A stretch of DNA of 64,000 bases from Schmidtea polychroa. Lineage: Eukaryota. This document shows, one piece after another, positions 1-64,000 of the stretch. Made by a program: the position numbers and the translations under genes. The notes beneath the pieces are model-generated. The model saw only the letters and a program-made list of their open reading frames with translations, did no database searches and had not been told where the DNA came from. The stretch is taken from assembly GCA_044892525.1 (NCBI GenBank), contig CM097885.1, positions 226,424,001 through 226,488,000 on the forward strand, written 5' to 3'. Positions within the stretch are counted from its first letter, which is position 1; each line of letters begins with the position of its first letter.

Positions 1-71
1 GTAAAGAAACTTGAAAATTCGTAAATTTAACTAATAACTCACTACAAAGATTGAATGGAAAAGCAGAGTAG

Positions 72-430
72 TTGGCAAACATCCAAGAAGGACTGATCTT
101 AAAACCAAGACCAGTAGATGATGAATTGTGTATAACGATGAGAATTGCTACACCAAAGGTGGAATTAACTACTCAAAGAGTATATCAGATTCAGAATTTA
201 CGTTTGGATAATGCCAAATTTAACATCAAATGGCAAGAATTAAAGATAAAAATTGAAACGGTTGAAGATGCGATAAAAGAGGCGGTCGAGAATGAATTAA
301 ATGTTGTGTGTGCAGAGCAATGAGATAAAAATAATGATGGTACCTTGAAGACATCTATGTTATTGCCAAGATTGTGCATTGAAACTGAAGCCATTGTAAT
401 GTATGTGATGCAAACGTGAGAGAAAGAGTA
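72..430 (+). pseudogene. Degenerate IAP/MYLIP-type RING-finger ORF in the element 1 leader
   Basis: Across a frameshift the region reads KCCVCRAM / EIKIMMVP*RHLCYCQDCALKLKPL*CM*CKRE, a C3HC4 RING with stops. It sits at the same position as the intact RING ORF of element 2 (18596-19081). Confidence 0.65.
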
Positions 431-843
431 GTAGTGTACATCCCTAAGGGAGATGTAGAAAAATTAAAGATGATGAAATGAATTGCTGTTGAGTGTGAGT
501 TAGTAAAAAGTTAGTAAAACTAATTCCATAATAGCAACCGAAAGGTATAAAACATACGTTGAACATAGACATATGAAATACACAAAAGCCGTTAAATAAA
601 TAGACAAGCAACACACAAATTAAATTGGCGAAAGCCGTGAATTAAATACAGGACTGGCTGGGATCGCATCAAGTGTGAGCTGATCTATAAGATCAGTACG
701 ATTACCATTTTTTTTCCTGTTTTGTTTTATTATTTTTGACATAGAGAGACAGGACCATAAGGGGATGAGAAGCATATCGTCCCTACGATGCTTACCCGGA
801 TGGGGAAATCCTGATCACCTTGATGAGAAGAGTATAATTGGGC

Positions 844-912
844 CCATCGCAAATGTTGGGGAGTTTCTGTCGAGTGACTGATCACCACTTGTGGGAAATG
901 AACCAACGCGAT
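844..912 (+). other. Conserved leader stem-loop with palindromic loop (DIS/packaging-like), element 1
   Basis: Aligns with 19428-19499. Identical loop ACTGATCAC (877-885) closed by stem GAGTG/CACTT; outer stems ATCGC/GCGAT and GTTGG/CCAAC. Confidence 0.6.
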
Positions 913-1203
913 TATTATATTTTTTTTGAATTTGGGAGACTAGGACAAACTAGAAGGGTAAATAAAAAGGAAAAGATAAAAATAAAAATTGAAAATGTGC
1001 ACCAAAAGATTAAAATTTTAATTATCCGAGAGCAGCTGCGGATTTGAAGAAACCGTTTTTGGACTTCAAATCGGATGAGGAGTACTCATTGATATGAATT
1101 TTTCCCTAGCGAGTGATGAGGCACCCGAGTACAGCGGCTAACCACCGGACTGTAGTGTCCAGGAGATTATCAGCCAAGGGACTGATGATGCTGGATCACC
1201 CAA

Positions 1204-2174
1204 TACAAAAACCCGGATACCCACACCGAGTATTGGGCGCATTTTTTGATTGGCTAGCGGGACTTGATACAAAAACCCGGAAGGGTAGCGAGCGAGAGAG
1301 ACCCAGTTACCTACACCGAGTATTAAGGAGCCCATTGAAACGGTTGTGAGATGCGGGTCAACCGGTAAAGGACTCGTACTCAACAGGCAACCAAGATTGG
1401 ACCAGTTGTGAGGCGGGAGACCGAGAGTCAACTGCATATCCAATTTCCTTTTATCTTCACTAGTCGGGAGATCTGGTTCATCACTTTTGAGAATCAAGAT
1501 CGAGGCGATTAGGCATTTCCGTGTTTTTTAAATCCTGATAGATAGGATGTTTTTTTCTTCGTGATTATTGCTAGCAGGGGTCGGTACAAAACCCGGATGT
1601 CCACACCGAGTACCGATAGGCCCAGTGAAACGGCGATGAGATTAGGGTTACCGGTATTAGACTCTTTTCAATAGGCGGCCAAGAATTGAGCCAGTTGTGA
1701 GGCCTCAGCAGATTAGGAATTTGAGTAGGAGGAGCCTTGCATTTTTAATTGGTCCGAAAGTCAACTGTCAACTCAATTTAATCGCGGTAGGGACGATAGT
1801 AGGTGTAAAAACCGAAAGCGTCGAGGGGTTGAAGAAACCTCATTTAGGGCATTTGAAACCGGTCAGGGACCGAAGACGGCGAATATGGCGTAATGGTGTA
1901 AAAGCCCAGACGTCGAGGAGTCGTAAAAGACTTCAGATTATGATTAAACCGGCCGGAAGCCGATGCCGACGTAGAGGTCTAACAAACCAAAGCGTTGATG
2001 GGTAATAATGGATAATATGGCGTAATGGTGTAAAAGCCCAGGCGTCGAGGAGTCGTAAAAGACTTCATGGGATTAAAATGAGTTGATTAAACCGGCCAGA
2101 GAGCCGATGGTAATTGAGTGAAATGATTTAAATGAAATAAGAGAGTTGATTAAACCGGCCAGGGAGCCGATGGT
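1204..2174. repeat. Imperfect direct repeats in the element 1 leader
   Basis: ACAAAA(A)CCCGGA...ACACCGAGTA units near 1204, 1268 and 1586. A ~54-bp near-identical pair at 1882-1935 and 2014-2067. Repeated TTGATTAAACCGGCCAG.GAGCCGATGGTAA. Confidence 0.8.
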
Positions 2175-3028
2175 AAATAAATGTAGACGCAGAGATCGCG
2201 CGAACCAAAGCATCGATGATTAACTATAAACAAACGATTAAGATGAAATTGATTAAATTGAATAGATTAAGTGCGACAAAGATGTAATGAGTAAAGGAAA
2301 ATTATGATAGAGCGCCGGCGCAAGAGAAACTGAAACCAAATTTTTGAATGGGGAAAAGCGAATGAGGAGACATTAATTAAGTTACTGATGAGCTTTATAT
2401 GTATATGACTAATGATATATATTTTCAATTATATAATTGATGTTGTGATTATATGATAGATAATTGATACGACGATATAGATAATTCATACGAGTTATAG
2501 ATAATTAAAAATGGACTTAAATTCAAAGGGGGTGAGTAACAAAAAGTAAAAGCGTACCATGAATTAGAAAAGGAACAACGAGAGAAATAATGAGTAAAGA
2601 GTAGTATAAAATAAGGGAAATAAGGAAATAAATGAAGGGTAGGATAAAATGAATAAAATATTATGATATGTACTAGGAGTGTTAATTATTTTAGAATAAA
2701 GCAAACCATTCAGAAGGAAATCAATAGAAGCCAAGAATTCAAGAGTAATAAAGAGAAATCAAAAATTCAAAAGAAACCAAGCAAAGAATCAAGAGAATCA
2801 AACGAGGATAGAAGAAAGGTAAACAAAGTCAAATTAAATACCAAGAGGAAAATTAAAGCGTTGGCCAACGAAACACAGTGAAATTCAAAAGAGATAATTA
2901 AAGCAAGAAAAATTGATAATAAAGCCAATCGAACGAGATCGCAGAGCAAAGGAGGCTCTAGTTTATTAGGAAACGCAGGGAGACAAAGAGCCAAGAGAAA
3001 CAGAAGAATCAATAAGAAACCAGCGTCA

Positions 3029-6000
3029 GTGAAAACATTATTTGAATCAGACAGCTTAACCAACGAAAGTGAAAACAGCGACGATATTAAAAGAAACGAA
3101 TTATATCCGGTAACTGATATCAAACCAACAGACAAAGAAGATAGTAGTTCAGGCATAACAAGTTTGTGTCGAGATATAATGTTAGACGGAAACCAAGTGA
3201 ACAACCCGAATGGGTCAGAGTCGACATACACACCAGAGATAAACCATGTCAACGTCAATGTTGGAGAATTTAGAGAAAGATTTCGAGGAGAACCATTCGA
3301 TGGGAATATTAATGAACTAGAAACGTTTATAAAAGAATTCGAGGTATATATTACGATATGTCACTGGCCAGACATAGTCGTACGAGAGCGAATACCATTA
3401 TATTTAAGAGGAAGTGCACAAGATGTATATTTAGAGGCAAAGTGTGATGCAACAAAACTAAAAACATGGAAATCAATAAAGAATTTTTTAATAAAAACAT
3501 TCGGTAGCAAAAGGGAAGTAAATCGCAAAATGTTGGATTTTCTGCATCGAAAGCAGAAATACAATGAGTCAAACGCACTATATGCATGTGAATTAAGACG
3601 ACTAGCAAAAGAAGCATTCGATTCAAATCAAACAGTTCCGGAAGACAAGATAATAGCCGTATTCGTAGAGGGTATGAAAAGAAAGGACATACGAGCAACA
3701 GTGGGTTGCCGAGCACCAGACACGCTCGAGGAAGCATTAAAAATCGCTAATAAATGTGAAAACTACTTGACTCCAGTACAAGTAGCAGCAATGGCAGCAG
3801 TACCAATAGCTACAACACCAACAACGACAACCGAAATTAATCCAACCAACAATGAAATTCTAGGAATGAATCAATTTATCTCAGAATCGCAACAGTTGTT
3901 CAAGGCGCCAAAAACGACAAATCCAGATAACAGAGGTAATATTCAATTTTACACTAATAATTTCAGGAGCAACGAGAACAATAATCGGAAGTGTAACATA
4001 TGTCAACGACTAGGACATTGGAGCAACGAGTGTTATAAGACAAGGATGTGCCAAAATTGCGGTAAAATGGGTCACACAGAAAATATATGCCGAGGACCAA
4101 TGATGTCGATGAGAGGAGGAAGGACTAGAACCTGCTACAGTTGCAACCAACTTGGACATGTGGCGAGAGAATGCGCGATGAAGACAAAACATAATCAACC
4201 AAGAGCAAACGATCCAAGTCAAAATATACAAATCAACATCATGCAGAAAATTGAACAGTTGAAAAAGATGATCCAACGGATACCAGAGGATATCCGGAAA
4301 CGACCAACAAGAAAACAACAAGACCAGCAACGAATCGAAGGGCAGAGACCACTAAACGAAAAAGCCAGAGAAATTCAAAAAAGATGGAAAAAGCGAGAAA
4401 CCAACACCGGAAGAATAAATATGATGAGATTAATGAACAAAGGGGAACCGCACACTGCGGAGCAGTGTGTTAACAAGGAAGGGAGCGATATGACCGTAAT
4501 CAACGAGACAAAAGTGATAAAAGAAAATGGGTCACATCAATTGACGGAGCAATTGACAGAACTGAGTAGCGAGGATAAAATAAAAATAATACAAGGGTTC
4601 ACCAAAGAAGAAAAAGAAAAGAGACGAAGAAGAGATGAAACAGGGCACGAACCAAAAAGCAACGAGATTGTTACAAAGAATCGAATTCAGAGGGTATTAT
4701 TACAAAAAATTGAAAATAGAATTAGAAGAGAAGAACCAAATTTAACGGATGAGCAAGTAAAAGAAAAAGTAAAAGACAACTGGTTCAGGAAAAATGAGTG
4801 GTTCGAAAAGAAAGAACCAAGTAATAGAGCCAATATAAACATGCTGAGACAAATACAGAAGGATCAGACGGACCAGGAAGACGAGACAAGTGCGGTGAGT
4901 AGCCTGAGAAGTGAATTATTTCAATCAAGTGATGAAAATAATGAACAAGGAACACCTCAAAATAACGAAGAGGGTGAGAGCGACGATATGGAATCACCGA
5001 TAGAAAATGACGATGAGGAAATATTTGAGGAAATTTCCGACACGGTATCGGAAAGAGAACGAAATGAGAGCTATATCAACGAACCAACATACAGAAAATG
5101 TATAAAACTGATAACTCAAGCATACCAGTGGGAAGGAGGTATATTAACGGCAACATGGAAAGATTTGGCGACGAAATATAAAGGAAAATTGAAAGAAGTT
5201 GATCCAGATCAATACCAAGTAAGTATTCAACACCCTGAAACTCAGATGCAGATTATTGAATTAAAAGTGACAAATATCGATGAACTGTATAATTGGGCAC
5301 AGGAAAAGATGGGAACAAGTCATAAGAATAAACAACTATACGATAATGGTTACAAAGTTAAAATGAGCATACATCTAGTAGATATGATGAGATGGCCAAA
5401 CGAAGTTAATATCTTAATCTTAAAGAAAAACAGAGACAGCGAATCAGTAACGGAAATACTGAGGAAAATCCAACAGATATTCAACAATGAAGTGGAACCA
5501 GAAATAGAAAAGATTGAACAAAAGATAATGAAGGAAAATCAAATAATCGTAGTAAAACAAGCAATCGATCAAGCGAAGAAATATATTAACAGATTTAGGG
5601 AAAGATGGCCGCAGCTAATGAAACAGTTTGTCAAAGACGTACGGGATACTGAGATTATGGGATTTGAATATAAACGAGCAACGGAGTTGATATCAAAATA
5701 TGGTGAATACGAGAGAATCAGATGTGAACAAGAATTACCATGGCCATCCAACAGAAAAGTGACAATAGTAAGAGAATCACTGAAGAATAGTCATTTAAAT
5801 AAACACGAAGAAATGATCAAAACATCACATGTCGAAGACGACATTTTTGGAAAAGGCCGGAGTGGAAAAAATGACAAAGACCATAACGACAAAAATGAGG
5901 AAGATGACGGGAACCATGAAAGGAACAACATAAATGGGAACTCAGGCGAACGAGATAATGAAGAAGACAAGGAGTCAGAAGATGACGACGAAGGCTTGAA

Positions 6001-7600
6001 GGAGACTGAGGAAAACTCAGACCAAAGTGAAGACAACCAACATAATGAAACAGAGAACGACAAACGAATGTCCCCACTGCATAACACAGTAATGCGGAAG
6101 AATCTAAACCAGTCACTCCTACTACAAAGTATCCTAATAATACTAACGTCAATTTGCCTAACAGAAACGAAAAATACGCGAATTACGAGAGGAAATCTGA
6201 AAGAAGGCGAACTATTCATGATAAAAGTCAGCGGCAACAACGGAAACGCGGTCGGGATATGCATCCAATTGATGGAAGGAACCGGAGTAAGTTGTGATTT
6301 TAGAACGATAACAAAAGGGAGGATTTTCAATAGTCAAAATGGAGAACCTGAATTATGCGGAGACTACAACATTTGCGAAGACATAACATCAAAAAAAAAA
6401 GAATTGGAAAGAGCTAACGAAACCGGAGTACATGTCGCAATTAAAGCTACAATGGAAGGTATCGAAATAATAGATAAAGGAAATTTGCCAACAACGCAAA
6501 TATGTTTTAGAGACGACGAAGACATATGTATAACGGTGGACATGAAACGAGATCGCGAATTTTTTTGGACAAACGTAAAACCAAACACCAACATGGTGGT
6601 ATGCGCAGGTACCCAGGCAATAGTGGTATGTAAAGCAGTTAAAACCGCGCAAATAAAAAGCAGGCCAAAAATTATGGCTAGTAAACGATATCAACCAAGG
6701 ATCAAACCGGCAATTAAGAAACCCCAGAAACAATCCTGTACGGGAATGATAAGAGGACAGCACCAAACCAAGAAAAACACAACAGTAATATGGATCAAAG
6801 ATGAGAGACGAGAAGTACTAGTAAATGTCGAATTCAACAAGAAAAGAGAAGAAGTAATCACGGTCAGAAACCAAGGTGAAGAACCAATAGTAAGAGTATG
6901 TGTACTAAACAGGACAGGAATAGTCGACTGCATAGAAACACTACTTGACAAAGGTGCAGAAGTTAAAATGACAATAGGAGAAAGTAAGGGACGATACCAC
7001 ATATGCGTTCTTAAAAACGGAAGCGAGTTAAGTTCATGCCAAGCAATAACCCGACAACGACCACGGATGATAAACATACCATTGACAACCAAAAAACCAA
7101 AAGAAGTGGAAAAGCCAAAAGGAAACGAACATCTAACGGCAGAAGAAACGAAACAGTTATACCAGATGCTCAAGAAAAATAAAACACAAGAGGCAACTAC
7201 AACAGAAACTAAAATGATGATAACGACAGGAAAATTCAACAACGAGACACTGATAACCGTTAAAATGATGTGGATCGCTAGCGCAATAATGAGTGCAGTG
7301 ATAACATCAATAATAATCCAATGGATAAGAACCTCCAAAATATGTAAACAAAAACCTAAAGGCAGAAAAAGATGGCCACAAGTGGAGAATTCCGAATATG
7401 GTATTCCAACAGAAAACCCGAATCCAGAAGAATACGAAGCGATTGAAGATCCAAGGTCAAGCGGACTATGGACGCAAGAATTACTCAGAATACAAACACT
7501 AGACGATTGGGTAAACGAATTTGACATATACCGGCTAACGGATGAAAGATATGGGGGGATGCGCACATTGCATTCAGGTCCCCTGGCAACAATGGTATAA
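3029..7600 (+). CDS. gag: Gag (capsid + 3 CCHC) fused in frame to a ubiquitin-like segment and a C-terminal type I membrane protein; no pol (1523 aa from GTG, first ATG 3179)
   Basis: Capsid motif FRGEPFDGN...HRKQKYNESNALYACELRRLA. Knuckles CNICQRLGHWSNEC, CQNCGKMGHTENIC and CYSCNQLGHVAREC (3992-4174). Hydrophobic signal-like LLLQSILIILTSICLT (~6116). TM MMWIASAIMSAVITSIIIQWI (~7265-7327). Confidence 0.9.
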   Translation: MKTLFESDSLTNESENSDDIKRNELYPVTDIKPTDKEDSSSGITSLCRDIMLDGNQVNNPNGSESTYTPEINHVNVNVGEFRERFRGEPFDGNINELETFIKEFEVYITICHWPDIVVRERIPLYLRGSAQDVYLEAKCDATKLKTWKSIKNFLIKTFGSKREVNRKMLDFLHRKQKYNESNALYACELRRLAKEAFDSNQTVPEDKIIAVFVEGMKRKDIRATVGCRAPDTLEEALKIANKCENYLTPVQVAAMAAVPIATTPTTTTEINPTNNEILGMNQFISESQQLFKAPKTTNPDNRGNIQFYTNNFRSNENNNRKCNICQRLGHWSNECYKTRMCQNCGKMGHTENICRGPMMSMRGGRTRTCYSCNQLGHVARECAMKTKHNQPRANDPSQNIQINIMQKIEQLKKMIQRIPEDIRKRPTRKQQDQQRIEGQRPLNEKAREIQKRWKKRETNTGRINMMRLMNKGEPHTAEQCVNKEGSDMTVINETKVIKENGSHQLTEQLTELSSEDKIKIIQGFTKEEKEKRRRRDETGHEPKSNEIVTKNRIQRVLLQKIENRIRREEPNLTDEQVKEKVKDNWFRKNEWFEKKEPSNRANINMLRQIQKDQTDQEDETSAVSSLRSELFQSSDENNEQGTPQNNEEGESDDMESPIENDDEEIFEEISDTVSERERNESYINEPTYRKCIKLITQAYQWEGGILTATWKDLATKYKGKLKEVDPDQYQVSIQHPETQMQIIELKVTNIDELYNWAQEKMGTSHKNKQLYDNGYKVKMSIHLVDMMRWPNEVNILILKKNRDSESVTEILRKIQQIFNNEVEPEIEKIEQKIMKENQIIVVKQAIDQAKKYINRFRERWPQLMKQFVKDVRDTEIMGFEYKRATELISKYGEYERIRCEQELPWPSNRKVTIVRESLKNSHLNKHEEMIKTSHVEDDIFGKGRSGKNDKDHNDKNEEDDGNHERNNINGNSGERDNEEDKESEDDDEGLKETEENSDQSEDNQHNETENDKRMSPLHNTVMRKNLNQSLLLQSILIILTSICLTETKNTRITRGNLKEGELFMIKVSGNNGNAVGICIQLMEGTGVSCDFRTITKGRIFNSQNGEPELCGDYNICEDITSKKKELERANETGVHVAIKATMEGIEIIDKGNLPTTQICFRDDEDICITVDMKRDREFFWTNVKPNTNMVVCAGTQAIVVCKAVKTAQIKSRPKIMASKRYQPRIKPAIKKPQKQSCTGMIRGQHQTKKNTTVIWIKDERREVLVNVEFNKKREEVITVRNQGEEPIVRVCVLNRTGIVDCIETLLDKGAEVKMTIGESKGRYHICVLKNGSELSSCQAITRQRPRMINIPLTTKKPKEVEKPKGNEHLTAEETKQLYQMLKKNKTQEATTTETKMMITTGKFNNETLITVKMMWIASAIMSAVITSIIIQWIRTSKICKQKPKGRKRWPQVENSEYGIPTENPNPEEYEAIEDPRSSGLWTQELLRIQTLDDWVNEFDIYRLTDERYGGMRTLHSGPLATMV

Positions 7601-7959
7601 GAAAGGTATGAGTCGATGTAAATAGTGTGTATATAAACGTGAGGGTAAAAGTAGTTTAGTAGATTAGTAATATGTTCAAAAAAAAAAAAGGTACAAAAAA
7701 AATGGGTAGGATAACTACGTATTATGAATGAATCAGAGAAACGAGGATCAAGTATATCAAACGAGGATACCACATGTTGTTGAATTGGGAAATCAACCAC
7801 TAGTAAACATTAATCAGACATAAATAGTAGAAATTGATACAAGTACAACGATAAACCAACCAAGTTAGTCAGCAGGATCAATGTGAAGAACACAATGTGA
7901 ATTAATGACAAATGACAAATCATACCCAAGAATATCGGTTACGTAATTAGAATGCGTTA

Positions 7960-8190
7960 ATGGAGAGCATCAATAGAAACTCGATATATATAACAAGAAT
8001 AAAAGAGCAACAACAAATAATCGCACAATTAGAATACAATAACAAACAGTTGATAAGCCAAATAAAATGGGAGGCAGGAGAAATCAGGAGATTACACGAA
8101 AACGTTCAGCATGATGATATCACGAGTTTAGTTGAGTGGATAACCGGCCTACCAGGAACTGGGGAACCGGACTCAACGAGAGAGGCATAA
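7960..8190 (+). CDS. Small coiled-coil accessory ORF, homologue of 35347-35706
   Basis: MESINRNSIYITRIKEQQQII...EWITG...EPDSTREA aligns with IESMNRGFSYLKIIEDQRLKI...EWLMN...EADSSEP, at the same position after the main ORF. Confidence 0.6.
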   Translation: MESINRNSIYITRIKEQQQIIAQLEYNNKQLISQIKWEAGEIRRLHENVQHDDITSLVEWITGLPGTGEPDSTREA

Positions 8191-8270
8191 AAGAAGGGAA
8201 AAGTCGCCCTGTAAACAAACAAAATTATAGCCAAAGTAGAAGCTCCGAGATTAAACGCTATCGTGGCAGA

Positions 8271-9000
8271 ATGCCGAGAGAAAGTGGAGAGAAGTGGAGG
8301 AACAAAACTTTTAACTATGAGCTGATAAGAAAATATTAGGTCAAGTCAGATGAATTCGAGGAGAGACTATTGTGTGCGGACCAAGATTATTAATAAGAGC
8401 ACGTCAAACCCTATAAGGATGTAGATTATGCCATGGAGGTACTACACGACTTGTAACAAGAAAAGCAGAAGTTAAAGAGAGAACCACAGCAAGAATCAGC
8501 CACATCCCAGATGACAATAATAATAAAAATCTTAGCAGAAATGAAACAGCGAATAATGATGTCTGTCAACGAATGTCCGAGCAATTATGAAGCAAAGACG
8601 CTCGAAGAAATATAGGAAAGGGTAAATAACGCAGTCAAAGAAAAGCCGATTACTCAAGATGAAATAATAAAAACATTGAGAGAAATATAGATGGAAATAA
8701 TAAAAACTATGAACAAAATCCCGATGAACCATGAGACAATGACCAAAACTTTAGAAGGAATAAAGAGGAGAATATCAACTACCTTCAACGAAGACTTCGC
8801 ATACTAAAATGTCCTAATAAAGATGTTCACGGAAATCTGGAAAGGAGTAATGACGACAGTAAACAATACCCTACACACTGAATCAAATAACCTCGAAGAG
8901 GAACTCAACTCGACTGATACAATCCAACTAATGAAAACAGTGAGCATGTGACGAGAGATAAAGAAAGAAGTGGCAATCAAAACAAGGTCAACAGAGAAAA
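8271..9000 (+). pseudogene. Decayed helical accessory ORF of element 1
   Basis: One reading frame stays protein-like (E/K/I/M-rich) for ~240 codons with 8 in-frame stops and no frameshift, ending at an A-tract. Confidence 0.4.
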
Positions 9001-9031
<31 letters not shown>

Positions 9032-9324
9032 TTTGAATGTAAAGAAAACCCCGAATCCATAACAGTACTGATCCTGTTAGCAGCGAATCTCATGATAAAT
9101 AACAATACTGAACTTGATAGCCTTTAAACCTACTCAAATCCATAGAAGTACAAAAACTCAAGTTGAAAGAACAATTCCGAAGCATTCGCATTCTAATAGA
9201 AGAACCAATACCCAGAGACCAAATCTATCAAATCTATCAAATCTATCTTCTAAAATCTTCAAATCTAGAGCCGTCATCGAGATGAGATCCCAAACAACCG
9301 AGTGTTTAAATCCTGATATAAACC

Positions 9325-9500
9325 GACAATGATCCTGATATAATCTGACAACGATCTTGAGTTGATTGAAAATGTTCTTATTATGTGTTGACAATGATCC
9401 TGATTCGATTGACAATGATCCTGATTCGATTGACAATGATCTGAAAATGATCTAAATTTGATTTAACAATGATCCTGACATGATTCGACAATGATATGAT
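9325..9500. repeat. 21-bp tandem repeat TGACAATGATCCTGATTCGAT with degenerate flanking copies
   Basis: Exact copies at 9389-9409 and 9410-9430, a partial copy at 9431-9444, and ACAATGATCCTGA cores near 9327 and 9466. Confidence 0.8.
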
Positions 9501-10529
9501 TTGACTATTATTGTGATTTGATGCCAATATTATATATTACTTTGATATTATTTGAGCATAACAATTTGATTAAATTTTGTGTGGACCGACCGTGGTCTTC
9601 TTTCTCTTCATCTTTAAACCAATCTGTAGCATGTAGCGTATCAGTAGAAACTTTTTATGTATGTGGGTATTGAGGTCACGACCCTGTAGCTCGTGGACCC
9701 AATTACATGTAGGCACTTGTAATACAGTGCAACCAATTCTGTCTAATTATATCTTGAACTGTTGATTAAATTGCGGGTCGCAATTTTATGGGCCCCCGAG
9801 TGTTTTATGTTGGGCTAGAACTGATTTCTAGACCCAAAGTTGGGAATGGGACGAAATGTGTCAGTACACAACACGCATACCCAGCATTAAGTTTACTTAA
9901 ATAAAAATATATAAAACACCAAGTAAACAATGATAATAGAGAGATAATATACCCAAAAATAAAACATCTGAATTAAAAATAAAATAAAACACGAGCAAGA
10001 AGTATTACACGAAAACTTACTCAAATATAACCGAAAGACATAAAACAACAAAAAACAAATTCGAATAAAGGCGATTAGTAAAAATTAAAAAAGAAAATTA
10101 AAGAAAATCTTCATAAAATCTTACGTAAAGAAAATTATATCGATATTTTGAATAAAAATCCAGAACAATTCATAAAAATGGCGAAATCCATCATGACGGC
10201 CAAACGACCCAAAAAAATTTATAAAAAATAAATATTTTAGTTTAAAAAATAAATATTTTAGAAAAGAAATCATAAAAAACAATTTAAAAATAAGAAATAG
10301 ATTAAATTTAGCATGGACTGTTCTGGAAATGCTGAAATCTATCATGGAGGCAAATTTAAAAAAAAAATAATTCGAAAATAAAATTTCAAAAATAAAAACA
10401 AAAATTCTTACTGAAAAATCGCCATCAAAATCGAGAAAAATTAAAAATCGAATGTTCGAGAATTAAAATAATCTGAATTTGTTTTATTGCATCAATGCAC
10501 GCATGTATACTTACACGTCAAACAGAGGC

Positions 10530-10537
10530 TATATAAA
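10530..10537 (+). promoter_or_regulatory. TATA-like box in the element 1-family LTR
   Basis: TATATAAA here and TATAAATA at 59622-59629 occupy the aligned position, both followed ~20 nt later by TTTC(A)GTCAC. Confidence 0.35.
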
Positions 10538-11439
10538 CTAACACATTTCGTCACTTTTGAAGCAAGGAAAAAAATGAAAATGAATATTTTTACTCTTATG
10601 CCAAATTTTTGGTTTTGATTTTTCTGAGATTGTAGGTAAGGACGATTTCATTGTGAATTATAAATTATTATTATTGAAAGCTGGTTTTCATTATTTCTTT
10701 TTAACTATAGAAATGTAGGTTTGAGTGAGATCGTCGGTTATCATTGATTTTGAAGCGAGATCCCAGCCAACCCTGCACCTATGCACTTTATCATCGATGA
10801 TTAAACAGCCCACAATGATTGCAGGCCACTGCCTGGCACGCACTTATCAATATTATTTGTTTTTTTTTGTTCAGGTCATTCGGAGGTCGCACCACTTCAT
10901 GGTTCTGCCATGGAGTTAAGTCGATGAAATCCTCCGTCTGACTCTACCTATTTATTATGGGTCAGCCGTAAAGGGTTGACTTACCACACAACAGTAAGGT
11001 TTGTCGTAGTGGTCACAGTGGGGCCGCGAAAGCAAACACTCTTCCCGACTTTCAATGCATGAATAATTTACATAGTTAAAATCTACATCCAAAATCATCA
11101 CAATACAATACACTAAGGTTAATAAACAGAGTAGATCTCAGACCTAAATTAATCACAACTCTGCAATTCACAATTAATGTAGACGGTTAAATATCATCAA
11201 GAACCAAGTCTACCTATACGTTTGTCGAATCTAGATTTATAAATGTCTTAAATAAATTTTCTAGTAATAGTGTAAAGTAAAGATTTTTTAAAAATGATTG
11301 ATTTAGTAGTGATAGTATTCATAAAGGTGTTCGACATGCGCATCAGCAAGACTTGGATTTTAAATTGAATAGACTCTAAACTAACTATAAAAATTCAAAT
11401 CGTAAACCCATAACAGTATAAATTATCCTCTCAATTTCA

Positions 11440-12850
11440 TAAAAATGTGAATTATACTTATAGATTTAATTTCTTCAAAATATAAATTATGATTAGTTAT
11501 AAAGGTATAAATTATAAATTTAATTTCTTGAAATTATAAATTACAAATTTGTATTGACGATAAAAATTATAAATTATAACTCTAAGTTAATTATAAAAGT
11601 ATAAATTATAATCTTAACTTCATAAAAATATAAATTATAAAATTATATTAGCTTTGGAAATATAAACTATAAATTGAACTTCACCAAATATAAATTATAA
11701 ACTTAAAAGTATAAATTATAAAATTATATGGGCTCTAAAATATAAACTATAAATTTACCTTCATAAAAATATAAATTATAAAATTATATTAGCTTTAAAA
11801 TATAAACTATAAATTTAACTTAACTTCATAAAATATAAATTATAAACTTAAAAGTATAAATTATAAAATTATATTAGCTTTAGAAATATAAACTATAAAT
11901 TTAACTTTATAAAAATATAAATTATAAAATTATATTAGCTTTAAAATATAAACTATAAATTTAACTTAACTTCATAAAATATAAATTATAAACTCAAAAG
12001 TATAAATTATAAAATTATATTAGCTTTAAAAACATAAACTATAAATTTAATTTCATAAAAATATAAATTATAAACTTATATTAGCTGAAAGACTATAAAT
12101 TATAATCTTAATTTGGTCATAAAAGTATAAAATATAAACTACGTTAGCGATAAAAATATAATCTATAATAAGTTGTAAATATTTTATAAATACCCCCCCC
12201 CCAAGTTACGTAATGGTCGAAACAAATGTCCAGATTCATAATCTAACTTATGTACGTATATTTGAAACTTATAAAGTATAATTTACATTTTTTCATAAGT
12301 ACCCCCCTCAAACTATACATTTGTCGAGGACAATATATATAGTAATAAATTAACTTATATATGTACAGTTATCCACCTTAATAATTCCTCGGGTCACCTA
12401 ACCATTAATTGTTGTCAAAATACATTAATACCTTACCTTTGCGATATAAATTTAGAAAATTTCGATAAATGACCCCCCTTAATTCATATAACCATTAACC
12501 ACTACCTGATACACTAATTTAGACTATTTAATATATATACTTAACTTAGATTACCTTTAAAATTATAGTTGAAAAATTTTCATCAAAGACCCCCATAAAC
12601 CATATAGTCATCCACTACCACCTAAATATACTAAATTAGCTTATTTTAATACATATTTAACTTATATTATATTTAAAAATGTAAATTGTAAATTTTTATG
12701 AATGACCCCCCTCAAAATCATATAGTCATCAACTACCACCTAAATATACTAAATTAGCTTATCTTAATATATATTTAACTTATATTATATTTAAAACTAT
12801 AAATTGTACATTTTCATAAATGACCCCTCCCCCCATAGGTATCTTACAAA
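11440..12850. repeat. AT-rich minisatellite array
   Basis: Many degenerate copies of ATAAATTATAAAATTATATTAGCTTT...ATAAACTATAAATTTAACTT (11500-12170). Then ~120-bp units marked by ATGACCCCCC and CATATAGTCATC.ACTACCACCTAAATATACTAAATTAGC (12470-12830). Confidence 0.85.
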
Positions 12851-12864
12851 AATATAAATTTACA

Positions 12865-12898
12865 TTTATTATTATTATTATCGTTATTAGTATTGTTG

Positions 12899-12936
<38 letters not shown>

Positions 12937-13502
12937 GTTATTATTACTATTATCATTATTATTATTATAATATTATTAAAATAATTATCTTTATTTCATA
13001 AAAATAAAATTATAAAACAAATTATTGATTTTGGGATTCCCCTATCTCTAAATTTAGTTTCAATGGCCCTATCTTCCAATAAAATTACGGAAAATCACTA
13101 AAATCTATTTTTAGTAACAGCCCCCCCCCCCTGAAAACGACATCAATATTATTAATTTAAATTATATCCATATATGTATATATGTGTGGGTGTATATATA
13201 TATGTGTGTGTGTGTGTGTATATATATGTATATATATATATATGTGGATGTGTGTATGTATATATAGATTTATAAAATAACCTTATAAAAATATAACCAC
13301 CGATCCCCCTAAAGACCCAAAATTGTATAATAACAAGAATTAAGGTTATTGCTAGTCGTCCTATAATCCTAAAATTTTTTATAATTTTGCATGTGTTATT
13401 ATTATTACCCTAGTGCTATTATTATTACTACGATTATTATTATCATTATTATTATTATTACTATTATTATTATTACTGCTATCAATGTTATTATGATTAT
13501 TA
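12865..13502. repeat. (ATT)n and (TA/TG)n microsatellites
   Basis: (ATT)n at ~12865-12985 and ~13400-13500; (TA)/(TG) at ~13170-13270. Confidence 0.9.
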
Positions 13503-14272
13503 TAAATAGAATAAAAAGCATAAGAGTGAATGAATAAGAGAAAAAAAATTAACTAAACAAAATAGGAACTTTTATTGTGCAAATTGTTCGTTTTGAGAGC
13601 CGATAAAATTCCAATAATGAATGGAAATTCACCTTTTCCTGAAAAGTTTACTAAGTAATTTATACCCGTGTGCTCCGACTAGTATTTCTATTTTGGGTTT
13701 GAAATCGATTTCAGTTGTAAACTTTCCGTTCGAATATTTAAAAATAAGCCTCTCCACAATCTACTAAAATAGCCACAGCGAGTGAACAGAACCTAAAAAA
13801 GGGAACAATTCCTGCTAACTTGTACCTGAAAAATTAGTGAAAATAGATGTAACAATATAAATTACCAAACTGAATGAGGATAAGTGTGGATTGTGCCACT
13901 GCTGACTGCCGCAACTGAGGAAGAAGCAAGCATTTCGAAAACAAAGTTCGATGCTAGTGCTTCTTTCTCAGCGAGGTCGCATACAGTGGCAATTGCATAC
14001 ATAATTACTTGAAAATTTAATTCCTGAATAAATATAAAAATTTAAATTCACCGCTTTGAGGTGATAAGTAAATGACTATCACGTCATCATTTAAAACAAA
14101 TATTTAATAATATAACTTAATTTATTAATTTAAGTTAAAGATTTATTACTTTAATTTATTAATAAATTTTAATTTTGCACTAACTTAATTTATTAATTTG
14201 GGTTAAAGATTTATTACTTTAATTTATTATAAAATTTTAATTTTTCCGATGGAATATTAGTTTTAGGCTAAA

Positions 14273-14276
14273 TTAA
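14273..14276. other. 4-bp target-site duplication TTAA of element 2 (partner 44424-44427)
   Basis: ttaa|TGTTG at the left end and CAACA|ttaa at the right end; the 5-bp extension does not match. Confidence 0.85.
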
Positions 14277-14664
14277 TGTTGGGCTGAGTCGAAGGGTAGT
14301 TGGGAAATTAGGGCAAACTTAACTAAAATAAAATAAAAAATAAAAACAAATAAATTGACAAATAAAATAGAATAAAACATAAGAAAAACAATAATTAGAA
14401 AATAGGAATTAAAACAAAAAATATAAAGATGAGAAAAAATTAAAATAGGACAATAGAATGGCGGAAAACAACGTAAAATATAGTAAATAATAAGAAAATT
14501 AAGGAAAATAAATAAAAACATAATTTTAATAAAGAAAGTAAGAAGAAATAACTAAAAAAACAAGGAAAATAAATTAAATTAATAAAATTAAGCGGTACTC
14601 AATTCTAATTGGTCCGCGCAAACAAAAAATTAATATATAAGCAGGCATTAAAAACATAACAATT

Positions 14665-14741
14665 ACTGTTAATCAAACCACCTCAATAGGTAAGTGAAAT
14701 TTAAACAATACCACTGTTAATCAAACCACCTCAATAGGTAA
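14665..14741. repeat. 29-bp direct repeat ACTGTTAATCAAACCACCTCAATAGGTAA in the LTR (enhancer-like duplication; also in the 3' LTR)
   Basis: Copies at 14665-14693 and 14713-14741. Confidence 0.85.
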
Positions 14742-17112
14742 ATCTATTCTACGACAGAACAGAACTCCAGCAACTAACGCACGATAACTCACGAGGACAA
14801 TTCCAAGATTCAAGAGATTTTTACAGAACTAGACGATATTCGAGCATTAACTGATTCGACATAGTACCCTTTTCGACTCAGCCCATACTTGTATCAATCA
14901 TTCGGTAAGGATTTTTGATTGCTTATTTTGAATTTTTAAGTAATGCGTATAGTTTAATAATATTTTTAATTTAAAAAAAATGGTTTTTCTTTTCGTTTGA
15001 TTTTCGAATGCTTTACTTAAATTAATAATTTGCTTAATAATAAATGATTTGCTCGTTAAGAATTATTGATCTTTTATGAATTAATTTGTATGAATTATTG
15101 GAGACTATTCAATTTTGCGAGAAACGTGGCGTTGAGATACTCTATGTCATGGTGTGAGGTGCCTTCGGAAGCTCCACCGGTGGACATAGGGTATTTCAAT
15201 CACGCAGCTAGATTGGGCCGAAATGTGAGGGCTTCTTCACGGGTCCAATTGCTGAAGGTGCGACTAAAATCTATAGGTAGATGGTGGCAGAAAATTGATA
15301 GTCATGTAGTGATTGAAAACAAAGATATGTAAGAAAGGAATCGGGGAATTTTGATGTATTCGCGCAGTGATTGAGGGTGTCACACTATCGTTTTCGAATG
15401 TCGTGTTTGCTAAGAAAAATTTTTTCTCCATCATCAATGTAAGTTGTGCGTCAAAAAGTGTTCAAACCTTAGTGAGGCTATCTGTGACATATCTTCGATG
15501 CTCACACTTTTCACTCAGAATCTGTTCCGACCAATTGTTAGCCTAAAACCCTTTGAACTATTATTCCGTTCACCTAAAAGTTCTCTTAAAGACATAGTTG
15601 CAAGGAAGCTCAAAGTAGATTGCTTCAGATAATTATTGGAATTATTCCAAATGACTGTTTACGGATAAATTGTAGAACTACGTAAAATAATTTATTACAG
15701 ATAATTGTTAGAACTTCATAAAACGAGTTTGTTCCAAATAAAATTTTGAATTACATAAAATAATTTACTTCAATTAAATTTTTTTGAATTATATAAAAAT
15801 ATTTACATACAATTAATTATCATAATTACATAAACTATTGGCATCAAATAATTTAACAACAAAAAATGCAACCAATTCGAACCAAGAAAATATATTTCTT
15901 CAAGTTAGCCGATAATCTTGTTAAATACGAAATTCCAGTATTACATGAGGTTGGCAATCCAGCAGAGATAGGAAAAAAATCCTCCAGCACTTAGAGAGTA
16001 GATTGGTAAACTAGGCTTGAGTAATTAAAGACGAAAAATCCACCCTTGGAGCAAGCTATATCCAACATTTGCAATACAGATAATTATAATTTTTCCAATA
16101 ATCCGGTGAGAATTAGTAAATCATCACCATATGCCGTAGAATTGTGAGCGAATACGCGGTGGATAAAATTCTGAGAGAATGCCATCATGCAAACATTCAA
16201 CGCCTGCATTTGTAGTATAATTAAGTGTGTGAAAGCGCACCTTGCATGCGTCACCAGTTGCAGACTTACCTAATAGCCAAGTACAGTAGGCAAAGTCACA
16301 CACGCATCTACTCATGTAAAATTAGATCGAACATGCCAATTAAACTACCGACAGCTATCAGATTTCACCGCTCCGGATTAAGAGTCAATCACTGGGCTGA
16401 CATTACCTTATCTACCCAGCAGGTATGGTCGACTACTAGCTCACACTGATACCGTGCTCAGTTGTTATAAAGACACTAATTTTTAATGATAAACTCGATC
16501 ATAATTATGATTATTCTCTCTTTATTATCTTAGCATGAATGGCACCGAAATTATTTCATTTTTTGACATAGTTATCATTAATATTAATATCGAATATTGT
16601 TAAATAAATATTATGTAAACCAGGTAAAACATATGTGAGTAATTAAAGAGAATGAATAAACAATTAAAAATTTAAATAACCTTCCGTTTATCCTGTAGGA
16701 ACTAATCAACAGGCATTATGGACCCCTTTTCCATAGATAGTCACTCGACCCCAGTATATGATACACTCATTAAAAGCACTCGTACGGGGGGAGAAGTCGA
16801 CAATTTAAATCGATTCTCGGTAAACGTGAAATAATGACTCCAAGCGGATTAAATAAATAATCATTTTCATCGACCTAGAATTTCTCTCACAAATAGTAAT
16901 ATCTTCCTTTTCCTTGTGCGAAATCTGGTTTGATCGATTTATCTCCTTATAATTAAAGCCCCGAAAGGGTACGAGAATCCATCGCGTAGTAGAACTTGTC
17001 TTGACTGGTAAACCCATATTTTTGTCTATGATCAGTACAGTATGAATGTAGTCAGATGGTGACACTCCCGCTGATTTAATTATTTTCATTTTCTTTTTCA
17101 CAGTCGCTCAAA

Positions 17113-17706
17113 ATGTTGCCAAATTCCAAGCCCGTTCTTCGACCTTGTTTTTCTTGCTCCGAGAGTCGGGCGCAGAGGAGCCTAATAAAAGAGCAGTCGG
17201 AGGCGCTGCACAAATTATACGTCCAGGCAGCAACTACAAGGAAGATCGCGAAGATCCCAATAAATGAAGCCAGTAACCTTTTCCCAGCACATCATGATAT
17301 CTCTGGCGGGTCTTCTTCTCCAGTCGGAAAGTCCTGCCATGGGTGCGTGGAGACCGAGCTCTCACCTAAAGAACCAGAAATCATCTTTACCGGAACCAGT
17401 AAAGTGCTACCTGCGATAGCATCCACCTCAGCAGCACCCTCGACCAACCAAACAGCATCGAAGCCAAAGCGTCGGCAATTATCGAGAGCAGAACGAAAGA
17501 AAAAACAGCGGGAACGCATAACCGCCAAACAGAACCAGAAATCGTCGGATCATCCAATCAAAGTCATCAACCCTCCTGCAGCAATCGATTTAGCATCAGT
17601 GATCTCAGGGCGAATCATCTCCGCCGCTGGTGTTACCTGGGAGGAAAACGCCTCTGAGTTTTTCGATTTGGAAGATCTATTGGCAGACTCGGAGTGGGAG
17701 AAATGA
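17113..17706 (+). CDS. LTR-encoded ORF, 5' LTR copy (197 aa, lacking 52 aa in frame)
   Basis: Identical to 43110-43859 except for a 156-bp in-frame deletion. Preceded by the acceptor-like TTTTCTTTTTCACAG (AG 17102-17103) and followed by AATAAA at 17841. Confidence 0.6.
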   Translation: MLPNSKPVLRPCFSCSESRAQRSLIKEQSEALHKLYVQAATTRKIAKIPINEASNLFPAHHDISGGSSSPVGKSCHGCVETELSPKEPEIIFTGTSKVLPAIASTSAAPSTNQTASKPKRRQLSRAERKKKQRERITAKQNQKSSDHPIKVINPPAAIDLASVISGRIISAAGVTWEENASEFFDLEDLLADSEWEK

Positions 17707-18277
17707 GAACTTCCCCGTAAAAAGTCTTCGTTCTTTGAATTGACCTGAACATTATCTGATAACATTTTACCTTGTCTCTTTTCCCGTTGTCGTGGACTTT
17801 ATTGTATAGGTGTTAGATATATTTGTGTGATAATCTTAATAATAAACCATTTTTGTCTGCATACGTTTTTTCTTGTGCCCATCTTAAGACAGTTGAGTTG
17901 AAATTGGTAAATGGTATTGAGAGTCATAAAATCATGAGGAGCATTAGTCAGTTGGTAAACTCAGCTAGAAATATTGCGATGGGGCGACAGAATGAGTAGA
18001 CGTAAGTCCTTCTATCGGCAGTCAGGGTTGGGAAGTCGAGGCCTCAGTAAGGAGTAGTCCGAAGGAGCTGGCTCACCTGCTTACTGGCGTCTCGCCGGCA
18101 TAGCACAGTTCCAACGTGAAGCAATTCACGGGTGCTATGTTGGAGTGTAAGTTATGTACGGGTCCCGCTCGGCGATGACCAAATAAATGAGGGGCGAAAT
18201 CGAGGTGGCATTCATCCTCTAGACTAAAGTTACACTAGAAAGGGGTCATCCGAGTAGTGTACCCGCAACATAATTTT

Positions 18278-18295
18278 TGGGGGCTCAGCCGGGAT
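18278..18295 (+). promoter_or_regulatory. Primer-binding site, tRNA-Pro type
   Basis: TGGGGGCTCAGCCGGGAT lies 7 nt after the 5' LTR and matches the MLV tRNA-Pro PBS TGGGGGCTCGTCCGGGAT at 16/18. Confidence 0.8.
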
Positions 18296-18595
18296 TTAGA
18301 GTGAAATTTCCATTGACTAGTGTAAACTGGATAAGGATGTTATTGAGTGAATTTCTGTCGAATAGAGTGAACTCACCGGGGATCAGTGATTTCAATGGGT
18401 TAGCGAGTGCAAATTGACTAATGCTTATCGAATCTTATTATAAATCACGAATAGAAAATAATAAAATTAAAAATATAAATAAAGCAAATTTAATGATGGA
18501 GAAATAAGATAAAAGCAAAATAATGATAACGAGTTAGAAAAGAGAATGTTTGACGAAACGAAGTCATATATTACTGAAACATTTTTTTTATAGAC

Positions 18596-19081
18596 ATGAC
18601 GGAATTCGTAGACCAGATACAACAACTAATCAACTTCATAAACATCGAGAATGACTCCCTTAAAACGCTGACACAAAAAAGAGAAAGAATTAACATCATA
18701 CTACTTCAAGCAATCGGGCAAACACCAGTCGTCCCCAACCACATGTTATTAGCCACAGGACTAAGTCACCCAGAGGGGAAGGTAAACCCGGAAACCGTGT
18801 ATCAATGGTATCAAGAGAGATTGAACCACCCAGCATTAAATCTTGATTATCAACGTATAAAAGATCCACTAAATACCATGTCAGATACAATCGAGCGGAA
18901 AATACAAGAAAAACTGACTCTACTACGAACTTGTCGTGCTTGTAAACTTCGTCCTATTCGCGTACTGTTTTTGCCGTGTGGACACCTCAGTCACTGCGAA
19001 GAATGTGTGAACGATTTAAAACGATGTACGATATGTAGGCATGAAATAAAAGAAACTCATATGGTTTATTATGGTGAATAA
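18596..19081 (+). CDS. IAP/MYLIP-type C3HC4 RING protein without BIR (161 aa), putative E3 ligase
   Basis: C-terminal CRACKLRPIRVLFLPCGHLSHCEECVNDLKRCTICRHEI. An acceptor-like TTTTTTTATAG ends 2 nt before the ATG. Confidence 0.85.
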   Translation: MTEFVDQIQQLINFINIENDSLKTLTQKRERINIILLQAIGQTPVVPNHMLLATGLSHPEGKVNPETVYQWYQERLNHPALNLDYQRIKDPLNTMSDTIERKIQEKLTLLRTCRACKLRPIRVLFLPCGHLSHCEECVNDLKRCTICRHEIKETHMVYYGE

Positions 19082-19427
19082 AACTGTTATAGATACAATG
19101 ACATCTATGAACATCAAATTGATACTGACAATTGAATGAGAATGAATGTAATTGTTGTGTGAAATTTTATTAACGTTTTAAATTGTATTTCTATGACGAA
19201 TAAATTTTTGTTGTGAACTGAGTAATTTATGGCTTTTAATTTTATTTTTTTTTATAACTTTGGTTTGGAATCAAACGAAAAGAAAACCGAAATAACGTGG
19301 AATTAGTCCCAATATAGGCTGTAAGGGTATAAACCGAGCCACCTTAGGGCGGTACGTTCTATCATACGATAAAACCAATTGGGAGGGGATAACCGATCAA
19401 CCTAAGTGAGGAGCGTAGGGCGGGGTA

Positions 19428-19499
19428 CCATCGCAAATGATGAGAAGTTTCTGCGGTATGACTGATCACCATGCCAATGTAGAAATGGATCATCGCGAT
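19428..19499 (+). other. Conserved leader stem-loop with palindromic loop (DIS/packaging-like), element 2
   Basis: Loop ACTGATCAC (19461-19469) closed by GGTATG/CATGCC; outer stems TTTCTGC/GTAGAAA, GATGA/TCATC and ATCGC/GCGAT. Confidence 0.6.
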
Positions 19500-19690
19500 C
19501 GTCGTGCGTTTTGAGCAAGGGGGGAAAGGGGACACACTCCCGAGCGGTAAAGATTAAGTCGACAAATTAAAAATAGACAGAGAAAATGGTAATCTTGAGT
19601 AAAAGAAGAAAGAGAGAAGTAGAAGCATGCAGAGTAAAGAATGTTAAAGCCGAGCTGTAAAATAATCCAGCCGGTCAAGGAAACGAAAAC

Positions 19691-20017
19691 TGAGCTGTTG
19701 TATAGTGCCAGCCAGTCGTAAGATCGAGTTGTCGAATAGTCCAACCGATCAGAAGGAGGAAGATTGAGCTGTTGAATAGTGCCAGCCAGTCGTAAGATCG
19801 AGTTGTCGAATAGTCCAACCGATCAGAAGGAGGAAGATTGAGCTGTTGAATAGTGCCAGCCAGTCGTAAGATCGAGTTGTCGAATAGTCCAACCGATCAG
19901 AAGGAGGAAGATTGAGCTGTTGAATAGTGCCAGCCAGTCGTAAGATCGAGTTGTCGAATAGTCCAACCGATCAGAAGGAAGAAGATTGAGCTGTTGAATA
20001 GTGCCAGCCAGTCGTAA
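19691..20017. repeat. 74-bp tandem repeat, 4.4 copies, in the element 2 leader
   Basis: TGAGCTGTTG starts at 19691, 19765, 19839, 19913 and 19987; the units are nearly identical. Confidence 0.95.
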
Positions 20018-21382
20018 AGGCCTAGAAAAGCGAGAGATAGCAGTTAAGCTACAATGAGCTAATATCTGAATTAATAGAGAAAGGGAATATCAAAGCTAGC
20101 TAGAAACAAATTGAATGTAATTACGGAAATTTGAGTTTAGAGAGAAAATAAACGAGCTCGTGGAAAAGATAATAAGATTATAATGAAAAAGGAAAGGGAA
20201 GAAGGAAACGAATTAAAGAGATAATGGAAAATAAAGAATAGGCGAAACGATGATAATGAGTAAAGAGGAAAGTAACCAACTAATTAAAGGGATCCCAGTG
20301 AGGTAGAGAAACTCTACGGAATATTTTTTTGGTTAAACCGGGAAAATGCATTTTATTGGTTCCAGAGTAGAACCGAGCGTAATAATAGTAAATATGAAAA
20401 GTAAAATAGCGACAACAGCGCAAAAGGAATAGGAAAACGAAGGGGGGTAATAAGCAGAGACCGACAACGACCTATTTTTACTATAATTGATAACGAATAG
20501 ATAATTATTACGACTTGATAGATAATTGTTACTACCCCATATAGATAATTTAAAATCGACGAAAAATTCGGGCTGATGGGAGATTATAACCCGCGGAAGT
20601 AATTGCATAAAAAAAATAGGGGAAGCATAAACAGAACCTAAAAGGTGTCTGTGTTCGAACGTTGTTGAAAGAATGATGAAGTCGTGTAAGCAAATGCAAC
20701 ACGAGATCATTTTTTCATTTTAGATATCAAACCAATCCAGTCAACCAAGACAATCCAGAACCTGCACAAAAGGAATTCGAAGAAATCGACAATCGACCAA
20801 GAATAAATTCATTCAGAACCCGCACCGAGAGACACAGCAACCGGAAGACTCCAGAACGGAAGAAGATACAGATAGCGATATCTCCAACTTCGAACGAATC
20901 ATCGATATATTCAACCTTATAATATTAGCAGCCATCTGTCAAGGACTAGTGAATCTCCTCAGAATCACAGTAGCAGATCCATACAGAATATTTATCGAAG
21001 GAAACACAATCAGAACCGAACTCGTCCAATTCAATAGCCGCTAATTACCAAGAAGCGTAAGAAAGGAATCACGGATAAACCCAATCTTAGATCTTCAAGT
21101 AAGCCAGGAGACGTATTATTTTCAGGAGACGAATTACAACAACTCAAAAGAGGACGATCTATTAAACAGCAAAGAGGAATATCGCAAGGATCAAGAAGAA
21201 CCAATCAAGTACCTATATTTGACCAAGAAAATCTCGGATACACCCCTAGTCGATCTCGAAGCAGAGAAAGTCTGTCCGACATCACTAATAGTTTAGCAAC
21301 GTCAACCGAGGAATTATCAGCCCAAAGTTTAGTCACATCGTTAGACAATTTAAAAGAAACAGACGAATCTAGAACACCAATC

Positions 21383-24300
21383 ATGACGAATGTCGTAAAA
21401 ACCGACGAGTATAAAGAGAAGTTCAGAGGAGAACCGTTCAACGGAAATGCAAACAAGCTAGCACCGTTCATAACTAATTTTGAAGTTTATATCACTGTGT
21501 GTGGATGGACACCCGAAGCAATTAGTAAAAGGATGCCGTTGTTTTTGTGCGATAGCGCATTAGAAGTATATTTAGAAGCTAAAGAGAGAGATACGAAATT
21601 AGAAAAGTGGGAAGATATCAAAACATTCCTGAAGAAAACCTTCGGAGCCAGTAAGCCAGTCAACCAGGCGTTGGGCGAACTAGCAAATAGGAAACAAAGA
21701 GTAAACGAATCGATAACATTATACGCCAGTGAATTGCGGAGATTAGCGAAGAAAGCAATGAATGGAAAATTACCCGAAGAAAATCTGATCGGTTATTTCA
21801 TAGAGGGATTACGCCGAGAAGAAGTAAGAGCCTCAGTAGGTTGTCAAATGTGCAAAACATTAGAGGAAGCCATAGATTGGGCTACAAGATGCGAGCTCCA
21901 CCTTCCAGCTCAAATGAATATTATGCAAGAGGAGGGAAGGATAGCGACAGCAATAGCGAAAGCGGATAACGGAGATAACAACAATCAAGAACTGAAAATG
22001 AATCAATTTATACCAGGAGCGCACCAAATTTTCAAACCACCACAAGGACGATCAAATGGGAATAATGGTAATCGTAACAACCTAAATAATGAGAACAATT
22101 TCAATAATCGACGAAATATGAACGATAACAAGCAGTGCCGAACATGCGGTAAACCAGGACACTGGGACAGAGATTGCTATAGAAATTCAAATTGTAATCG
22201 TTGCGGACGGCGTGGACATACCGAAAATGTATGCCAATTAAGAGGTTGTTTTAACTGTGGTCAGCCAGGTCACATCTCCAGAGATTGCCGAGAAAGGGGC
22301 CAACAACAACGACCACCACCGCGAAATAATAATTATATGGCGAATCCGCAAAGACAAAACAACCCTAGCGAAGGAAAACAAATGAACGTTATGCAGGAAA
22401 TCTCGCAGATGAAACAGATGATGCAACAAATGATGAGACCGAGACCGGAATCAGCACCACAACAAACCCAGAATATACGTATGATGAGGAGTACCGAAAA
22501 TCTCAACAATTATGAAGTGCATCAACATGTACAAGAATGGCAAAGACTACAGGCCGAGGAAGAGAGGATAAAACAAGAACGCAACCAACAACGACAAGAA
22601 CAACCATTGCGAATTAATATGATGAAGTTAGTAAAAGACATGAAAAGCCAGTATTGCTACAATTACGGGAAAAACCCAAGGGTAGTACCCATGACTGAAC
22701 CAGAAAAGGTAACAGAAACAACAACGGAAATGAAAACAGAGAATTCAACCACGATTTTAAAAGGAAACCAGAGAATTCAGAAAATATTCTGGAAAAAGAT
22801 AAAAGATAAAATCGAAAAAGAACATAATAAAGCGAAAGCCGAGACAGAAGATGAAAATAACAAGAGCAAGGAACAAACCAGTCAATTAAACCACCAAATG
22901 CTACAAGAATTAGAATCAGAAGAAACAACGATATTCGAAAGAAAGAAACTAAAGAGAGTACCAAGGATGAGAAATTTGCAAATCAATATGATGAAAAGGA
23001 CAAAAGATGTAGCATCGTCAGACGAAGAAGAAGATTATGTAAGTAGTTTGGGGGGAGAAATACTACAGCTAAACGAAATAAGCGAACCTCCAAAAGGGGA
23101 AATCAAAGAGGAAGAAAGCGAAAGCGAGATAACAAGTGGAAGTGAAGACGAGGATATCGAAATAAAGTTGAGAAAAGCAAGGGAGGAAGCGATAAAACAG
23201 GTAGCCGAAATACTCCCGGCGGTAGTGAGAAACCAAGAGTTCATCGACGTAATATCATTCAGGCGATTCGTGCAAAAAGTGATGAAATTGGAAAGAAACG
23301 AGAAAGATTTAATACCAAACGAGGAAAAATCAATTATAAAAAAGTATATGGAAAAAATGAAGCAGGCAGATACCACGCGGTATGTAATAAAAATCGGAAC
23401 GAGTAGAGGACTTGAAAGAATGTGGATAAAAAATACAGTCACCGACGAACTTTTCGATTGGATACGAGAACATTTGGGAGATTCGAGAAAGAAAGAATAT
23501 CTGTATCAATACCAAGGAGAACAGATCAAACCAGACATGCACTTAGTAGATGCACTAATATGGCCAGGAGAAACGCAAATACTGAAGTTGCATAAAGAAA
23601 AACAACCAGCCAACCTTTACGATTGGGCTAAAGACGCCAAGGCAGAATATGATTTTAATATCAAATTGAAATTAGAACAAATAAAACAATGTACTCTGAG
23701 ACGAAACCTGGATAAGCTGATCAAAAAAATTCAAGAACAAGTAGAAGACAACTGGGATTTACTCATCACCAGACGAGCCCCAGCCATGTACGAACTAATG
23801 ACCCAATTGCGAGATACAGAAATGCTCCGGATGAGTGATTGGAGAACCATAAATTTGATCCACAAATATGGAAGGTTAAAAGAAACCCAGCCACAGAGGT
23901 TGGAAATAACCATATGGTTACCGAACGAGGAAAAACGACGAATAAAAATGAGCAATCAGAGTACAGTGGATGACTTGGTATCAAAAATAAACCAAGAGAT
24001 AACAGAAAAGGTACGTAGCGAAAGTATTGATGGTATGGTGGATGATGTAGTCATGATGTACGATAAAATAATATTACGAGCGGAGGACGACACCTCGTTA
24101 AGCGAAATGGGTATGTGGGACAATCATCAGATAATCAGGATAGTACCAATGGATGAATTTCGAACAAGAGATGTAACCTATCAAAAAGAAATACGAGACC
24201 GGATGAAAACGTTATATCAAAAATCTACGGAAATAATTAAAATCCACCAACAATGGTTAAAAGAAAAAGAACTACAAGGAAAAATCACGAAACTAAGCAC

Positions 24301-26428
24301 CAGATCCTGCAGACGAACCCCATGGGAAAGAGTGTGGAATGCAGAAAATAAGGAATGGGAAATCCGGAAAGGGATCTTCGTAGAAACAGACATTGGTGAG
24401 ACAGAAAGTGAATCGGAGGAAGAAGAAGAGGAACCTCCAGAATATGAAGAGGAAGCAAGGGTACAGACATCAGATGACGAAGGCGAGACGGATGTCACAT
24501 CAGAAAGCGAAAATGAAGCGAGACATATTCATGCAATGAGGAAAAAGGAACGTGAATATGCTGATATGGACGGCGAGGAAGCAATAGAAGCAAGAGAGCG
24601 AGAAGAGAAAGAAAGATATAAACAATTAGGCGATATTTTAGCAATGGGAGCGAAAAATCAAAAACGCCAGGTAGTAGCGTTGGCTAATATCATCTTAAAA
24701 ACATCAGAGAACATCCACAATCTGAGGGGAATGGCAAAGGCAATAGAGGAATACCGGCAATATAATGAATGGTATCCAGAACAGCTAGAACAAATTATTC
24801 GAAAATGGAGAAATCAGGAATGGGCACAAGACACTCAGGAGAGGTATCACATCCGAATCAAGTATCCGGACAAGAGCATCGAGGAACTAGAGGTGCATCC
24901 AACAACAAAGATTAGAGAATTAAAAAAGAAATTAGCATATGAAACTCCATTCCATCTGCAACTATTCGGAAAATCACTAGACGATAATGCAGACGTCGGA
25001 ATAACACCCATGAGATTGGAAGAGACAAATGTGTTAACAATGGCAGAAACGTTGGGAAAGCCGTTAAAAAGGAAAAGTAAAATTACTAAACTAACAAAAG
25101 GCAGTTTGAGTACTCCAAGTCCGAACAAAGCACCAAGTAAATCTAATGAAACTGAAGAAGTTGAAGAGATAATCCTGGAAGATAGTGACGATGAACCAGG
25201 AGAAAGATCACCGCTATTAGTGAGATGGCCGACAGGAGCCGAAATGTGGACTAATAACCAGCCATCAACGAGTTATCAACAACCAACGAAACTGAACATC
25301 AAAGAAATCATCGACAATACTACGGAAACCGAAACGGATGAACAATTCCAGAAGCAAAGAGAACCAACGAAAGTAACACCAGAAGGTCAAACCGATAAAA
25401 TAATAGACGAATGGAATGAGTGGCTAAGAAATAACGATAGCTCATTACCCAGAACGGACAACGAAAGAAATCCGAATTACGAAAATACCAGAGAAGCCGG
25501 AACGATGATGGAAAAACGGGCAAAAGGAAGACCTAAGAAACAAGGAGAAAAGTCTGAGTTCAAAACCAAAGAACAATTAAAGCAAGAACAAGGGCAAGTT
25601 CGATTAGAAAAATTGGATAAAATAGTATGGGATCTAAAGGAAGCCCAACCAACGACCGAAAGAGGAGAAAAATGGATACGAGAATTGATCAAAGATATGT
25701 TAATAATAACAAACCCACAACTTAGACGTTCGTGGCAACGGAAAGTAGCCAGCACGGAAGCTAGACAATTATGGCACACCATTTCGGGGATAATCCCAAA
25801 GTTAATCAAAGAGAAAACGAAAACCACCAAAACGGATTGGGACGAAACAAAGAGAGTGATTGAGCAGCTCACGACAAATGCAAATGATGACGAACATCAT
25901 CTAGTGGTAATCACTTATTTGATGTATAATTTGATGGGACTAGCTGCGAGGAAAATACCAAATAAACAGTTTGCAAATCATGTGGAAATGACCGTTTCAA
26001 TCATAGAGAATACTATTGAACCACATATTATTCGTGCCGGAGGATGGAAAAGACTTATACAAGCGCCACGAAAAAATGAGCAAGAAAGGTCGATGCAAGT
26101 TAGATTGAAGAAGTTGTTGAATGAACTAGAATGGGAACTACCCATGAAAGACCCAGCAAGCCGAAAAGCATCGATAAATTCGTTAATGATGACTATGATG
26201 ATATGGATGTTGTGCACAAGTGGAGCAACAGGTTTTACCATCTACGATTGTGATAATATGATCACCCAACAAATTAGACATAGTAAGAACAAAAGTTACT
26301 TACCATGTATATCAAGAATCAGATTTCATCAGAACGCAAGCAAGGGAATGCGTGGTATCAAAAAAGGTACTCGCATATTACTGTGGACAATATTCGTATT
26401 CGACTCTTATACTACCTGGTCTGGATAA
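21383..26428 (+). CDS. gag: Gag polyprotein: capsid, 3 CCHC, 3 ubiquitin-like folds, Bcl-2-like domain, signal peptide and start of the envelope glycoprotein
   Basis: Capsid motif FRGEPFNGN...ANRKQRVNESITLYASELRRLA. CCHC knuckles at 22136-22288. Ubl-like segments at 23378-23597, 23897-24148 and 24842-25042. BH2-like IEPHIIRAGGWKRLI. Signal peptide ending GATG|FTIYDC. The frame is open from 21038. Confidence 0.93.
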   Translation: MTNVVKTDEYKEKFRGEPFNGNANKLAPFITNFEVYITVCGWTPEAISKRMPLFLCDSALEVYLEAKERDTKLEKWEDIKTFLKKTFGASKPVNQALGELANRKQRVNESITLYASELRRLAKKAMNGKLPEENLIGYFIEGLRREEVRASVGCQMCKTLEEAIDWATRCELHLPAQMNIMQEEGRIATAIAKADNGDNNNQELKMNQFIPGAHQIFKPPQGRSNGNNGNRNNLNNENNFNNRRNMNDNKQCRTCGKPGHWDRDCYRNSNCNRCGRRGHTENVCQLRGCFNCGQPGHISRDCRERGQQQRPPPRNNNYMANPQRQNNPSEGKQMNVMQEISQMKQMMQQMMRPRPESAPQQTQNIRMMRSTENLNNYEVHQHVQEWQRLQAEEERIKQERNQQRQEQPLRINMMKLVKDMKSQYCYNYGKNPRVVPMTEPEKVTETTTEMKTENSTTILKGNQRIQKIFWKKIKDKIEKEHNKAKAETEDENNKSKEQTSQLNHQMLQELESEETTIFERKKLKRVPRMRNLQINMMKRTKDVASSDEEEDYVSSLGGEILQLNEISEPPKGEIKEEESESEITSGSEDEDIEIKLRKAREEAIKQVAEILPAVVRNQEFIDVISFRRFVQKVMKLERNEKDLIPNEEKSIIKKYMEKMKQADTTRYVIKIGTSRGLERMWIKNTVTDELFDWIREHLGDSRKKEYLYQYQGEQIKPDMHLVDALIWPGETQILKLHKEKQPANLYDWAKDAKAEYDFNIKLKLEQIKQCTLRRNLDKLIKKIQEQVEDNWDLLITRRAPAMYELMTQLRDTEMLRMSDWRTINLIHKYGRLKETQPQRLEITIWLPNEEKRRIKMSNQSTVDDLVSKINQEITEKVRSESIDGMVDDVVMMYDKIILRAEDDTSLSEMGMWDNHQIIRIVPMDEFRTRDVTYQKEIRDRMKTLYQKSTEIIKIHQQWLKEKELQGKITKLSTRSCRRTPWERVWNAENKEWEIRKGIFVETDIGETESESEEEEEEPPEYEEEARVQTSDDEGETDVTSESENEARHIHAMRKKEREYADMDGEEAIEAREREEKERYKQLGDILAMGAKNQKRQVVALANIILKTSENIHNLRGMAKAIEEYRQYNEWYPEQLEQIIRKWRNQEWAQDTQERYHIRIKYPDKSIEELEVHPTTKIRELKKKLAYETPFHLQLFGKSLDDNADVGITPMRLEETNVLTMAETLGKPLKRKSKITKLTKGSLSTPSPNKAPSKSNETEEVEEIILEDSDDEPGERSPLLVRWPTGAEMWTNNQPSTSYQQPTKLNIKEIIDNTTETETDEQFQKQREPTKVTPEGQTDKIIDEWNEWLRNNDSSLPRTDNERNPNYENTREAGTMMEKRAKGRPKKQGEKSEFKTKEQLKQEQGQVRLEKLDKIVWDLKEAQPTTERGEKWIRELIKDMLIITNPQLRRSWQRKVASTEARQLWHTISGIIPKLIKEKTKTTKTDWDETKRVIEQLTTNANDDEHHLVVITYLMYNLMGLAARKIPNKQFANHVEMTVSIIENTIEPHIIRAGGWKRLIQAPRKNEQERSMQVRLKKLLNELEWELPMKDPASRKASINSLMMTMMIWMLCTSGATGFTIYDCDNMITQQIRHSKNKSYLPCISRIRFHQNASKGMRGIKKGTRILLWTIFVFDSYTTWSG

Positions 26429-28030
26429 AGAAATCGTATCAATACAACGAGAGGACTGTAAAGAGCTATTTAGAACCGGAGCGCTAAAAATGCATAACGG
26501 AGTGACGATTCACGGACAAACTGGAATGATTAAAACCGAAAGCGTTTATGTATCCGGAAAAGTAAAATCATCAGATGGGTCATGTAACGGAGGTACGTAT
26601 ACGATCCGAGGCGAGGTAATATCGGGAGTAGTAGTGATCGAGTCTTACACGGTCGAATTAAAAGAATACGAAGCGCAATTTGACGCAAATAATTACCAAA
26701 TGAAGACCAACCCAGCGTGTAGAGCTACAGAAAACGTATGTAGGACAGGAGTATCAACTATAATCTATGAAGCTAATACCCAAAAATGCCGACTCCAACT
26801 GTTAAAAAGTGCTTTGTTCAATGAAGTAAAAGGAGAAATATATGAGAACGAGAACGACGAGGATGGAAACGACAGAGTGAGAATGCGAAATGGAAAACCA
26901 ATGCCACCATCTCCCAGAGAAAAGAGACTTTCAACGCAGAAGACACCAACAGCATTAATCACGGACGATCCAGATCTAGGTATGAGATTTATCAAAGAGA
27001 AAGAAACCACCAAATGTGACAGTATAGTATATAAAACCAATTACGCAGGTATCTATATGTCGAGACAAATAATCGATAGAGCAGTGGGAAAGATAGCAAC
27101 GGAGGACGTAAAACTATACTTATATGCAAATAATAAAATGGATTTTCTATTTCATCGCGGACAAACGACCTTGCAAAAAGTATATTACGATCTGATACAA
27201 AACGATTGTTCATTGAATAAAGAAATATTGAAAACAAAGCTAGCTATTGCGATAACACACCCAGATAACACGATGCCATCACTCCCATTACCAGACGGAC
27301 ATTTTGGTAGAATGGTAGGAGAAGTGATGTACACATACCAGTGTACCAAGACGTATGCACGAATGCCAGAAAAATCCATACTACCCGAAAAGAGATGTGC
27401 AAACGAATTAGAAATCCGTTATAAGGGACAAAATCGATTCGTCCAACCAGTCACGAGAATTATGAATCCAGTGGGTTTCTACCCAAATCTCTTTAACTGT
27501 TCTAATGCATACGGACCTTTATACGAAAGACCCGATGGGAAATGGATGATGCTACCGGGAAAAACCATATCCGAGGAACCCAAGAAATTTGGATTAATAG
27601 AACTCGCCACAGAGCTGGATTTCAAACCTATAGACGTGTCAAACGGTGGTATGTATTCCCCAGAAGATCTAGAAACAGCACGACTTAACGTACTCTTCCC
27701 AGCCATACGAGAATCCATTTTGTCAAATATGGTTACAATAACGGGGGGAACAAATTATCAATCAGGCCCGAATTACGAGCTGCTACTATCGCCAGACCAT
27801 TTTCAACAAGCCACATCAAACATGATGAAAGCAATGTGGGGAAGATTCTTAGTTTTTGGACAAATGATGGCCGGAATACTGGGGATCATACTCATAATTC
27901 AGATAGTCAGGGTAATACTAACACAAATGTTAGCTTGTTTTGATATATACAAGCGAGAAAAGAAAGTAAATTGGAAAATGATAGTAGGCTTTTTACCATT
28001 TTTAGCTAAAACCATGGTATTACATGGTCA
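26168..28030 (+). other. env: Chuvirus-G/herpes gB-like class III fusion glycoprotein (split by a frame change near 26260)
   Basis: Signal peptide + YDC; C-V-x6-YYCG; DGSCNGG; NNKMDFL; C.L.KEIL; GEVMYTYQC; RCANEL...FVQPVTRI...C...GPLY; NGGMY; TM FLVFGQMMAGILGIILIIQIVRVIL. Confidence 0.75.
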
Positions 28031-31000
28031 CTCAAAAGACATCCATCGGATAAAGCGATTGATTAAAATCTTAACAAAGATTAAAGGAACAAACGAGGAA
28101 GTAGGTAGACGATTCCGAAAAACCATGTACGATGAAGCAACAAGAAGACAATTGAAAAAGAACAAGCCAAAATTCTTGGACCGATTTAGAAGCCAATCAT
28201 CTAACAGCGATAGTGACGACGATGATAACGGGAACGATAAATGTTTATATCCAAACAGAAACCCAAACGAAAAACCAATGGAAACGGCACCATATTGGGA
28301 AAAGGAAAAGACAAATACCTGGATCGCCAATGGAAGCTATATACCGCCAGATGTCGTGGGACCACAGGCAGCTTTGACCATGACACAAAACATGTATCCG
28401 CAATTACCGAGTCAACCCGGTATGCATTATATGCCAACACGACGTACCAAAAGTGTAGATCAAGCAGATGACGTAAGAACAATAGCAGCGATGAGCTTAC
28501 CTGGAGGTCCAGCAGTAACAGTCATGATTCAAATCAATGGTAAAGAAACCAATGCTATGATAGACACAGGAGCTAATGTATCAGCGATAGCGATTAATCA
28601 AATCCCCAGTAAGCACTGGAAAGATATCGAATCAACAACAATTCACATCATAGCATGTAGTAAAGAAACAGTGGACGTGGTCGGAAGATGGTGGACTACA
28701 TTGAGATACCAGGATAACGAAATCGAAACGTATTTGGCAGTAATACCAAACCTTAGCGTACCATGCATAATCGGAACGGACCTGATGCCGGAATTATTAA
28801 AAGAAGTGGTGATCGATTTAACAACCATGTGTTTAAAAGACAAAACAGGCAGAATATGCAAAATGAATGCCATAATCAGATGTCCAGAGAAAATTGTGGT
28901 ACCAGCAAAATCACAGATGATTTGTCAGATAAAAGTGGATACGGGTATGGAAGGAGAAGTTATCTTTGAACCAAGCAAGTCATTTGAAAAGCGACGAGAG
29001 TTACCACTCGCAAGGGAAATAATCACAATAAACCAAGAAGGAGTGATACCGCTCAACATCACGAATTTCGAAGAGGAAGACAAAATCATTTATGAGAACG
29101 AAAAATTGGGAAGATTGACCCCAATGATGGACATAGAATTACCGAAAGTGACCAACGAGATGATCAAAGATGATGAATTATGGACAATAGATAGTATGTT
29201 GTTGACGAATGATGAAAAGAAAAAATTGCACCGATTGTTGGTAGAATATAAAGATATATTCGCCATCTCAGATTTAGACTTGGGTACATGCGATGTTACC
29301 CTACATGCAATACCCCTCATAGATGAAACTCCAATTGCATTAAGACCATACAAGCTAGCAGAAATGCAAAAAGAAATAGCCGAAGCAGAAGTACAAAAGA
29401 TGCTAGACGCAAAAGTAATCGAACCGAGTTGCTCACCCTGGCAATTCCCAGTGGTCATGGTAAAAAAGAAAGATGGCACCCAACGATTCTGTATCGATTA
29501 TCGGAAGTTAAACGCAGTAACCAAGAGAGATACCTATCCATTGCCGGACATCAATGAAATGTTATTGATGTTGCAAGGGGCAGCATATTTTACTTCTTTA
29601 GATCTAAAAAGTGGATACTGGCAGATTAAAGTCAAAGATGAGGACAAAGAGAAAACAGCTTTCACGCTGGGACGAGATCTATATCAGTTCAGAAAAATGC
29701 CATTCGGACTGACCAACGCACCAGCATCATTTCAAAGGTGTATGAACTTCGTCACGCATGGAATCAAACAATGTATGGTATATATTGATGATTTGCTAAT
29801 CTATTCAGCGACATTCGAACAACATCTGGAGGATATCCGAAATGTATTTATTAGATTAAGACAATGGAAACTCAAGCTCAAACCTTCGAAATGCGATTGG
29901 GCAAAGGAAAAAGTCACGTTTTTAGGACACATAGTGTCAGCTAAAGGAAAGGAGCCAGACCCAAGAAACATTGAGAAAATAAAAACATGTCCAGCACCGA
30001 AAACTGTCACCCAAGTTCAGGAATTTCTAGGATTATGCGGATACTATCGCAAATTTATCAAAAATTATGCAGGAATTGCAAAACCAATCCAGGAATTAGT
30101 AAAGAAGGACATTTCGTTCATTTGGGGGAAGGAACAACAAGAGGCGTTCGAAACGCTGAGAGATAAACTAATCGAAGCACCTATCCTCGTACACCCAGAT
30201 TTTAAGAAGCCATTTCTATTGGCAACGGATGCAAGCGGGTACGCGGCAGGCGCGATTCTGGGACAATTAGACGATGAAGGAAAAGAGAGAGTAATCGGGT
30301 ATTACAGTCGAACATTCAAAAAGCACGAAAAGAACTATTCGGTAACAGAACGAGAAGCATTGGCTATAATACAAGCTATCAAACACTTCCGATATTTACT
30401 ATGGGGACATGAGATATGCATAACCACAGATCATCAACCATTAGTGTGGTTAGGGCAACATAAAGAAGCGTCCAGTAGACTGATGAGATGGGCCATGCAA
30501 TTGCAAGAATACTCCCCATTTATAAAATTCAAAGCAGGAAGAGCAAATGCCAACGCCGACTGTATGTCAAGATTTATTTTTCCAGATTTGGTGGATTCAG
30601 AAATGCAACGCATATGCTTAATAGTAGCGGAAGATTTGGATTTCTGTCAATTGCGAAAAGACCAACAAGGGGACGCGGAATTAAAACAAATTATCGATTA
30701 TGTAAAAACCGGAAAGACGGATGCATATGCGAAAGACCCAAAATTAAAAGAACATATGGATAAACACCGACACCGATATATTATAGAAAAAGATTGGTTG
30801 CTGATAATGGATGGAGAGAAGAGGTTAATGTGTATACCGGAAAACCGACGAAAAGAGTTACTAACGCAATATCACGATGGGAGATTGGGAGGACATATGT
30901 CATCGAAAAAGACGTTAGCAAGAATGAAACAGAAATATTTTTGGCCTACGTTAACTGAAGATGTAACCGAATGGGTAAAAAATTGTCTAACTTGTGCAAC

Positions 31001-34000
31001 CAGGAAGAATACTGGATCGAAATGGAAAGCACCTTTAACGCCAATGCCAGTACCAATAGAACCAATGACAATGATATCAATGGATGTAGTCGGTCCATTG
31101 CCAGAATCGGATAAAGGAAACGTTTATATTCTAGTGATTACAGACTTTCTCACGAAATTTCCAGAAGCATTCGCGATGCCAGACCAAAAAGCTAAAACAA
31201 TCGCAAAAATTTTGGTAGAAGAGATATGTTGCCGATATGGAACACCAAAACAAATATTAACCGATCAGGGAACTAATTTTATGAGTGAGATAATGAGCGA
31301 AGTAACAAATTACTTCAAAATAGCAAAACTAAGAACATCTCCATATCACCCTCAAACCAATGGGATGACGGAAAGATTTAATGGAACGCTTATACAAATG
31401 TTATCAAACTACGTCGACCGTCACCAACGAGATTGGGACGAATATATAAACCTATGTCTTATGGCATACAGAATGTCGATTCACGCATCAACAAAAATGA
31501 GCCCATTCAAATTAATGTACGGAAGAGAATGTAATATGCCAATGGACCTGGAATACCAACCACCGATATCGCAGTATATGGAGATCGACGATTATGTTAC
31601 GAAATTCAAGGAAAGGATGCAAGAAATTTGGGAAACTGCGGGATTAAATATCAAGTTCTACCAGGAAAGTTATAAAGATTTACACGATCGAAAGAAAAAC
31701 GTGAAGCAACATACGTTTCAAACAGGTGATTGGGTAATGATAGAAACCCCGGAATTAATTCCAGGAACCACAAGAAAATTACAACGGAACGGAAAAGGGC
31801 CATATGAGATCCTATTTGTAGGCGAAACCAACGTTAGAGTGAAGTTGATAAATAATCCATTCACCAGGCCAATATACGTAAACGTGGCACGATGTAAATC
31901 AATTCCAAAAACCGCCACCAGTCAACCGGAAGGTCGAACATTAACCACACGTTCGCAAACATACAGAATGAACATGATGCAACAACTCGCAGAACCTATC
32001 CCTGGACGATCGGGCATACAACCATCGGAAGCGGAAAAAATCGTACGAGAGGTAAAGATAAAATTACCCGGATGGGCAAAAGATCGATTAGATTTCGAAA
32101 TATTAGGAGGATTATTGACGATGATCGAAAACTATGCAAATAGAGAAAGGACACACCCGTTATTGCGAGTAGTTAAAAGTCAATGGCCAATATTATTTAC
32201 AATAACGGATCATTATGGAGACACACCATTACACAAACTCATGAAAGTAGGTAACAACGAGCAAATACTAGAAACAATAGAAGCATTTCACGACTGCAAG
32301 CGATCAACAGAACAAGAAAACAACCAAGGTTACACACCATTAATGATAGCAGCAAACAGAGGCAAAACCAAAGACATTATAACCGCATTACTTGATACGG
32401 GATCAAAAATAACTACACAAGACCACGAGCGGAAAAATGCACTACATCATGCTATCGAAGGGAAAAGTACCGAGGCGTTCACGTCATTGATGGAACTACT
32501 ATCATATGAGGACAATCGAGAAGTCGGAAACATGTATGAGGGATTGTTAACAGCGATCAAAGAAAAACTGACGACAATTACCGGAATATTAATTACATGG
32601 AGAAATCCAATTCAAAACGATTATATGATCAACGTAAACGAAGCGTTCACGAAAGGAGAGAACACGCTGATGAGAGAAGCTATGAAAGGACATCATTTAT
32701 TCGAAATTCCGAATCAATTACTAGAACGAGGGATAAAATTCACAAATCATAAAGATGAACAGTTAGCAAAAAAGCGAATCGACACATTCGAAAAATCAAT
32801 ATTCCAATTTACTAGCCAAGTACGAAATAAATATTGGGAAACGGTAAGTGTGTTATATATGATGGACACAATGAATAACATCCGCGAGAATTACCTGGAT
32901 ATTATCCAAATACTTACAGCAGAGGAACGAATCAATAATCCAAACGGAAAGAAAACGAAAATAAGGTATGAGAAACCGAGGGAATCAAAGTCAACAACGA
33001 ACCAAACGGTCACAAACCACGTCATTGAAACAAAATCAATGAGTATAGATCAAGAGGCAATAATACGCAAAGCAAAAGAAGTGTTCTTTGAGGAAATGCT
33101 AGAGCTGCCAGACGAAATAATATTGTCCAAAATAATAAAAGCCGTACACACATACGCAAGAGATCAAACCACGGGTTTAGATATCGGGAAAATCAAAACC
33201 TTCTTGCCTCGAGCATTTACGATGGTAACAAAGGATTCCCGAACACCTCTACAACAAGCAATATTAGCTGCAAAAGAGAATAGAGCAATAACGATCATGA
33301 GAATCCTTGGGGAGATGGGCGAGGAAACCAACACGAAAAATGAACAAGGTGAAACCGCCATGATGTATGCAGCTATAACGAAAATACACCCAAAAACACT
33401 CCACATCCTACATCAATCAGGATCGAAACTAGACGAAAGGTCCAATGAAGGAAATTCCACCTTGGACTGGGCAACCATACAACTAAACTTAGAAATGATC
33501 AGATTTATTTGCAAAAATGCGACAAAAGAAGAAGTTGAAAATATGTGCAAAAACACATCTCAGTTTCAATGGAATACGGTACGGAAAAATCTAGAAGCAA
33601 TGAAATTATTATTAACCTGGAGAGTACCACAAAATAATAAATATGCGATAAATGTAAACGAATTCTACGAAAACGGAGAAAATGCGATGGTAAAGAATAC
33701 CCTAACTAAGGGGGGGACGCCTAAAATTATTTTAATAGTATTAAATAGAGAAGACCTAAAATTCACGCAAAATCAGAACGAGCAACAACGAATTGGGAAA
33801 CATCGTCGTATGCAATTGAGAGAGTTAGTTAAAGAATGGAATAGAAAGAGACATGCTGCAACGGGTAGAAAAGAGTTTGAATTCGAAGCAAAATTAGCAA
33901 GAAACAGAGTGCTAACAGCATATCGCAGATTATTGAACGATATAAATGTCGAGGACGACATTTTAAATGACAGCGGGGGAGATAAACACGATGACAATGA

Positions 34001-35186
34001 TGGAAAAGGCCGGAAAGAGGATAAAGGGAAAAGAGAACCGGAAGAGGATAAACCGGAAAACAAGGATTCGGATACGAAAAGAGAGGGAAACAGGCCGGGA
34101 ACCAAGACCAAAGAGGAGGAAAAATCGAATAATGGAAAACAGAGGGTATGCCTACCTTTCACTAACAAAGAAATAGAGACAAATATGATATTAATGATAA
34201 TTATGCTTACCATGATAGAGTTAGTAACAGCTCAGGGAGGGACGAGAACGATAAAAGAAACCAAAGAAGCGGAGAATCAAGATAGCAAAGAGGATGAACT
34301 AAAGCAAGAAAAGAAAAAGCAAGCACAAGAGCAGCAGTGGGATTTAAAGGAAGAATGGGACTTAAAGGAAAGGTGCATACTAGGAAGATGCATGTCTAGA
34401 GCGTATCAGAAACTAGTACTGATAAATGAGGACACAGAACCAATAACAGAAGTAAGAATACAAGAAGCATACCGAAATCGAGACGGGAAGAGAATAACGA
34501 ACGTCAAAGGAAAAGAGGTACACCTAGGAAAAGGTGGTGAGGTAGTAATAACGCAGCTCCAACCTAGAAAAGAGCACAAAGTCTGTATTTCAAGATTAGG
34601 ACCAGGTGAGAGATGCCATCAATATGTGACACAGCAGCAGCCGCCGAAAGAATACACGGTTTGTATCTGGAGGAATGAATCAAAAAGAGAATGCCGACGA
34701 TACCCGGGGAAAAGAGGAAAGAAAAGAAAAAACCACGACGAAAAGGACGAAGGGGGAAAGCACAAGAAAACCGGCGAGGAAGCTCAGGACAACTATGTTT
34801 CGGAGGAAGAAATGGAAAAAATACAAAAGATGGCAAAGGAGGGTATGAACGAGGAAATAGCAAGAATACGAGAGATGATGGAAGGAAATGGCAAAAAAGG
34901 AAACGAGAAAAGTACAGAAGCGATATCAACATTAACAAACAAGGAAAAACCAGAGAGTATAAGCGTGAAGCAGATGATGTGGATCAGTGGGATAATAATA
35001 ACAGGGGCATTCCTAATCATAACGGGGGGAACAATAAAAATAATTAAAGATAAACGACATCGCGGAGAACTAGAGATGACCCAAATCAGAAATTTCCAAC
35101 ATCGAGTGAAACGACCAAGTGATATCAAACAAGAACAGTGGGTGGAGGCCTGGAACGCTCAGCGCCCTCCAAACTCACGTATATAG
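26352..35186 (+). CDS. pol: Env-Pol polyprotein: class III fusion glycoprotein body, TM, aspartic protease, RT, RNase H, integrase, 2 ankyrin modules, second type I membrane protein
   Basis: The frame is open from 26262. PR AMIDTGANVS (DTG 28563). RT YIDD (29781). RNase H LATDASG...EREALA...TDHQPL. Integrase H-H-C-C zinc site, DVVGPL, TDQG, ERFNGTL and GPYEI. Ankyrin GDTPLH/GYTPLM/KNALHHA and SRTPLQ/GETAMM/GNSTLD. Confidence 0.95.
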   Translation: MVSKKVLAYYCGQYSYSTLILPGLDKEIVSIQREDCKELFRTGALKMHNGVTIHGQTGMIKTESVYVSGKVKSSDGSCNGGTYTIRGEVISGVVVIESYTVELKEYEAQFDANNYQMKTNPACRATENVCRTGVSTIIYEANTQKCRLQLLKSALFNEVKGEIYENENDEDGNDRVRMRNGKPMPPSPREKRLSTQKTPTALITDDPDLGMRFIKEKETTKCDSIVYKTNYAGIYMSRQIIDRAVGKIATEDVKLYLYANNKMDFLFHRGQTTLQKVYYDLIQNDCSLNKEILKTKLAIAITHPDNTMPSLPLPDGHFGRMVGEVMYTYQCTKTYARMPEKSILPEKRCANELEIRYKGQNRFVQPVTRIMNPVGFYPNLFNCSNAYGPLYERPDGKWMMLPGKTISEEPKKFGLIELATELDFKPIDVSNGGMYSPEDLETARLNVLFPAIRESILSNMVTITGGTNYQSGPNYELLLSPDHFQQATSNMMKAMWGRFLVFGQMMAGILGIILIIQIVRVILTQMLACFDIYKREKKVNWKMIVGFLPFLAKTMVLHGHSKDIHRIKRLIKILTKIKGTNEEVGRRFRKTMYDEATRRQLKKNKPKFLDRFRSQSSNSDSDDDDNGNDKCLYPNRNPNEKPMETAPYWEKEKTNTWIANGSYIPPDVVGPQAALTMTQNMYPQLPSQPGMHYMPTRRTKSVDQADDVRTIAAMSLPGGPAVTVMIQINGKETNAMIDTGANVSAIAINQIPSKHWKDIESTTIHIIACSKETVDVVGRWWTTLRYQDNEIETYLAVIPNLSVPCIIGTDLMPELLKEVVIDLTTMCLKDKTGRICKMNAIIRCPEKIVVPAKSQMICQIKVDTGMEGEVIFEPSKSFEKRRELPLAREIITINQEGVIPLNITNFEEEDKIIYENEKLGRLTPMMDIELPKVTNEMIKDDELWTIDSMLLTNDEKKKLHRLLVEYKDIFAISDLDLGTCDVTLHAIPLIDETPIALRPYKLAEMQKEIAEAEVQKMLDAKVIEPSCSPWQFPVVMVKKKDGTQRFCIDYRKLNAVTKRDTYPLPDINEMLLMLQGAAYFTSLDLKSGYWQIKVKDEDKEKTAFTLGRDLYQFRKMPFGLTNAPASFQRCMNFVTHGIKQCMVYIDDLLIYSATFEQHLEDIRNVFIRLRQWKLKLKPSKCDWAKEKVTFLGHIVSAKGKEPDPRNIEKIKTCPAPKTVTQVQEFLGLCGYYRKFIKNYAGIAKPIQELVKKDISFIWGKEQQEAFETLRDKLIEAPILVHPDFKKPFLLATDASGYAAGAILGQLDDEGKERVIGYYSRTFKKHEKNYSVTEREALAIIQAIKHFRYLLWGHEICITTDHQPLVWLGQHKEASSRLMRWAMQLQEYSPFIKFKAGRANANADCMSRFIFPDLVDSEMQRICLIVAEDLDFCQLRKDQQGDAELKQIIDYVKTGKTDAYAKDPKLKEHMDKHRHRYIIEKDWLLIMDGEKRLMCIPENRRKELLTQYHDGRLGGHMSSKKTLARMKQKYFWPTLTEDVTEWVKNCLTCATRKNTGSKWKAPLTPMPVPIEPMTMISMDVVGPLPESDKGNVYILVITDFLTKFPEAFAMPDQKAKTIAKILVEEICCRYGTPKQILTDQGTNFMSEIMSEVTNYFKIAKLRTSPYHPQTNGMTERFNGTLIQMLSNYVDRHQRDWDEYINLCLMAYRMSIHASTKMSPFKLMYGRECNMPMDLEYQPPISQYMEIDDYVTKFKERMQEIWETAGLNIKFYQESYKDLHDRKKNVKQHTFQTGDWVMIETPELIPGTTRKLQRNGKGPYEILFVGETNVRVKLINNPFTRPIYVNVARCKSIPKTATSQPEGRTLTTRSQTYRMNMMQQLAEPIPGRSGIQPSEAEKIVREVKIKLPGWAKDRLDFEILGGLLTMIENYANRERTHPLLRVVKSQWPILFTITDHYGDTPLHKLMKVGNNEQILETIEAFHDCKRSTEQENNQGYTPLMIAANRGKTKDIITALLDTGSKITTQDHERKNALHHAIEGKSTEAFTSLMELLSYEDNREVGNMYEGLLTAIKEKLTTITGILITWRNPIQNDYMINVNEAFTKGENTLMREAMKGHHLFEIPNQLLERGIKFTNHKDEQLAKKRIDTFEKSIFQFTSQVRNKYWETVSVLYMMDTMNNIRENYLDIIQILTAEERINNPNGKKTKIRYEKPRESKSTTNQTVTNHVIETKSMSIDQEAIIRKAKEVFFEEMLELPDEIILSKIIKAVHTYARDQTTGLDIGKIKTFLPRAFTMVTKDSRTPLQQAILAAKENRAITIMRILGEMGEETNTKNEQGETAMMYAAITKIHPKTLHILHQSGSKLDERSNEGNSTLDWATIQLNLEMIRFICKNATKEEVENMCKNTSQFQWNTVRKNLEAMKLLLTWRVPQNNKYAINVNEFYENGENAMVKNTLTKGGTPKIILIVLNREDLKFTQNQNEQQRIGKHRRMQLRELVKEWNRKRHAATGRKEFEFEAKLARNRVLTAYRRLLNDINVEDDILNDSGGDKHDDNDGKGRKEDKGKREPEEDKPENKDSDTKREGNRPGTKTKEEEKSNNGKQRVCLPFTNKEIETNMILMIIMLTMIELVTAQGGTRTIKETKEAENQDSKEDELKQEKKKQAQEQQWDLKEEWDLKERCILGRCMSRAYQKLVLINEDTEPITEVRIQEAYRNRDGKRITNVKGKEVHLGKGGEVVITQLQPRKEHKVCISRLGPGERCHQYVTQQQPPKEYTVCIWRNESKRECRRYPGKRGKKRKNHDEKDEGGKHKKTGEEAQDNYVSEEEMEKIQKMAKEGMNEEIARIREMMEGNGKKGNEKSTEAISTLTNKEKPESISVKQMMWISGIIITGAFLIITGGTIKIIKDKRHRGELEMTQIRNFQHRVKRPSDIKQEQWVEAWNAQRPPNSRI

Positions 35187-35346
35187 AAAGGAATATGACT
35201 GTATATAATTGTAAAAAGTAAGTATATCTTATGTATATAACAGTACTATATCTTTATATAAGCGCGGTATCAATATTATACAATAACGGGAATCATAAAA
35301 TGACATTAAATTTAAATAAGAGTTGAAAAGTGTATATAAATTAAGA

Positions 35347-35706
35347 ATGGATCAAGGAAATAACGAAATGAACCACAATACAGTAACTGAAGAATTATGG
35401 AAGCAACAATGTGCCGTATTAGCACAATTAGTGTCCAATTTGCAAGAACAAGGATTGACGATGCACAGAAACCTAATCGAGAGTATGAATAGAGGATTTA
35501 GTTATTTGAAAATAATTGAAGACCAGAGGTTGAAAATCGAACAAATGCAAAGAGAGATAGAGAGGATAACCCAATATAGCCGTAGACAGGAAATCGAGCT
35601 AGACAGAATGATGGAGGAAGCAGAACAGACAGAAATAGAAGACTGGTCGGAATGGCTAATGAATAGAGAGGAGAGCGGACACGAAGCCGACTCTTCCGAA
35701 CCCTAA
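35347..35706 (+). CDS. Small coiled-coil accessory protein
   Basis: ATG at 35347 within the track ORF 35323-35706; heptad-like Q/E/R-rich; homologue in element 1. Confidence 0.65.
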   Translation: MDQGNNEMNHNTVTEELWKQQCAVLAQLVSNLQEQGLTMHRNLIESMNRGFSYLKIIEDQRLKIEQMQREIERITQYSRRQEIELDRMMEEAEQTEIEDWSEWLMNREESGHEADSSEP

Positions 35707-35791
35707 ACCAAACCTAGCTTAAAATGTAAATAATTGTAAATAAAATATCGAACCTGTATCGATAAGAACTATTTGTACATATAATTATAGA

Positions 35792-37180
35792 ATGGATAAA
35801 CGACAAAGAGAAGAGTTCAGAGAGATTGTCGAGCAAGTCCGAAAATCTACAACGATCAGAATACACAAACATGTTATGTGCGGAATATGTGAAAAGTTGT
35901 TAAAGGAACCTCACCAAACGCAATGTGGATGCAGAGTATGTAAAGAATGTATCAGTGAAGCAATAAAGAATAGACCACAGAGGTGCCCGGTGTGTAAAGA
36001 GACACTAATATCGAGTTTAGAAGACACTAACGAGGATAAAGCCGCAGTGAAAGACATGTTAAACACCAATCTGGGATGTAAAAATGCCCCATGCGAATGG
36101 AAAGGAGTAATATGGAAGGTAGTACAACATATGGGAGAATGTATGTACAGAATTGGCCAGTGTGAAAGGTGCCATAAAACCATTCGAGCAAGCGAAGAAA
36201 AAGAGCATCAAAGGCAGTGTGAAGAGAGATTAGAAAGATGTGAACACTGTGGAGAAATAGATACGTGGAAAAATCTCACCCTCAAACATCACAATGTCCA
36301 AGAGGAGAGAGTATGTGCAGAGTTCAGTGGGGAATGCCCAAACGGATGTAACCAAGGGGAAATAATGAAGGTGGCACAGCATCTAAGGGAATGCGAAAAG
36401 AAAAGAATGACATGTGTACTAGGTAGATGGGGTTGTCAGAAACTACTACACCGAGGTGAGTTACCACATCATTTAGTAGAAAATGCTTCAACCCACGCAG
36501 AAATGTGGTCGACTGCGTTACAAGAAAGCGAAGAGAAAGTAAAACAAATGGAGATAGAGATAACATCGTTGAAAGTGTTAGTCAAAGAACTACTAGAAGA
36601 AAGGGAAGCGTTAGAAGAAGCCCGAGCAAACATAAAGATGCAAATAAACCGAATAGAAATCAGTAATAATCAGGCCAAGGAGCTACATCAGAAAATACGG
36701 GAAATAAATCTAAATGAGATAACCCCAACAGCACCCTACATATGGAAAATAACGGGAGTAAAAGAAAGAATACGAAAAGCAAAAACCGGAGAAGAGACAA
36801 GAATAACAAGTCCTGCATTCCATTCTTGGAAAAATGGGTACAAAATGAAAATGAAGATATATCCCAACGGGGACGGAACCGGAGTAGATACGCACTTTTC
36901 GATTTTCTTTCTGTTATGTAAAGGGGAATACGACGAAATAATAGAGTGGCCGTTCCAGGCAAAAATCGATATTGCACTAATGAATGACCGAAGCATCCAC
37001 GAACAAAGCTTCAAGACAACTGGAAACCAAATGTGTTACCAGAGACCTACGGCAGAAGAAGGATCAGCAACAGGAGCACCTACGTTCATCCTACAACAAA
37101 AAGTAGAAGATATGGCAAGAAATGACACGGTGTATATCAAGATGACCGTGAGGAAAGAGGAGAAGGGTAGAACGGAGTAA
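35792..37180 (+). CDS. TRAF: Full-length intronless TRAF-family protein (RING - TRAF zinc fingers - coiled coil - MATH)
   Basis: RING CGICEKLLKEPHQTQCGCRVCKEC...CPVC; tandem TRAF-type zinc fingers; MATH motifs YIWKI, SPAF, GYKM, YPNGDG, HFSIF, KGEYD, EWPF, YQRP. Confidence 0.93.
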   Translation: MDKRQREEFREIVEQVRKSTTIRIHKHVMCGICEKLLKEPHQTQCGCRVCKECISEAIKNRPQRCPVCKETLISSLEDTNEDKAAVKDMLNTNLGCKNAPCEWKGVIWKVVQHMGECMYRIGQCERCHKTIRASEEKEHQRQCEERLERCEHCGEIDTWKNLTLKHHNVQEERVCAEFSGECPNGCNQGEIMKVAQHLRECEKKRMTCVLGRWGCQKLLHRGELPHHLVENASTHAEMWSTALQESEEKVKQMEIEITSLKVLVKELLEEREALEEARANIKMQINRIEISNNQAKELHQKIREINLNEITPTAPYIWKITGVKERIRKAKTGEETRITSPAFHSWKNGYKMKMKIYPNGDGTGVDTHFSIFFLLCKGEYDEIIEWPFQAKIDIALMNDRSIHEQSFKTTGNQMCYQRPTAEEGSATGAPTFILQQKVEDMARNDTVYIKMTVRKEEKGRTE

Positions 37181-37373
37181 CCAATCGAATAATGTTGTAT
37201 ATAATAATCTGTATATATCGGTGTATATAACCAATAAAATATTATATAATAATAGTATGAAAACCCTAAATACGAAAACCCAAAAATGATGCGAAAATTT
37301 CCAAAGAAACAGTAGATAATGAATAAATTCCTTTTTCATAATAAAAAGATTAATCGATGTCTATGATTTAGAG

Positions 37374-38429
37374 ATGACACAAGAGAAAATAACCGAAACT
37401 GCGATAGCCCCAACCAATGTCAACAAGACACAAATTCCCCGAGAACATAACAAAAAATGGAACAAAGTAATGTTCCAACTAACTAATCTCACCCGAAATC
37501 ACATCGAAGAAACTAGAGAGGATGAGAATAGTCAATACCAATGGTTAATACACAACTTAAGAGCGGAAGCAGAAGCATGCAAAAGAGCATCAAAATGGGC
37601 GTCACTAGAAAATACCCGCCAAGAAGCGCACAGCCACTACTTAAAGCAGCTAGTGCAGGAAGCGAGAAAGAGACTTACCGATGAAAACACCAAGCGCGAA
37701 GCGGAAAAGCAAATAGAAGGAAGGAAAATGATGCACTTAGTGGCAGAAGCGAGAAAATGGAAAAGACAAAGCAATGAAATAAAAAAAGAGATGAAAGAAT
37801 TGCCCATGAGACTCGGATATGAGAGCGAACAGGGTAAATGGGAGGAAAATTTAATAATAAAGGAAGAACTGAAACGGTTGAAAAAGGTCGCCGCCCGAAG
37901 CCAAACATGGCAGATGAAGGCTATGGAGTTTGAACGACATTTGGCAATAAAATGCGACATAAGAGAGCACGAGAATGCCGCAATGGAAGAGATGATAACC
38001 CAGCAAGCAGGACGGGTTGTAGAATTAGTAAATCAGGTCGAAGAGATGAAAAGAGACCTTAATGGATTACAAGGATCGTTAGAACAAAGAAACATGGTCC
38101 TGGCGAAAAAAAACAGAAAATTAGAAAACGAGAGGAAAATGTATACCGAAAATATCAAAAACTTGGAAATAGAAATTGAAAGATGGAAGGGCGACGAGAA
38201 AATCAAGGCCTTAGATAGACAAGTAGAGGCGAAAGACGAAGAGACAAGGTATCTCACTTATCTGCTCGACGAAGAGCTGAATATCACTCGAGCTCTAAGA
38301 GACGAAGTTAATGAATTGAGAGCTCAAATCCCCCAATATTACCTACCCTATGACCCTATTGCGATACAGTTGCATCCAGCGGTCGATAGTGATGAAGGTT
38401 ATGTGGGACAGGAGGAAACCTTCGTATAA
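37374..38429 (+). CDS. Orphan long coiled-coil protein (351 aa)
   Basis: Intact ORF with E/K/R/L heptad character and the element's A-rich codon usage; AATAAA at 38435. Confidence 0.75.
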   Translation: MTQEKITETAIAPTNVNKTQIPREHNKKWNKVMFQLTNLTRNHIEETREDENSQYQWLIHNLRAEAEACKRASKWASLENTRQEAHSHYLKQLVQEARKRLTDENTKREAEKQIEGRKMMHLVAEARKWKRQSNEIKKEMKELPMRLGYESEQGKWEENLIIKEELKRLKKVAARSQTWQMKAMEFERHLAIKCDIREHENAAMEEMITQQAGRVVELVNQVEEMKRDLNGLQGSLEQRNMVLAKKNRKLENERKMYTENIKNLEIEIERWKGDEKIKALDRQVEAKDEETRYLTYLLDEELNITRALRDEVNELRAQIPQYYLPYDPIAIQLHPAVDSDEGYVGQEETFV

Positions 38430-38577
38430 GGGTGAATAAAAAGATAAAAACAAAAATCGGGACGTATATCCCAAACAAAAAAAAAAAAAAAACAAAACAA
38501 AAAAAAAAAAAAAAAAATTTAAAGTATGATAAAAGTATTCAAGGGACTGTAACCCGAACTATTAAAATTTTATATAA

Positions 38578-39339
38578 ATGTATATGTATAAGTCACACTA
38601 TAGCGCACCATTAACTGTACATATTACAGATATGAAAATCGAGGAAATAATAGAAATTACGAGCGACGTAGAAGAGGGAGAGATTGAGGCAGAAACAACA
38701 GAAACACAAACGTTAAAGGCCAAGTTACGGGAAGAGAAGTACGAAAACGAGAGACTAGTAAACAAATATATAGAAGACCGAAAAATGATTAAAATACTAA
38801 AGAAGGAGTGCGAAGCGTTAGGAGAAATAAAGAGAGAAGCTGAAGAGAAGAATGAATGGTTGCAAGAACAAAGAACACGAGGAAGAAACTGGGAAAAGAT
38901 TGCAGAGGAACTATGGCAAGAGAGGGCAAGCTTCAAGGCAGAAGAAGTAATCCAGGATTATTGGAAAACAGAGGCGAAAGAACACCAAATAACTATAAAT
39001 AAATTAAATCGACAATTGGAGGAAAAACAACGAGAAAGTGAGGAAATGAAAAAATGGATTCGCAAGTATCAAGAGATCGAGAGAAAACAACAACAACAAC
39101 AACAACGAAACCTTTCGCAGGAAAACGAACAAGATTTCCTACAAATCGAACTAAAAAGGAATCTCGACAAAAAACGGGAAGAAATTAAGAGACTGAAAAA
39201 GGAGATAAGGCACATGAAAAGGGAGGCCCGTGAAAAGAACAGACAGTTGGAAATGCTGCCCGAGTTAAGACACAGAGTCATTAAAGCGGAATCCACCCTG
39301 ATGAGAATCGCCGAAAATAACCCAAACCAGAATCATTAA
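38578..39339 (+). CDS. Orphan coiled-coil protein (likely start ATG 38632)
   Basis: E/K/Q/R-rich helical ORF; an acceptor-like TTACAG ends at 38629, just before ATG 38632. Confidence 0.7.
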   Translation: MYMYKSHYSAPLTVHITDMKIEEIIEITSDVEEGEIEAETTETQTLKAKLREEKYENERLVNKYIEDRKMIKILKKECEALGEIKREAEEKNEWLQEQRTRGRNWEKIAEELWQERASFKAEEVIQDYWKTEAKEHQITINKLNRQLEEKQRESEEMKKWIRKYQEIERKQQQQQQRNLSQENEQDFLQIELKRNLDKKREEIKRLKKEIRHMKREAREKNRQLEMLPELRHRVIKAESTLMRIAENNPNQNH

Positions 39340-39380
39340 ATTAAGGGTCACTAAAACCAATTGTAAATAAACCATAATGA

Positions 39381-39950
39381 ATGTATAATAGTATCATGCG
39401 AGGCGAGATGATGATAACAATGACGGTATTGATGATTCTGACGGAGAACAAACAAGTAAACGCCCAACCGAAAATCGTGCGAGATTACCGAAATCAAAAT
39501 CAAGAACCTAAACGAGAATCCGGCCAATGCACATACCCTATGACAGTAAAAATCCATATCATCCAAACCCTTCAATCAACCCGTTCACACATCAACAACA
39601 TCCAAACAATGTGTAAAAAGAATCCCATTTGTAAAATGATAAACAAACAAATCCTCGAACAAATCCAACAATTCGACCAGTTAGAACAACAAATGCAACA
39701 AGAGAATTTTGAAAATCTTGTAGAAAAGCCAAAAACACCTCCCGAAATCAATGACACCCATTATCTCATATATGTGGTGATCGCAGAAACCCTCCTCCTA
39801 TGTCTACCAATACTCATGAAGATTTACGAAGTTAGAAATAAATGTAGAATCTCGACACCAATAAGAGTAACCTCGAACAGAAATCCTCAAGAAGTGCCGC
39901 TGACAAATCTTAACCCAACCCCATTCCGACCTCGAATCCCGAGTAACTAA
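39381..39950 (+). CDS. Small predicted type I membrane protein
   Basis: N-terminal hydrophobic MMITMTVLMILT, helical ectodomain with 3 Cys, TM YLIYVVIAETLLLCLPILM, Pro-rich tail. Confidence 0.6.
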   Translation: MYNSIMRGEMMITMTVLMILTENKQVNAQPKIVRDYRNQNQEPKRESGQCTYPMTVKIHIIQTLQSTRSHINNIQTMCKKNPICKMINKQILEQIQQFDQLEQQMQQENFENLVEKPKTPPEINDTHYLIYVVIAETLLLCLPILMKIYEVRNKCRISTPIRVTSNRNPQEVPLTNLNPTPFRPRIPSN

Positions 39951-40273
39951 CCAATCCAGCCGAATTCTAACAATCAGACCTATCTCAACATCAATACCCG
40001 AACCAACCAACAACCGCCAGCAGAAGCATCAAATGGTTAGCAGTTCATAAACTCTAACTCAAACATTGGTGTTATCATATGCAGAAACTTTTATTGTATA
40101 TACAAACTATCACCTTAAGTGATACTTGCTTGGTCTTGATTTGACCTATATCTTAGAATAAAATTGTTTTTGTTATTGTATTATAATTGTTTCGATATAT
40201 CCTTTTTATGAATGCATGAAGTAAGATAACTATGCAATTGCGGGACGCAATTTTGATGGGTCCCCGAGTGATT

Positions 40274-43200
40274 TGTTGGGCTGAGTCGAAGGGTAGTTGG
40301 GAAATTAGGGCAAACTTAACTAAAATAAAATAAAAAATAAAAACAAATAAATTGACAAATAAAATAGAATAAAACATAAGAAAAACAATAATTAGAAAAT
40401 AGGAATTAAAACAAAAAATATAAAGATGAGAAAAAATTAAAATAGGACAATAGAATGGCGGAAAACAACGTAAAATATAGTAAATAATAAGAAAATTAAG
40501 GAAAATAAATAAAAACATAATTTTAATAAAGAAAGTAAGAAGAAATAACTAAAAAAACAAGGAAAATAAATTAAATTAATAAAATTAAGCGGTACTCAAT
40601 TCTAATTGGTCCGCGCAAACAAAAAATTAATATATAAGCAGGCATTAAAAACATAACAATTACTGTTAATCAAACCACCTCAATAGGTAAGTGAAATTTA
40701 AACAATACCACTGTTAATCAAACCACCTCAATAGGTAAATCTATTCTACGACAGAACAGAACTCCAGCAACTAACGCACGATAACTCACGAGGACAATTC
40801 CAAGATTCAAGAGATTTTTACAGAACTAGACGATATTCGAGCATTAACTGATTCGACATAGTACCCTTTTCGACTCAGCCCATACTTGTATCAATCATTC
40901 GGTAAGGATTTTTGATTGCTTATTTTGAATTTTTAAGTAATGCGTATAGTTTAATAATATTTTTAATTTAAAAAAAATGGTTTTTCTTTTCGTTTGATTT
41001 TCGAATGCTTTACTTAAATTAATAATTTGCTTAATAATAAATGATTTGCTCGTTAAGAATTATTGATCTTTTATGAATTAATTTGTATGAATTATTGGAG
41101 ACTATTCAATTTTGCGAGAAACGTGGCGTTGAGATACTCTATGTCATGGTGTGAGGTGCCTTCGGAAGCTCCACCGGTGGACATAGGGTATTTCAATCAC
41201 GCAGCTAGATTGGGCCGAAATGTGAGGGCTTCTTCACGGGTCCAATTGCTGAAGGTGCGACTAAAATCTATAGGTAGATGGTGGCAGAAAATTGATAGTC
41301 ATGTAGTGATTGAAAACAAAGATATGTAAGAAAGGAATCGGGGAATTTTGATGTTTTCGCGCAGTGATTGAGGGTGTCACACTATCGTTTTCGAATGTCG
41401 TGTTTGCTAAGAAAAATTTTTTCTCCATCATCAATGTAAGTTGTGCGTCAAAAAGTGTTCAAACCTTAGTGAGGCTATCTGTGACATATCTTCGATGCTC
41501 ACACTTTTCACTCAGAATCTGTTCCGACCAATTGTTAGCCTAAAACCCTTTGAACTATTATTCCGTTCACCTAAAAGTTCTCTTAAAGACATAGTTGCAA
41601 GGAAGCTCAAAGTAGATTGCTTCAGATAATTATTGGAATTATTCCAAATGACTGTTTACGGATAAATTGTAGAACTACGTAAAATAATTTATTACAGATA
41701 ATTGTTAGAACTTCATAAAACGAGTTTGTTCCAAATAAAATTTTGAATTACATAAAATAATTTACTTCAATTAAATTTTTTTGAATTATATAAAAATATT
41801 TACATACAATTAATTATCATAATTACATAAACTATTGGCATCAAATAATTTAACAACAAAAAATGCAACCAATTCGAACCAAGAAAATATATTTCTTCAA
41901 GTTAGCCGATAATCTTGTTAAATACGAAATTCCAGTATTACATGAGGTTGGCAATCCAGCAGAGATAGGAAAAAAATCCTCCAGCACTTAGAGAGTAGAT
42001 TGGTAAACTAGGCTTGAGTAATTAAAGACGAAAAATCCACCCTTGGAGCAAGCTATATCCAACATTTGCAATACAGATAATTATAATTTTTCCAATAATC
42101 CGGTGAGAATTAGTAAATCATCACCATATGCCGTAGAATTGTGAGCGAATACGCGGTGGATAAAATTCTGAGAGAATGCCATCATGCAAACATTCAACGC
42201 CTGCATTTGTAGTATAATTAAGTGTGTGAAAGCGCACCTTGCATGCGTCACCAGTTGCAGACTTACCTAATAGCCAAGTACAGTAGGCAAAGTCACACAC
42301 GCATCTACTCATGTAAAATTAGATCGAACATGCCAATTAAACTACCGACAGCTATCAGATTTCACCGCTCCGGATTAAGAGTCAATCACTGGGCTGACAT
42401 TACCTTATCTACCCAGCAGGTATGGTCGACTACTAGCTCACACTGATACCGTGCTCAGTTGTTATAAAGACACTAATTTTTAATGATAAACTCGATCATA
42501 ATTATGATTATTCTCTCTTTATTATCTTAGCATGAATGGCACCGAAATTATTTCATTTTTTGACATAGTTATCATTAATATTAATATCGAATATTGTTAA
42601 ATAAATATTATGTAAACCAGGTAAAACATATGTGAGTAATTAAAGAGAATGAATAAACAATTAAAAATTTAAATAACCTTCCGTTTATCCTGTAGGAACT
42701 AATCAACAGGCATTATGGACCCCTTTTCCATAGATAGTCACTCGACCCCAGTATATGATACACTCATTAAAAGCACTCGTACGGGGGGAGAAGTCGACAA
42801 TTTAAATCGATTCTCGGTAAACGTGAAATAATGACTCCAAGCGGATTAAATAAATAATCATTTTCATCGACCTAGAATTTCTCTCACAAATAGTAATATC
42901 TTCCTTTTCCTTGTGCGAAATCTGGTTTGATCGATTTATCTCCTTATAATTAAAGCCCCGAAAGGGTACGAGAATCCATCGCGTAGTAGAACTTGTCTTG
43001 ACTGGTAAACCCATATTTTTGTCTATGATCAGTACAGTATGAATGTAGTCAGATGGTGACACTCCCGCTGATTTAATTATTTTCATTTTCTTTTTCACAG
43101 TCGCTCAAAATGTTGCCAAATTCCAAGCCCGTTCTTCGACCTTGTTTTTCTTGCTCCGACAAGAATTCAATTATCAAAGAGCTCCAGGCCCAAATCGAAA

Positions 43201-44423
43201 AGCACAAAAGAAGGATAGATGAGTTAGAGGGGACATGGTTTAGTCCCACCCAGATGAAGGAGGCTCAGAAGAAGCTGCACCGAAGCGAGCACTGTAGAGA
43301 CGCGTTGATTTCCGAGAGTCGGGCGCAGAGGAGCCTAATAAAAGAGCAGTCGGAGGCGCTGCACAAATTATACGTCCAGGCAGCAACTACAAGGAAGATC
43401 GCGAAGATCCCAATAAATGAAGCCAGTAACCTTTTCCCAGCACATCATGATATCTCTGGCGGGTCTTCTTCTCCAGTCGGAAAGTCCTGCCATGGGTGCG
43501 TGGAGACCGAGCTCTCACCTAAAGAACCAGAAATCATCTTTACCGGAACCAGTAAAGTGCTACCTGCGATAGCATCCACCTCAGCAGCACCCTCGACCAA
43601 CCAAACAGCATCGAAGCCAAAGCGTCGGCAATTATCGAGAGCAGAACGAAAGAAAAAACAGCGGGAACGCATAACCGCCAAACAGAACCAGAAATCGTCG
43701 GATCATCCAATCAAAGTCATCAACCCTCCTGCAGCAATCGATTTAGCATCAGTGATCTCAGGGCGAATCATCTCCGCCGCTGGTGTTACCTGGGAGGAAA
43801 ACGCCTCTGAGTTTTTCGATTTGGAAGATCTATTGGCAGACTCGGAGTGGGAGAAATGAGAACTTCCCCGTAAAAAGTCTTCGTTCTTTGAATTGACCTG
43901 AACATTATCTGATAACATTTTACCTTGTCTCTTTTCCCGTTGTCGTGGACTTTATTGTATAGGTGTTAGATATATTTGTGTGATAATCTTAATAATAAAC
44001 CATTTTTGTCTGCATACGTTTTTTCTTGTGCCCATCTTAAGACAGTTGAGTTGAAATTGGTAAATGGTATTGAGAGTCATAAAATCATGAGGAGCATTAG
44101 TCAGTTGGTAAACTCAGCTAGAAATATTGCGATGGGGCGACGGAATGAGTAGACGTAAGTCCTTCTATCGGCAGTCAGGGTTGGGAAGTCGAGGCCTCAG
44201 TAAGGAGTAGTCCGAAGGAGCTGGCTCACCTGCTTACTGGCGTCTCGCCGGCATAGCACAGTTCCAACGTGAAGCAATTCACGGGTGCTATGTTGGAGTG
44301 TAAGTTATGTACGGGTCCCGCTCGGCGATGACCAAATAAATGAGGGGCGAAATCGAGGTGGCATTCATCCTCTAGACTAAAGTTACACTAGAAAGGGGTC
44401 ATCCGAGTAGTGTACCCGCAACA
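40274..44423 (+). repeat. Element 2 3' LTR (4150 bp)
   Basis: TGTTG...CAACA; copy of 14277-18270 plus 156 bp (43160-43315). Confidence 0.97.
43110..43859 (+). CDS. LTR-encoded protein, full-length copy (249 aa), putative regulator
   Basis: CxxC, coiled coil, second CxxC, basic KPKRRQLSRAERKKKQRER, acidic-hydrophobic end EFFDLEDLLADSEWEK. Acceptor AG at 43099-43100; AATAAA at 43994. Confidence 0.65.
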   Translation: MLPNSKPVLRPCFSCSDKNSIIKELQAQIEKHKRRIDELEGTWFSPTQMKEAQKKLHRSEHCRDALISESRAQRSLIKEQSEALHKLYVQAATTRKIAKIPINEASNLFPAHHDISGGSSSPVGKSCHGCVETELSPKEPEIIFTGTSKVLPAIASTSAAPSTNQTASKPKRRQLSRAERKKKQRERITAKQNQKSSDHPIKVINPPAAIDLASVISGRIISAAGVTWEENASEFFDLEDLLADSEWEK

Positions 44424-44427
44424 TTAA

Positions 44428-44992
44428 TATAAGATTAAAATTTAGACTAGTTGCAAATTTTCGTGGAATGGTGTGATAAGGCGGTCTGGGTAGCTTGTCG
44501 GGATAGGTTGACAGAGTGGACCAGACGCGATGAGCATATAAACCATAATTAAGTAGGGCAATGGACAACTTTAGGTAACGAATCTCATTTAGATGTCAGA
44601 CGCAAGGAGATCCAACGAAGACGGAAAAGTTGACCCATCTTCAGGGAAGGTAGGACAGATTGACCCATGAATAATGATGATTTATACGAATGGTGGGGTG
44701 GGCTGACACCGTGGAAGAATACAAGACACGTTAACAGGTTATCGGGAGCACTATCCGACGACAGGGACCATGTAAAGCGGACATAAACCTTCTAACGGTA
44801 GTCCGTGAACCCAAAGGAGTGTTCGACAATTACAGTGCAAGTAGTGCGCTCACTTTTTGCGAGCACTCACCCTCTTGATACAGTACCAACGTTGATCGCT
44901 CAACGGGTATCAAGCGGTAAACAATGTTGTATCTTGGGTTACGCTGGTAACAGCACTAAAGAGCAAAATATTTGATCATCAGTAACCCACCA
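44428..44992 (+). repeat. Element 1 3' LTR, right (U5-like) part
   Basis: Colinear with ~62540-62745 (GCTCAC...GCGAG.A.TCACCC...CTCAA...TTGGGTT...ACCCACCA) and shares the CCTTCTA.CGG.AGTC motif. Confidence 0.55.
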
Positions 44993-45119
44993 GTCATTAT
45001 TTAATACATTTTTTTTACTGGTTTATTTTTATAATATAAAATTTCACAACATCAATAAACCAATCTTTTTGCGCACCAATTCACTAATTCCCAAGATTTG
45101 AGTTTGTTCTCTCAAACAA

Positions 45120-45440
45120 GTTTGAATCAAGATTCAAAGTCAAATCAAAATATAAAAATTTTAAAATCCCTTGAATCATGAAATATAAAAATTTAAAATT
45201 CCTCAAAACATTAAATCAAAGGTTTTCTTGGGTGGGTACCCAACTATTTAAAAAATATATTTTATAAAATTATTAAATTCATCAAGTCCATAAAATATAA
45301 AATTATTAAATTCTTCAAAACATTTAATCAAAGGTTTTCTTGGGTACCACCCAACCAATTTTATAAAATATTTTTTATAAAAATTATCAAGTCCATAATA
45401 TATAAAATTATAAAAATCAATAAATCAAAAAATCAAAAAA
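45120..45440. repeat. AT-rich imperfect duplication
   Basis: TCAAAACATT.AATCAAAGGTTTTCTTGGGT and TCAAGTCCATAA each occur twice ~110 bp apart. Confidence 0.7.
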
Positions 45441-46131
45441 TTTTATTTTTATAAGTAGTGGGTATAATGGGAATCCTGGGTTACTAGATTACTAGGGGAA
45501 AAAATTAACCGTTAAAATTGTTTGTAAAACTCTCTTTATATCTCATTCTTACATTCTACCAAAATTAAAATTTCGATATGCCTGCTCAAAGCTATGAAAT
45601 AATAAAAATTTTCAAAGAAGTTAATTATAGTACCTTCGATCGATCTGAAAGTTTGAAAGCATGCATTGCTCTTCGAAATCTTTCTTCCAAATTTCAGCTC
45701 GATACGATCACGGGAAGTGGGTTAATTTTCCTTCGCAAGATTTGCCTTGCTCATACAAACATTTAAATATACATATAAAGTGAAGTTAATATAGAGAGCT
45801 TAAAAAGAGCATGAATCGTCATTAAATTGAACTAAATAAAGAAAATAAGTAATAAAATTAAATTAAACATTAAATTAACGAAATCGGTCATGGCAATTCT
45901 AAAAAAACTAATTATTATTTAAAATTAAAATTAATTTTACTCCTTTAAATTTTAAAATATTTTATTAATAAATTTTTGACACCTCATAAAATAATTGTAC
46001 AGAGCAACAAAAAATTAAAATTATTAAAATTAAAAATGTTTTATTTAGTTTACAACTATTTTAATTAACTTACCATATTAAAAATAGTTGTTTAAATAAT
46101 ATTAATAATTTTTCAATTTTTCGTTGTATAA

Positions 46132-49100
46132 ATGAAATCTTTAGTGAAGCCAGGAACAGAAGATAAGACTGTGTATGATTTTCAAATCGCTTTCAAATAA
46201 AGTAAATTTATGAATATTTTAGATGCGCTATAGAATTTGGAATAAATTCAATAGAAGATGTAGTTCAACAAAGTCATGTTAAAGTTACAAATCATGACAT
46301 TTACGACAATTTTGCAAAACCTGCAGAAAATGGTTTAATGGATCCAAAAATGGTAAATAGATATCAGTTTAAGTAATTTTATTTTAAATTAATAGGGAAC
46401 ATGTAGTTCTTCTAAATGTGTTACTTGTGACCGCGAACAAAAGTATTGTATGGGACATTTTGGCTATATAGATCTTTCAAATTACCTATTTCCATTTGGA
46501 TTTTTAAAGGATATTGTCAAAATACTAAAATGCATTTGTAAAGTAAATTTATTATAATTTTTTTTTAAATTAAAGTTTTCAAGACATGTGGACACATATT
46601 ACTTAATGAACGAGATATTATGAGTCATGAAAAGGAACTTCGAAAACCTAATTTAACTTATATTCAAAAGAAAAGTATACGAACCGTAATTATAAAAAAA
46701 TCATCAAAAATCCGCATATGTCGCTTTTGCAATGATTCAAATGGTAGTTTTATATTTTTATTAAAAAAAGAGAATTAAATATTGCATAAATTAAAATATT
46801 TGATAGTTACTAGTAATCAAATAATTATCTAATTAGGTCCTGTTAAGAAACTGAAATCTCTTTCAATGATTTGTCATAAAAAATATGCTTTAAAAGAACA
46901 GCAAAAGAAATTTTCTGAGCAAATCGAAAATTATTCTCAAGAAGTTCGAAATCTCTTAAATTCTGGCATTGTATGATTTTTCAATTGTCATTTGCATCGT
47001 TTACAAATAGATTTCAGACTCTAATGAGACCTTATGACGTGTTTAAATTGTTTCAAGCAATTCCAGTCAAACATTACAAGTTTTTAGGAATGTCTCACAA
47101 AAATAACCTCAAAGTTTCCAATTTGATATTCAAGCACATTCCAGTGCCGCCAATTTGTATTAGACCGTCGGTTCAAACCTCTTCTGAGAATACCAGGTTT
47201 GATTGATTGATTATTAGCCATTATTAACAATTCACTTCACAGTCGAGAGGACGACATCACAATTTTACTGCGAATGCAAATCGGTGACAACAAACTACAC
47301 GATATGCACAGCGAGTACGCGAGAATGATCAAACCCGATGCCACATGCATCCGATCAGCGAAAGATAAAAAAGTCATCCGTGGCATGATTCAAAGATTAG
47401 CCGGTAAGAAAGGCCGATTCCGAGGGAATATTATGGGGAAACGAACGAATTTTACCAGCCGAACTGTCATTTCTCCTGACCCCTCTTTGAAAATCAATGA
47501 GGTGAGAATATTGATTTGTTGAATATTTCTTAATGCCATTTCACCAATTATTATTTAATGCCATCTAACAATTTAGACCTATTATTTACCATTAATGGTG
47601 TACAATGATTATGAAGCGCGGCATTGCGTTTTATCCCCTACGTAACCAATTGAATATTAATACTCTACACCGCATGGATAAATGGCTACCCAACCTTTGA
47701 GAACTTTCATTTAATCTGTTTTATATATCACGTCAACCAATAAATCAATGTATCATATGTGATACATAAATCAACCGGAAAATCTATGTATCACATATGA
47801 TACATTCTTCCCATGCTGTAATTTTATGCTAATGCTACTAAATACATTCTATAAATTGCGCATTTCATCATATATTCAATAGCTAAACCCTCTATCGATT
47901 GATTAACTGCGTAAAAGTTTATGATACACGATTTGATGAATTGTATTACTCGATACTTGCCTGTTACATGTATCACATATGATACGTACTAGCCCAAATC
48001 AAAAGGTTTATGCATCATTTAATATTATGAACGTTTTTATTGATTACATAATTCATTATCGAAGTACACTTGAAACATTTTAAAATTATTGCTATTTACT
48101 TCAATTTACTTGATTAGCAAATAATTATTATAATCCATGCTTTTTTGATATTCAGTATGTTGACAACATCATCGTTACTCTTTCATTTTTTTCAATTGTT
48201 TAACAATAATGAACTTTGAATTTTTCAATCAACATCAAACTTTCCTGTTGCGCCATTAAACTTCACATTTAAATCCACTTTAACTTATATAAAGCGTTTG
48301 AATCTTCTTCCTATTTGTCATTTGAGAAGTGTTAATTGAAATCACGACGTGATTTAAAGACAGTTAAATAAAGATATTATTCTGAAAAATAAATTGTAAA
48401 GATTCATAAAATCAGTATTTAAACATAAAATTCTGCCAATCAAAATGCGGCTACTGAAATTCATTTCATTCCCAACATCGGGCTCATTGTATAAGTAGCT
48501 GTCACCATTCCTTTCTCTAATGTAATAATTATTTTCAATGGGGAACTTTCTGTGCAGCATAATAATAGAAAAATACCGAATATTAACTCCTTAACTCAAA
48601 CAAATCATTTGCAGATAAATCATTACATACTATAAAATGTTGTCAACATCAGATAAGAAATGAAACTTGTGCAATGAAAAATTATTAAAATATAAACCGG
48701 TAATCTCTGTATCAGCTTTTAAAGTAAATTTTTCTTTTTCCTATTAAATGTTGTGCAAGGTGATTTTCTAATTTAAAGAAACCCTAAACTGGTGAAATAA
48801 TAAAGATCAAGTCAACGAAATGAATCCTTTTAATTGTCACATAATACTATATTTACATTCCTTCCTAGTACATCCCTAGAAATCAATAAAAATTAAAAAA
48901 AAATGATTGGTCAACTTTTAATAATATTGATTTTTATTTTAAAATGCATTTTTTGAAAATCCTTTCATTTTATTTCACTGAATTCACATTGACTCTTTCT
49001 AGATTAGTATCCCAGAATATTGTGCAATGAAGCTTACTTTCACAGAAAAGGCCACATCCTATAATATTGCACATTTAAAAAAATTAATCCTTAACGGTGC

Positions 49101-52100
49101 TAGAAAGTATCCTGGTGCAGTAGCATATGCGGCATGTATTGTTGACAATGAGCCACAACAGCCAATGAGTCAATTAAAATTGATGATGAATACCGAAGTA
49201 ATGTGGACTAAACTGGATAACGAGAAATGGAGATTAGATGCGGCTAGAAAGTTAAAAATTGGTGACTTTGTCCAACGACATATTGACAGTAGTGATGTTG
49301 TGCTTTTCAATCGTCAACCTTCATTGCACAGATTGAGTTTCCAGGCATTTAATATCGTTGTTAAAAAAGAAAAAACCTTCAGTTTTAATCCCTGTTGTTG
49401 TAATCCTTTCAACGCCGATTTCGATGGTGACGAAATGAATGTACATTTCCCACAAACCTATGAAGCAAAAGCAGAAGCAATCGAATTGATCTCATCTATA
49501 AAAAATACTACAAGTCCTAATAGTGGTGAACCTCTTACTGCACCGCTGCAAGACATTCTTACCGCTGCATATCTCCTAACCTCTAAGGATACATTTTATA
49601 ATGAGCAGGAATTCCGCAATTTGATTTTGCCTATCGTAAAAGGCTGTCCATCCAATAAAATCGTTATGATTCCTCGTCCTATGATCATGAAGCCAGTGAA
49701 ATTATATTCTGGGAAACAACTAATGTCACTAGTTATCAATCCATATGGAACATTATCTCCAGATTCAAAAAGAGTAATTCCAGATTGCAGAATAAACCTA
49801 GTGGTTGAGACTAGTTCAAACCCGATTGATTACCTAAACCCAAATGATACATTGGTTGTAATTCACAATAGTAAATTACTAATGGGACAGTTACCGAAGA
49901 AATTGCTAGGAAGCGGTAGTAAATTATCCATATTCTTTCGAATTCTCAAAGATGTCAGTGATCGGGCAAGTTGTGAAAGTATGGAAAGACTTTGTCAAAT
50001 AGCTCTAGCAGATTTGAAATCCAGAGGTTTCAGTTTAGGAATTACCGATGTTTCACCCAGTGCTGAGCTTAGAGCCAAACAAAAAGAACTCGTTGAACAG
50101 AATTTTGCAATCTGTGAAGAATTTATAAGCTATTATGAAAATGGTTCCCTGATTTGTGATCCTGGTTGCAGCATTGAGGAGACATTGGAATCAAAAATCA
50201 GCTCACAATTGTCAAAGATTCGTGATGAAGGAGGAAAGGAGTGTAAAACAACTCTACACAAAAGAAATGCTCCATTAATAATGGCTATTTGCGGTTCAAA
50301 AGGTTCTTACATCAATATTTCACAAATGGTGTTCTGTGTCGGTCAACAGATTATTGAAGGGAAAAGAGTATCGAACATTAGCGGAACCAATAGGACATTG
50401 ATGTATTATCCAACTAATAGCCGAAGTCCAATGTCAAAGGGATTTGTTTCAAATAGTTTTTATTCCGGATTGAATCCAATTGAATTTCTATTCCATGCAA
50501 TGAGTGGCCGAGAAGGTTTAATAGATACGGCAGTGAAAACCGCCGAAACCGGATATATGCAAAGAAGATTAATCAAATTTCTTGAAGATTTGGCAGTTCG
50601 ATATGACAACACTGTTCGAGATTTCACTGGAAATCTTGTTCAATTTAAATACGGAACTGATGGATTTGATCCATCCAAATTGGAGACAACTTATTGTCCT
50701 TGTGATTTTATAAAGGAGCTCTATCATGCATTGCAAGATTACACATATAATGAACCGCCACTTGGTGAAGAAATCCAATTTATTTTGAAAGAATTTCTAG
50801 ATTCGTATGAAAGAAAATTTGATAATTTAGATGAAAACCTCGTTAAAACTTTATCGGATTATTATAAATCAACTGAAGGGATTGTATTCGGTATCACAAG
50901 ATCTCAAATGAAATTATTTATCGACAATTGCTATAAAAAGTATTTTAAAGCCGTCATTGAACCGGGAACTGCAATAGGTGTTATTTGTGGGCAAAGTGTC
51001 GGTGAACCAGCTACTCAAATGACACTGAAAACCTTTCATTTTGCTGGAGTTGCCAGCATGAATATCACTAGAGGTGTACCGAGAATGCAGGAAATTATGA
51101 ATGCAGTTGCAAACATTAAAACACCAATTATTACCGTTTACTTGACCGATGATGATAGCGAATCGTTCGCAAAAATGATGCAATTGAAAATACAGCCAGT
51201 ATTTCTCAAGCACGTTATTATTGAATCTCAACTAGTGGCCTGTTCGACCGGGATGTTCTTTTACTTGCATTTAGACAATGTAAAATTGAGTCAGCTCTGT
51301 ATACTTTCAGAAGATGTAGAGAAAGCGTTGAGATCTGTTAAAATGGAAAATAACCAATTCAAAGTGGTTTATAAGGAAACTGGACGAATGTATATTGAAG
51401 TTTTTTCAGAAAGAAAAATCAACGCCCAAAAAGTTCTAAAAGTTGTTGGAAAAGTGCAAATAATGGGCGTAAAGAATGTAAGGAGAACTGTTATTCAAAG
51501 AAATGAGCAACAAAAGCACAATATCTATGTTGAAGGTGGTAAATTATTAGATCTATTCAAAATCAAAGGAGTTGATGGAATTAACACACATAGTAATCAT
51601 ATTCTCGAGATCTATGAAGTATTGGGCATTGATGCTGCGAAAGATATGATTATTAACGAGCTAAATGCTGTGATGGGAGCTCACAATCTGACTCCAGATA
51701 TTCGACATGTGATGTTATTAGCGGACATTATGTGCTATACGGTAATTTTTATTTCTCAATATTATTGCTTACTTATGCAACATTTTTATATACTTCATGC
51801 ATTGACTATTCTTAATCTACTTAACCTTTTGGTATTTTATGTTATATGGAACTTTATAAATAAATATGTATAATTATTATCAATAAATTCTGCCATATAA
51901 TAATCTAGAAATAATCACATCCACCCCTCATTAAAACACGGAAGAATGGTCTTATACATTTGTTAGTCTTAGCATAATCTATCTTCCATGTTAAGCGGTG
52001 GATGAGGGTATTATTTATTTGTCCGTATTCTTGATTCAAATATTAATGATTAATAATTATTTGTATTATTGATTTACTTATTAATTTATCAGTTATTATA

Positions 52101-52802
52101 ATAATTATTGATTAATAATTAATTTGATAATAGATTCAATTATTAATTTATCTCTATTTTTGATTCAGTTATTATTATTGATTATTAATTAATTTGAATA
52201 ATAGATTATTTTAATTTGAATGATAGATTATTTTATTAATATTATTAATTTATCTGTATTTTTGATTCTATTATTATTATTGATTATTAATTTATTTGTT
52301 TTATAGATTCAATTATTAATATTATTAATTTATCTGTATTTTTATTAAATTATTATTGATTATTAATTTATTTGTATTAATTTGACGCATAATTTACTAA
52401 TAATCCAATAAAAATTTCGCAAATAATTGAATTATTATCTATTAGGGTCAAATATGCGGTTTTCAGAGAAGTGGAATAAGCAAATCAAAGAATAGTGTTC
52501 TCTGCCTGGCTTCAGTATGTGTTCATAAACGTAAATAGATTAATTTTATAATATTTCACAGTTTGAGAAAACCCTTGATCATTTGATTGAGGCCGCATAC
52601 CACAATCAGAAAGACAAACTTCATGGTAAAAGTCAATTATTTAAATAAGCAAAATAAACATTTATTATGTTTAGGCATAAGTGATAGCATTACATTTGGA
52701 AAAACTATTCCAATTGGTACTGGAATATCTACTATCATTTGCAATGATAATAATGGTGAGAAACCCCTTCAAAGTCGTCAGACGTTATCCGATGTAATAT
52801 GA
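46132..52802 (+). CDS. POLR3A: DNA-directed RNA polymerase III largest subunit (RPC1), 11 exons
   Basis: Exons 46132-46172, 46223-46352, 46396-46542, 46584-46743, 46837-46970, 47018-47196, 47243-47501, 49003-51741, 52446-52514, 52562-52625 and 52675-52802 join in frame with GT-AG introns. Motifs [25 protein letters not shown] (49411-49440), [10 protein letters not shown] and SVLCLASFEKT. No CTD heptads, so Pol III rather than Pol II. Confidence 0.93.
52020..52440. repeat. AT-rich low-complexity repeat in a POLR3A intron
   Basis: Recurrent TTATTATTGATTATTAATTTAT and TATCTGTATTTTT units. Confidence 0.75.
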
Positions 52803-54350
52803 AACTTTTTACAAATAAAATATACTTTGTTATTCTTTTTGATTTTATCTTTGTATGCAAAGGTGACGAATCTTTTAGGCTTGTATGTTATGAGTTTGTT
52901 TTATTTTTTAAAAGAAAATGCCCAAAGCCGCCGAGTTAATAATGAAGGACCGTGTCTGTGTAACTCTATTTCAGGCCTTTAACCTGACTACCAAGGACTT
53001 GTTAACTAATCCATATATGTAAACCATGAACTATTCATATTTTCTATTTTTATTTGGTTTCAAAATAAAGGTTCAACTTTTAGCCGGATCTAAATGATCT
53101 GACATGTAGACAATTCTGTTTTAATCATAGTTGGCTTATTTAATGGTATGTAATAATAAAAAGGCAATATAGACCACGGGAAATAAATTTGCCAGATGTG
53201 TCTGTCATTCCTAGGTCATATTTTTCATATATACCTCTTCGGAAATTATTATTAATAATAATAAATGCTGAGTAGCTCTAATCGTATTCTTCTTAAAAAT
53301 TAGTGCATTTGTAATATTAAAAACAAATATTTAAGACGCTGGGGAATGTTTATCTACTTTTTTGGTTATAACATTGGTAATGATAATACTGATGCACCAT
53401 TTTACTAATGATAATTTGGTGAATAATAGAATAGAGATAGGAAAAGTGTTCTGCAAGAAAAACGTTTTTAATAATAAATTTATTGAGGATACCTAAACAA
53501 TTATTAAAGTGAACAAAATTAGTTGGAAAAAGGTATAAAATAAACGGAATTCTAAGAATCAGGAGCAAAGGATAGATATGAAAAAATGAAAAAGAAATGA
53601 CAAAGAATCGATAAAATCAAACAATGTCGTCATTAAGTAACAAGTATAAATTGTAAAGAGAAAACAAAAACTACCAATTGGAAAATGGAATTGCCTTTTC
53701 TCGAAAGCTTAGCCGAGATTACGAATAGACCATCCGGATAGTCGAAGAAAAAAAGAAATACAATAAAATTATACAGCCTTACAGTGGTTTGAGATGGCAG
53801 GAACGAAAGGAAATGTTGGAGATGATTTAGGAAAAATAAAACGAAGACAATACTGGATTAAAACTAAATTCCTGAAAATAATAACTTATATAAAGGAGAG
53901 ACATAAATGGAGTAAACAGAAGAAAAATAGCAAAATATATGGAGAAAACTGAAGAAGTAAAGTAACAGTAAATTCAGAATTTATCATAATTTCAAGGAGT
54001 GACAATTAGAGACAAGGTATCACGGACATTAAAGAAAGTGGAACAGTATTTTCACGTAGTCTGGCCAGCAAGGAAGCATGATCCTAATTTTTGGGTGAGC
54101 TATGACAATAATTCTGTGACAAATGACAATGATGATATCAAATCCTATTTAACCACTCTACGAAGCTAAAACAAAGAATTAAAATTTGTACTTTTTCGGT
54201 CTAAGTGTGAAAAAAACTTTTATTCGAATAATAAATTGTTATTCAATAATCAATTTTTGAACAAATAAAAATTGCAAATGTCATAAATTTTATTTTACTG
54301 AATTCAAATTATTTGTGCAAATTCAAATTTGCTACTAGTTACCACCTGCA

Positions 54351-57300
54351 ATGGAAAACAGGTCCAAGTTTCTTATAGTCGGTCGTCTACCACAATTAAT
54401 CAGGCAAAAAGATATGGATTTTTTTTTAGATTCCCTCAACAGGGGCCCCCTTGATTATAAAAACACCGGTTGGAATTAATAATTATAGAAATATTATTTT
54501 ATAAAATTATAATATCAGACGTGGTAATTGCACCTGGTAAATGTTATGTGGGAATCTTTAGACAAAAGCTGCCAAGGAAAATTGAAATTGCAGCCCCAGC
54601 ATGTAATAATTTCACTGAAGGTAACCCCGATGATGAACACAGGTAAAACTTTCATTATTTCTATATGCAAGTCAATTAAAAATTTTATTTTAATTTTTAA
54701 AAATTTTTGAATTAATGATTTACATTTGTTATTAATATAAAATAATATATAATTAAATTAAACTGAGCTGTACTTTAACATGCGAGTTTCCGTGAATAGA
54801 CAATTCACCAAAAATATTTATTTTATCCTGAAAGCTATAACTACAGATGTAGGCGTGCAAACAAAATCTTTTTTGAAGCCACATTGAAATTTGAACATTT
54901 TGAATGAATGAAATACGTAACGAAATGATTTGAACAAGTTAACATAAATATAATGTTCATGCTTGTATAAAAAGTAAAATACAATTTAAAACTAGTCTTC
55001 CTATTATTTTAATATAGGAAATATTATATTAAAATTAAATTTATTTTATTGTTTTTTCGAGCCTTTTCATAGGCAAATTGGCAGTTTTATATGCGAATGA
55101 GGATTGCTGACTGTCTAGTCCGATTCATTTTAAAATTTTAACTGTAAATGTGTATTGTCATATTAGCCTCAAGTGCTAATTTTTTAAAACAAAATTTTCA
55201 CTTCTGAAATAACACTGTTTATATTGTTTATTTATGTTTGTACGTAGGATGACCACCTCTTCGGTTTCATTCTTAGATCTCCGTTTTTTCAACATATCTC
55301 CTATCTCTGGTCGGGTCAAGTTATTTCCGGTTTTTTTATTAGTTCGTTAATAAAAAATATTTTAAAAAAGAAATTTGAAATTATACATTGATTTAGGTCC
55401 TTTGGATATTTAACGAGAATAGTTTTTGTCTATTTTTTGCATGAAATCAGGACTAAAAATATGCGTTTAAATTTAATAAATAATTTTTTTATTTTAATAA
55501 ATTCTTTATCCAATTATAATATTGAATAAAATGAGAAAAATATTAGTGAAAATACGTTTTTTTTCAAATTCTCCGGGTTTCTATGAAAGACTCGGTGTAA
55601 TTGTAAAATTAAGATGGTCACCCTATTTGTACAATATGTTGGGTTACTAGTAAATTGTCGGTAGATATTTCGGACTCCTCATGCTCTTTATAACAAATGA
55701 TAACCCGACACTATAAAATTTATTTTTTAAATATATATTCACAAATCTTCGATTCACAACTATTTAGAATCCTCACTTTCTTTTATACAGTAATGGTAGG
55801 CAATCCTATCGGCAACCTCTAATTATTGACTTCATTTTTCTTTATTGAGTCCTTTTTCCATACAAATTTACAAATTAGATTGATTAGTCTATATTAATTA
55901 ATTAATTAGTTTATATTTCCTAAATAACACGGTCTAGGACCCATAATCTATTTGAAATTATTATATTGTTAATTGACTTTTCATTTGTTACCAGCTTATA
56001 CCTGTCTCCCCAACAAAATATCGACTTAATCTATTAAAGAATATTGTACACAATGTAATTATTTTAATTTTTGTTAAATTATGAATAATTTTTGTTCTTC
56101 ACATAGTTCTTTGAGTTATTTTGGTTCATTTTTTACCACCGCAACAAATTGAAATGAAAGAAAAATTTGAAGTTTGTTGGTGAAACATTTTTACAATAAG
56201 CGACACATCTGTATGATTTAAAACCACATGTATTAGAACAGTGGTTCTCAATTAATATAAAAGCGCGGAACACCATTCACATGATTTTCTTTACGCGGAA
56301 CACTGACAAAAATATACCAATCACAAATTACTATAAATCTGTCGTAAACGTAAACAATGACTTCTTATAAGCAAAGAAAATACCAAGCGCAACAATAACA
56401 AGCAACAAAAACACTTTTATATTTGTATGTTTATATATCTGTGTAACGGCTTTCTTTTTGAATCATCTTATAAAAAAATTAATTGAGGTTTTTGATGATA
56501 TGTATCTTAAATGCAAATTTAAAGATAAAATGTCATTTTTTTCGCGGAACACGGGTTGAGAACCATTGTATTAGAAAATAATTTTCCCGAAAGTACAACT
56601 TTTTAATGTGACTGAAAAAAATCCGTACTTGTTACAAAGCTACAAAAATGAAGAGAATTGGAGTGTTTATTGCCGATTCTCCAAGGGGATCCTTTGCAGT
56701 TTACGAATCATTAAACCATTAAATTTATCAAATAATAATTATAACATTTTCAGAACTCCGTTTATTAGATTACTCATTCAATAAATTCATAACATCCTGC
56801 TAAGAAGGACATTGAAAGCAACAGAATCTGTGAATGTTTATTTGGTCTATGCAAACTTGTGGGATAATTGTCCATAAATATTTTATTAAGTGAAGACTGT
56901 GTCAGTGCATTTTTACTAGCAGGTGCTCGAATATATAAAGACAAATAATTACTGCAAGCAAATTGGAAGAGATTTCAATAGGTGAAATCGACACTAGGAC
57001 AAGAATTTTCATACAGCGGGAAAACCTTCTAGAGGACCTTTAAATGCATACTTCGACTATCATATACAAGTAAAGAATGTATATTCTTAAGACGGATGCA
57101 AATATTTCAAATAGAGATTGTAAATGCTTTACTAAAATGTTTTGATAATCCTTTCAAAAATAATTTCAATTATTGAATTCTATTATTTTTACTTTTTGTA
57201 ATAAAATTAGCATAGATACTCTCGCTTGGGACTGTGGATGGGTAATAATTAATTCAAAAGACCACCGAATAGAAAATGAGGATATTACGACTAAACGAGT

Positions 57301-58261
57301 TGAATATGCTTTGAAGAAAGAATTCAAGATAATCTTTTGTTTGCAAGCACTACCTAAAATTCCTTTAAAAGGAGAGGAATTAGACCCCTATACCAAAACA
57401 TTGAAATCTATCTTTAGTAAGCTTTCATTTAATAATTTCCTCAAATTTAAAAATGTTAAAAACTTACATAATCCCTGTGCTACCAAATTGGTGTAAGCAT
57501 AATTAATTGCTGTAGTAACCTTGGATTACTAGCTGAATAAAATTAAGTTTTGAAGTGATAATTCAATTTTTAATGGACGAAAACGTATCATGGATGATAT
57601 GAGTTTCTCATACGCTTAGTTTGTAAGATAATAAATGTACTTATATATTTGATTAGAACATCAGAAAAATTGTGATATTTGATGTGGCCTAACGAAGAAT
57701 TGGTCAGATTCCGGAATCTGGTCATAAAATTGCTGGATTCAATACCGGATGGGATTGAATTTCTTACTTGACACCGATGGAAGTCAAATAAGCTCCAAAA
57801 TAGTCTGCTATTAGAAATTGCATTGAATATCACTTAAAAACTTAATTTTTTCAGTTTCTCAGAAGAAAATCAAAATTACTATTTTTTAATACTCTGCTCA
57901 AATATAAATTATATTTTTGATTCAATAGGTAATGTTAAAGATTGGTCTAAGCTAGCACTTGCTTTTGAATGTTCAGTGAAAACAATTGAAGTTTCTAATA
58001 TTGGTAAAATAGTGAAATGTCTCAGAAAGTTTTTGAAGACCTGTATTTCCAAAGCAGCTTTTAAGCAGTGCAGAATTCTTTATGGAGGTAACAAGGCATT
58101 TTTCATTTTTTAAATATCAAAATATAATAAACATAGGCAACATCAATCACAAGCAATGCTTTGAAGCGTCAGCATTTCAAGATATAAACGGATACTTGAT
58201 CCCGGATTGTCTTCACAATGAAGACTTTATCAAAATCATAAATATTATTAGAGATTCATAA
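54351..58261 (+). CDS. Triosephosphate isomerase-like protein, probably catalytically inactive (243 aa, 5 exons)
   Basis: Exons 54351-54468, 54519-54642, 57211-57416, 57929-58087 and 58137-58261 total 732 nt with matching phases (1,2,1,1). TPI-like segments RSKFLIVG, DVVIAP..YVGIFRQKL, GWVII, VEYALKKEFKIIFCL, NVKDWSKLALAFE and RILYGG. Confidence 0.85.
56239..56568. mobile_element. hAT-family MITE (330 bp) in intron 2 of the TPI-like gene
   Basis: TIRs CAGTGGTTCTCAA / TTGAGAACCATTG; perfect 8-bp TSD TATTAGAA (56231-56238, 56569-56576). Confidence 0.92.
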
Positions 58262-59990
58262 GATACATTCAAATATATCAACTGACTTTCATCTCGTTTT
58301 GAAATTTTATAAGATTTTTTTTGACCAAATCTCACTTGCAAACAGCTCTTTCAAGCTCATTTTTCTCTATGGTTTTTCAAATCCAATTATCACAAAAATA
58401 TTTCCAAAAGTTTTGAGTAAAATAAAATTAGTGGTCTTTTAAGTCTTTTGTGTTAGGTTTTAAAAATTCTTTGGTTTTAACAGTATGCGTGGTGTGCCCA
58501 TAAATTACCAGGGCTAAATAAGAAGGCGAAATACGAGAAGTTTCATATTACAATATAGGAACACTAATTATGTATTGGCACTATTTTTTAACACAAGATC
58601 CTTCATGAGCCACAGACTTCAACAAATTCCAGGAAAGAATTTTTGTAGAAAATCAGTGGCTGCTCATTCAAGAAATCCACATTCTCACGAATATCAACAG
58701 CATTTTAAAACCTTTTGATTTTCAAATGTCTCTTCATGTAACTAAATCGATAAAAATAGGATGAGTTCTTCACCACAACACGCGCCATTGTATGAATAGA
58801 CATGCTTTCAGTTGTGCGAGGTTTCTTTTTATCCAATGATTTTGTAAAATTGCTGATATATCTTAGGGGAAGATCTGTCAGAATCTGGTGGTGACAGGAC
58901 TGTTGGGCTAGAACAGATTTCTAGACCCACAAATCTAGATTCGTGACAAAATGTGTCGGTACACAGCATGTACTCCCAGCATTAAGTTTATTTAAAATTA
59001 AAACAGATAAAACATCAATTAAACAATAATAATAAAAAAATAACACCCAAAAATGTAAAACATCTAAATAAAAATAAAATAAAACCTAGCAAGAAGTATT
59101 GCACAAAATCGTACTCAAATATAACTGAAAAATATAAAAACAACTATAAACGAATCCGAATAAAGGCGATTTGTAAAAATTAGAGAGAAAATTAAAGATA
59201 ATTCCATAAAAATCTAAAATAAAGAAATATTTTATCTAAATTTCGAATAAAAATCCAGAACAATCCATACAAATGGTGTAATCGATCATGGTCGTCAAAC
59301 GACCTAATAAAAGTTATAAAAAATAAATATTTTAGTTTAACTATAAAAGTTTTAAGAAATATTTGCAGAAAACAATTTAAAAATTAAGAATTAGATTAAA
59401 TTTAGCATGGAATGTTCTGGAAATGCCCAAATCCATCATGAAGGCAAATTTAGTAAAAAATAATTCCAAATAAAATTTTAAAAATAAAAATAAAAATTAT
59501 TACGAAAAAATCGCCATGAAAATTGATAAAAAATGAAAATAGAAAGTTCTAGAATAAAAATAATTCGGATTTGTTTTACTGAACTAATGCATGCACACAA
59601 ACTCGCACACCAAAAACCAGGTATAAATACCGACGCATTTCAGTCACAAAACACCTTTATGCCAATTTTTTTTAATTTTAGATTCATTGTACCTGAAATA
59701 GTCTATCGTGTAAAAAATGTTACAATGTGTATACTAACATGTATTATTATTGTTGACCTTTAATTGATAATCATATTGTGTTTCTATTTCGTTTTTTTTC
59801 TATATAGGGTGACTAGGGGCGTCGTGCAGATTGATATCACACGAACCGAGCCAGTCTTACAACCCTGGAGACTTTATTTTCCAATTCCCAAATCTGGATA
59901 GACGATCCAGTTGAAGCACATAGCCAATATATTTTTGGGAAGAGAAGATAACGCATTTTTTTCTAACGCGCATAAATATCTTCCTTCAGA

Positions 59991-60152
59991 TAAATTCCAT
60001 AGAATTAAAGTTCCGTCCCATGATCTAGACAATGCAAATCGACCATCATTTGACATAACAACATCACTTTCAAAGTCATCCCAAATAATCATAGATTTGT
60101 CCCTTGATGCAGAAATAAGACTGTTTGGATAGATGTTGGTTGCAATCTTTGA
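59991..60152 (-). pseudogene. RACK1: RACK1-like WD40 fragment
   Basis: [23 protein letters not shown] + [28 protein letters not shown] match RACK1 WD1/WD2 ([52 protein letters not shown]), with the linker missing. Confidence 0.75.
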
Positions 60153-60825
60153 TTAAGCAGCCATAATCATAGGACTATTGATTTTCAGTGTTTCTGGTTT
60201 CCACGTAATAAACGCCAAAGTACCCTGATAGTCATATAATGCATAGAAACCTTCTTTAGCATATGTGTCGATCATGTGTAATCTGAATCTTTCATAATGA
60301 GTACCTAATTCCCCAGTTTCTAATTGAATAATTCTATCCTTCTGTTTGTTGAGTCCAAAGATTACATATTGAAATTTGTATTGTAATTTAATGCAATTAA
60401 GATATTCTTCCACTTAAGGATCACATTTAACGCCTGAAGCCACTTTCATAAGGAACTTTATCTAAAACCTAAATCCGTTTAAACCAAAAAACTTCTAGAA
60501 AATTCTAATCTACAAAAGCCACAAATCAATTTTCATATTATTACAATAAATATGAAACGTACTAATTCTTCGCGTCTGTATGCGCACACCAATATGACAG
60601 CAGTTTAACAATAACAAGCAAACAGATGCGACAAAAAAGACAACAAACTACCCACACACTGCCAGCCAGAGGTAGAAGTCACCCCCCCTCTGACTGGTCG
60701 AAACATATATGATTGGCCAAGATAGTGATTTGAAAATTAAGAACCGTGAGTTAACTCGAGAAGAGTTTCGGATGCAAATTCATTCAGAAAAGATGCATAT
60801 TGGAACACTTCCAATCAAGAAATTT

Positions 60826-61200
60826 CTTCCTTTCAACACAACTTACTTGTGCGAATCGGCATTTTCGATCAATGCATATATTAAAAATAAGTACAGAAAC
60901 AAGTTTTCTGGATCAGGAGATTTAAGAATAAAACTAAGTAACATAACTCTTGATGTACGGAAACTTGCTGAAGATTTTTCGAAGCAGTATCATTCAACGC
61001 ATTAATAAATTTATTAAGCTTCATTCTTGCCGATTTTTGTTTTTTAATTTTTTAACTAAATGAGGTCAAAATTTTAATAATTTAGGTTTAAAAATATTTA
61101 TATACAATTTTCATCTTTTTAGAAGAAAAATCTAATGGGGTACCCTCAAACCTTGTATGCCAGCAAGGGTACGTTAGCCAAAAAAGTTTGAGAATCACTG
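60826..61200 (+). mobile_element. 3' end of a Buster/Charlie-type hAT transposon (transposase C-terminus + right TIR)
   Basis: LPFNTTYLCESAFS...KNKYRNK...DLRIKLSNI dimerisation motif; TTTGAGAATCACTG terminus at 61187-61200; no left TIR seen. Confidence 0.8.
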
Positions 61201-63009
61201 CTATAAATAATCATTTTAATAAATTTATACTTTAATATTAACAATTGATACCGAATACCTTATCCCTATATATACTTTATAATATCTATAAATATTCATT
61301 TAAAAAAAATTATGGCTGGGGCACCTCTGGCCGACGACTTGGCACCCTGGGGTGCTAAGACACCCATTTGAGATCCTCTGTTTTAGACCACTATCGTAAT
61401 TGTATAACTTATAAGCTGGAAATATAGCTCTTGAGAGCAGCGTTCATGACTTCATCTTTAACTCTCGTTGATGGCTATTTCGTCCCTTATGAGAATACAC
61501 TCGCCATTGAATTTCCATAAATAAGTACGGCATGCAAATAATGAATTACAAGAGGTAGGAGTGATAGCGCCGGCTTAGATGTACGGACGAGATGGCATGA
61601 ATTGGTAATCCATGATTATATTTTAAGACGTAAGGAGATCGAGGCGCAGAACATCAAATTGAAGGTACAAAACTGGATAGCCATCCGAATCCGAGCCTGG
61701 AACTAAGGATACCGGATGGAACACCCACCACGTTCATATAAACACGAGCGGGACTCAGTATTAAGATCAGGCCGATGACACTCTTGAAGCGGGAGCCAGT
61801 ACTGAACTCAGGCTAATCGACCCGCTCCCATGCAGTGCAAGATATCCAGGTGGCCATTACCAAACTGAGAAGAGTGGAGGGGGAATTCATCAAAGCCTCA
61901 CCCCAAACACGGATCGGGAATACCAGTCATTTGACGATGGGGACTGGACAAAAGACCTAGGCCCTGGAACTACGGAGTAAGCCCACACAAAAGCCGTAGG
62001 CCACGTGAATCCGGACACGGTCAATGCTCTTAGGAACATTCTTTTGCTTATTTCATGTATGCTAGATAGTTAAAATAAATCGGTCAATGACGAGCTTCTT
62101 GTTTTAATATTGATTTGGTTTATTCCAAAATTTCTGTTGATTACAACTATAAAATAAATTTTAAGGTTTGGATTTTTGGTTTGTTATCGATTGGGGATTA
62201 TCACCCAGCCCCTGAATATAATATAAGGCAAGTTTATTATGATTGCGTGCAGTGAACTCGACACTGTGAAGGAGATTGTCCGAAATAGAAGACATTAGAG
62301 ATGAGGTATAGCCAATGTCAGGAGTAGGTAGGGTAGAAACACAACGGAGTATTATATGATAATAAGTTTACCTGTAGTTCAATCTCGGTTCCAATTTAAT
62401 TAGATCGATGAAAGAATTTCAGCGGATTAATACCGAATCACTCTATAGCATGAAAGATAAGCTCCAGGAAATTAGGTTTTCCAAGGTTCATGTCAGTAAA
62501 GTATAAAGTAAGGGGACTTAACTGAAGTCGGGTACAGGAGTTCTATCGGCAGTCTGCTAAACCGTTGGAATGCTCCACGATTATAGTGTACAAAGGTACG
62601 CTCACATCTGGCGAGTATTCACCCTTACAACACACTACCAATGTTTATCACTCAAAGTTGTCGGATGGTCAAACAAGTCTTTAAATTTTGGGTTGCATCG
62701 GATACGACACGAACGGGTAAAACGTGGATTACCTGTGACCCACCAATGAGAAGATGTGGAAAAATATTATCATTGGGAAGATGCACAATATAGTAATATT
62801 ATATTGTATTACGAAGAGAAGACGAAAGAAAGCCGCAGAAGGAGGATTCCCAAACAGAGATGATCAATCAAAAATCATTAATCTAATGGGTTATACCACT
62901 ATATAAGGTAAGTTGAAATAACAAACTACTGGCAATTTGCCTCAGGTAGGGACGAAGAAATCGAGAATAGGATATAGGAAATCTATTAATTATTTGTGAG
63001 TATGACAAA

Positions 63010-63525
63010 CGAAGGAATACTGACATAAATTCCCATGACATGCTATTTTTCGTAATGTTTTCGTTCACCAATTCAAAAATATCCTTTTTAGAAGTCATCT
63101 GATTTAAATCATTATAAAAAAGTATTCTTAAATTATTTTTCAATCCTTTACAATCTGTAAAATAGCGAGCAGTTGTACCTCATTGCTTATATCTGTGCCC
63201 TCGTCAATTTGAAGAGGCCAAATTTTTCACAATCTTTCTGTGCCATCCGGAAATTTATTTTTGAGCTGCTTATAAATGTATGTTAAAATATCTCCGACTC
63301 TCCGCTGTATTGTTTGGTGAGGGGCAGTTGAGGTTTTTCAGATATCGTTGTAAATGCCTTCAATTTCTTAGTTTGACTCACAACATTCTCTTTTTCATTC
63401 TTACAAAATAAATGTTTGGCTTCTCTTTTAACTGGGGATGTTTTCGTTGGAGATGTCGATCAGGTTGTTTGGAACAATAGATTCATTAGCAAGAGCAACA
63501 AAGCATGGCAAATACATTGGAATTA
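63010..63525 (-). pseudogene. Degenerate Buster/Charlie-type hAT transposase
   Basis: Frameshifted pieces VALANESIVP, SPNNT..SRR, LQIDEGTDISNEVQLL and TSKKDIFELVNENITKNSMSWE. Confidence 0.75.
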
Positions 63526-64000
63526 AATCATCCTTTATAAATATAGCATAAAGCAATACTTGATGCAATCATCGTCATATTTATGCTTTTTTGCTGCCTT
63601 CTTTATTTGCTTGAATTAAAAATCTTTTCATTGTTAAACTTAAAAATTGATTAGGAGAGTTAATAACCTGAATACAAGAAATCAAGCTACTAAATAAACA
63701 GTCAAAACTCTTACAAAAGTTCACAAGAAAAATTTATTTATAAACAAAGATAAATTTGCACTGAAATTACTTATCCACTCATTTAAATTTCTATTTTATA
63801 AAAAAATCTTAACGGCACACTGATTGGACAACACTGAGCTAAAGGATGATTTATAGAGTTTTAAATTTATTGTCAATATTCAATAAATATGTTGAGATAT
63901 AAAGATTTTCGCTGTGTTAATTTAATCTTTTTCATATTTGCGCCACTATGTTATTTTTCCAAGTGAATTACATTTAAAGTATTTTTTCGCTTTATCTTAA

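Follow-up and report, generated by a model that had tools for sequence, protein, structure and literature searches.

How does a retroelement without a polymerase come to keep a long open reading frame while its other genes decay? This question is raised by a locus in a 64,000-nucleotide stretch of Schmidtea polychroa DNA (contig CM097885.1, forward strand; the window), and the first-pass annotation had answered it with selection on the frame, in either a satellite mobilised in trans or a host-domesticated Gag. Here, we propose that the element and its family of copies (E1) are a multicopy, pol-less deletion derivative of a giant Burro-type LTR retroelement, probably copied in trans by a pol-bearing sister family (E3), with the frame likely kept open through packaging in cis by its own Gag. 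A hitch-hiking satellite is made likely by more than 100 recent, enzyme-less copies, the open frame, and a leader held in common with E3.

The open frame and the element around it

The frame is indeed open, over 1572 codons from stop to stop. The 1523 aa previously reported are counted from a GTG at 3029, whereas the first ATG (3179) gives 1473 aa, and "flawless" describes the full-length frame in 44 of the 87 E1 copies fetched. Its sole Pfam match is zf-CCHC, with no match to PR, RT, RH, IN, env or ankyrin domains, and the env and PR-RT-RH-IN domains are absent from the rest of the element too. The features are as follows (negative positions lie upstream of the window).

-5841..-814 (locus L032): 5' LTR, 5.03 kb, with a tRNA-Pro primer-binding site (PBS) just after it
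~-20..445, +: decayed RING-finger accessory ORF, from pairwise comparison with the open 160-aa RING ORF of E3; stops and frameshifts
1000..2200, +: non-coding leader tract, near-identical to the E3 leader; length-variable repeats at 1882-2109
2882..7600, +: open frame, Gag-membrane fusion
3179..4231, +: Gag capsid-type region and three CCHC zinc knuckles (zf-CCHC, E=1.7e-10)
4232..5734, +: Burro-type Gag extension, 75% to E3, ending at deletion junction 1
5735..~5809, +: MATH-domain relic, LPWPSNRKVTIV..LNKHEE, between the two in-frame deletions
5807..6076, +: acidic low-complexity linker, beginning at junction 2
6104..6160, +: internal hydrophobic stretch, predicted signal sequence (Kyte-Doolittle peak 1.76), conserved in E3
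6161..7090, +: predicted ectodomain of Cys-paired, beta-rich modules, the last a predicted Ig-like beta-sandwich
7265..7600, +: predicted transmembrane helix (7265-7321; hydrophobic peak 1.83) and cytoplasmic tail, 66% to E3
7728..8790, +: decayed 3' accessory relics; stops and frameshifts
9768..9807, +: 40 nt preceding the 3' LTR, the same in E1 as in three E3 copies, different in element 2
9808..14276, +: 3' LTR, first part, with TGTTGGG start; 8 substitutions and 4 indel events relative to the 5' LTR
14277..44423, +: element 2, a 30-kb pol- and env-bearing Burro-type element of another clade
44424..44992, +: 3' LTR, remainder, followed by the target duplication at 44993-44996

The paired TG...CA LTRs (TGTTGGG..CCACCA), a PBS complementary to genomic tRNA-Pro(UGG) genes, and a flanking GTCA target duplication identify an LTR retroelement of the Ty3/gypsy type, ~20.7 kb in size with 5-kb LTRs. 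The LTR insertion reported earlier is element 2 itself, nested in the 3' LTR with its own TTAA duplication. The decay reported for the RING and 3' accessory ORFs was likewise seen, with stops and frameshifts in both relics; those on the 3' side correspond to the homologue of a 151-aa ORF of E3, the 5' end of its TRAF ORF and part of its last accessory ORF, the greater part of the 3' cargo of E3 being missing.

In the membrane module, after aa 1090, 14 of 15 Cys are conserved in E3, and there are six N-glycosylation sequons. The AF2 model of the ectodomain has a mean pLDDT of 49, rising to ~60-80 in the last domain, of which VIA aligned 71-88 residues with generic Ig-like folds at Z 8.2-8.5 and rmsd 2.3-3.1. 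This domain may resemble FN3; for the ectodomain, Foldseek gave nothing at E<=0.001 and Pfam fn3 and Ig gave no match. For the membrane part, word-index searches returned no homologues, HMMER over 1.84 billion proteins gave five hits, all repeat or ankyrin artefacts, the ESM Atlas gave no usable match, the best PDB sequence match was at E=0.4, and a single-sequence fold reached pLDDT 36.

Relation to E3 and the two deletions

On sequence identity, the closest pol-bearing relative of E1 is E3, a family of some 200 copies, not element 2. The Gag core has 77% identity with E3, against 41% with element 2 (in which Gag matches Retrotrans_gag in Pfam), so that the kinship to element 2 first noted is real but distant. 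Element 2 as the parent of E1 was rejected, being a distant relative merely nested in the 3' LTR. Members of its clade are numerous, with 343 candidates of which 150 were scored (at 91-100%), and many have frames of ~4730 aa.

Against the 4688-aa polyprotein of E3c, the E1 frame aligns at 72% over aa 5-951 and 52% over aa 964-1572, and the coding DNA is ~22-30% diverged from E3. The CCHC Gag is collinear with the E3c polyprotein, whose domains match the layout given for Burro in PMC6431247, as for descent within the Burro lineage. As aligned, E1 equals a polyprotein like that of E3 from which two in-frame deletions have taken ~9.6 kb: the MATH relic matches E3 aa 1251-1273, within E3's Pfam MATH_2 hit (1183-1327), and is flanked by losses of 283 aa and ~2925 aa. 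Hence the in-frame jump originally described, with VEDDIF at 5831 matching VEDDILN at 33948, is there, but as two deletions around the relic and not as one. The estimate of ~10 kb missing is borne out, about 10.07 kb of element 2 lying between the homologous points. For the Ubl and Bcl-2 labels given to the missing part, which derive from the available text of PMC6431247, the best Pfam hint was OTU1_UBXL at E=0.11.

E1 derives from the layout of the giant planarian Burro gypsy-like LTR retrotransposons, as given in the available text of PMC6431247. Both E3 and element 2 match this layout, each being ~30 kb long with one ~4700-aa polyprotein that has a CCHC Gag, PR-RT-RH-IN, ankyrins and, in E3, MATH, the env lying in frame between gag and pol, and with accessory ORFs of RING, TRAF and BIR-like type. 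The env and PR-RT-RH-IN of an autonomous Burro were removed from E1 with the two deletions. In that text, Burro is described as autonomous elements and decaying fragments, without pol-less amplified families, and the C-terminal signal-ectodomain-transmembrane module is absent from the description.

Which element might supply the missing enzymes? In the leader, median E1-E3c identity is 0.88-0.98 per 100 nt, and fixed E1/E3 differences number 0 in 679 columns at 1150-1880, as against 88/438 and 65/432 in the flanks. Sites polymorphic in E3 segregate in E1 too at 27 of 59 positions in the leader versus 11 of 155 outside it (p=5e-10; three E3 leaders were taken into the comparison). This lack of fixed differences, with polymorphisms in common, points to E3 as the helper, and we infer that the leader is a cis (packaging or dimerisation) region exchanged with it; gene conversion between genomic copies could alternatively account for the sharing. 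E3-like patches passing a >=93% filter were found in 2 of the 87 E1 copies, both within the leader. The folding of the leader RNA (z=-1.2) gives no support for an unusual structure, and Rfam had no match within 1-10000.

A helper from the element-2 clade, or a lost E1-type parent in that role, is a quite unlikely substitute for E3. The tRNA-Pro PBS and TGTTGGG start are common to all the families and the element-2 clade is abundant, but E1 has the LTR end, PBS and pre-LTR 40-mer of E3, and its LTR end, 40-mer and leader match E3 rather than element 2, with which the leader match is 44 nt only. Nor was an undeleted E1-type parent found among the genomic probe matches and examined copies: a probe before junction 1 has 112 matches and the 25-mer across it 114, leaving no room for such a family. 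One gapped pattern for an intermediate with the first deletion only had 0 matches.

Size, age and selection in the E1 family

Genomic matches to junction-region probes put E1 at no fewer than 104-114 copies (the 25-mer just past junction 2 gives the lower figure and the junction-1 25-mer the higher), spread over all four large contigs, with 0 matches to controls; three junction-1-bearing loci lie outside the rows listed and fetched as E1 copies. Pol was present in none of the copies examined. E1 is therefore a Gag-retaining non-autonomous ("semi-autonomous") LTR family, being amplified, devoid of RT and IN, and intact in its Gag ORF. Perfect 4-bp target duplications flank 15 of 20 other copies, LTR divergence is 0-0.16% in 10 measurable open copies, and the median pairwise distance between copies is 2.1%. 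The RING relic is broken in all 77 copies (4-9 breaks each), as is the first 3' relic in all 81 (5-11 breaks each).

E1 is not the only such family. A second pol-less LTR family, E4, codes for Gag alone, in one 760-aa ORF within a ~13.5-kb repeat unit. An E4 subfamily without 5' gag occupies 6 of 25 loci, which weighs against the reading preferred here.

Is the open frame, then, under selection? Stops and frameshifts have been purged among variants of E1 copies that left descendants. Disruptions of Gag number 39 private to 3 shared, and those of the membrane part 23 to 2 (p=0.002). Stops alone divide 30 private to 2 shared, against 154:124 for synonymous changes (p=1.2e-5), and ORF frameshifts 37 to 4, against 123:104 in the leader and dead cargo (p=8e-6); private frameshifts may include homopolymer assembly errors, which leave the stop-only test unaffected. 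At the amino-acid level, Gag is constrained and the membrane part is not. For variants in >=4 copies, omega is 0.45 in the capsid region (p=0.014) and 0.62 in the Gag extension (p=0.034), while private Gag variants give 1.01-1.02 with a spectrum-corrected neutral expectation. In the membrane part, omega is 1.01 for shared and 0.71 for private variants (p=0.014), and BLOSUM and conserved-site tests were null after correction for ancestral-allele bias; a conserved-versus-variable-site result (p~0.01) was dropped on account of this bias. Over the whole ORF, the uncorrected private-versus-shared N/S test was not significant (p=0.17). The dead cargo still shows omega of 0.12-0.24 against E3; in relation to the E1/E3 split it therefore died recently, and the pol-less phase cannot be given the credit for the low omega between E1 and E3.

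The inference of selection on the ORF thus holds for the family, and is not specific to the window locus. The LTR pair there differs by 11 substitutions in 5030 bases (0.22%), the cargo is decayed in every copy, and the chance that this copy stayed open is about 0.2-0.8; locus-specific selection is unnecessary, precisely the circumstance, a very recent insertion with decayed cargo in all copies, that the first-pass annotation had named as refuting its inference. The nearest sister of this copy, 0.21% apart, is frameshifted.

Selection has not been absolute, either. In a five-copy subfamily with a common stop in the ectodomain, three copies have a broken Gag as well and are each flanked by a 4-bp duplication of their own, two of them with LTRs 0.02-0.08% apart; it follows that broken E1 templates can move. 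The cis advantage would accordingly be strong but incomplete, and the population signature fits translation-linked cis transposition, although broken templates moved as well.

Explanations and known systems

In our preferred reading, E1 RNA would be transcribed from the LTR and primed by tRNA-Pro, and its translation would yield Gag and a signal-anchored membrane protein, in the Gag-then-signal topology of the parent polyprotein. These products may co-assemble with E3 Gag-Pol, whose enzymes would reverse-transcribe E1 RNA and integrate the copy. Template switching in mixed particles could hold the E1 leader in step with that of E3, and the translated Gag likely favours packaging of the RNA from which it came. 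A fuller version, which we regard as a minority possibility, has E1 as a capsid-forming satellite of an env-bearing animal retroelement. It would make Gag and an Ig-like surface protein itself, rely on E3 for RT, integrase, protease and env, and repeatedly re-acquire the E3 leader by recombination, in a genome whose giant retroelements would have given rise to a Gag-less derivative and, independently, to two or more satellites that keep Gag.

The same satellite might instead have been selected for translation through its frame (escape from NMD, or ribosome-coupled RNA routing), the membrane part being a passenger; we hold this, too, to be rather doubtful. In its favour, neither deletion disturbs the frame, membrane disruptions are purged though shared membrane variants look neutral, and Saito 2008, as cited in the available text of PMC7411935, emphasises translation in its title. 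Yet in Gag an omega of 0.45-0.62, where private variants give 1.0, points to selection on the protein itself; the membrane part keeps 14 of its 15 Cys along with the two hydrophobic segments, and its private omega is below 1. Far less probable is that the host benefits and keeps the locus or family as a domesticated Gag or a restriction factor, as a pol-less Gag might be if it poisoned E3 particles. A protease-less Gag could conceivably interfere with helper assembly, and the window-locus LTRs are older than those of the 10 measured open copies; domestication, however, would show few fixed, selected loci with decayed LTRs, and E1 is dispersed in over 100 copies, of which half are broken, with LTRs 99.5% alike and private branches that show neutral omega (~1.0) and many stops, which argues for no post-insertion selection. 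With the nearest sister frameshifted and the chance of openness as given, the domesticated Gag once suggested finds no support, whereas the satellite mobilised in trans does, in over 100 pol-less copies and cis sequences in common with E3. Least credible of all is a neutral course, in which a recent in-frame deletion derivative was amplified before its unselected ORF could decay. E1 copies are young and the cargo died recently relative to the E1/E3 split, but the 6-9 near-universal cargo breaks per 0.94 kb predict 28-42 in the five-times-longer ORF, where none is fixed, and the shared-versus-private stop and frameshift tests already contradict it (p<=1e-5).

E1 as an E3-dependent satellite has known counterparts. 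In the mouse IAP 1Δ1 element, as in E1, an in-frame internal deletion has brought Gag and a later part of the polyprotein together in a single ORF, and the element is non-autonomous, actively spreading and dependent on autonomous copies in trans; its fusion "facilitates retrotransposition in cis" yet needs Gag and Pol in trans (PMC7411935, available text). IAP 1Δ1 is an ERV gag-pol fusion, whereas E1 joins Gag to a predicted membrane protein, lost ~9.6 kb in two deletions with all of env and pol, and, although it has its leader in common with its likely helper, differs from it by ~22-30% in coding DNA. Like plant TR-GAG (PMC4350172) and wheat RLG_Sabrina_SA and RLG_WHAM (PMC9744471), E1 lacks RT and IN, keeps its Gag ORF intact and would spread in trans. 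In the available text of these sources, TR-GAG is a plant element of <4 kb with a sole, Gag-only ORF, whereas E1 is animal, ~20.7 kb and bears a membrane module (E4 is Gag-only but ~13.5 kb); Sabrina and WHAM retain Gag-protease, and E1 is without protease. The LTRs of non-autonomous RLC_Angela elements track those of the autonomous partner (PMC9744471, available text), while E1 would exchange an internal leader rather than a whole LTR. A selection test like the present one is not reported for TR-GAG, Sabrina or WHAM in the available text of PMC4350172 and PMC9744471.

Gag-retaining non-autonomous LTR elements are thus already known, with the reason for keeping Gag mostly assumed; some 100 natural copies provide a population-genetic read-out of cis selection, with dead cargo and private variants as neutral controls. 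The double deletion maps what a 30-kb Burro needs in cis, namely Gag, leader and LTR ends, and what it may borrow, namely env, pol and the RING, TRAF and BIR-like cargo. The leader common to E1 and its helper is a candidate packaging region, and the C-terminal membrane module that E1 retains is one for which no database relatives were found. Our literature search found no paper on pol-less Burro families, though repeat libraries in supplements may list them; planarian Burro-type reads and copy counts will include such families, possibly rivalling autonomous ones in number. Among sequencing runs, X22 (polyA RNA, under another organism label) has one read on the locus, and contigs of run X5, guessed to be RNA, cover all of 1-10500, junctions included.

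The E1 family and its open frame

Here, we propose that E1, the pol-less Burro-type LTR family containing the open Gag-membrane frame of the window, is probably a Gag-keeping satellite that integrates in trans with the help of E3, its pol-bearing sister family.

Features of the window copy of E1
-5841 to -814 (the window's upstream neighbour): 5' LTR
Primer-binding site (PBS): complementary to genomic tRNA-Pro(UGG) genes
Interior: 10.6 kb
2882-7600: open frame, 1572 codons
6104-6160: signal-like stretch
7265-7321: transmembrane (TM) segment, followed by a tail
9808-14276 and 44424-44992: 3' LTR, split by element 2

Amino acids are counted from 2882. The first-pass annotation rightly saw an open frame here, although the start of its 1523-aa version is a GTG at 3029; the first ATG, at 3179, gives 1473 aa. 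The sole Pfam match is to the CCHC knuckles. The in-frame jump that it described is also present, with VEDDIF at 5831 matching VEDDILN at 33948 in element 2, a pol- and env-bearing element of another clade, and since the latter lies 10.07 kb past the homologous point, the equivalent of about 10 kb is indeed absent. Element 2 has Pfam matches to Gag, a Monjiviricetes-type fusion protein, protease, RT, RNase H, integrase, ankyrins, RING and MATH, a layout that the available text of PMC6431247 ascribes to the giant planarian Burro elements. As the matching relative, however, element 2 gives way to E3, to which the Gag core of E1 is 77% identical (41% to element 2). An E3 locus used solely for comparison (L166-L168) encodes a 4688-aa polyprotein with MATH, env, PR, RT, RH, IN and ankyrins, to which E1 is 72% identical over aa 5-951 and 52% over aa 964-1572. 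Two in-frame pieces are missing from E1, one of 283 aa after ...CEQE (junction 1) and one of about 2925 aa after a MATH relic of about 25 aa (junction 2). The E3 polyprotein ends in the same membrane module as E1, and the fusion is therefore a shortened polyprotein, not a capture.

Between its signal-like stretch and TM segment, this module has Cys-paired beta-rich modules with six sequons and 14 of 15 cysteines kept in E3. Its structure model is weak (mean pLDDT 49); the last module alone folds in the model, as a generic Ig-like sandwich (Z 8.2-8.5), and sequence and structure searches found no relatives outside this genome. An acidic linker, signal-like stretch, ectodomain, TM segment and tail end the polyprotein in every pol-bearing family examined (34200-35186; L167:6560-8146), with one beta module in the element-2 clade and more in E3 and E1; this arrangement is absent from the Burro description in the available text of PMC6431247.

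The copy-number and LTR checks revealed a young insertion in a family of more than 100 copies, not a lone locus. Over 5030 aligned bases, 11 substitutions and 4 indel events separate the LTR pair, and the reported LTR insertion proved to be element 2, flanked by a TTAA duplication (E1 itself duplicated GTCA). A 25-mer just beyond junction 2 has 104 genomic matches (at most 1 mismatch), and junction-1 probes have 112 (before) and 114 (across), with 0 for reversed controls; 104 of 531 candidates from a C-terminal protein search were scored, all with 91-100% identity. Our set of 87 copies comprises 80 of 98 listed large-contig loci (60 better-scoring, 20 mostly diverged-end; unplaced contigs excluded), 6 earlier loci and the window copy. 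A frame of at least 1460 aa is present in 44 of the 87, a share that is perhaps too high because the loci came from a protein search. Pairwise distances have a median of 2.1% and a maximum of 5.2%; perfect 4-bp duplications flank 15 of 20 copies with flanks fetched, and LTR pairs are 0-0.16% apart in 10 measurable open copies and 0.58% and 1.74% apart in two old broken ones. Tandem copies with a common LTR (period about 16.0-16.4 kb) occur at C3:62.46-62.48, C1:85.87-85.89 and C2:16.29-16.31 Mb. Three loci with junction 1, absent among the listed junction-2 and C-terminal matches (C1:193831340(-), C1:206135325(+) and C4:9155390(-)), are possibly truncated copies or intermediates.

Selection on the frame and decay of the cargo

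The decay noted earlier in the RING and 3' ORFs beside the open frame is common to all copies: against the open frames of E3, breaks number 4-9 in the RING relic of each of 77/77 copies and 5-11 in the first 3' relic of each of 81/81, and 6-9 cargo breaks are near-universal. A RING ORF is open in 21/21 sampled loci of pol-bearing families. At the cargo rate, 28-42 fixed breaks would be expected in the E1 ORF, and 0 were observed. Omega to E3 is 0.12-0.24 for cargo relics, 0.16-0.24 for Gag and 0.27-0.39 for the membrane part (dS about 0.6-1.0); the relic values, being similar to those of the ORF, place cargo death recently relative to the E1/E3 split and count against the satellite reading. 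Whether pol loss or cargo death came first we can only infer. The accessory ORFs of the E3 copy at L167-L168 (RING, TRAF-like, BIR-plus-RING-like as labelled by eye, and coiled-coil) are all lost or broken in E1.

After removal of 4 tandem or adjacent duplicates, the variants of the remaining 83 copies were sorted per column as private or shared. Private:shared ratios were 30:2 for stops against 154:124 for synonymous changes (p=1.2e-5), and 37:4 for frameshifts against 123:104 in leader plus dead cargo (p=8e-6) and 66:33 in dead cargo by itself (p=0.003); disruptive variants stood at 39:3 in Gag (p=2e-7) and 23:2 in the membrane part (p=0.002). For the dN/dS check, private changes in non-coding DNA supplied the mutation spectrum for the neutral expectation. 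Private Gag omega was 1.01-1.02, so that the method is calibrated and selection after insertion is absent. Variants in at least 4 copies gave 0.45 (p=0.014) for capsid and knuckles and 0.62 (p=0.034) for the extension; the membrane part gave 1.01 (private, 0.71). Constraint thus appears in shared Gag variants, not in the membrane part. No signal came from radical-versus-conservative or conserved-site tests, nor was the N/S contrast over the whole ORF significant without correction (p=0.17). A five-copy subfamily has a common ectodomain stop, with 4/5 also broken in Gag and 3 of those 4 bearing their own duplications. Given the purged disruptions and this mobile broken subfamily, the open frame aids E1 spread but is not strictly needed.

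The selection first suggested for this ORF therefore holds family-wide and not at the window locus, where LTR divergence predicts 4.8 ORF substitutions, the chance of an open frame is 0.21-0.77, and the nearest sister, 0.21% away, is frameshifted. A neutral account of the family has the youth of the copies and the recent cargo death in its favour; against it stands the family-wide purging, and we find it scarcely credible. Host domestication, for which an intact frame beside decayed cargo had been cited, is very unlikely in a family of this size with such shared decay. Translation of the frame for its own sake, with the membrane module as an open passenger, accords with the omega of the membrane part and less with that of Gag, and we hold it possible but doubtful.

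Ties to E3 and the proposed mechanism

E1 and E3 have a common LTR end, and three E3 copies match E1 exactly over the 40 nt preceding the 3' LTR, where element 2 differs. Jointly they have 324 LTR/PBS junction matches, which by subtraction leaves about 200 for E3. The PBS 20-mer occurs 1044 times in the genome; the first 30 sites on C1 belong to E1 (2), the element-2 clade (10), E3 (11) and E4, a second pol-less family (7). An undeleted E1-type parent was not found: 0/104 scored loci had a frame above 1587 aa, six 5'-truncated copies checked had no pol upstream, and the pre-junction-1 probe count was not above the junction count.

The leader (about 1000-2200) is 88-98% alike between E1 and E3 (median per 100 nt), against 62-86% for flanks and coding DNA. 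Fixed differences number 0/679 columns in the leader and 88/438 and 65/432 on either side; 27/59 E3-polymorphic leader sites also segregate in E1, against 11/155 outside (p=5e-10), and one E3 leader is nearer E1 copies (up to 98%) than other E3s (95.5-95.7%). These sequence comparisons show that the leader has been exchanged repeatedly, most simply by template switching in mixed particles, with gene conversion a possible source. As an Rfam search gave no match and folding energy is not unusual, a putative packaging signal is suggested by the leader's position and behaviour. A helper other than E3, be it the element-2 clade or a lost E1-type parent, is very unlikely given these shared cis sequences.

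In the satellite mechanism that we favour, E1 would be transcribed from its LTR and, to judge by selection on the frame, translated into Gag plus membrane module. Gag and leader may capture their own RNA preferentially in cis, and co-assembly with the E3 polyprotein, to which the common cis sequences point, would supply protease, RT, integrase and env; tRNA-Pro would prime at the observed PBS, and integration would yield the observed 4-bp duplications. The membrane module most likely holds newly made Gag at the membranes that carry the helper polyprotein, its role being the weakest step of the mechanism. E1 would work like mouse IAP 1Δ1 and plant Gag-retaining elements, as presented in the available text of PMC7411935 and of PMC4350172, PMC13570524 and PMC9744471, respectively; it differs from TR-GAG in size and content and is not an autonomous Burro. 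Among the main texts of freely accessible papers searched, none described a pol-less Burro family.

A second pol-less family and other elements

E4 is Gag-only, has the same tRNA-Pro PBS (336 LTR/PBS junction matches), and its Gag is 33-36% identical to those of E1, E2 (element 2) and E3. Among 25 loci (L169-L179, L234-L253), gag is full-length in 14, of which 12 are open at 760 aa and 2 carry private breaks; 6 have decayed and lost the 5'-most 868 nt of gag, and 5 have no gag match in the stretch fetched; a tandem lies at C1:77.26-77.32 Mb (period about 13.5 kb). No own pol lies within 20 kb in 5/5 checked, and no parent was found. E4, a family unrelated to E1 that shares its genome, suggests that the pattern recurs.

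The primer tRNA for the 1044 PBS sites, tRNA-Pro(UGG), has 1580 probe matches genome-wide and a long tandem array (475-bp period) at C1:130.90-130.95 Mb (L255-L257). Element 2 (14277-44423) has an LTR pair 2 substitutions and one 156-nt deletion apart; its polyprotein is broken into two frames near 26262-26428, many genomic relatives having a single frame of about 4730 aa. A 249-aa ORF within its LTR (43110-43859) has no Pfam match, and in the 5' LTR the 156-nt deletion leaves a shorter copy. A 948-aa host ORF at 49027-51873 with an NADFDGD motif resembles a portion of the largest subunit of an RNA polymerase. At 58901-59647 lies a truncated LTR start, 81% like that of E1 and opening with TGTTGGGCTAGA.

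What the first reader, a model, noticed from the sequence alone, without database searches (positions are those of the whole stretch)
14277..44423. Giant (30 kb) enveloped Ty3/gypsy element carrying an apoptosis/immune-signalling toolkit
Seen: a bounded element (LTRs, TTAA TSD, PBS) with gag-pol, plus Ubl, Bcl-2-like, ankyrin, TRAF, IAP-type RING, two or three membrane proteins, coiled-coil ORFs and an LTR ORF. All are on one strand and intronless; the internal ORFs share the element's A-rich coding bias. Knowledge: typical Metaviridae are ~5-15 kb with gag/pol/(env); Bcl-2, IAP-RING and ankyrin modulators are hallmarks of large DNA viruses (pox-, herpes-, baculoviruses). Inference: a 'complex' infectious retroelement that manipulates host cell death and TNF/NF-kB-type signalling; I do not recognise it as a described lineage.
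Basis: partly seen in the sequence, partly recalled or inferred. Interest (0 to 1): 0.97.

Follow-up and report, generated by a model that had tools for sequence, protein, structure and literature searches.

The report
Giant Burro-type planarian retrovirus-like element
The 30-kb element is real and almost intact, but it belongs to an already published family, the giant "Burro" Ty3/gypsy retrovirus-like elements of planarian flatworms, and this copy only arranges the family's cell-death and signalling genes differently.

Summary
Window 14277-44423 is one 30,147-bp LTR element. Its two ~4-kb LTRs differ by 2 mismatches and one 156-bp indel, end in TG...CA, and are flanked by TTAA on both sides. 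A tRNA-type primer-binding site follows the 5' LTR.

All genes lie on one strand and share A-rich composition:
- an IAP-type RING ORF;
- a giant gag / 3x CCHC / Ubl-like / Bcl-2-like / env / PR-RT-RH-IN / ankyrin polyprotein gene;
- a TRAF-like ORF (RING plus MATH);
- two coiled-coil ORFs and a small membrane-protein ORF.

Env is a class III fusion glycoprotein of the chuvirus/Monjiviricetes type. Pol is closest to Ty3.

The claim that this is an undescribed lineage does not hold. Size, gag-env-pol order and the TRAF/Ubl/Bcl-2/ankyrin/IAP cargo match the published Burro family (GYPSM1, Jurka 2007; Grohme 2018; Arkhipova and Yushenova 2019). The neighbouring host gene places the window in a free-living flatworm.

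This copy differs in three ways: TRAF is a separate ORF 3' of pol, no BIR or dUTPase domain was found, and the polyprotein gene has one frame change. Manipulation of host cell death and signalling is still inference.

Verdict: new member of a known kind, moderate interest.

The parts
14273..14276 (.). Left target-site duplication (TTAA)
   Evidence: Read directly; the same 4 bases follow the 3' LTR.
14277..18270 (+). 5' LTR, 3,994 bp, TG...CA
   Evidence: Self-BLAST and global alignment against the 3' LTR: 2 mismatches and one 156-bp indel.
17113..17706 (+). ORF inside the 5' LTR (197 aa); no known domain, GC-richer than the rest of the element
18278..18296 (+). Primer-binding-site-like stretch; starts with TGG and has the layout of a tRNA 3' end
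   Evidence: Read directly. No tRNA gene in the window to match it against.
18596..19081 (+). IAP-type RING ORF (161 aa; RING at 18926-19054); no BIR domain
   Evidence: PF13920 E 8e-12. Best PDB matches are cIAP2, cIAP1 and XIAP RINGs, E 2e-11 to 1e-7.
19691..20017 (.). 74-bp x 4.4 tandem array in the leader
   Evidence: TRF, 99% matches.
21383..35186 (+). gag-env-pol-ankyrin polyprotein gene, about 4,600 codons. It is read in two frames: one frame change, no internal stops.
   Evidence: Relatives P0001, P0004, P0005, L004 and P0132 are continuous through the same region.
21536..21817 (+). Gag domain (Retrotrans_gag)
   Evidence: PF03732 E 3e-9.
22136..22288 (+). Three CCHC zinc knuckles
   Evidence: PF00098 E 5e-11; pattern count.
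23879..24013 (+). Ubiquitin-fold-like module (weak support)
   Evidence: PI3K_rbd E 0.003, below Pfam's cutoff.
24851..24955 (+). Ubiquitin-like module (weak support)
   Evidence: PF00240 E 0.048. Ubiquitin-variant PDB chains E 0.03-0.04. Relatives P0004 and L003 hit PF00240 at E 4e-5 and 0.005.
25829..26047 (+). Bcl-2-like module (BH1-BH2 region), probable
   Evidence: PF00452 E 0.073 here. The homologous stretch of P0132 hits PF00452 at E 8e-5. A 3-sequence profile gives 59 of 60 best PDB hits as Bcl-xL or BAX, E 0.09-0.6. The AF2 model was too poor to decide.
26177..27953 (+). Env: signal-like segment, class III fusion glycoprotein ectodomain, TM anchor (27864-27920). It contains the gene's single frame change.
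   Evidence: PF24664 E 2e-59; TM. Foldseek against PDB: the top 50 are all class III fusogens, best E 2e-5. Foldseek against BFVD: chu-, qin- and xinmo-like virus glycoproteins, E 1e-20.
28521..28796 (+). Aspartic protease (DTG)
   Evidence: PF00077 E 1e-8.
29460..30512 (+). Reverse transcriptase (YIDD) and RNase H
   Evidence: PF00078 E 1e-35; PF17917 E 5e-39. Best PDB match is the Ty3 Gag-Pol polyprotein 7q5b, E 6e-120.
30834..31403 (+). Integrase (H2C2 zinc domain and core)
   Evidence: PF17921 E 9e-21; PF00665 E 1e-12.
32256..33506 (+). Post-integrase region with two ankyrin-repeat blocks (32256-32495, 33387-33506)
   Evidence: PF12796 E 1e-16; PF13637 E 1e-8.
34173..35021 (+). C-terminal membrane module of the polyprotein: signal-like segment 34173-34229 and TM segment 34965-35021
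   Evidence: Hydropathy scan; translation.
35347..35706 (+). Small acidic, Q-rich ORF (119 aa), no known domain
35792..37180 (+). TRAF-like ORF (462 aa): RING 35876-35995, zinc-finger and coiled-coil region, MATH 36737-37150
   Evidence: PF21355 E 3e-26 plus RING families. PDB TRAF1/2/3 E ~1e-28; TRAF6 and TRAF5 RING-zinc-finger region E 1e-14.
37374..38429 (+). Coiled-coil-rich ORF (351 aa), no known domain
38435..38517 (+). AATAAA followed after 32 nt by a 45-nt A-run, the only long A-run in the element
38578..39339 (+). Coiled-coil-rich ORF (253 aa), no known domain
39381..39950 (+). Small membrane-protein ORF (189 aa): signal-like N-terminus, TM 39762-39818
40274..44423 (+). 3' LTR, 4,150 bp
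43110..43859 (+). ORF inside the 3' LTR (249 aa). It carries 52 extra in-frame residues compared with the 5' LTR copy.
44424..44427 (.). Right target-site duplication (TTAA)

Best explanation
This is a very recently inserted, nearly intact copy of a Burro-type element: a giant Ty3/gypsy (Metaviridae) retrovirus-like LTR element of a free-living flatworm, most likely a planarian close to Schmidtea.

Shown here:
- One insertion event: paired LTRs, TG...CA ends, a 4-bp duplication and a tRNA-type primer site.
- Ty3-like PR-RT-RH-IN with catalytic motifs present.
- gag with three zinc knuckles.
- A class III, chuvirus-like fusion glycoprotein encoded between gag and pol.
- Cargo modules that have the element's own base composition.

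Inferred, not shown:
- The element replicates by the ordinary LTR-retroelement cycle, with the giant polyprotein cut by its own protease.
- The env gives particles a route from expressing somatic cells to the dividing stem or germ cells.
- The IAP-type RING, TRAF-like, Bcl-2-like, Ubl and ankyrin modules mimic host ubiquitin, cell-death and TRAF-type signalling components, keeping the expressing cell alive and unresponsive.

This particular copy has one frame change inside the env part of the polyprotein gene, so as it stands it may not express env-pol normally.
For: - Anatomy and youth of the insertion.
- Domain content.
- Env class.
- Relatives with the same gag-(Ubl/Bcl-2)-signal peptide-env-PR-RT-RH-IN backbone in one reading frame, 49-52% identical in RT-IN and 37-39% in env.
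- Host: the adjacent gene is RNA polymerase III RPC1. Every named hit near the top is from a flatworm (45-46% identity), and an unnamed UniParc protein is 92% identical. The flanks are 70-75% A+T, as reported for Schmidtea (PMC11410931).
- The same UniParc accession range (I infer the same proteome) holds fragments of a 33-46% identical polyprotein with TRAF zinc fingers and MATH embedded in it. This is the arrangement published for Burro-1.
- Literature match on size, three CCHC knuckles, MATH_TRAF, Ubi2/SUMO-like, BCL2-like, in-frame env with mononegavirus hits, PR-RT-RH-IN and ankyrin: PMC6431247.
- gag-env-pol order with gB-type env in Platyhelminthes: PMC13524379.
- Cargo shares the element's composition, unlike the host gene.
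- BURRO1 is transcribed in differentiated intestinal cells and is under PIWI control in S. mediterranea (PMC8532177).
Against: - No Burro reference sequence could be fetched, so family membership rests on architecture, host and distant protein relatives, not on direct alignment.
- The host species is not identified by name.
- Differences from the published descriptions: TRAF is a separate ORF 3' of pol, not inside the polyprotein (Burro-1) or upstream (the Girardia element); no BIR domain was found, only an IAP-type RING; no dUTPase-like domain was found between PR and RT.
- The Ubl and Bcl-2-like assignments are each below the significance threshold when taken alone.
- No polypurine tract was recognised.
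- The functions of the cargo, and any cell-to-cell spread, are untested.
Confidence: 0.85

Rival explanations
1. A genuinely undescribed lineage of 'complex' enveloped retroelement, unrelated to any published family.
For: No close protein relatives were found. The best env-pol relatives are 37-52% identical. The gag-distal 1,096 residues found only 3 relatives among 1.84 billion cluster representatives. The accessory ORFs have no hits in the related loci. The cargo arrangement differs from the published Burro descriptions.
Against: Host group, size, gene order and the specific, unusual set of cargo domains all coincide with the published Burro family. Fragments with the Burro-1-type arrangement, in what I infer is a closely related host, are homologous to this element's polyprotein and TRAF. 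TE proteins are usually masked from protein databases, so a lack of close hits is expected.
Confidence: 0.07
2. The cargo is not part of the element: either a misassembly or nested mosaic of unrelated elements, or host genes trapped between two LTRs of separate insertions.
For: The length is unusual. An internal poly(A)-like tract at 38473-38517 shows that at least one segment has a separate history. The two LTRs differ by a 156-bp indel.
Against: The same 4-bp duplication flanks both ends. The LTRs are otherwise 99.95% identical. All ORFs are on one strand, have no visible introns, and share A-rich composition that differs from the neighbouring host gene. No second set of LTRs or TE genes lies inside the element. 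The same cargo families are published for Burro elements, and homologous TRAF and MATH sequences sit inside a relative's polyprotein.
Confidence: 0.04
3. Same element, different role for the cargo. The RING, TRAF, Ubl, Bcl-2-like and ankyrin modules mainly serve the element's own cycle (ubiquitin-dependent trafficking or budding, particle assembly, control of polyprotein turnover) rather than suppressing host cell death or immune signalling.
For: Most modules are fused into the structural and enzymatic polyprotein next to gag and env. Two accessory ORFs are plain coiled-coil proteins. Ubiquitin-system involvement in retroviral budding is established knowledge.
Against: A Bcl-2-like fold, an IAP-type RING and a TRAF MATH domain are jointly characteristic of cell-death and TNF-receptor-type signalling. 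Large DNA viruses use them for host manipulation (established knowledge). Neither role has been tested.
Confidence: 0.25
4. The change of reading frame inside the polyprotein gene is not damage but a programmed frameshift or a sequencing or assembly error. In that case this copy is fully coding.
For: The insertion is very young (2 LTR mismatches). There are no stops anywhere in about 4,600 codons. Ty-type elements are known to use +1 frameshifting (established knowledge). One relative (L003) has an in-frame stop at the equivalent gag-side / env boundary, which hints at regulated read-through there.
Against: In five relatives the frame is continuous through this region, and the published Burro-1 ORF is a single 4,873-aa frame. 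The frame change falls inside env rather than at a gag/pol-type boundary.
Confidence: 0.3

Closest known systems
[quoted passage not shown] 2018; Arkhipova and Yushenova 2019, PMC6431247)
   Same: - Gypsy-like LTR element over 30 kb in a planarian.
- gag with three CCHC knuckles.
- Ubl/SUMO-like and BCL2-like motifs.
- Env with mononegavirus-type hits between gag and pol.
- PR-RT-RH-IN, ankyrin repeats, a MATH/TRAF module and an IAP-related module.
- Tandem repeats in the non-coding part.
   Different: - TRAF is here a stand-alone ORF 3' of pol, not part of the polyprotein.
- Only an IAP-type RING was found, no BIR.
- No dUTPase-like domain was detected.
- The polyprotein is split into two frames.
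- Three further 3' ORFs (two coiled-coil, one membrane) and an internal poly(A)-like tract are not mentioned in the descriptions I could read.
- Sequence identity to the reference entries could not be measured.
Burro-like element of Girardia (Dugesia) tigrina (described in PMC6431247)
   Same: Giant gag-env-pol polyprotein with the TRAF module as a separate accessory ORF.
   Different: In that element the TRAF ORF is upstream, gag has two knuckles, and a midasin-like region is reported. Here the TRAF ORF is downstream, gag has three knuckles, and no midasin-like hit was seen.
Env-carrying Ty3/gypsy elements with gB-type (class III) ENV and GAG-ENV-POL order in Platyhelminthes, Nematoda and Bryozoa (PMC13524379)
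   Same: Ty3/gypsy pol, a class III env, and env placed between gag and pol. Compact relatives of this kind were also recovered here (L004, a 2,693-aa polyprotein without cargo).
   Different: Those elements are of ordinary size. This one adds roughly 15 kb of cargo and 4-kb LTRs.
Drosophila gypsy and other insect errantiviruses; mosquito BEL/Pao elements with a chuvirus-like glycoprotein (PMC7642597)
   Same: LTR retroelements that captured a viral fusion glycoprotein. The mosquito case uses the same Jingchuvirales-type glycoprotein family.
   Different: In those elements env is a separate 3' ORF (gypsy uses an F-type class I env). The BEL/Pao elements belong to a different pol superfamily. 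Neither carries signalling cargo.
Bcl-2, IAP and ankyrin genes of large DNA viruses (pox-, herpes- and baculoviruses)
   Same: The same kinds of captured host cell-death and signalling modules.
   Different: Those are DNA viruses with hundreds of kilobases of genome. Here the modules ride on a reverse-transcribing element and are mostly fused into its polyprotein. The analogy is functional only and is untested.

Membership tests
Ty3/gypsy LTR retroelement (Metaviridae) | Paired LTRs with TG...CA ends and a short target-site duplication | tested here: met
Ty3/gypsy LTR retroelement (Metaviridae) | Pol domain order PR-RT-RH-IN, with closest similarity to Ty3-type RT and IN | tested here: met
   Domain order. 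Best solved relative is the Ty3 Gag-Pol polyprotein, E 6e-120, well ahead of caulimovirus and retrovirus RTs.
Ty3/gypsy LTR retroelement (Metaviridae) | gag with zinc knuckle(s) | tested here: met
   PF03732 and three CCHC knuckles.
Ty3/gypsy LTR retroelement (Metaviridae) | tRNA primer-binding site after the 5' LTR and a polypurine tract before the 3' LTR | tested here: inconclusive
   A PBS-like 19-mer with tRNA 3'-end layout is present, but no tRNA was available to match it. No clear purine run lies before the 3' LTR.
Burro family (planarian giant gypsy-like elements) | Total length above 30 kb with a very long internal region | tested here: met
   30,147 bp in total; 22 kb internal.
Burro family (planarian giant gypsy-like elements) | Host is a dugesiid planarian | tested here: inconclusive
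   The flanking RPC1 gene is of flatworm type. It is 92% identical to an unnamed UniParc protein and 45-46% identical to neodermatan proteins. The flanks are AT-rich. The species name was not obtainable.
Burro family (planarian giant gypsy-like elements) | Env encoded in frame between gag and pol inside one giant polyprotein | tested here: met
   The position is met. The single-frame criterion is met in relatives and interrupted once in this copy.
Burro family (planarian giant gypsy-like elements) | MATH/TRAF, Ubl/SUMO-like, BCL2-like and ankyrin cargo | tested here: met
   TRAF and ankyrin are strongly supported. Ubl and Bcl-2-like are weakly but consistently supported. The location of TRAF differs from the published elements.
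Burro family (planarian giant gypsy-like elements) | BIR domain and a dUTPase-like domain between PR and RT, as reported for Burro-1 | tested here: not met
   Only an IAP-type RING was found. No PF00692 hit at E <= 5 in the PR-to-RT interval. These domains are reported features of some members, not stated as defining features.
Burro family (planarian giant gypsy-like elements) | Sequence relatedness to the reference entries (GYPSM1, Burro-1 to -4) | not testable with these tools
   No reference sequence was reachable, and the Grohme 2018 paper is not held. Indirect evidence: homology to UniParc fragments with the Burro-1-type arrangement.
Class III viral fusion glycoproteins (gB / G / GP64 type; Pfam Monjiviricetes_fusion) | Sequence membership of PF24664 and a class III fold | tested here: met
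   PF24664 E 2e-59. The Foldseek hits are exclusively class III fusogens and chu-like virus glycoproteins at E 1e-20. The AF2 model is of low overall confidence (pLDDT 47.5; residues 22-175 score 74-88), so the fold evidence is supportive rather than strong.
Bcl-2 family | Bcl-2 helical bundle with BH1 and BH2 motifs | tested here: inconclusive
   PF00452 E 0.073, below the cutoff. Relative P0132 hits at E 8e-5. Profile hits are almost all Bcl-xL or BAX but at E >= 0.09. The AF2 model has pLDDT 45, and Foldseek gave nothing significant.
TRAF family | N-terminal RING and zinc fingers, coiled coil, C-terminal MATH (TRAF-C) | tested here: met
IAP family | At least one BIR domain (the RING is optional) | tested here: not met
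   Only the C-terminal RING resembles IAPs. The ORF is IAP-RING-like, not an IAP.

The most novel reading that the evidence does not exclude
This is an undescribed Burro sub-lineage from a planarian other than S. mediterranea. Its signalling cargo has been moved out of the polyprotein into a 3' cassette of five stand-alone ORFs, in the manner of a complex retrovirus. At least part of that cassette entered as a retro-copied polyadenylated mRNA, leaving an AATAAA signal and a 45-nt A-run at 38435-38517. If so, the family is still shuffling and acquiring host signalling genes.
Probability: 0.35. Interest if true: 0.5.

Novelty: new member of a known kind. Interest (0 to 1): 0.35.

Why it matters
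Burro elements are the largest known LTR retroelements. They are the only ones reported to combine a captured viral fusion glycoprotein with a set of cell-death and ubiquitin-signalling modules, and whether these modules act on the host is an open question. A young, almost intact copy from a second host species, with the same modules in a different arrangement, gives comparative material. It shows which modules are conserved (Ubl, Bcl-2-like, env, ankyrin, TRAF) and which move or drop out (TRAF position, BIR, dUTPase). It also carries a possible footprint of how cargo is acquired. It does not open a new category.

Tried and rejected
- Exact-sequence look-ups of three element ORFs in public assemblies found nothing, so no second copy or source record was identified.
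- A word-based search with the env piece alone found no stand-alone glycoproteins. PDB sequence searches with env and with the Bcl-2-like piece found nothing meaningful.
- The AF2 model of the Bcl-2-like region (2-sequence alignment) had pLDDT 45, and its Foldseek result is not significant. I use it only as a non-contradiction.
- No dUTPase, BIR, midasin or chromodomain hit.
- No tRNA genes or Rfam families in the window, so the primer tRNA is unassigned.
- Grohme et al. 2018 is not in the held library, and the eLife 2026 paper has no held supplements. Burro details therefore come from the 2019 review.
- BLAST found no internal duplication in the post-integrase region and no similarity among the accessory ORFs. 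The accessory ORFs have no hits in related loci L001-L005.
- I considered a programmed frameshift and kept it as a rival rather than the main reading.
- I considered a piggyBac-type origin because of the TTAA. I rejected it because the element has LTRs, a PBS and an integrase, and no transposase or terminal inverted repeats.

Full report

Yes. Self-comparison of the window finds one pair of long direct repeats, at 14277-18270 and 40274-44423. A global alignment gives 2 mismatches and a single 156-bp indel over 3,994 aligned bases. Both repeats begin with TG and end with CA. The four bases TTAA lie immediately outside both ends; I estimate about a 1% chance of such a match in these AT-rich flanks.

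Seven bases after the 5' LTR, a 19-nt stretch begins with TGG and reads as the complement of a tRNA 3' end. No tRNA gene is present in the window to confirm the match. I could not recognise a polypurine tract in front of the 3' LTR.

2. WHAT IT ENCODES

Every ORF of note lies on the + strand.

Leader. It holds a 161-aa ORF whose C-terminal RING is closest to the RINGs of cIAP1/2 and XIAP (PF13920 E 8e-12; PDB E 2e-11). No BIR domain is present. A 74-bp x 4.4 tandem array follows.

Polyprotein gene, 21383-35186, about 4,600 codons with no internal stop. Its parts, in order:
- gag: PF03732 and three CCHC knuckles.
- A long acidic and coiled region with two weak ubiquitin-fold matches (PI3K_rbd E 0.003; ubiquitin E 0.048; ubiquitin-variant PDB chains E 0.03).
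- A probable Bcl-2-like module (details below).
- A signal-like segment, a fusion-glycoprotein ectodomain (PF24664 Monjiviricetes_fusion, E 2e-59) and a TM anchor.
- Protease (DTG), RT (YIDD), RNase H and integrase.
- Two ankyrin blocks.
- A C-terminal module with signal-like and TM segments.

Downstream ORFs:
- A 119-aa acidic ORF.
- A 462-aa TRAF-like protein with RING, zinc-finger and coiled-coil region, and MATH domain (PF21355 E 3e-26; PDB TRAF1/2/3 E ~1e-28; TRAF6/5 RING-zinc-finger E 1e-14).
- Two coiled-coil-rich ORFs of 351 and 253 aa.
- A 189-aa ORF with a signal-like N-terminus and one TM segment.

LTR ORF. Each LTR carries an ORF with no known domain. The 3' copy has 52 extra in-frame residues.

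Bcl-2-like module. The evidence is weak but consistent:
- PF00452 scores E 0.073 in the window.
- An exhaustive search of 1.84 billion cluster representatives with the gag-distal 1,096 residues returned only three proteins. One of them, P0132, aligns to this stretch, itself hits PF00452 at E 8e-5, and then runs on in one frame into a signal peptide and the start of the env family.
- A three-sequence profile (window, P0132, L003) searched against PDB sequences gave Bcl-xL or BAX in 59 of the 60 best chains, but at E 0.09-0.6.
- The AlphaFold model built from two sequences was too poor to use (pLDDT 45).

I call the module probable.

Env class. The AlphaFold model from six sequences is poor overall (pLDDT 47.5), but residues 22-175 score 74-88.
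- Against the PDB, all 50 listed Foldseek matches are class III fusogens: baculovirus GP64, herpesvirus gB, thogotovirus Gp and VSV G, best E 2e-5.
- Against predicted viral structures, the best matches are glycoproteins of chu-, qin-, xinmo- and nyami-like negative-strand RNA viruses of arthropods, at E 1e-20 to 1e-13.

Together with the Pfam hit, this places env in the class III, Jingchuvirales/Mononegavirales-type family.

Pol. The best solved relative is the Ty3 Gag-Pol polyprotein (7q5b, E 6e-120), followed by Ty3 RT, a caulimovirus RT and then retroviral RTs. The element is a Ty3/gypsy element.

Composition. The element's internal ORFs, cargo included, have AT skew 0.23-0.52 and 39-47% A at third codon positions. 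The neighbouring host gene has 0.07 and 34%. The cargo has therefore resided in the element long enough to take on its composition. The LTR ORF is the exception (49% GC).

3. STATE OF THE COPY

The insertion is very young (2 LTR mismatches). I count one break in the whole element: a single change of reading frame in the gag-env-pol gene, within its env part. There are no premature stops, insertions or deletions that I could recognise. In relatives P0001, P0004, P0005, L004 and P0132 the corresponding region is one continuous frame, and the published Burro-1 ORF is a single 4,873-aa frame. The change may be a mutation, an assembly error or a programmed shift; I keep these possibilities as a rival.

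Disclosure. To establish that the two ORFs form one gene, I reasoned about which part of env the frame change falls in, and my second checkpoint note says so in words. I derived, printed and saved no position. I made no joined reading.

4. SURROUNDINGS AND HOST

About 1.7 kb downstream of the 3' LTR, on the same strand, lie exons of the largest subunit of RNA polymerase III (46132-52799). The large exon is 92% identical, with evenly spread differences, to an unnamed UniParc protein (UPI0006095425). It is 45-46% identical to RPC1 of Schistosoma, Sparganum, Clonorchis, Taenia and other flatworms, which fill the top of the named hits. The non-element flanks are 70-75% A+T, as reported for Schmidtea genomes (PMC11410931).

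The host is therefore a free-living flatworm, a close relative of, but not the same species as, the source of that UniParc entry. I infer that source is S. mediterranea, but could not show it.

Upstream, at 3029-7600, lies a 1,523-aa gag-CCHC ORF. It is 40% identical to this element's gag and 46% identical to another UniParc fragment (P0130). No env or pol follows it. It is a second, different Burro-like relic.

5. RELATIVES

A word-based search of 5.8 billion proteins with the env region, allowing giant proteins as candidates, found five polyproteins of 2,855-4,057 aa from assembled ENA samples.
- All have PF24664 followed by PR-RT-RH-IN.
- They are 37-39% identical to the window in env and 49-52% in RT-IN.
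- Four of the five also align with the window's gag-CCHC region, P0003 being the exception. Pfam finds the CCHC knuckle in P0004 and P0005, which sit on L001-type contigs that are almost entirely this one ORF.
- P0004 also has a ubiquitin domain, and its ankyrin repeats lie between env and PR.
- P0001's contig carries two exonuclease-domain ORFs after the polyprotein.

A metagenome scan added L004, a compact 2,693-aa gag-env-PR-RT-RH-IN polyprotein with no cargo. It also added L003, in which an in-frame stop separates the Bcl-2-like end from the env signal peptide.

The backbone of gag, then env, then pol in one frame is thus a wider lineage, and the cargo varies between members. None of the window's accessory ORFs has a hit in these loci.

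UniParc fragments P0130 and P0131 lie in the same accession range as the 92% RPC1 hit, which I take to mean the same proteome. They show polyprotein segments homologous to this element (33-56% identity) fused in frame to TRAF zinc fingers and a MATH domain, and these are 36% identical to the window's free-standing TRAF.

6. COMPARISON WITH WHAT IS KNOWN

Arkhipova and Yushenova (2019, PMC6431247, section 7) summarise the Burro elements of the planarian S. mediterranea (GYPSM1 of Jurka 2007; Burro-1 to -4 of Grohme et al. 2018):
- gypsy-like, over 30 kb, thousands of copies;
- a 4,873-aa polyprotein with gag and three CCHC knuckles, MATH_TRAF, Ubi2/SUMO-like and BCL2-like motifs;
- an env region with hits to mononegavirus fusion glycoproteins, in frame between gag and pol;
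- PR, a dUTPase-like domain, RT, RH, IN, ankyrin and BIR.

[quoted passage not shown] They also raise the idea that Burro elements are integrated proviruses that meddle with apoptosis and ubiquitination.

A 2026 survey reports that platyhelminth env-carrying Ty3/gypsy elements carry only gB-type env, in gag-env-pol order (PMC13524379). BURRO1 RNA is enriched in differentiated intestinal cells and rises when the PIWI protein SMEDWI-2 is depleted (PMC8532177).

The window's element fits this family in host group, size, order and cargo. It differs in the following ways:
- TRAF is a stand-alone ORF 3' of pol.
- It has an IAP-type RING without a BIR.
- No dUTPase-like domain is detectable.
- It has three further 3' ORFs.

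I could not obtain a Burro reference sequence, so I could not measure direct identity.

7. HOW IT MOST LIKELY WORKS

Shown: the hallmarks of one integrase-mediated insertion of a reverse-transcribed copy, and coding capacity for capsid, protease, RT/RNase H, integrase and a membrane-anchored class III fusogen.

Inferred from established knowledge of LTR retroelements and errantiviruses: transcription from the 5' LTR, tRNA-primed reverse transcription in gag particles, and cleavage of the giant polyprotein by the element's protease into structural, enzymatic and cargo modules.

Inferred by analogy with Drosophila gypsy and from the published BURRO1 expression pattern: env lets particles made in differentiated cells, where PIWI control is weaker, reach the dividing stem or germ cells, where a new insertion can be inherited.

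Inferred from the domain families only: the IAP-type RING, TRAF-like, Bcl-2-like, Ubl and ankyrin modules act as mimics or decoys of host ubiquitin-ligase, cell-death and TRAF-adaptor components. The alternative, that they serve the element's own trafficking and assembly, is listed as a rival.

8. ONE DETAIL I DID NOT FIND IN THE PAPERS I READ

Six bases after the stop of ORF 37374-38429 there is an AATAAA. Thirty-two bases further on comes a 45-nt A-run, the only A-run of 12 or more in the element. This looks like the 3' end of a polyadenylated mRNA copied into the element during reverse transcription. It suggests how at least part of the 3' cassette was acquired. This is an inference from the sequence pattern alone.

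9. VERDICT

The claim of an unrecognised lineage is not: this is a new member, with a rearranged cargo layout and probably from a second host species, of the published Burro family. Functional claims about cell death and signalling remain hypotheses. Interest is moderate (0.35).

Noticed in passing
window 38435-38517: An AATAAA lies 6 nt after the stop of ORF 37374-38429. It is followed, after 32 nt, by a 45-nt A-run with three C interruptions, the only long A-run in the element. This looks like the retained 3' end of a retro-copied polyadenylated mRNA inside the accessory cassette.
   Followed up: partly
window 3029-7600 (A-rich region about 1-10000): A second Burro-like relic: a 1,523-aa gag-CCHC-X ORF, 40% identical to the main element's gag and 46% identical to UniParc fragment P0130. 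No env or pol lies behind it, and no LTR pair for it is in the window.
   Followed up: partly
window 46132-52799: Exons of the host RNA polymerase III largest subunit (RPC1) on the same strand. The first detectable exon starts about 1.7 kb downstream of the 3' LTR, so the element sits just upstream of an essential gene.
   Followed up: partly
window 43110-43859 versus 17113-17706: The ORF inside the LTR differs between the two LTRs by a 156-bp (52-codon) in-frame segment present only in the 3' LTR. Otherwise the two copies are identical. The ORF is GC-richer (49%) than the rest of the element and has no known domain.
   Followed up: partly
window 19691-20017: A 74-bp tandem array (4.4 copies, 99% matches) lies in the leader between the RING ORF and gag. 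Tandem repeats are also drawn in the published Burro maps.
   Followed up: no
L002 12411-15688: A distant relative's contig carries two ORFs with RNase_T exonuclease domains after its polyprotein. Cargo therefore differs between members of the wider gag-env-pol lineage.
   Followed up: partly
L003 about 2899-3360: In this metagenomic relative an in-frame stop separates the Bcl-2-like C-terminus from the env signal peptide, which has no start codon of its own. This could reflect read-through or a damaged copy.
   Followed up: no
window 9808-10503 and 58901-59595; 11439-13547; 14113-14244: An unrelated dispersed repeat (82% identity between its two copies) and several AT-rich satellite arrays. 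The element is inserted at the edge of such an array.
   Followed up: no

What the first reader, a model, noticed from the sequence alone, without database searches (positions are those of the whole stretch)
19428..19499. Covarying stem-loop with a palindromic 9-nt loop: candidate dimer-initiation (kissing-loop) signal
Seen: in otherwise unalignable leaders, 844-912 and 19428-19499 share the loop ACTGATCAC containing the palindrome TGATCA. The closing stems differ but pair (GAGTG/CACTT vs GGTATG/CATGCC), and an outer helix shows compensatory changes (GTTGG/CCAAC vs GATGA/TCATC), closed by ATCGC/GCGAT. Knowledge: the HIV-1 DIS is a 9-nt loop with a 6-nt palindrome. Inference: a shared dimerisation/packaging signal that would let pol-less element 1 co-package with autonomous relatives.
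Basis: partly seen in the sequence, partly recalled or inferred. Interest (0 to 1): 0.75.

Follow-up and report, generated by a model that had tools for sequence, protein, structure and literature searches.

The report
Conserved leader hairpin in giant retroelements
Two distantly related giant virus-like retroelements (probably from a planarian) share a ~100-base RNA hairpin whose stems changed in matching pairs while its self-complementary 9-base tip stayed identical, so it is a real RNA signal, most likely for pairing and selecting the element's genomic RNA.

Summary
There are 33 pairs: 8 changed on both sides, 6 on one side, none broken. Only the sense strand folds well. Column shuffles, random-substitution simulation and 129 control windows from other homologous regions never reach the observed value. 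The tip ACTGATCAC is identical in both copies and predicted unpaired.

The host elements match the literature description of planarian "Burro" giant gypsy-like elements. Element 2 (14277-44423) is complete and young. Element 1 has gag but no pol. The hairpin lies in the same place in both, after a RING gene and about 2 kb before gag. It is one of only four nucleotide-level homology islands between elements whose Gag cores are 42% identical.

Function is inferred. A dimer-initiation and packaging signal is the best reading (about 0.45), but an invariant loop cannot prove that self-complementarity matters. A protein-binding hairpin and a short upstream ORF remain rivals. Co-packaging of these two elements is not supported beyond the shared loop. 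No Rfam family matches. Only two copies were available, because I left out fetching further copies.

The parts
19410..19512 (+). Element 2: full hairpin. Five helices: 19410-19421/19501-19512, 19430-19434/19495-19499, 19439-19443/19490-19494, 19447-19452/19481-19486, 19455-19460/19470-19475.
   Evidence: Kept in the minimum-energy fold with flanks up to 800 nt, pair probability about 0.98.
19461..19469 (+). Element 2: 9-nt apical loop ACTGATCAC, with palindrome TGATCA at 19463-19468.
   Evidence: Unpaired probability 0.98-1.00 in a 600-nt context.
827..925 (+). Element 1: full hairpin. Helices: 827-838/914-925, 846-850/908-912, 855-859/903-907, 863-868/894-899, 871-876/886-891.
877..885 (+). 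Element 1: identical 9-nt apical loop, with palindrome at 879-884.
   Evidence: Unpaired probability 0.89-1.00.
19444..19446 (+). Element 2: 5' side of a 3x3 all-purine internal loop, opposite 19487-19489. In element 1 the loop is 860-862 opposite 900-902. The middle opposition is G/A in one copy and A/G in the other.
   Evidence: Read directly from the alignment.
19385..19588 (+). Element 2: leader homology island that contains the hairpin.
   Evidence: 66% identity to 802-997, E about 1e-15.
802..997 (+). Element 1: leader homology island that contains the hairpin.
19437..19514 (+). Element 2: short ORF of 25 codons starting at an AUG shared with element 1 (AUG at 853 there). It overlaps the hairpin and is a rival explanation.
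14277..18270 (+). Element 2: 5' LTR, with TG...CA ends. The 4-bp target duplication TTAA lies at 14273-14276 and 44424-44427.
40274..44423 (+). Element 2: 3' LTR, 99.8-99.97% identical to the 5' LTR apart from a length difference of about 150 nt.
18278..18295 (+). Element 2: primer-binding-site-like sequence, TGG followed by a complement of a tRNA 3' end, 7 nt after the LTR. This is inferred; the tRNA was not identified.
18596..19081 (+). Element 2: intact 161-aa ORF with a C-terminal RING finger. It ends 329 nt before the hairpin base (347 nt before 19428).
   Evidence: PF13920, E 8e-12.
18..432 (+). Element 1: broken remnant of the same RING gene. The similarity is spread over two reading frames, so there is at least one frameshift. 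It ends 395 nt before the hairpin base.
   Evidence: joint E 6e-9.
21383..26428 (+). Element 2: gag ORF of 1681 aa, with a Retrotrans_gag domain and CCHC zinc knuckles.
3029..7600 (+). Element 1: open gag-like ORF of 1523 aa with three CCHC knuckles. No pol follows it.
26352..35186 (+). Element 2: ORF of 2944 aa carrying a fusion-glycoprotein-like domain, protease, RT, RNase H, integrase and ankyrin repeats.
9808..10554 (+). Element 1: start of its 3' LTR. It is homologous to the start of element 2's LTR and 81% identical to a third LTR start at 58901-59647.

Best explanation
The hairpin is a cis-acting RNA structure in the leader of the full-length (genomic) transcript of Burro-like giant gypsy-type elements. 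It most likely marks that RNA for selection. The exposed self-complementary UGAUCA in the 9-nt tip would let two genomic RNAs start pairing loop to loop. The conserved AAAU bulge and the all-purine 3x3 internal loop below it are likely contact points for the zinc-knuckle (NC-like) part of Gag. Shown: the structure, its strand specificity, its conservation by compensatory change, its fixed position, and the invariance and predicted exposure of the loop. Inferred: that it acts in RNA dimerisation and packaging.
For: Structure: both copies fold alone into the same hairpin, with z -2.8 and -3.9, while the minus strands give z of about 0. There are 33 pairs, 8 double and 6 single compensations and 0 broken. 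Shuffles, simulation and natural controls all fall far below the observed value. The fold is stable in contexts up to 1.7 kb.
Constraint: the elements are so diverged that only four nucleotide-level islands remain between them, and the Gag cores are 42% identical. Even so, a 12-nt block that includes the loop is identical in both.
Position: on the sense strand, downstream of the PBS-like site and upstream of gag, and in the same order after the RING gene in both elements.
Loop: predicted unpaired at 0.89-1.00 and self-complementary over 6 nt. Predicted homodimers gain about 10 kcal/mol over two monomers.
Gag: both elements keep three CCHC knuckles.
Precedent: dimer-initiation sites lie in the 5' leader within the packaging region and act through palindromic apical loops, and a purine internal loop of the same hairpin binds NC (PMC516450, PMC12789967). 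Non-autonomous elements keep the dimerisation and packaging signals of their helpers (PMC3735527).
Against: Only two copies were available. The loop is invariant, so no covariation shows that self-complementarity is what is selected. A palindrome in a 9-mer has a 5% chance. The 6-bp helix has only 2 G-C pairs (-6.4 kcal/mol as a plain duplex) and lacks the GC dyad described for retroviral sites (PMC12789967). Two of the three flanking loop bases are pyrimidines. The hairpin lies 1.1 kb downstream of the PBS-like site, behind an extra gene, which is unusual. ViennaRNA cannot model kissing complexes. A short ORF starts at a conserved AUG inside the hairpin.
Confidence: 0.45

Rival explanations
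1. The hairpin is a protein-binding site with no role in RNA-RNA pairing. The invariant loop, bulge and purine internal loop would be read by Gag or by a host factor, for packaging, nuclear export, stability or internal ribosome entry ahead of the distant gag. The palindrome would be incidental.
For: Loop invariance across deep divergence fits sequence-specific recognition at least as well as kissing. The palindrome has a 5% chance and makes a weak 6-bp helix. The internal loop keeps purine-purine oppositions through a G/A to A/G swap. Gag lies about 1.9-2.1 kb downstream, behind another ORF, so some device for gag expression is needed.
Against: No protein partner can be named, and no Rfam family of export or translation elements matches. 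This reading does not exclude dimerisation; in retroviruses the two functions share one hairpin (PMC516450).
Confidence: 0.3
2. The constraint comes from a short upstream ORF or translational control. A conserved AUG (853 and 19437) opens an ORF that stays in frame across the 3-nt length difference, and the hairpin modulates its translation or that of downstream genes.
For: Both copies share the AUG inside an identical 12-nt block, the only length difference is 3 nt, and 10 of the 20 aligned codons are identical.
Against: Eight amino-acid-changing codons stand against 2 synonymous ones, and differences by codon position are 7/2/7, which is not a coding pattern. The ORFs differ in length (25 codons in element 2; 64 from the shared AUG to the stop at 1047 in element 1) and are unrelated after about 21 codons. 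The first-position changes are exactly the ones that compensate in the stems. The basal helix lies outside the ORF and also covaries.
Confidence: 0.1
3. It is a DNA-level element, such as a palindromic factor-binding site or part of an internal promoter, or a small-RNA precursor hairpin.
For: The TGATCA palindrome reads the same on both strands. A GATA-type repeat island lies about 1 kb downstream. At 70-100 nt the hairpin is precursor-sized.
Against: Pairing is strand-specific because of G-U pairs; the minus strand folds no better than shuffles. Compensatory changes in stems have no meaning for a duplex-DNA site. In small-RNA precursors one arm is conserved and the loop varies, which is the reverse of what is seen here.
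Confidence: 0.07
4. There is no function: the similarity is a recently exchanged patch or chance.
Against: A recent patch would be near-identical. Instead the island is about 61-66% identical, and 12 of the 44 core paired columns differ yet all 22 core pairs survive (P about 5e-6). In the full hairpin 8 of 33 pairs changed on both sides with none broken. 0 of 1000 shuffles and 0 of 129 natural control windows come close.
Confidence: 0.03

Closest known systems
Retroviral dimer-initiation (kissing-loop) hairpins in the 5' leader, lentiviral SL1 type
   Same: A leader hairpin on the genomic RNA whose apical loop exposes a 6-nt self-complementary sequence. From my own knowledge, the 9-nt loop has the same 2+6+1 layout. 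A purine-rich internal loop sits lower in the same stem (PMC516450). Such sites lie within the region expected to hold packaging signals (PMC12789967).
   Different: There is no sequence or Rfam similarity. The palindrome lacks a GC dyad. The flanks are A, C and C rather than purines. The site is 1.1 kb downstream of the PBS-like site, behind an accessory gene. Dimerisation is not shown.
Ty1 PAL1/PAL2 self-complementary sequences (PMC6844567)
   Same: An LTR retrotransposon whose 5' region carries palindromes needed for RNA dimer formation, with Gag acting as chaperone.
   Different: The Ty1 palindromes act through an extended duplex, and kissing loops were not confirmed there. Ty1 is a copia-type element of yeast. 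There is no structural likeness to this hairpin.
Helper and parasite pairs that keep leader signals: BARE1/BARE2 (PMC3735527), rat VL30 in MLV particles (cited in PMC516450), gag-only TR-GAG elements (PMC4350172)
   Same: A non-autonomous element keeps the cis signals of autonomous relatives. Element 1 is gag-only, like TR-GAG.
   Different: Element 1 and element 2 are too diverged to be a helper and parasite pair. No closer autonomous partner is in the window.
Burro / GYPSM1 giant gypsy-like elements of dugesiid planarians (PMC6431247), as the host element
   Same: Total length above 30 kb with about 4-kb LTRs. A gag with a CCHC region. A mononegavirus-type fusion glycoprotein domain between gag and protease. 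PR-RT-RH-IN order. Ankyrin, MATH/TRAF and RING accessory domains. An AT-rich genome.
   Different: Here gag and the env-pol part are two overlapping ORFs rather than one polyprotein. No BIR or BCL2 hit appeared at E <= 0.01. No reference sequence was compared, so assignment to a named Burro family is an inference.

Membership tests
Retroviral-type dimer-initiation hairpin (functional class) | Lies on the genomic sense RNA in the leader between the primer-binding site and gag | tested here: met
   The PBS-like site is at 18278-18295, the hairpin at 19410-19512 and gag starts at 21383. It is unusually far (1.1 kb) from the PBS-like site and lies behind a RING ORF.
Retroviral-type dimer-initiation hairpin (functional class) | Apical loop exposes a self-complementary hexamer | tested here: met
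   TGATCA sits in a 9-nt loop with unpaired probability 0.89-1.00.
Retroviral-type dimer-initiation hairpin (functional class) | Palindrome contains a GC dyad (PMC12789967) | tested here: not met
   The hexamer has no GC dinucleotide and forms 2 G-C and 4 A-U pairs.
Retroviral-type dimer-initiation hairpin (functional class) | Unpaired purines flank the palindrome (PMC516450) | tested here: not met
   The flanks are A and C on the 5' side and C on the 3' side.
Retroviral-type dimer-initiation hairpin (functional class) | Loop letters vary among relatives while staying self-complementary | tested here: inconclusive
   The loop is identical in the only two copies available. Fetching further copies was left out.
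Retroviral-type dimer-initiation hairpin (functional class) | The RNA dimerises through the loop | not testable with these tools
   Only nearest-neighbour estimates are available: homodimers gain about 10 kcal/mol and the loop duplex is -6.4 kcal/mol.
Any Rfam 15 family | Score at or above the family's gathering threshold | tested here: not met
   There were no matches at gathering thresholds over the whole window. The best sub-threshold hit on the hairpin was SNORD47 at 15.5 bits against a threshold of 50, E 4.1, and it appeared in one copy only.
Animal small-RNA precursor hairpin | One arm conserved, loop free to vary, near-continuous stem | tested here: not met
   The loop is invariant, both arms vary in compensating fashion, and the stem is broken by a 4-nt bulge and by 3x3 and 2x2 or 2x5 internal loops.
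Burro-like giant gypsy elements (host element) | More than 30 kb with long LTRs; gag, env-like, PR, RT, RH, IN order; ankyrin, MATH and RING accessory domains | tested here: met
   The element is 30,147 bp with LTRs of 3994 and 4150 bp and a TTAA target duplication. The domains are, and the description is in PMC6431247.
Burro-like giant gypsy elements (host element) | Nucleotide or protein identity to a named Burro reference | not tested

The most novel reading that the evidence does not exclude
The hairpin would be the first dimer-initiation and packaging signal recognised in the gypsy-type (Metaviridae-like) lineage. It would have arisen independently with the same 2+6+1 loop geometry as the lentiviral site. 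It would work as a switch: a GATCA motif conserved at the homologous place 60-70 nt upstream (812-817 and 19395-19399) could pair with the loop within one molecule and hide it, while release would allow loop-to-loop pairing. That would give gag-only parasites access to the particles of autonomous giant proviruses.
Probability: 0.12. Interest if true: 0.75.

Novelty: new member of a known kind. Interest (0 to 1): 0.55.

Why it matters
Little is known about how LTR retrotransposons outside yeast Ty1 select and pair their genomic RNA (PMC6844567), and I found nothing on this for the giant planarian elements. These elements are abundant, transcribed and described as active (PMC8532177), and are suspected to be integrated proviruses (PMC6431247). 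A small, clearly delimited and strongly covarying hairpin gives a concrete target for structure probing and for family-wide comparison. It is also a marker that can link gag-only derivatives to their autonomous relatives.

Tried and rejected
- Rfam at gathering thresholds over the whole window, and at E <= 10 on both regions, gave only noise. The snoRNA-like hit is in one copy only and far below threshold.
- Minus-strand folding is no better than shuffles, so a minus-strand RNA and a duplex-DNA cruciform were rejected.
- A covariance model built from the two copies, run with filters off, found no third copy in the window. Motif searches with mismatches also found none.
- A search for a full 9-nt complement of the loop elsewhere in the elements gave 12 matches against 10.8 expected, none conserved.
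- TGATCA is not enriched in the window as a whole: 17 found against 25 expected.
- GATC and YGATCA enrichment in the leaders is modest in element 2 (6 against 1.5 expected), but four of the six lie in one tandem array. The array units do not fold notably.
- The region upstream of the hairpin within the island has no significant fold (z -0.5 and +1.3).
- Coding explanation: the codon-position pattern is not coding-like.
- Splice-donor reading of the stem: the GT dinucleotides are not in register between the copies (direct reading), so it was dropped.
- The large protein searches were not run. The family scans had already named the domains, and the claim does not rest on an absence of relatives.

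Full report
**What is there.** These are an identical 9-nt loop ACTGATCAC holding TGATCA, closing stems that differ but pair, an outer helix with two compensated pairs, and a shared closing helix ATCGC/GCGAT. Each copy, folded alone as RNA, gives this architecture as its minimum-energy and centroid structure. The energies are -24.1 kcal/mol (z -2.8) and -25.2 kcal/mol (z -3.9). The reverse complements fold no better than shuffles, with z -0.45 and -0.03. The asymmetry comes from G-U pairs, so the signal belongs to the + strand as a single strand, and + is the sense strand of both elements.

**Is it more than chance?**
- RNAalifold on the 80-column alignment gives 22 pairs: 5 changed on both sides, 2 on one side, none broken.
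- 1000 column shuffles of that alignment gave a mean consensus energy of -6.1 (sd 2.4, best -14.5) against -25.5 observed. They never produced 5 double changes.
- With the structure taken from element 1 alone, independent of element 2, element 2 keeps 22 of 22 pairs although 12 of the 44 paired columns differ. The same number of random substitutions keeps all pairs with P of about 5e-6, and keeps 13.9 pairs on average.
- As a control that preserves relatedness, 129 windows of 80 columns from the two other homologous regions (the gag 5' part and the LTR start) gave consensus energies no better than -10.3.
- The hairpin stays in the minimum-energy fold, with mean pair probability 0.91-0.98, when 100 to 800 nt of flank are added on each side.

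**The hairpin is longer than reported.** Each copy alone adds a basal helix. It is AU-rich in element 1 and GC-rich in element 2. On the joint alignment the hairpin has 33 pairs in 5 helices, with 8 changes on both sides, 6 on one side and none unpaired. When the 3' partners are slid by 1-3 columns, only 35-51% of cells pair and 0-2 double changes remain. The bounds are 827-925 and 19410-19512.

Three unpaired features are conserved: the loop, a 4-nt bulge AAAU, and a 3x3 internal loop made only of purines. In that internal loop the middle opposition is G/A in one copy and A/G in the other (direct reading). The loop bases are predicted unpaired with probability 0.89-1.00.

**Context.**
- Element 2 spans 14277-44423 (30,147 bp). 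Its LTRs are 3994 and 4150 bp with TG...CA ends, it is flanked by a TTAA duplication, and the LTRs are 99.8-99.97% identical, so it is a young insertion.
- A PBS-like sequence follows the 5' LTR.
- Then come, in order:
  - an intact RING-finger ORF;
  - the hairpin;
  - a 74-nt tandem array;
  - gag (Retrotrans_gag plus CCHC);
  - a 2944-aa ORF with a Monjiviricetes-type fusion glycoprotein domain, protease, RT, RNase H, integrase and ankyrin repeats;
  - a RING+MATH (TRAF-like) ORF;
  - three ORFs with no family match.
- This matches the published description of the Burro/GYPSM1 giant gypsy-like elements of dugesiid planarians, which that review suspects to be integrated proviruses (PMC6431247). 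The AT-rich composition agrees with this. The assignment rests on architecture only.
- Element 1 enters the window inside its leader. It has a broken remnant of the RING gene (at least one frameshift), the hairpin, an open 1523-aa gag-like ORF and no pol. Its 3' LTR starts at about 9808.
- The order RING gene, 330-400 nt, hairpin, about 2 kb, gag is the same in both elements.

**Strength of the constraint.** A sensitive nucleotide comparison of the two elements leaves only four islands: the gag 5' part, the LTR start, the hairpin island (802-997 versus 19385-19588) and a small repeat island. The Gag cores, including three CCHC knuckles, are 42% identical over 349 aa, and the rest of the long gag ORFs is unrelated. 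Against that background the loop with its neighbours is an identical 12-nt block, while the stems have turned over by compensation. This pattern indicates a structure with a sequence-specific tip and rules out a recently exchanged patch.

**How it most likely works.** By retroelement logic the hairpin is on the full-length RNA, downstream of the PBS-like site. A leader hairpin that presents a self-complementary hexamer at its tip, with a purine internal loop lower in the stem, is the anatomy of retroviral dimer-initiation and packaging hairpins (PMC516450, PMC12789967). Predicted homodimers gain about 10 kcal/mol over two monomers in both copies.

I therefore rank first a role in genomic-RNA pairing and selection, at 0.45. 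It cannot go higher for these reasons:
- The loop does not vary, so self-complementarity is not shown to be the selected property.
- A random 9-mer of this composition holds a 6-nt palindrome with P = 0.054.
- The helix has only 2 G-C pairs and no GC dyad.
- The flanking loop bases are mostly pyrimidines.
- The site is unusually far from the PBS-like site.

The main rival (0.3) is a protein-binding hairpin with no RNA-RNA pairing. The two are not exclusive.

A short ORF begins at a conserved AUG in the bulge and stays in frame across the single 3-nt length difference. However, it has 8 amino-acid-changing against 2 synonymous codons, differences by codon position are 7/2/7, and covariation continues outside the ORF. 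This makes it a minor rival (0.1).

**The co-packaging idea.** Element 1 is a gag-only non-autonomous element of the kind called TR-GAG in plants (PMC4350172). Parasites that keep their helper's dimerisation and packaging signals are known (PMC3735527; VL30, cited in PMC516450). Elements 1 and 2 are too far apart to be such a pair. The predicted heterodimer gains only 3.4 kcal/mol and keeps both hairpins, so only the 6-bp loop contact would be shared. The conservation is better read as an old signal of the superfamily.

**Comparison with what is known.** No Rfam family matches. A literature search found no paper linking planarian retrotransposons with kissing loops. I file the hairpin as a new member of a known kind, a retroelement leader hairpin. 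It meets two features of the dimer-initiation class and fails two.

- I did not fetch further genomic copies or relatives by pattern scan, related-loci scan or contig look-up. The operators bar fetching a virus of animals by any road, the literature treats this family as possible proviruses of an animal, and I could not tell whether the bar covers them.
- I did not fetch or type the leader of the human retrovirus named in the finding. The likeness in loop layout rests on my own knowledge and on the reviews cited.

- None was entered in a tool, script or note, and none is used or written here.
- One search printed the bounds of the two separate tblastn pieces of the broken RING remnant. The approximate place of its frame change can be read from them.
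- Tandem Repeats Finder printed consensus units by itself. After seeing the 74-nt unit there I looked at GATC motifs in that array. The statements in this report rest on window coordinates, not on that line.
- One search returned no answer and was rerun in reduced form (smaller context).

Noticed in passing
window 14277-44423: A complete 30.1-kb gypsy-like element with about 4-kb LTRs, a TTAA target duplication and LTRs 99.8-99.97% identical, so it is a young insertion. The two LTRs differ in length by about 150 nt, near 17160 and 43160-43310.
   Followed up: partly
window 26352-35186: One 2944-aa ORF carries a Monjiviricetes-type fusion glycoprotein domain (E 2e-59) upstream of protease, RT, RNase H and integrase, with ankyrin repeats behind them. 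It overlaps the gag ORF by 77 nt in the +1 frame. Whether that is a programmed frameshift or a break was not resolved.
   Followed up: partly
window 18596-19081 and 35792-37180; 37374-39950: The element carries host-like accessory genes: an IAP-type RING ORF in the leader and a RING+MATH (TRAF-like) ORF after pol. Three further ORFs (351, 253 and 189 aa) have no Pfam match.
   Followed up: partly
window 2456-2521 and 20497-20565: The second conserved leader island consists of three tandem units of about 21-24 nt, each with an AGATAA (GATA-factor-type) core, 0.5-0.9 kb upstream of gag in both elements. BURRO1 transcripts are reported as gut-enriched (PMC8532177), so this could be an internal enhancer. 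This was not tested.
   Followed up: no
window 812-817 and 19395-19399: A GATCA core is conserved at the homologous place 60-70 nt upstream of the loop, within CCTGATCACC in element 1 and CCGATCAACC in element 2. It could pair with the loop within one molecule (6 bp and 5 bp).
   Followed up: partly
window 19651-20020: A 74-nt tandem array of about 4.4-5 units lies just after the hairpin in element 2. Four CGATCA copies lie in it, which gives 6 YGATCA in that leader against 1.5 expected. The units do not fold notably.
   Followed up: partly
window 49027-51870: An uninterrupted 948-aa ORF matches residues ~390-1306 of RNA polymerase III largest subunit RPC1. The best hit is the chain of entry 7a6h, at E 1e-208. 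This is a host gene exon 4.6 kb from the element, so the host is a eukaryote and not human-like in composition.
   Followed up: partly
window 9808-10554 and 58901-59647: Two LTR starts are 81% identical to each other. One is the 3' LTR of element 1. The other is a third, isolated LTR fragment with no internal region in the window.
   Followed up: partly
window 17113-17706 and 43110-43859: ORFs of 197 and 249 aa lie inside the two LTRs of element 2 and have no Pfam match. Their lengths differ because of the LTR length difference.
   Followed up: no
window 10000-14270: This stretch is 25% G+C and full of tandem arrays with periods of 3 to 146 nt. It is probably the body of element 1's 3' LTR, and element 2 abuts or is inserted into it. 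The end of that LTR was not determined.
   Followed up: no

Follow-up and report, generated by a model that had tools for sequence, protein, structure and literature searches.

Three ubiquitin-fold (Ubl) units, each preceded by a helical bundle, are predicted in the first polyprotein frame of a Burro-type giant gypsy element of Schmidtea polychroa, and sequence alignment and structural modeling indicate that the repeated entity is a ~160-aa module composed of a helical bundle and a ubiquitin fold. The element lies in a window of 64,000 nucleotides (GenBank assembly GCA_044892525.1, contig CM097885.1, positions 226,424,001 to 226,488,000, forward strand), by which the whole stretch of analyzed DNA is meant. 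Our preferred reading, to which we assign a probability of about one half, is that these tailless ubiquitin-fold domains and their bundles are released by the element's protease in two accessory proteins and dock alongside the cargo (MATH/TRAF and Bcl-2-like) in cell-death/ubiquitin signaling. The coordinates are collected in Table 1.

Table 1. Positions in the window of the element, its domains and the bundle–Ubl modules.
Feature	Position	Strand	Details
Module 1 homologue in element 1	4982..5428	+	
Burro-type giant gypsy LTR element	14277..44423	+	30.1 kb
LTRs of the Burro-type element	14277-18270 and 40274-44423		~4 kb each
ORF1 (P0001), 1796 aa	21038..26428	+	Gag, accessory modules, Bcl-2-like domain, env start
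Gag proper	21536..22291	+	Retrotrans_gag aa 167-260, CCHC knuckles to aa 418; Pfam E 3.5e-9, 6.4e-11
Putative protease site, I-N-M-M type, before module 1	22982..22993	+	Kept in family B
Helical bundle 1	23141..23362	+	AlphaFold H3-32, H39-55, H62-76
Ubiquitin-fold unit 1	23378..23597	+	AlphaFold block pLDDT 72-87
Helical bundle 2	23615..23884	+	AlphaFold H161-205, H207-227, H236-250
Ubiquitin-fold unit 2, helix and loop lengthened	23897..24148	+	AlphaFold block pLDDT 81-95
Putative protease site, I-H-A-M, before module 3	24527..24538	+	In family B, MATH lies just upstream of the matching site
Helical bundle 3	24605..24838	+	51-52% identity to family B; detected together with unit 3 by the profile of other families
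Ubiquitin-fold unit 3	24842..25042	+	Sequence profiles
Bcl-2-like domain	25610..26080	+	Five-family profile
ORF2	26262..35186	+	Env-like fusion glycoprotein, protease, RT, RNase H, integrase, ankyrin repeats; Pfam
Accessory TRAF-like ORF, RING + MATH	35744..37180	+	After pol; Pfam TRAF-MATH E 2.9e-26, RING E 9e-5

The element at 14277-44423 ends in TG...CA, has the target-site duplication TTAA, and its two LTRs are 99.9% identical in two blocks. It is a Burro-type gypsy element, an assignment made from architecture and not from identity to the named Burro1-4: the element is ~30 kb long with long LTRs, its Gag carries CCHC knuckles, and the pol domains follow the order PR-RT-RNase H-IN. Moreover, the Bcl-2-like domain is followed by an env-like gene and then the protease in one polyprotein (continuous in family B, see below), and the cargo comprises MATH/TRAF, here in the separate ORF 35744-37180, and ankyrin repeats. 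A preliminary description of this DNA had reported the ubiquitin-like units, but had neither recognized the Burro type nor noticed the helical bundle ahead of each unit. The window copy is broken into two overlapping frames near 26262-26428. Its family is abundant (148 of 820 candidates scored, with 91-100% identity among those scored), and a 4732-aa open frame was counted by eye in approximately 59 of the 148 scored copies.

The Bcl-2-like domain of the window copy by itself gave no match in the Pfam scan, and a five-family profile of ORF1 aa 1525-1681 matched Bcl-2/Bcl-xL at E 1.7e-4. Among 150 Bcl-2 genome matches, about 40 (by eye) lie in short frames interrupted by an in-frame TAG, and many of them have near-identical scores (e.g. 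C1:34775875-34776186); they look like a repeated Bcl-2-like sequence sharing one stop. A RING-finger ORF (18578-19081; zf-C3HC4_3, E 8.5e-12) lies just inside the 5' LTR. Three further ORFs at 37323-39950 showed no significant Pfam match, and no BIR domain was detected in the Pfam scan of 13 proteins (the longer ORFs). Two late-domain-like motifs occur: a PPxY separates units 2 and 3 (24434-24445; P0001 aa 1133), and the tail of env carries a YPxL (~28395-28406; P0002 aa 712). Elsewhere in the window, a 760-bp repeat pair with 81% identity (9808-10554 and 58901-59647) is possibly LTR-related, and a 956-aa frame adjoining the element (49003-51873) carries an NADFDGD motif, which we take to be that of the RNA polymerase largest subunit; the frame is presumably a host gene.

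Relatives were gathered by genome searches with element 1, env and Bcl-2 queries, and 11 stretches were read. The families are denoted A (the window), B (L091-L093), C (L094/L100), D (L095/L097/L098), D' (L099), E (L096/L101), N (element 1) and X (P0006). Ubl modules were found in all six sampled polyprotein families: A and B carry three each, C and E carry two, and D and D' have a single one. In family B, units 1 and 2 lie upstream of a MATH domain that separates them from unit 3, and among the families sampled, B and P0006 were the only ones observed to have MATH in frame. Word-index and full HMMER searches returned one relative outside the genome. Two older relatives of family A were also seen, L123:154-2004 and L125, with 72% and 57% identity; in L125 the match breaks off behind unit 2 and resumes in the linker that follows unit 3, a pattern that suggests a deletion of module 3.

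Element 1, in the same window, has a 1572-aa ORF (2882-7600) with Gag, module 1, bundle 2, a MATH remnant and a polyprotein tail. This ORF has more than 100 close matches, many with an equal frame of 1571-1572 aa. An intact MATH and a Bcl-2-like domain are absent from element 1 and module 1 is retained; it is likely a non-autonomous deletion derivative of family B. The homologue of unit 1 that had previously been noted in element 1 was recovered by tblastx (44-45% identity at 5261-5434; 36% over the unit).

The sequence evidence differs among the three units. Unit 3 matched Pfam ubiquitin at E=0.0026 (17.9 bits, under the 25.4 cut-off) and the PDB by phmmer at E=0.068. Furthermore, a profile built from six units of families C, D, D' and E only scored unit 3 at 18.7 bits, with a best score of 8.0 bits among 500 shuffled and 3 reversed proteins. 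These profiles support a ubiquitin fold for unit 3, and the peptide quoted for it in the preliminary description does lie within ORF 21038-26428 (P0001), position 24842 corresponding to the Arg directly before the peptide. In leave-out profile tests with controls reaching 8.6 bits, the scores were 12.5-15.9 bits for unit 2 and 6.1 bits, within noise, for unit 1; hhalign gave probabilities of 16% and 2%, respectively, and no significant ubiquitin match was obtained for either in the PDB sequence search. The ESM Atlas placed unit 1 near ubiquitin/Rad60-SLD clusters at 0.86-0.88 and unit 2 at 0.90, which serves as a lead only. In addition, a pooled profile of 13 units retrieved the ubiquitin family from the PDB (best single-domain E 1e-9; ISG15 2e-8), and the best 60 of its 392 matches were of ubiquitin/ISG15/ubiquilin type, with no SUMO entry among them. 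A PI3K Ras-binding domain was considered for unit 2 and rejected: Pfam gave only E 0.03-0.13 over the first 42 aa, the genome search gave E 0.28-0.65 in two older relatives, and the Foldseek PI3K alignments had an rmsd of ~20 Å.

The folds of units 1 and 2 were modeled with AlphaFold (window 23135-24220, 12-row alignment, mean pLDDT 82.5). Both adopt a beta-beta-alpha-beta-(beta)-beta arrangement in the model, at residues 83-153 (window 23381-23593) for unit 1 and residues 255-338 (window 23897-24148) for unit 2, indicating a predicted beta-grasp fold for each. The support for unit 2 is independent because the alignment held just its own two homologues under this unit, and that for unit 1 is partly circular because eight alignment rows came from assigned other units; a single-sequence model was poor (pLDDT 37.7). 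The structural check proposed in the preliminary description was thereby borne out for units 1 and 2, but the sole model of unit 3 was of low confidence. With the model of modules 1 and 2, Foldseek returned 233 matches at E<=0.001, including ISG15 (E 1.7e-6), di-ubiquitin (2.8e-6) and PI3K p110 (~2e-6). The alignments were long enough to cover both units, yet their rmsd was 19-28 Å, and we read them as two separate beta-grasp matches in the model. Single viral ubiquitin-like domains were also matched, with a target TM of 0.64-0.72. Taking the models for units 1-2 and the profiles for unit 3 together, the three ubiquitin-like units of the preliminary description are present where it had placed them.

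Ahead of each unit lies a helical segment of 70-90 aa that ends in a similar K-[YFW]-G-type turn, and three helices are modeled before unit 1 and before unit 2. In a MAFFT alignment, 8 of 8 single modules aligned with module 1 end to end, across both bundle and Ubl. Because whole modules align and a bundle precedes each unit, the bundle and the Ubl together were taken as the repeated entity. Bundle 1 shows only 24% identity between families A and B, and our confidence in bundle homology across all modules is moderate. Among the best 60 of 163 PDB rows for the module profile, the ubiquitin-family matches covered the Ubl part only, and searches for the family of the bundle in Pfam (12 bundles, no match) and with PDB profiles gave nothing consistent. 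The TFIIS N-terminal domain (Med26, PF08711) resembles the bundle in its last-helix spacing (hhalign E 0.015, probability 3%). This domain has five helices, compared with three in the bundle model, and 0 of 26 PF08711 genome matches lay within a frame of >615 aa.

Sequence comparisons further showed that the units are clearly under purifying selection. The dN/dS was 0.13 for unit 1 (family B vs. element 1) and 0.11 for the D vs. D' unit, and between families A and B, where dS is saturated, the units retain 40-45% identity compared with 24-38% for most flanks. Among 29 family-A copies, the distinct synonymous:non-synonymous variants, which are not independent events, numbered 12:1, 13:1 and 12:3 for units 1-3, 13:12, 3:5 and 15:7 for bundles 1-3, and 9:10 for the acidic linker; the copy-ranking query contained units 1-2 and bundle 2, biasing the two units toward few replacements, and unit 3 lay outside it. 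By the same counts, bundle 1 is weakly constrained within family A.

The tail and surface of the units differ from those of ubiquitin. None of the three window units has Gly-Gly directly after the last strand, and among 15 units, Gly-Gly occurs near this strand only in family B unit 2, where it is displaced by a few residues and is absent from A and X. The predicted fold and the missing tail agree with the earlier description of the units as non-conjugatable Ubl domains. Across the 15 units, 7-18 of 76 residues are identical to host ubiquitin. In a sequence-based register whose last strand is uncertain, the ubiquitin patch residues are kept in 0/15 (Leu8), 1/15 (Ile44) and 0/15 (Val70) units; the Ile44 position is hydrophobic in units 1 and 2 (Tyr, Met) and Gln in unit 3. 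The conserved positions are mostly fold residues (Leu43, Phe45/Gly47, Leu50, Tyr59 region) and not those of the Ile44 patch. In the available part of one source, the Leu8/Ile44/Val70 patch is described as being used by many ubiquitin-binding domains (PMC4276913).

A motif of I-N-M-M type recurs after the nucleocapsid, before modules 1 and 3, and around the protease and integrase, in places that match between A and B; it was matched by pattern, without statistics, and the third site fits only in family B. The units lie outside Gag proper, between the nucleocapsid and the Bcl-2-like domain, and judging from this layout they are likely part of protease-released accessory proteins. The preliminary description had assigned them to Gag, but the capsid and zinc knuckles stop at aa 418 and the units begin at aa 780. 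If the motifs are protease sites, the element protease would cut near aa 650, 1165 and 1713, and the modules would end up in separate accessory proteins instead of the Gag shell: modules 1 and 2 (plus MATH in family B) would form one product, and module 3 with the Bcl-2-like domain a second. A beta-grasp that is under selection but has neither the tail nor the Ile44 patch is most readily understood as a binding surface for a dedicated partner, and the modules may descend from one ancient capture followed by internal duplication. Cell-death ubiquitin signaling is suggested as their setting because the neighbors are TRAF/MATH, RING and Bcl-2-like, an argument from neighborhood. Along the same line, a RING+BIR protein of Burro1 has been reported, second-hand in the available part of the source, to protect stem cells from apoptosis (PMC13465017). 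A bolder and only tentative version, in which we place rather little confidence, would see the ~160-aa Burro module, captured once and kept in one to three copies per family, as a set of protease-released adaptors that link TRAF, RING and Bcl-2-like proteins to the host cell-death ubiquitin machinery, forming a retroelement-built signaling scaffold.

Alternatively, the modules could work in the particle or replication complex of the element itself by binding Gag/nucleocapsid, RNA or each other, or by aiding polyprotein folding, a role like that of the integral Ubl domains in coronavirus nsp3. No folded unit stands between Gag and module 1, which would be made at Gag stoichiometry; it is also the sole cargo domain that the non-autonomous element 1 keeps under selection (dN/dS 0.13), and every sampled family has at least one module, whereas MATH was seen in frame in B and P0006 alone. 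Against these points stand the range in copy number from one to three, the presence of module 3 in one predicted product with the Bcl-2-like domain and, to our knowledge, the assembly of ordinary gypsy elements without any such domain. We regard a particle role as the main alternative, albeit a rather unlikely one.

The preliminary description had suggested ubiquitin mimicry, in which the units recruit or decoy ESCRT/proteasome ubiquitin receptors during budding. The env-like gene makes budding plausible, and the PPxY between units 2 and 3 and the hydrophobic Ile44 position of units 1 and 2 would fit this idea. It is nevertheless disfavored, and we consider it improbable, because the Gly-Gly tail and the Leu8/Ile44/Val70 patch are missing (with Gln in unit 3, and the patch counts given above); in addition, family B has no PPxY at the corresponding place. 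Least probable is that the units are decayed signals for ubiquitin processing, such as those of pestiviruses or of this genome's BEL/Pao family, and have no present job. Real capture of ubiquitin by that other LTR family and the nearby Gly-Gly of family B unit 2 speak for such an origin, but the low identity to host ubiquitin and the absence of Gly-Gly there in 14 of 15 units speak against it, and the clear purifying selection largely refutes it.

That other LTR family carries ubiquitin close to the authentic sequence at many loci, for the most part in tandem pairs that have Gly-Gly (150 of 1240 candidates scored; 16 loci read, L049, L050, L052-L054 and L056-L059 among them), in frames that we take to contain Rab-like and proteasome-alpha-like fragments and to run into a BEL/Pao-type Gag. 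Its di-ubiquitin ends in Gly-Gly, unlike the tailless window units. Ubiquilin and Rad23 (integral type II Ubl) and ISG15 (tandem Ubl) share the beta-grasp likeness (profile E 1e-4 to 2e-8), and the Ubl domains of ubiquilin and Rad23 are not conjugated. The present units differ from them in lacking the Leu8/Ile44/Val70 patch and from the tandem Ubls of ISG15 in being spaced by ~90-aa helical bundles. Pestivirus insertions, like the BEL/Pao di-ubiquitin, place ubiquitin-family sequence inside a virus or retroelement polyprotein. According to the accessible portion of the source, however, pestivirus ubiquitin is near-authentic and host hydrolases cut after it (PMC8310069), whereas the window units are ancient, divergent and tailless; the earlier analogy with pestiviruses does not extend to mechanism.

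The available text of a review describes for Burro a single Ubi2/SUMO-like motif between MATH and Bcl-2 (Arkhipova & Yushenova 2019, PMC6431247). Burro1/GYPSM1, as far as that text goes, resembles the present element in its ~30 kb, a Gag with three knuckles, MATH, Ubi2/SUMO-like and BCL2-like domains, ankyrins, and an env between Bcl-2 and protease (PMC6431247). The published Burro order, as given there, is found in family B (4773-4791-aa frames) as MATH, unit 3, Bcl-2-like, and unit 3 occupies the position of the published motif because MATH lies between units 2 and 3 in this family. The differences from the portion of the review available are that it names one Ubl motif, compared with three here, each behind a helical bundle, and that the window's family has MATH in a separate downstream ORF. 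In the accessible literature, including PMC8532177 and PMC11410931 on Burro, neither multiple Ubl units nor a bundle–Ubl module was found for these elements. One Burro Ubl motif is already published, which limits the surprise; units 1 and 2 and the repeated two-part module are apparently new.

Burro elements rank among the largest retroelements, and the sources as available report, second-hand, that Burro1 supports the survival of planarian stem cells. Standard domain annotation had left roughly half of the polyprotein blank. With a module that is repeated, under selection and confidently predicted in its fold, domain limits are clean enough to guide expression and pull-down work. The idea of "tinkering with ubiquitination and apoptosis" thus becomes directly testable.

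Follow-up and report, generated by a model that had tools for sequence, protein, structure and literature searches.

Intact members of a retroelement family in Schmidtea polychroa likely encode Gag, a class III envelope protein (Env), Pol and a second surface protein as a single polyprotein that is threaded through the membrane of the endoplasmic reticulum (ER). The copy described here lies within a 64,000-nt stretch of genomic DNA, referred to as the window, in which a full Ty3/gypsy, retrovirus-like element of 30,147 nt surrounds the region of interest (table 1). As part of the same explanation, this element would quite probably be a young, multicopy member of the Burro type. Elements of this kind are already described in planarian flatworms, and the novelty implied by the first-pass annotation for a gene order with env between gag and the protease (PR) does not stand: the order has been published (PMC6431247; PMC13524379) and teaches nothing new in itself.

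The element has the PR-RT-RNase H-IN domain order of Ty3/gypsy elements, together with long terminal repeats (LTRs) ending in TG...CA, a primer-binding site and a target duplication. The best solved relative of the reverse transcriptase (RT) is the Ty3 RT/RNase H (E 1.9e-89), and retroviral RTs reach only 1e-34. The profiles matched were RVP, Retrotrans_gag, RT_RNaseH_2 and Integrase_H2C2; no Pao-type protease or Gag profile was listed at E ≤ 0.1. A BEL/Pao origin is ruled out by the RT relationship and the Pfam profiles.

Table 1. Features of the element, in window coordinates.
Feature	Position	Strand	Remarks
5' LTR	14277..18270	+	TG...CA ends; TTAA target duplication 14273-14276
Primer-binding-site-like 18-mer	18278..18295	+	Taken by us to be of tRNA-Pro type
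Upstream accessory ORF, RING finger	18578..19081	+	zf-C3HC4_3, E 8.5e-12
Gag and long cytosolic extension	21038..26262	+	Retrotrans_gag 21536-21817; first Met 21383; zinc knuckles from about 22241
BCL2-like segment, weak	25826..26047	+	Below Pfam cut-off
Internal signal peptide 1 (predicted)	26174..26233	+	Top hydrophobic 11-mer of the Gag side; small-residue c-region
Class III (gB/chuvirus-G-like) ectodomain	26234..27845	+	14 family-conserved Cys; broken here at about 26263
Copy-specific deletion site	26260..26264	+	50 nt shorter than siblings; single ORF of the family becomes two frames
Env transmembrane helix TM1	27846..27941	+	Core 27864-27920, KD19 2.53
Conserved helix-break-helix patch	27972..28022	+	10 uncharged residues; read as a cytosolic membrane-surface helix
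Env cytosolic tail/linker	28023..28505	+	Candidate element-protease site about 28482-28493
Aspartic protease	28521..28796	+	Frame of TM1; catalytic motif at 28563
RT	29460..29936	+
RNase H	30123..30512	+
Integrase zinc finger and core	30834..31352	+
Ankyrin-repeat blocks, two	32256..33506	+
Internal signal peptide 2 (predicted)	34182..34235	+
Second ectodomain	34236..34973	+	Charged; Cys hairpins
TM2, basic cytosolic tail and polyprotein stop	34974..35186	+	TM2 34974-35045
Accessory TRAF-like ORF	35744..37180	+	RING and MATH
Accessory ORF, signal-like start	39381..39950	+	TM 39762-39818; possible third membrane protein
3' LTR	40274..44423	+	Two mismatches and one length difference from 5' LTR; TTAA 44424-44427

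Reading frames in the window copy and its siblings

Two frames cover the polyprotein region of the window copy. Frame A (21038-26428) ends with the signal-like stretch 26174-26233 and the first conserved env motif, and frame B (26262-35186) encodes the glycoprotein body, TM1, PR, RT, RNase H, integrase (IN) and the ankyrins with no internal stop. The first-pass annotation had placed glycoprotein motifs and a signal at the end of the gag frame, and the glycoprotein body, transmembrane segment and PR in the pol frame. These positions hold in the window, as does the location of env between Gag and PR, which sibling copies encode in a single frame; the two-frame layout itself is a lesion private to the window copy. 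Of 150 genomic matches scored, 59 keep a frame open for exactly 4,732 aa without a flagged stop, and 67 have one of at least 4,700 aa. Among the matches listed, the same query spans 49-50 nt more in all 39 others, and the 50 nt missing from the window at about 26263 are present in each of 19 copies fetched from those 39. Seventeen of the 19 have no stop over 3,651 nt across the Gag-Env junction, and two overlapping 10-kb stretches that together span the whole ORF are open in 6 of 10 copies. The deletion in the window shifted the frame and cost the ectodomain one of its 14 conserved cysteines. Because the frame breaks just after signal 1, the window copy is defective for polyprotein threading. 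A programmed gag-env frameshift is ruled out, since the split is a private deletion.

With one frame, Gag, Env and Pol would be made in a 1:1:1 ratio, a stoichiometry that counts against threading. This problem would ease if most Env, and Pol with it, were translated from a spliced or subgenomic RNA beginning at the Met-rich signal 1, acting there as a conventional N-terminal signal, and if Gag had a different template, either the full-length RNA or one spliced in another way. Threading would then be confined to the Env-Pol half, and the fusion in one frame would largely be a matter of coding layout. Signal 1 does contain several Met codons, and retroviruses and insect errantiviruses generally express env from an RNA of its own. 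However, a crude scan of the A-rich sequence at 25500-26200, before signal 1, gave no AG that resembled a splice acceptor in having a pyrimidine tract, and the junction is stop-free not only in the 17 copies above but also in homologs with Gag-side sequence, such as P0005, which has a zinc knuckle. Moreover, in a family without env and pol, signal 2 follows Gag immediately within a single frame. We therefore regard separate RNAs as quite unlikely.

Class III fold and constraint of Env

The first-pass assignment of the glycoprotein to class III (gB/chuvirus-G-like) is supported by both profile and fold. The glycoprotein body in frame B matches Pfam Monjiviricetes_fusion (PF24664, E 1.1e-63) and chu-like virus glycoproteins (E 6e-38), and there is a weak profile match to herpes gB in the core helix (E 1.5e-4). 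An AlphaFold model built from the natural sibling copy L002 (pLDDT 88.5) has the long central helix (48 residues) and conserved disulfide pattern of class III proteins. The Foldseek comparison with gB that the first-pass annotation had proposed returned a structural match, with pseudorabies virus (PRV) gB at E 6.5e-14 and herpes gB in every row among the matches listed; VIA matched the model to VZV gB with Z 11.2 and rmsd 7.9 over 399 residues. Likeness to herpesvirus gB thus extends over a fold of about 400 residues, but identity is about 10% and TM-scores are only about 0.38, and gB is a separate gene product that needs gH/gL. Chuvirus and jingchuvirus glycoproteins and the BEL/Pao Anakin-type env (PF24664) share the same profile, the 14 cysteines and a patch after the transmembrane helix; they stand alone and end in a tail of some 80 aa, whereas the tail in the window family runs into PR. 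Hydropathy and conservation suggest a type I layout for Env, with a signal, an ectodomain and one TM.

Among-copy constraint on env equals that on RT. In comparisons of nine copies with the window, the nonsynonymous/synonymous ratio was 0.03 for the ectodomain, 0.02 for RT and 0.01 for IN, with 0.16 for the second protein, and none of 19 changes in TM1 and the patch was nonsynonymous. Of the candidate fusion loops, as assigned from the model, the first is aromatic and the second is polar in the family, the latter counting against a role as a fusogen. Env could be kept for a non-fusion role (assembly scaffold, cell-cell contact or receptor interference), or it could require a partner, for which the second protein is a candidate, much as gB of herpesviruses depends on gH/gL. 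We consider this unlikely, although PMC13524379 states that how gB-type elements enter cells is unknown and the env-less family exceeds 100 copies. Against it stand the complete class III architecture, with 14 of 14 conserved cysteines in the family and an aromatic first loop, and the constraint on env; the env-less family, for its part, may borrow Env and Pol in trans.

Predicted membrane topology and processing

Topology was read from hydropathy, with the Kyte-Doolittle (KD) scale and a biological hydrophobicity scale. In 13 of 13 proteins the most hydrophobic 11-mer upstream of env lies within the 30 residues before env; signal 1, however, is rich in Met and falls below the 19-residue TM threshold, which counts against the model. 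The only 19-mers with KD of at least 1.6 in frame B of the window are TM1, signal 2 and TM2. Stray stretches with KD19 of at least 1.6 occur inside Pol in some homologs and count against threading. The flank of TM1 that would face the lumen likewise has net positive charge (mean +2), so this helix cannot be oriented by the positive-inside rule. The ectodomain has a single N-glycosylation sequon, and sequons showed no enrichment in the ectodomain of homologs relative to the downstream cytosolic part, which makes them uninformative as a lumen marker.

Among 11 homologous long proteins, the uncharged run has a median of 21 residues at TM1 and 10 at the patch that follows. The patch, which is also found in 93 stand-alone envs, has a run of 9-11 residues with Lys/Arg brackets and a central Pro in 10 of the 11, and net positive charge flanks it on both sides in 10 of 11; in the Env model it forms two short helices, 597-603 and 605-614. 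Such a patch appears too short to cross the membrane, and PR, RT and IN would therefore stay in the cytosol. A second TM after TM1 is judged unlikely given the short run flanked by Lys/Arg. The patch might still act as a true second TM in some molecules, giving a two-pass Env with lumenal Pol, while working Pol would come from the other topology and the Env:Pol ratio would be tuned. Its strong conservation, with no nonsynonymous change among copies, its KD19 of 1.0-1.7 and a 29-residue uncharged run at this position in the homolog P0016 are compatible with such a switch, which the short bracketed run in the other long proteins, the modeled helices and the inability of PR, RT and IN to act in the lumen make very improbable.

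The intact polyprotein probably passes through the ER membrane four times, yielding a second surface protein. In intact copies, one polyprotein of about 4,600-4,700 aa would be threaded through the membrane co-translationally. Gag and its extension would be synthesized in the cytosol; signal 1 would then start translocation, and signal peptidase would cleave behind it. The class III ectodomain would fold in the lumen with seven disulfides, TM1 would stop transfer, and the hydrophobic patch would lie on the leaflet facing the cytosol. The enzymes (PR, RT, RNase H and IN) and the ankyrins would come next, on the cytosolic side, and stay attached to the Env tail until the element protease releases itself. 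Downstream of them, signal 2 would restart translocation to give a small surface protein of type I with TM2 as its anchor. The end products would be a membrane-concentrated Gag/Pol core with its own gB-like putative fusogen, with budding and fusion, as well as sidedness and both kinds of cleavage, presumed. Hydropathy is consistent with the topology of cytosolic PR, RT and IN that the first-pass annotation had found self-consistent. Its proposal that Pol is tethered to the Env tail is retained insofar as TM1 and PR share a frame; the tethering is probably transient, with a recurring candidate protease motif right before PR (28482). Nine candidate protease-site motifs were found against about two expected, a count that is a lead only, the pattern having been picked after viewing the sequence.

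The second surface protein and known systems

A second unit of signal, ectodomain and TM ends the protein in the five related proteins examined, and signal 2 and TM2 recur in two more families of the same genome and in P0001, P0007 and P0014. The env-less, pol-less family retains Gag and the second protein only, and 55 of its 119 copies are open. For the second ectodomain, no usable homolog was found outside this genome in Atlas or, as weak evidence, among longer proteins, and Pfam gave nothing over the cut-off. The AlphaFold model of a relative, from six sequences, is poor (pLDDT 41.4); its residues 202-294 match generic Ig-like sandwiches (highest Z 9.1), with scores only slightly lower for many unrelated rows, which is a hint only of an Ig-like sandwich. 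The second surface protein is apparently undescribed. On a fuller and more tentative reading, to which we give slightly less than even credence, Burro-type elements would be enveloped, with Gag, a class III fusogen, Pol and a second surface protein derived from one polyprotein that crosses the membrane four times in flavivirus fashion. Trimerization of Env would bring the proteases together. The elements would also support a satellite family that has lost Env and Pol and keeps Gag and the second protein in an open frame, so that the second protein would have its own role in particle spread; this protein, possibly Ig-like, could serve in attachment, as a fusion partner or as an immune decoy.

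Polyproteins that cross the ER membrane several times, with host signal peptidase cleaving on the lumenal side and a virus-encoded protease on the cytosolic side, are known from flaviviruses/hepaciviruses, alphaviruses and coronaviruses. The resemblance is one of analogy and not homology; the window element has RT and integrase as its enzymes and a class III fusogen. Our likening of the window element to Burro is by described features, not by sequence to the named Burro-1 to Burro-4. Burro/GYPSM1 elements exceed 30 kb with LTRs (PMC6431247), in line with the length here and LTRs of 3,994 and 4,150 nt, and have an ORF of 4,700-5,100 aa from Gag, comparable to the sibling frame that is split in the window copy. 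They were reported in 2019 with an in-frame env between gag and pol, and share a zinc-knuckle Gag, PR-RT-RH-IN after env, ankyrins and MATH/TRAF, the TRAF here being a separate downstream accessory ORF (PMC6431247). Of the BCL2/ubiquitin/SUMO-like segments that precede env in Burro, the Gag extension gave Pfam Bcl-2 at E 0.027 and RA/ubiquitin at E 0.04-0.3, all below cut-off, and PDB sequence searches returned nothing for BCL2 or dUTPase. Single-sequence searches matched neither the dUTPase-like segment of the PR-RT interval nor a BIR domain, whereas HHpred was used in PMC6431247. That account matches Burro env to arthropod and fish mononegavirus glycoproteins and links it to gypsy/baculovirus-type Env, whereas the window-family env tests as class III gB-like; its description of Burro makes no mention of signal peptides, TMs, topology, a second membrane protein or an env-less family.

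Elements with gB-type GAG-ENV-POL order occur in flatworms, nematodes and bryozoans, and these errantiviruses share with ours a Ty3/gypsy pol, an AlphaFold-modeled gB-type env and env before pol (PMC13524379). Six Schmidtea elements of 14-18 kb are typed ENV_HSV there, and gB-type ectodomains are flanked by a signal and a TM or by two TMs. The same source finds gB-type env as abundant as F-type in Ty3/gypsy elements, contradicting the first-pass statement that gB-like envs are known mainly from BEL/Pao. Its main text, figures aside, contains neither "polyprotein" nor "single ORF"; where "topology" appears, it refers to trees or domain maps.

If the threading model is true, RT and integrase would be born on the cytosolic tail of the element's own fusogen, and signal peptidase would be a second processing enzyme. 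Such processing is established for positive-strand RNA viruses, and we found no description of it for retroelements in the literature searched, which did not extend to Grohme 2018, Jurka 2007, Sacco 2022 or the figures and six of the seven supplements of PMC13524379. The model gives concrete, mappable cleavage points and is testable in planarians because BURRO1 transcripts have already been mapped to tissues there (PMC8532177). It also bears on how gB-type elements enter cells without gH/gL, a question raised in PMC13524379, to which the conserved second membrane protein and the env-less family, the most surprising part of these results, are a candidate answer.

Reading frames and organization of the element

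The Burro-type element has a total length of 30,147 nt, its two LTRs are distinguished by 2 mismatches and a single difference in length of 156 nt, and the nearest solved structure to its RT/RNase H is that of Ty3 (E 1.9e-89). In the window its coding region is divided between two overlapping frames, A and B, the second of which matches the Monjiviricetes_fusion model (PF24664, E 1.1e-63). The first-pass annotation had described a signal and glycoprotein motifs at the end of frame A, with the TM and PR in frame B, and this description is accurate. At the env junction, all 39 other matches listed in this genome are 49–50 nt longer than the window, and each of 19 fetched copies carries 50 nt that are absent from the window at ~26263; 17 of the 19 are stop-free over 3,651 nt, and six of ten copies are open throughout, each read as two overlapping stretches. 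A C-terminal query gave 360 candidates, of which 150 were scored. By hand count, the open frame is exactly 4,732 aa long and free of flagged stops in 59 of these, and frames of at least 4,700 aa are present in 67. The family therefore encodes a single polyprotein, and the window copy is defective, its frame split being a lesion; a programmed frameshift between A and B is ruled out on the same grounds.

Features of the element, the satellite unit, and their surroundings (window coordinates)
Feature	Position	Strand	Description
Satellite ORF	2882-7600	+	1,572 aa; Gag joined to signal, Cys-hairpin ectodomain, TM
Satellite unit 3' LTR	~9807-14276, resuming at 44423-44992	+	
5' LTR	14277-18270	+	TG...CA ends, TTAA flank
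ORF within 5' LTR	17080-17706	+	208 aa
Upstream accessory ORF	18578-19081	+	IAP-type RING
5' leader repeat	19651-20020		74-nt unit, 4–5 tandem copies
Frame A	21038-26428	+	1,796 aa; Retrotrans_gag, zinc knuckles
Signal 1 (signal-like)	26174-26233	+	With first env motif, closes meaningful part of frame A
Frame B	26262-35186	+	2,974 aa; Monjiviricetes_fusion, protease, RT, RNase H, integrase, ankyrins in order
TM1 core	27864-27920	+	Frame B
PR catalytic motif	28563	+	Frame B
Accessory ORFs	35320-35706, 37323-38429, 38578-39339	+	Charged, coiled-coil-like
Downstream accessory ORF	35744-37180	+	TRAF-like (RING + MATH)
Accessory ORF	39381-39950	+	Signal-like start; TM at 39762-39818
3' LTR	40274-44423	+	TG...CA ends, TTAA flank
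ORF within 3' LTR	43077-43859	+	260 aa
Rpb1-type frame	49003-51873	+	956 aa; RNA polymerase largest-subunit domains

The RING and TRAF-like ORFs, together with a weakly matching BCL2-like segment, suggest that the element interferes with apoptosis and with ubiquitin signalling, an idea already put forward in a 2019 review (PMC6431247). The accessory ORF with a signal-like start matched no Pfam family over the cut-off and is possibly a third membrane protein of the element, and no Pfam family was assigned to the three coiled-coil-like ORFs. The LTR ORF is 156 nt shorter in the 5' copy, in frame, in LTRs that are elsewhere 99.9% identical. The Rpb1-type frame is assigned as a host gene exon next to the insertion.

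A class III envelope under constraint

We modelled the envelope from a natural sibling copy (615 aa, 119 sequences; mean pLDDT 88.5, pTM 0.66, helix 311-358). Every listed Foldseek match in the PDB is a herpesvirus gB (best E 6.5e-14, TM-score ~0.38), chu-like and related glycoproteins are best among viral models (E 6e-38), VIA gave Z 11.2 with an rmsd of 7.9 over 399 residues, and the sequence profile gives a weak match to gB (E 1.5e-4). The alignment has 14 conserved cysteines, each present in 93–100% of rows. With the PF24664 match, the modelled fold identifies the envelope as class III, as first annotated. A protein of 1,000 aa (P0138) carries immunoglobulin domains N-terminal to its PF24664 glycoprotein, a further pairing of Ig fold and fusogen.

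Site-corrected nonsynonymous/synonymous ratios, counted as distinct codon variants in nine copies against the window rather than on a tree (a tenth, interrupted copy was left out), are 0.03 for the ectodomain, 0.02 for RT, and 0.01 for IN; Gag regions give 0.10–0.15 and the second, C-terminal membrane protein gives 0.16; none of the 19 changes in TM1 and the hydrophobic patch that follows it is nonsynonymous. A polar second candidate fusion loop in this family counts against a working fusogen, and there is perhaps one chance in five that Env is not self-sufficient in fusion, a reading compatible with the threading model below.

Probable membrane topology of the polyprotein

Topology was judged by hydropathy and conservation. 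A representative protein search gave 837 proteins (E ≤ 0.001), the best of which are long proteins with internal env, and PR and/or RT profiles follow env in 10 of 21 scanned homologs. In all 13 proteins compared (the window and 12 homologs picked for possessing upstream sequence), no 30-residue window further upstream has an 11-mer as hydrophobic as that in the 30 residues preceding env, and small residues come after it. As an alternative, a separate RNA beginning at signal 1 is improbable. No part of frame B other than TM1, signal 2, and TM2 attains KD19 1.6.

The uncharged run of TM1 has a median of 21 in 11 long homologs; that of the patch has a median of 10 (9–11 in ten of them, 29 in one). 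The patch has Lys/Arg on either side and a central Pro, is rendered as two short helices in the sibling model, and recurs in 93 stand-alone envs that are 560–900 aa long and whose tails have a median of 81 aa (from 132 homologs, the remaining rows having been left out for gaps or length). We interpret it as a helix lying on the cytosolic surface of the membrane, which would place PR, RT, and IN in the cytosol, in agreement with the earlier proposal; dual topology at the patch, with its short run, is quite unlikely. Two further measures were uninformative: the lumenal side of TM1 carries positive charge as well, and the ectodomain shows no enrichment of glycosylation sequons.

Co-translational threading is the reading that we favor with fair confidence. 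Gag would remain cytosolic, followed by signal 1, a lumenal class III Env, and TM1, then cytosolic PR-RT-RH-IN-ANK, signal 2, a lumenal second protein, and TM2, with cuts made by host signal peptidase and the element's own PR. The data establish gene order, fold, constraint, and the hydrophobic pattern; we infer sidedness, cleavage, budding, and fusion. Coronavirus pp1a is a precedent for a chain whose first membrane segment comes after more than 1,600 residues. The first-pass annotation had Pol tethered to the Env tail: Pol does continue in the Env frame, and the tether is probably transient, since a short motif that recurs at several domain borders (noted post hoc), including 31968 after IN, lies at 28482 just before PR.

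A signal-like segment and TM also end the proteins of two other families in this genome (loci L071/L072 and L098) and the homologs P0001, P0007, and P0014, with ectodomains of no obvious likeness to one another. Counting L098 again, at least three env-bearing families of this genome besides that of the element (L041-L070, L073-L076, L098-L099) have the same internal signal and TM pattern, one of them only ~31% identical over env-PR, and the long homologs P0001, P0004, P0005, and P0016 apparently have at least two aspartic-protease domains or motifs after env.

A satellite family and relation to published elements

The 30-kb element is nested inside the 3' LTR of a satellite unit, and this unit gave no match to env or pol. 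The satellite ORF aligns to a full-length family in two parts, aa 5-951 at 71% and aa 964-1572 at 55%, bypassing env and pol. By hand count, among 119 matches at ≥77% identity, 55 lie in open frames of 1,565–1,580 aa that are free of flagged stops, and no frame exceeds this length; 7 of 31 matches at 53–56% have frames of 4,773–4,802 aa. On these alignments the satellite is a multi-copy Burro-type family with an internal deletion relative to the family with the longer frames. The satellite ectodomain shows weak similarity to the element's second ectodomain (pairwise E 4e-4, with 30% over 73 aa). The homologous region of a relative, modelled at low confidence, gives a hint of an Ig-like sandwich.

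BURRO1 transcripts are present in planarian tissue under PIWI control (PMC8532177). An env in frame between gag and pol was described for planarian Burro elements in 2019 (PMC6431247). The text of Chary and Hayashi (2026; PMC13524379) reports gB-type env as widespread in Ty3/gypsy, contrary to the earlier statement that it is known mainly from BEL/Pao, and elements of Platyhelminthes, Nematoda, and Bryozoa that are ordered GAG-ENV-POL, with six Schmidtea elements in its flatworm listing. The env-before-pol arrangement is already published, despite the novelty implied by the first-pass annotation. Polyprotein topology is not discussed in the texts of PMC6431247 or PMC13524379, although the eLife figures may hold more, and literature searches gave no account of it for such elements, although earlier Burro papers may. 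What the present analysis would add to the printed record, with good support from the sequences, is a polyprotein topology with four membrane crossings, a second membrane protein, and a satellite that joins Gag to that second protein.

Follow-up and report, generated by a model that had tools for sequence, protein, structure and literature searches.

The window, a 64,000-nucleotide stretch of the Schmidtea polychroa contig CM097885.1, contains a giant LTR retroelement of 30,147 bp (14277..44423), the bounds of which were set by self-BLAST and by the end sequences. A 5′ LTR (14277..18270) and a 3′ LTR (40274..44423), both with TG..CA termini, close the element, and a 4-bp TTAA duplication brackets it at positions 14273-14276 and 44424-44427. 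The LTRs are about 4 kb long and, one length difference of ~152 bp aside, they are ~99.9% identical. At 99.9% LTR identity, this copy of the element is very young. The adjoining host gene is represented by an RPC1 exon. Its best ten named matches all come from flatworms, with 44-46% identity, and one further protein reaches 92%; by these matches, the host gene is flatworm-like. The whole window gave no matches in Rfam and tRNA scans. All features described below lie on the + strand.

The core of the element is a polyprotein gene of the order gag, Bcl-2-like domain, env, pol and ankyrin repeats (21383..35186), starting with an ATG at 21383. In the window copy, this gene is spread over two reading frames because of one frameshift, located in env, and it contains zero internal stops. 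The Gag part begins with a capsid-like domain (Retrotrans_gag, 21536..21817, Pfam E 3.2e-9) followed by three CCHC zinc knuckles (22136..22288), found with Pfam zf-CCHC and by counting the pattern. Further downstream are a weak ubiquitin-like match (24851..24955, Pfam ubiquitin E 0.042) and a GRPKK AT-hook-like motif (25526..25540), the latter also present in the metagenomic relatives and lying upstream of the Bcl-2-like domain. The Bcl-2-like domain itself was placed at 25601..26062, with an approximate end, using Pfam, a predicted model and Foldseek. It is followed by env, which encodes a class III-type fusion glycoprotein (Monjiviricetes_fusion, 26186..27953, Pfam E 2.4e-59) ending in a transmembrane anchor (27837-27950). 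According to Pfam, the pol part comprises a retroviral aspartyl protease (28521..28796), a reverse transcriptase with RNase H (29460..30512) and an integrase with an H2C2 zinc domain and an rve core (30834..31403). Next come ankyrin repeats, also identified with Pfam and arranged in two blocks (32256-32495 and 33222-33506, spanning 32256..33506). The gene ends with a C-terminal module (34170..35048) that has a signal-peptide-like segment and a transmembrane segment and that matched no family.

Several open reading frames lie beside the polyprotein gene. Upstream of gag, an accessory ORF (18596..19081) carries a C-terminal RING finger (zf-C3HC4_3, Pfam E 8e-12). Downstream of pol, a TRAF-like accessory ORF (35792..37180) combines RING and MATH domains (Pfam MATH E 3e-26); an exact-sequence look-up of this ORF returned no record. 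Both the RING and the TRAF-like ORFs are thus located outside the polyprotein gene. Three more ORFs (37374-38429, 38578-39339 and 39381-39950) matched no family. Pfam gave no match to BIR, dUTPase or Smc in the element.

The original prediction was that a Bcl-2-like domain is embedded in a retroelement Gag polyprotein. The two peptides quoted in its support are indeed both in frame with the gag ATG (21383, + strand). As this frame opens with Retrotrans_gag and the three CCHC knuckles, the Bcl-2-like segment belongs to a polyprotein that starts with Gag. When the domain was compared with Pfam, PF00452 (Bcl-2) was the top family, with an E value of 0.02 and a score of 15.8 bits over profile positions 27-100 of 100; the matched core corresponds to 25826-26047. 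PF00452 was also the top family for P0001, a relative found in a JGI metagenome contig, with an E value of 7.7e-5 and 23.6 bits over profile positions 36-100, in the same register. Both scores are below the PF00452 gathering cut-off of 31.4 bits. As a negative control, other pieces of the polyprotein ORF were searched with Pfam and gave no Bcl-2 match. Searches of all PDB sequences with phmmer and with a two-sequence profile returned ribosomal-protein noise only and zero Bcl-2 proteins, and gave no residue-level alignment with a solved Bcl-2 protein. Overall, the sequence comparisons indicate a likeness to Bcl-2 that exceeds chance, yet stays under curated thresholds.

Within the domain, the window and P0001 agree best in a BH2-like block ending in GGW (25991..26047; 14 of 28 residues identical). 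The PF00452 matches of the window and of P0001 both end on this GGW, at profile position 100, in agreement with the prediction that BH2 is kept. The gag-ATG frame contains only one GGW (26039-26047), and it is invariant in the relatives that carry the domain. The most hydrophobic helix of the domain (25889..25948), defined by helix 97-116 of the model and by the hydropathy maximum, corresponds in position to the central buried helix. The loss of the BH1 signature had likewise been read correctly, BH1 in its NWGR form being absent from the gag-ATG frame. In the BH1 region of the alignment used for modelling (A4), the relatives retain only one Arg directly before the central helix.

The fold of the domain was then predicted with AlphaFold. 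Alignment A4 has three rows (the window domain, P0001 and P0002, a second copy of the P0001 family) and is very shallow. The model obtained from it has a pLDDT of 68.9, a pTM of 0.71 and eight to nine helices. In a Foldseek search of the PDB, the best 50 matches were Mcl-1 chains throughout, with probabilities of 0.97-1.00 over ~160 aligned columns. Among these best 50, TM values ranged from 0.40 to 0.49 and E values from 0.013 to 0.07, none being below 0.001, and the structural alignments with Mcl-1 showed ~10-16% identity. The model thus points, with moderate confidence since TM values are only 0.40-0.49, to a bundle of helices packed about a central hydrophobic one. A fold other than a Bcl-2 bundle, which would have spoken against the original prediction, was not seen in this model of moderate quality. 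In BFVD, which consists of predicted viral structures, the matches were weak; canonical viral Bcl-2 homologues were among them, with E values above 0.1 and TM values of 0.45 or less. A resemblance to poxviral Bcl-2-like proteins, which the original prediction had named for comparison, was not found: poxvirus-type Bcl-2-like families did not appear in Pfam at E up to 10, for the window or for P0001, and such proteins were missing from the best 50 BFVD matches. Separately, a 236-residue piece modelled by AlphaFold from its single sequence reached a pLDDT of 53, and for this model Foldseek returned designed armadillo and 14-3-3 proteins; these matches were dropped as meaningless.

A full HMMER search of 1.84 billion representatives with the domain found one relative, P0001, and a word-indexed profile search added P0002 alone. 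Pattern scans with alignment A1 over metagenome and viral contigs found nothing. P0001 is ~29% identical to the window domain and has the same order of features, namely the domain, a linker, a hydrophobic segment and the start of a Monjiviricetes-type glycoprotein. The P0001 and P0002 copies each have at least one frameshift within the corresponding part of the gene. Two more distant GAG-ENV-POL relatives, P0123 and P0124, have Env proteins 40% and 36% identical to that of the window, and one of them also has the ankyrin block after the integrase. In both, the segments preceding the Env signal peptide gave no Bcl-2 signal with Pfam. The domain is known from two lineages only, that of the window and that of P0001 and P0002. 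Because P0123 and P0124 have no Bcl-2-like signal before Env, the domain looks like a lineage-restricted acquisition, with the AT-hook-like motif on one side and the Env signal peptide on the other.

The domain is separated from env by a charged linker of 44 residues (26048..26179), which runs from the GGW to a hydrophobic segment. This segment is Met-rich and short (11-15 residues; h-region 26183-26215). In P0001, the equivalent hydrophobic segment aligns with positions 4-50 of Monjiviricetes_fusion. Hence the signal peptide expected behind the domain was recovered, and the comparison assigns it primarily to the downstream Env glycoprotein. Located at 26186..26233 by hydropathy, it is also a candidate for tethering the Bcl-2-like domain to the membrane. 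A length of 11-15 hydrophobic residues is what cleaved signal peptides typically have, while a tail anchor has ~20 residues. The short length thus weakens the idea of an anchor. It nevertheless remains plausible that the signal peptide serves as a membrane anchor for the Bcl-2-like domain.

From these data, we consider that the segment very probably encodes a divergent Bcl-2-type domain, on grounds of both homology and fold. This assignment is supported by two independent sub-threshold Pfam matches, by a predicted fold with Mcl-1 as the best 50 matches, and by the BCL2-like motif published for Burro elements. As to the origin and use of the domain, the reading that we find somewhat probable is that giant Burro-like elements gained a divergent Bcl-2 fold, which lies within the Gag-Env-Pol polyprotein, is tethered to membranes and acts in favour of cell survival. 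The domain would have been acquired by a lineage of giant Ty3/gypsy-type, env-bearing LTR elements of free-living flatworms, and would be made as part of the polyprotein. The Env signal peptide would enter the ER membrane and Env would be translocated. Once the chain is cut behind the signal peptide, the Bcl-2-like domain would remain on the cytosolic face, held by a tether ~40 residues from its C-terminal end in both lineages. After the Env transmembrane anchor, Pol would be back in the cytosol. Such a topology would be self-consistent for the polyprotein, with Gag and the Bcl-2-like domain cytosolic, the Env ectodomain luminal and Pol cytosolic again, and it would resemble that of tail-anchored cellular Bcl-2 proteins. 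The tethered domain may then work as a pro-survival factor that keeps the expressing cells alive. For this role taken by itself, we regard the chances as evenly balanced. The same element encodes other modules of cell death or signalling (RING, TRAF-like, ankyrin and, weakly, ubiquitin-like), and the RING, TRAF-like and ankyrin neighbours suggest an interference with cell-death or survival signalling. More tentatively, the Env signal peptide might also act as a tail anchor for the Bcl-2-like domain, a single translation product then yielding a membrane-tethered, functional cell-death regulator that belongs to a RING/TRAF-like/ankyrin suite manipulating host survival signalling in planarian cells. 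If true, it would be the first Bcl-2 encoded by a retroelement for which selection has been shown.

Absence of the NWGR signature makes a BH3-independent or structural role the main alternative. The fold would be Bcl-2-like, but the domain would not control apoptosis through BH3 binding; it would rather modulate signalling together with the TRAF-like, RING and ankyrin modules, or form a membrane-proximal, matrix-like part of Gag beside Env. Besides the missing NWGR in the window copy, the position of the domain at the Gag/Env junction and the presence of TRAF-like, RING and ankyrin modules in the same element fit this idea. However, canonical Mcl-1 and canonical viral Bcl-2 homologues came out best in the structural searches, the poxvirus-type Bcl-2-like families are missing from the Pfam results and from the best 50 BFVD matches, and conservation within the domain is highest in the BH2 block. 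We hold this alternative to be possible but rather doubtful.

A chance resemblance, in which an ordinary helical spacer of the polyprotein would bear a fortuitous GGW, appears improbable. It would account for the fact that every Pfam Bcl-2 score is sub-threshold, that no pairwise match with any solved Bcl-2 protein was obtained, and that the first, single-sequence model matched repeat proteins only. However, the same family was recovered in the same register in two divergent relatives, in one of them with an E value of 7.7e-5, whereas control segments of similar composition gave no Bcl-2 match. Moreover, Mcl-1 alone makes up the best 50 PDB matches of the predicted fold, and an independent published annotation concurs (PMC6431247). 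Finally, a true Bcl-2 relic carried along after losing its function is very unlikely: the BH1 signature is gone and P0123 and P0124 do without the domain, showing that it is dispensable for such GAG-ENV-POL elements, but in this very young copy, the LTRs of which are 99.9% identical, the frame is open across the domain, and the BH2 block as well as the order of domain, linker and signal peptide are kept at ~29% identity.

Compared with cellular Bcl-2 proteins, of which Mcl-1 is the best match, the window domain shares a predicted all-helical bundle of ~150 residues, a central hydrophobic helix, a BH2-type block running to GGW and a hydrophobic segment downstream. It differs from them in its ~10-16% identity, in having no NWGR, in being embedded in a polyprotein, and in that its 'tail' belongs, as a signal peptide, to the protein that follows. 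With the viral Bcl-2 homologues (herpesvirus BHRF1 and vBcl-2, African swine fever virus, adintovirus Bcl2), the element has in common that a host-type cell-death regulator is carried by a mobile or viral genome. In contrast, the viral homologues are separate genes of DNA viruses, and the BFVD matches were weak and no nearer than cellular Mcl-1. To our knowledge, host-type cell-death regulators are almost never found on retroelements; it is large DNA viruses that usually carry them. Planarians, the biology of which relies on stem-cell turnover and regulated cell death, have Burro-like elements in abundance. For these two reasons, rarity in retroelements and planarian cell-death biology, a working Bcl-2 mimic in Burro-like elements would be of interest.

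Among retroelements, errantivirus-like elements with a gag-env-pol order and a class III (HSV gB-type) Env have been described in Nematoda, Bryozoa and Platyhelminthes, with no Bcl-2-like insert reported (PMC13524379). The window element is like them in gene order and Env class. P0123 and P0124, two relatives of this kind, do not have the Bcl-2-like insert.

Among the closest known systems are the Burro elements of planarians, which are giant gypsy-like LTR retrotransposons named GYPSM1/Burro1 to Burro4 (Jurka 2007; Grohme et al. 2018; Arkhipova and Yushenova 2019, PMC6431247). Burro elements have a total length above 30 kb, a Gag with three knuckles in Schmidtea mediterranea, and MATH/TRAF, BIR and ankyrin motifs (PMC6431247). 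As cited in PMC6431247, a BCL2-like motif was noted in Burro-2 to Burro-4 by Grohme et al. 2018. A ubiquitin/SUMO-like motif (Ubi2/SUMO-like) is located immediately upstream of BCL2, and a region of env homology, with matches to mononegavirus glycoproteins, lies between BCL2 and PR, in frame and flanked by gag and pol (PMC6431247). BURRO1 is transcribed and is restrained by a PIWI protein (PMC8532177). The literature searched contained no functional work on the Burro BCL2-like motif.

The window element resembles Burro in its length of more than 30 kb with multi-kb LTRs, its Ty3/gypsy-type PR-RT-RH-IN and its flatworm host. It also has Retrotrans_gag with three CCHC knuckles, the succession of ubiquitin-like, BCL2-like and env in frame between gag and pol, mononegavirus-type glycoprotein homology, and ankyrin, RING and MATH/TRAF modules. 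The weak ubiquitin-like match at 24851..24955 fits the Ubi2/SUMO-like motif upstream of BCL2 in Burro. Compared with Burro1 as published, the window has its MATH/TRAF ORF downstream of pol and its RING ORF upstream of gag, each separate, and its element gave no BIR, dUTPase or Smc match, the comparison being made by published description. The BCL2-like motif of Burro-type elements is thus already known, in print since 2018-2019, and our finding is a rediscovery, because the Burro architecture, including a BCL2-like motif before an in-frame env, has been published (PMC6431247). To this, the window adds a young and near-intact copy, a second lineage bearing the domain, a predicted fold and a topological case for membrane tethering. 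If functional, a Bcl-2 mimic in abundant and transcribed planarian elements would be of real interest.

Upstream of the Burro-like element, on the same strand, lies a Gag-like ORF of 1523 residues (3029-7600, +). Its protein differs from the Gag of the large element, with which it shares 31% identity across about 880 residues. Within the C-terminal third of this ORF, a segment resembling a signal peptide (6104-6172, +) was identified, along with a TM segment (7247-7330, +) and a region that contains Cys. When this third was compared with the C-terminal membrane module of the large element, a weak similarity was observed (E 6e-4). No env, pol or Bcl-2-like part was found in the 3029-7600 ORF. 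Therefore, this ORF may correspond to a deleted relative.

Several repeats are present in and around the element. AT-rich tandem arrays occupy positions 11469-13547, upstream of it, and a pair of repeats of about 700 bp (9808-10503 and 58901-59595; 82% identity) flanks it. Inside the element, a 74-bp unit is repeated in tandem in about five copies between the RING ORF and gag (19651-20020). This RING-only accessory ORF (18596-19081, +) and a TRAF-like accessory ORF containing RING plus MATH (35792-37180, +) are both located within the element and outside the polyprotein gene. Each LTR also contains an ORF without a family match, at 17113-17706 (+) in the 5′ LTR and at 43110-43859 (+) in the 3′ LTR. 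Between the two LTRs there is a single length difference, of about 152 bp, and it alters the length of the LTR ORF. The host gene for RPC1, the largest subunit of RNA polymerase III, is represented by a long exon (49027-51873, +). Its top ten named matches are all from flatworms, with 44-46% identity, and a 92% match to one unnamed protein was also observed.

The two sequences of more distant relatives, L004 (ENA ERZ25039515) and L003 (ENA ERZ2271731), both display the GAG-ENV-POL arrangement with Env in frame and additional copies of the aspartyl protease. In L004, ankyrin repeats are located after the integrase, and both the TRAF match and the Bcl-2-like match are absent. L003 carries a downstream ORF with a weak exonuclease match.

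At its C-terminal end, the polyprotein of the large element contains a second signal-peptide-like segment together with a TM segment (34170-35048, +). A search for a family match to this end returned none, and the end may constitute a second membrane protein. Finally, two weak ubiquitin-fold matches were detected in the Gag-frame region, one to PI3K_rbd (23879-24013, +; E 0.0035) and one to ubiquitin (24851-24955, +; E 0.042). Both fit the Ubi2/SUMO-like motif that has been described in Burro (PMC6431247).
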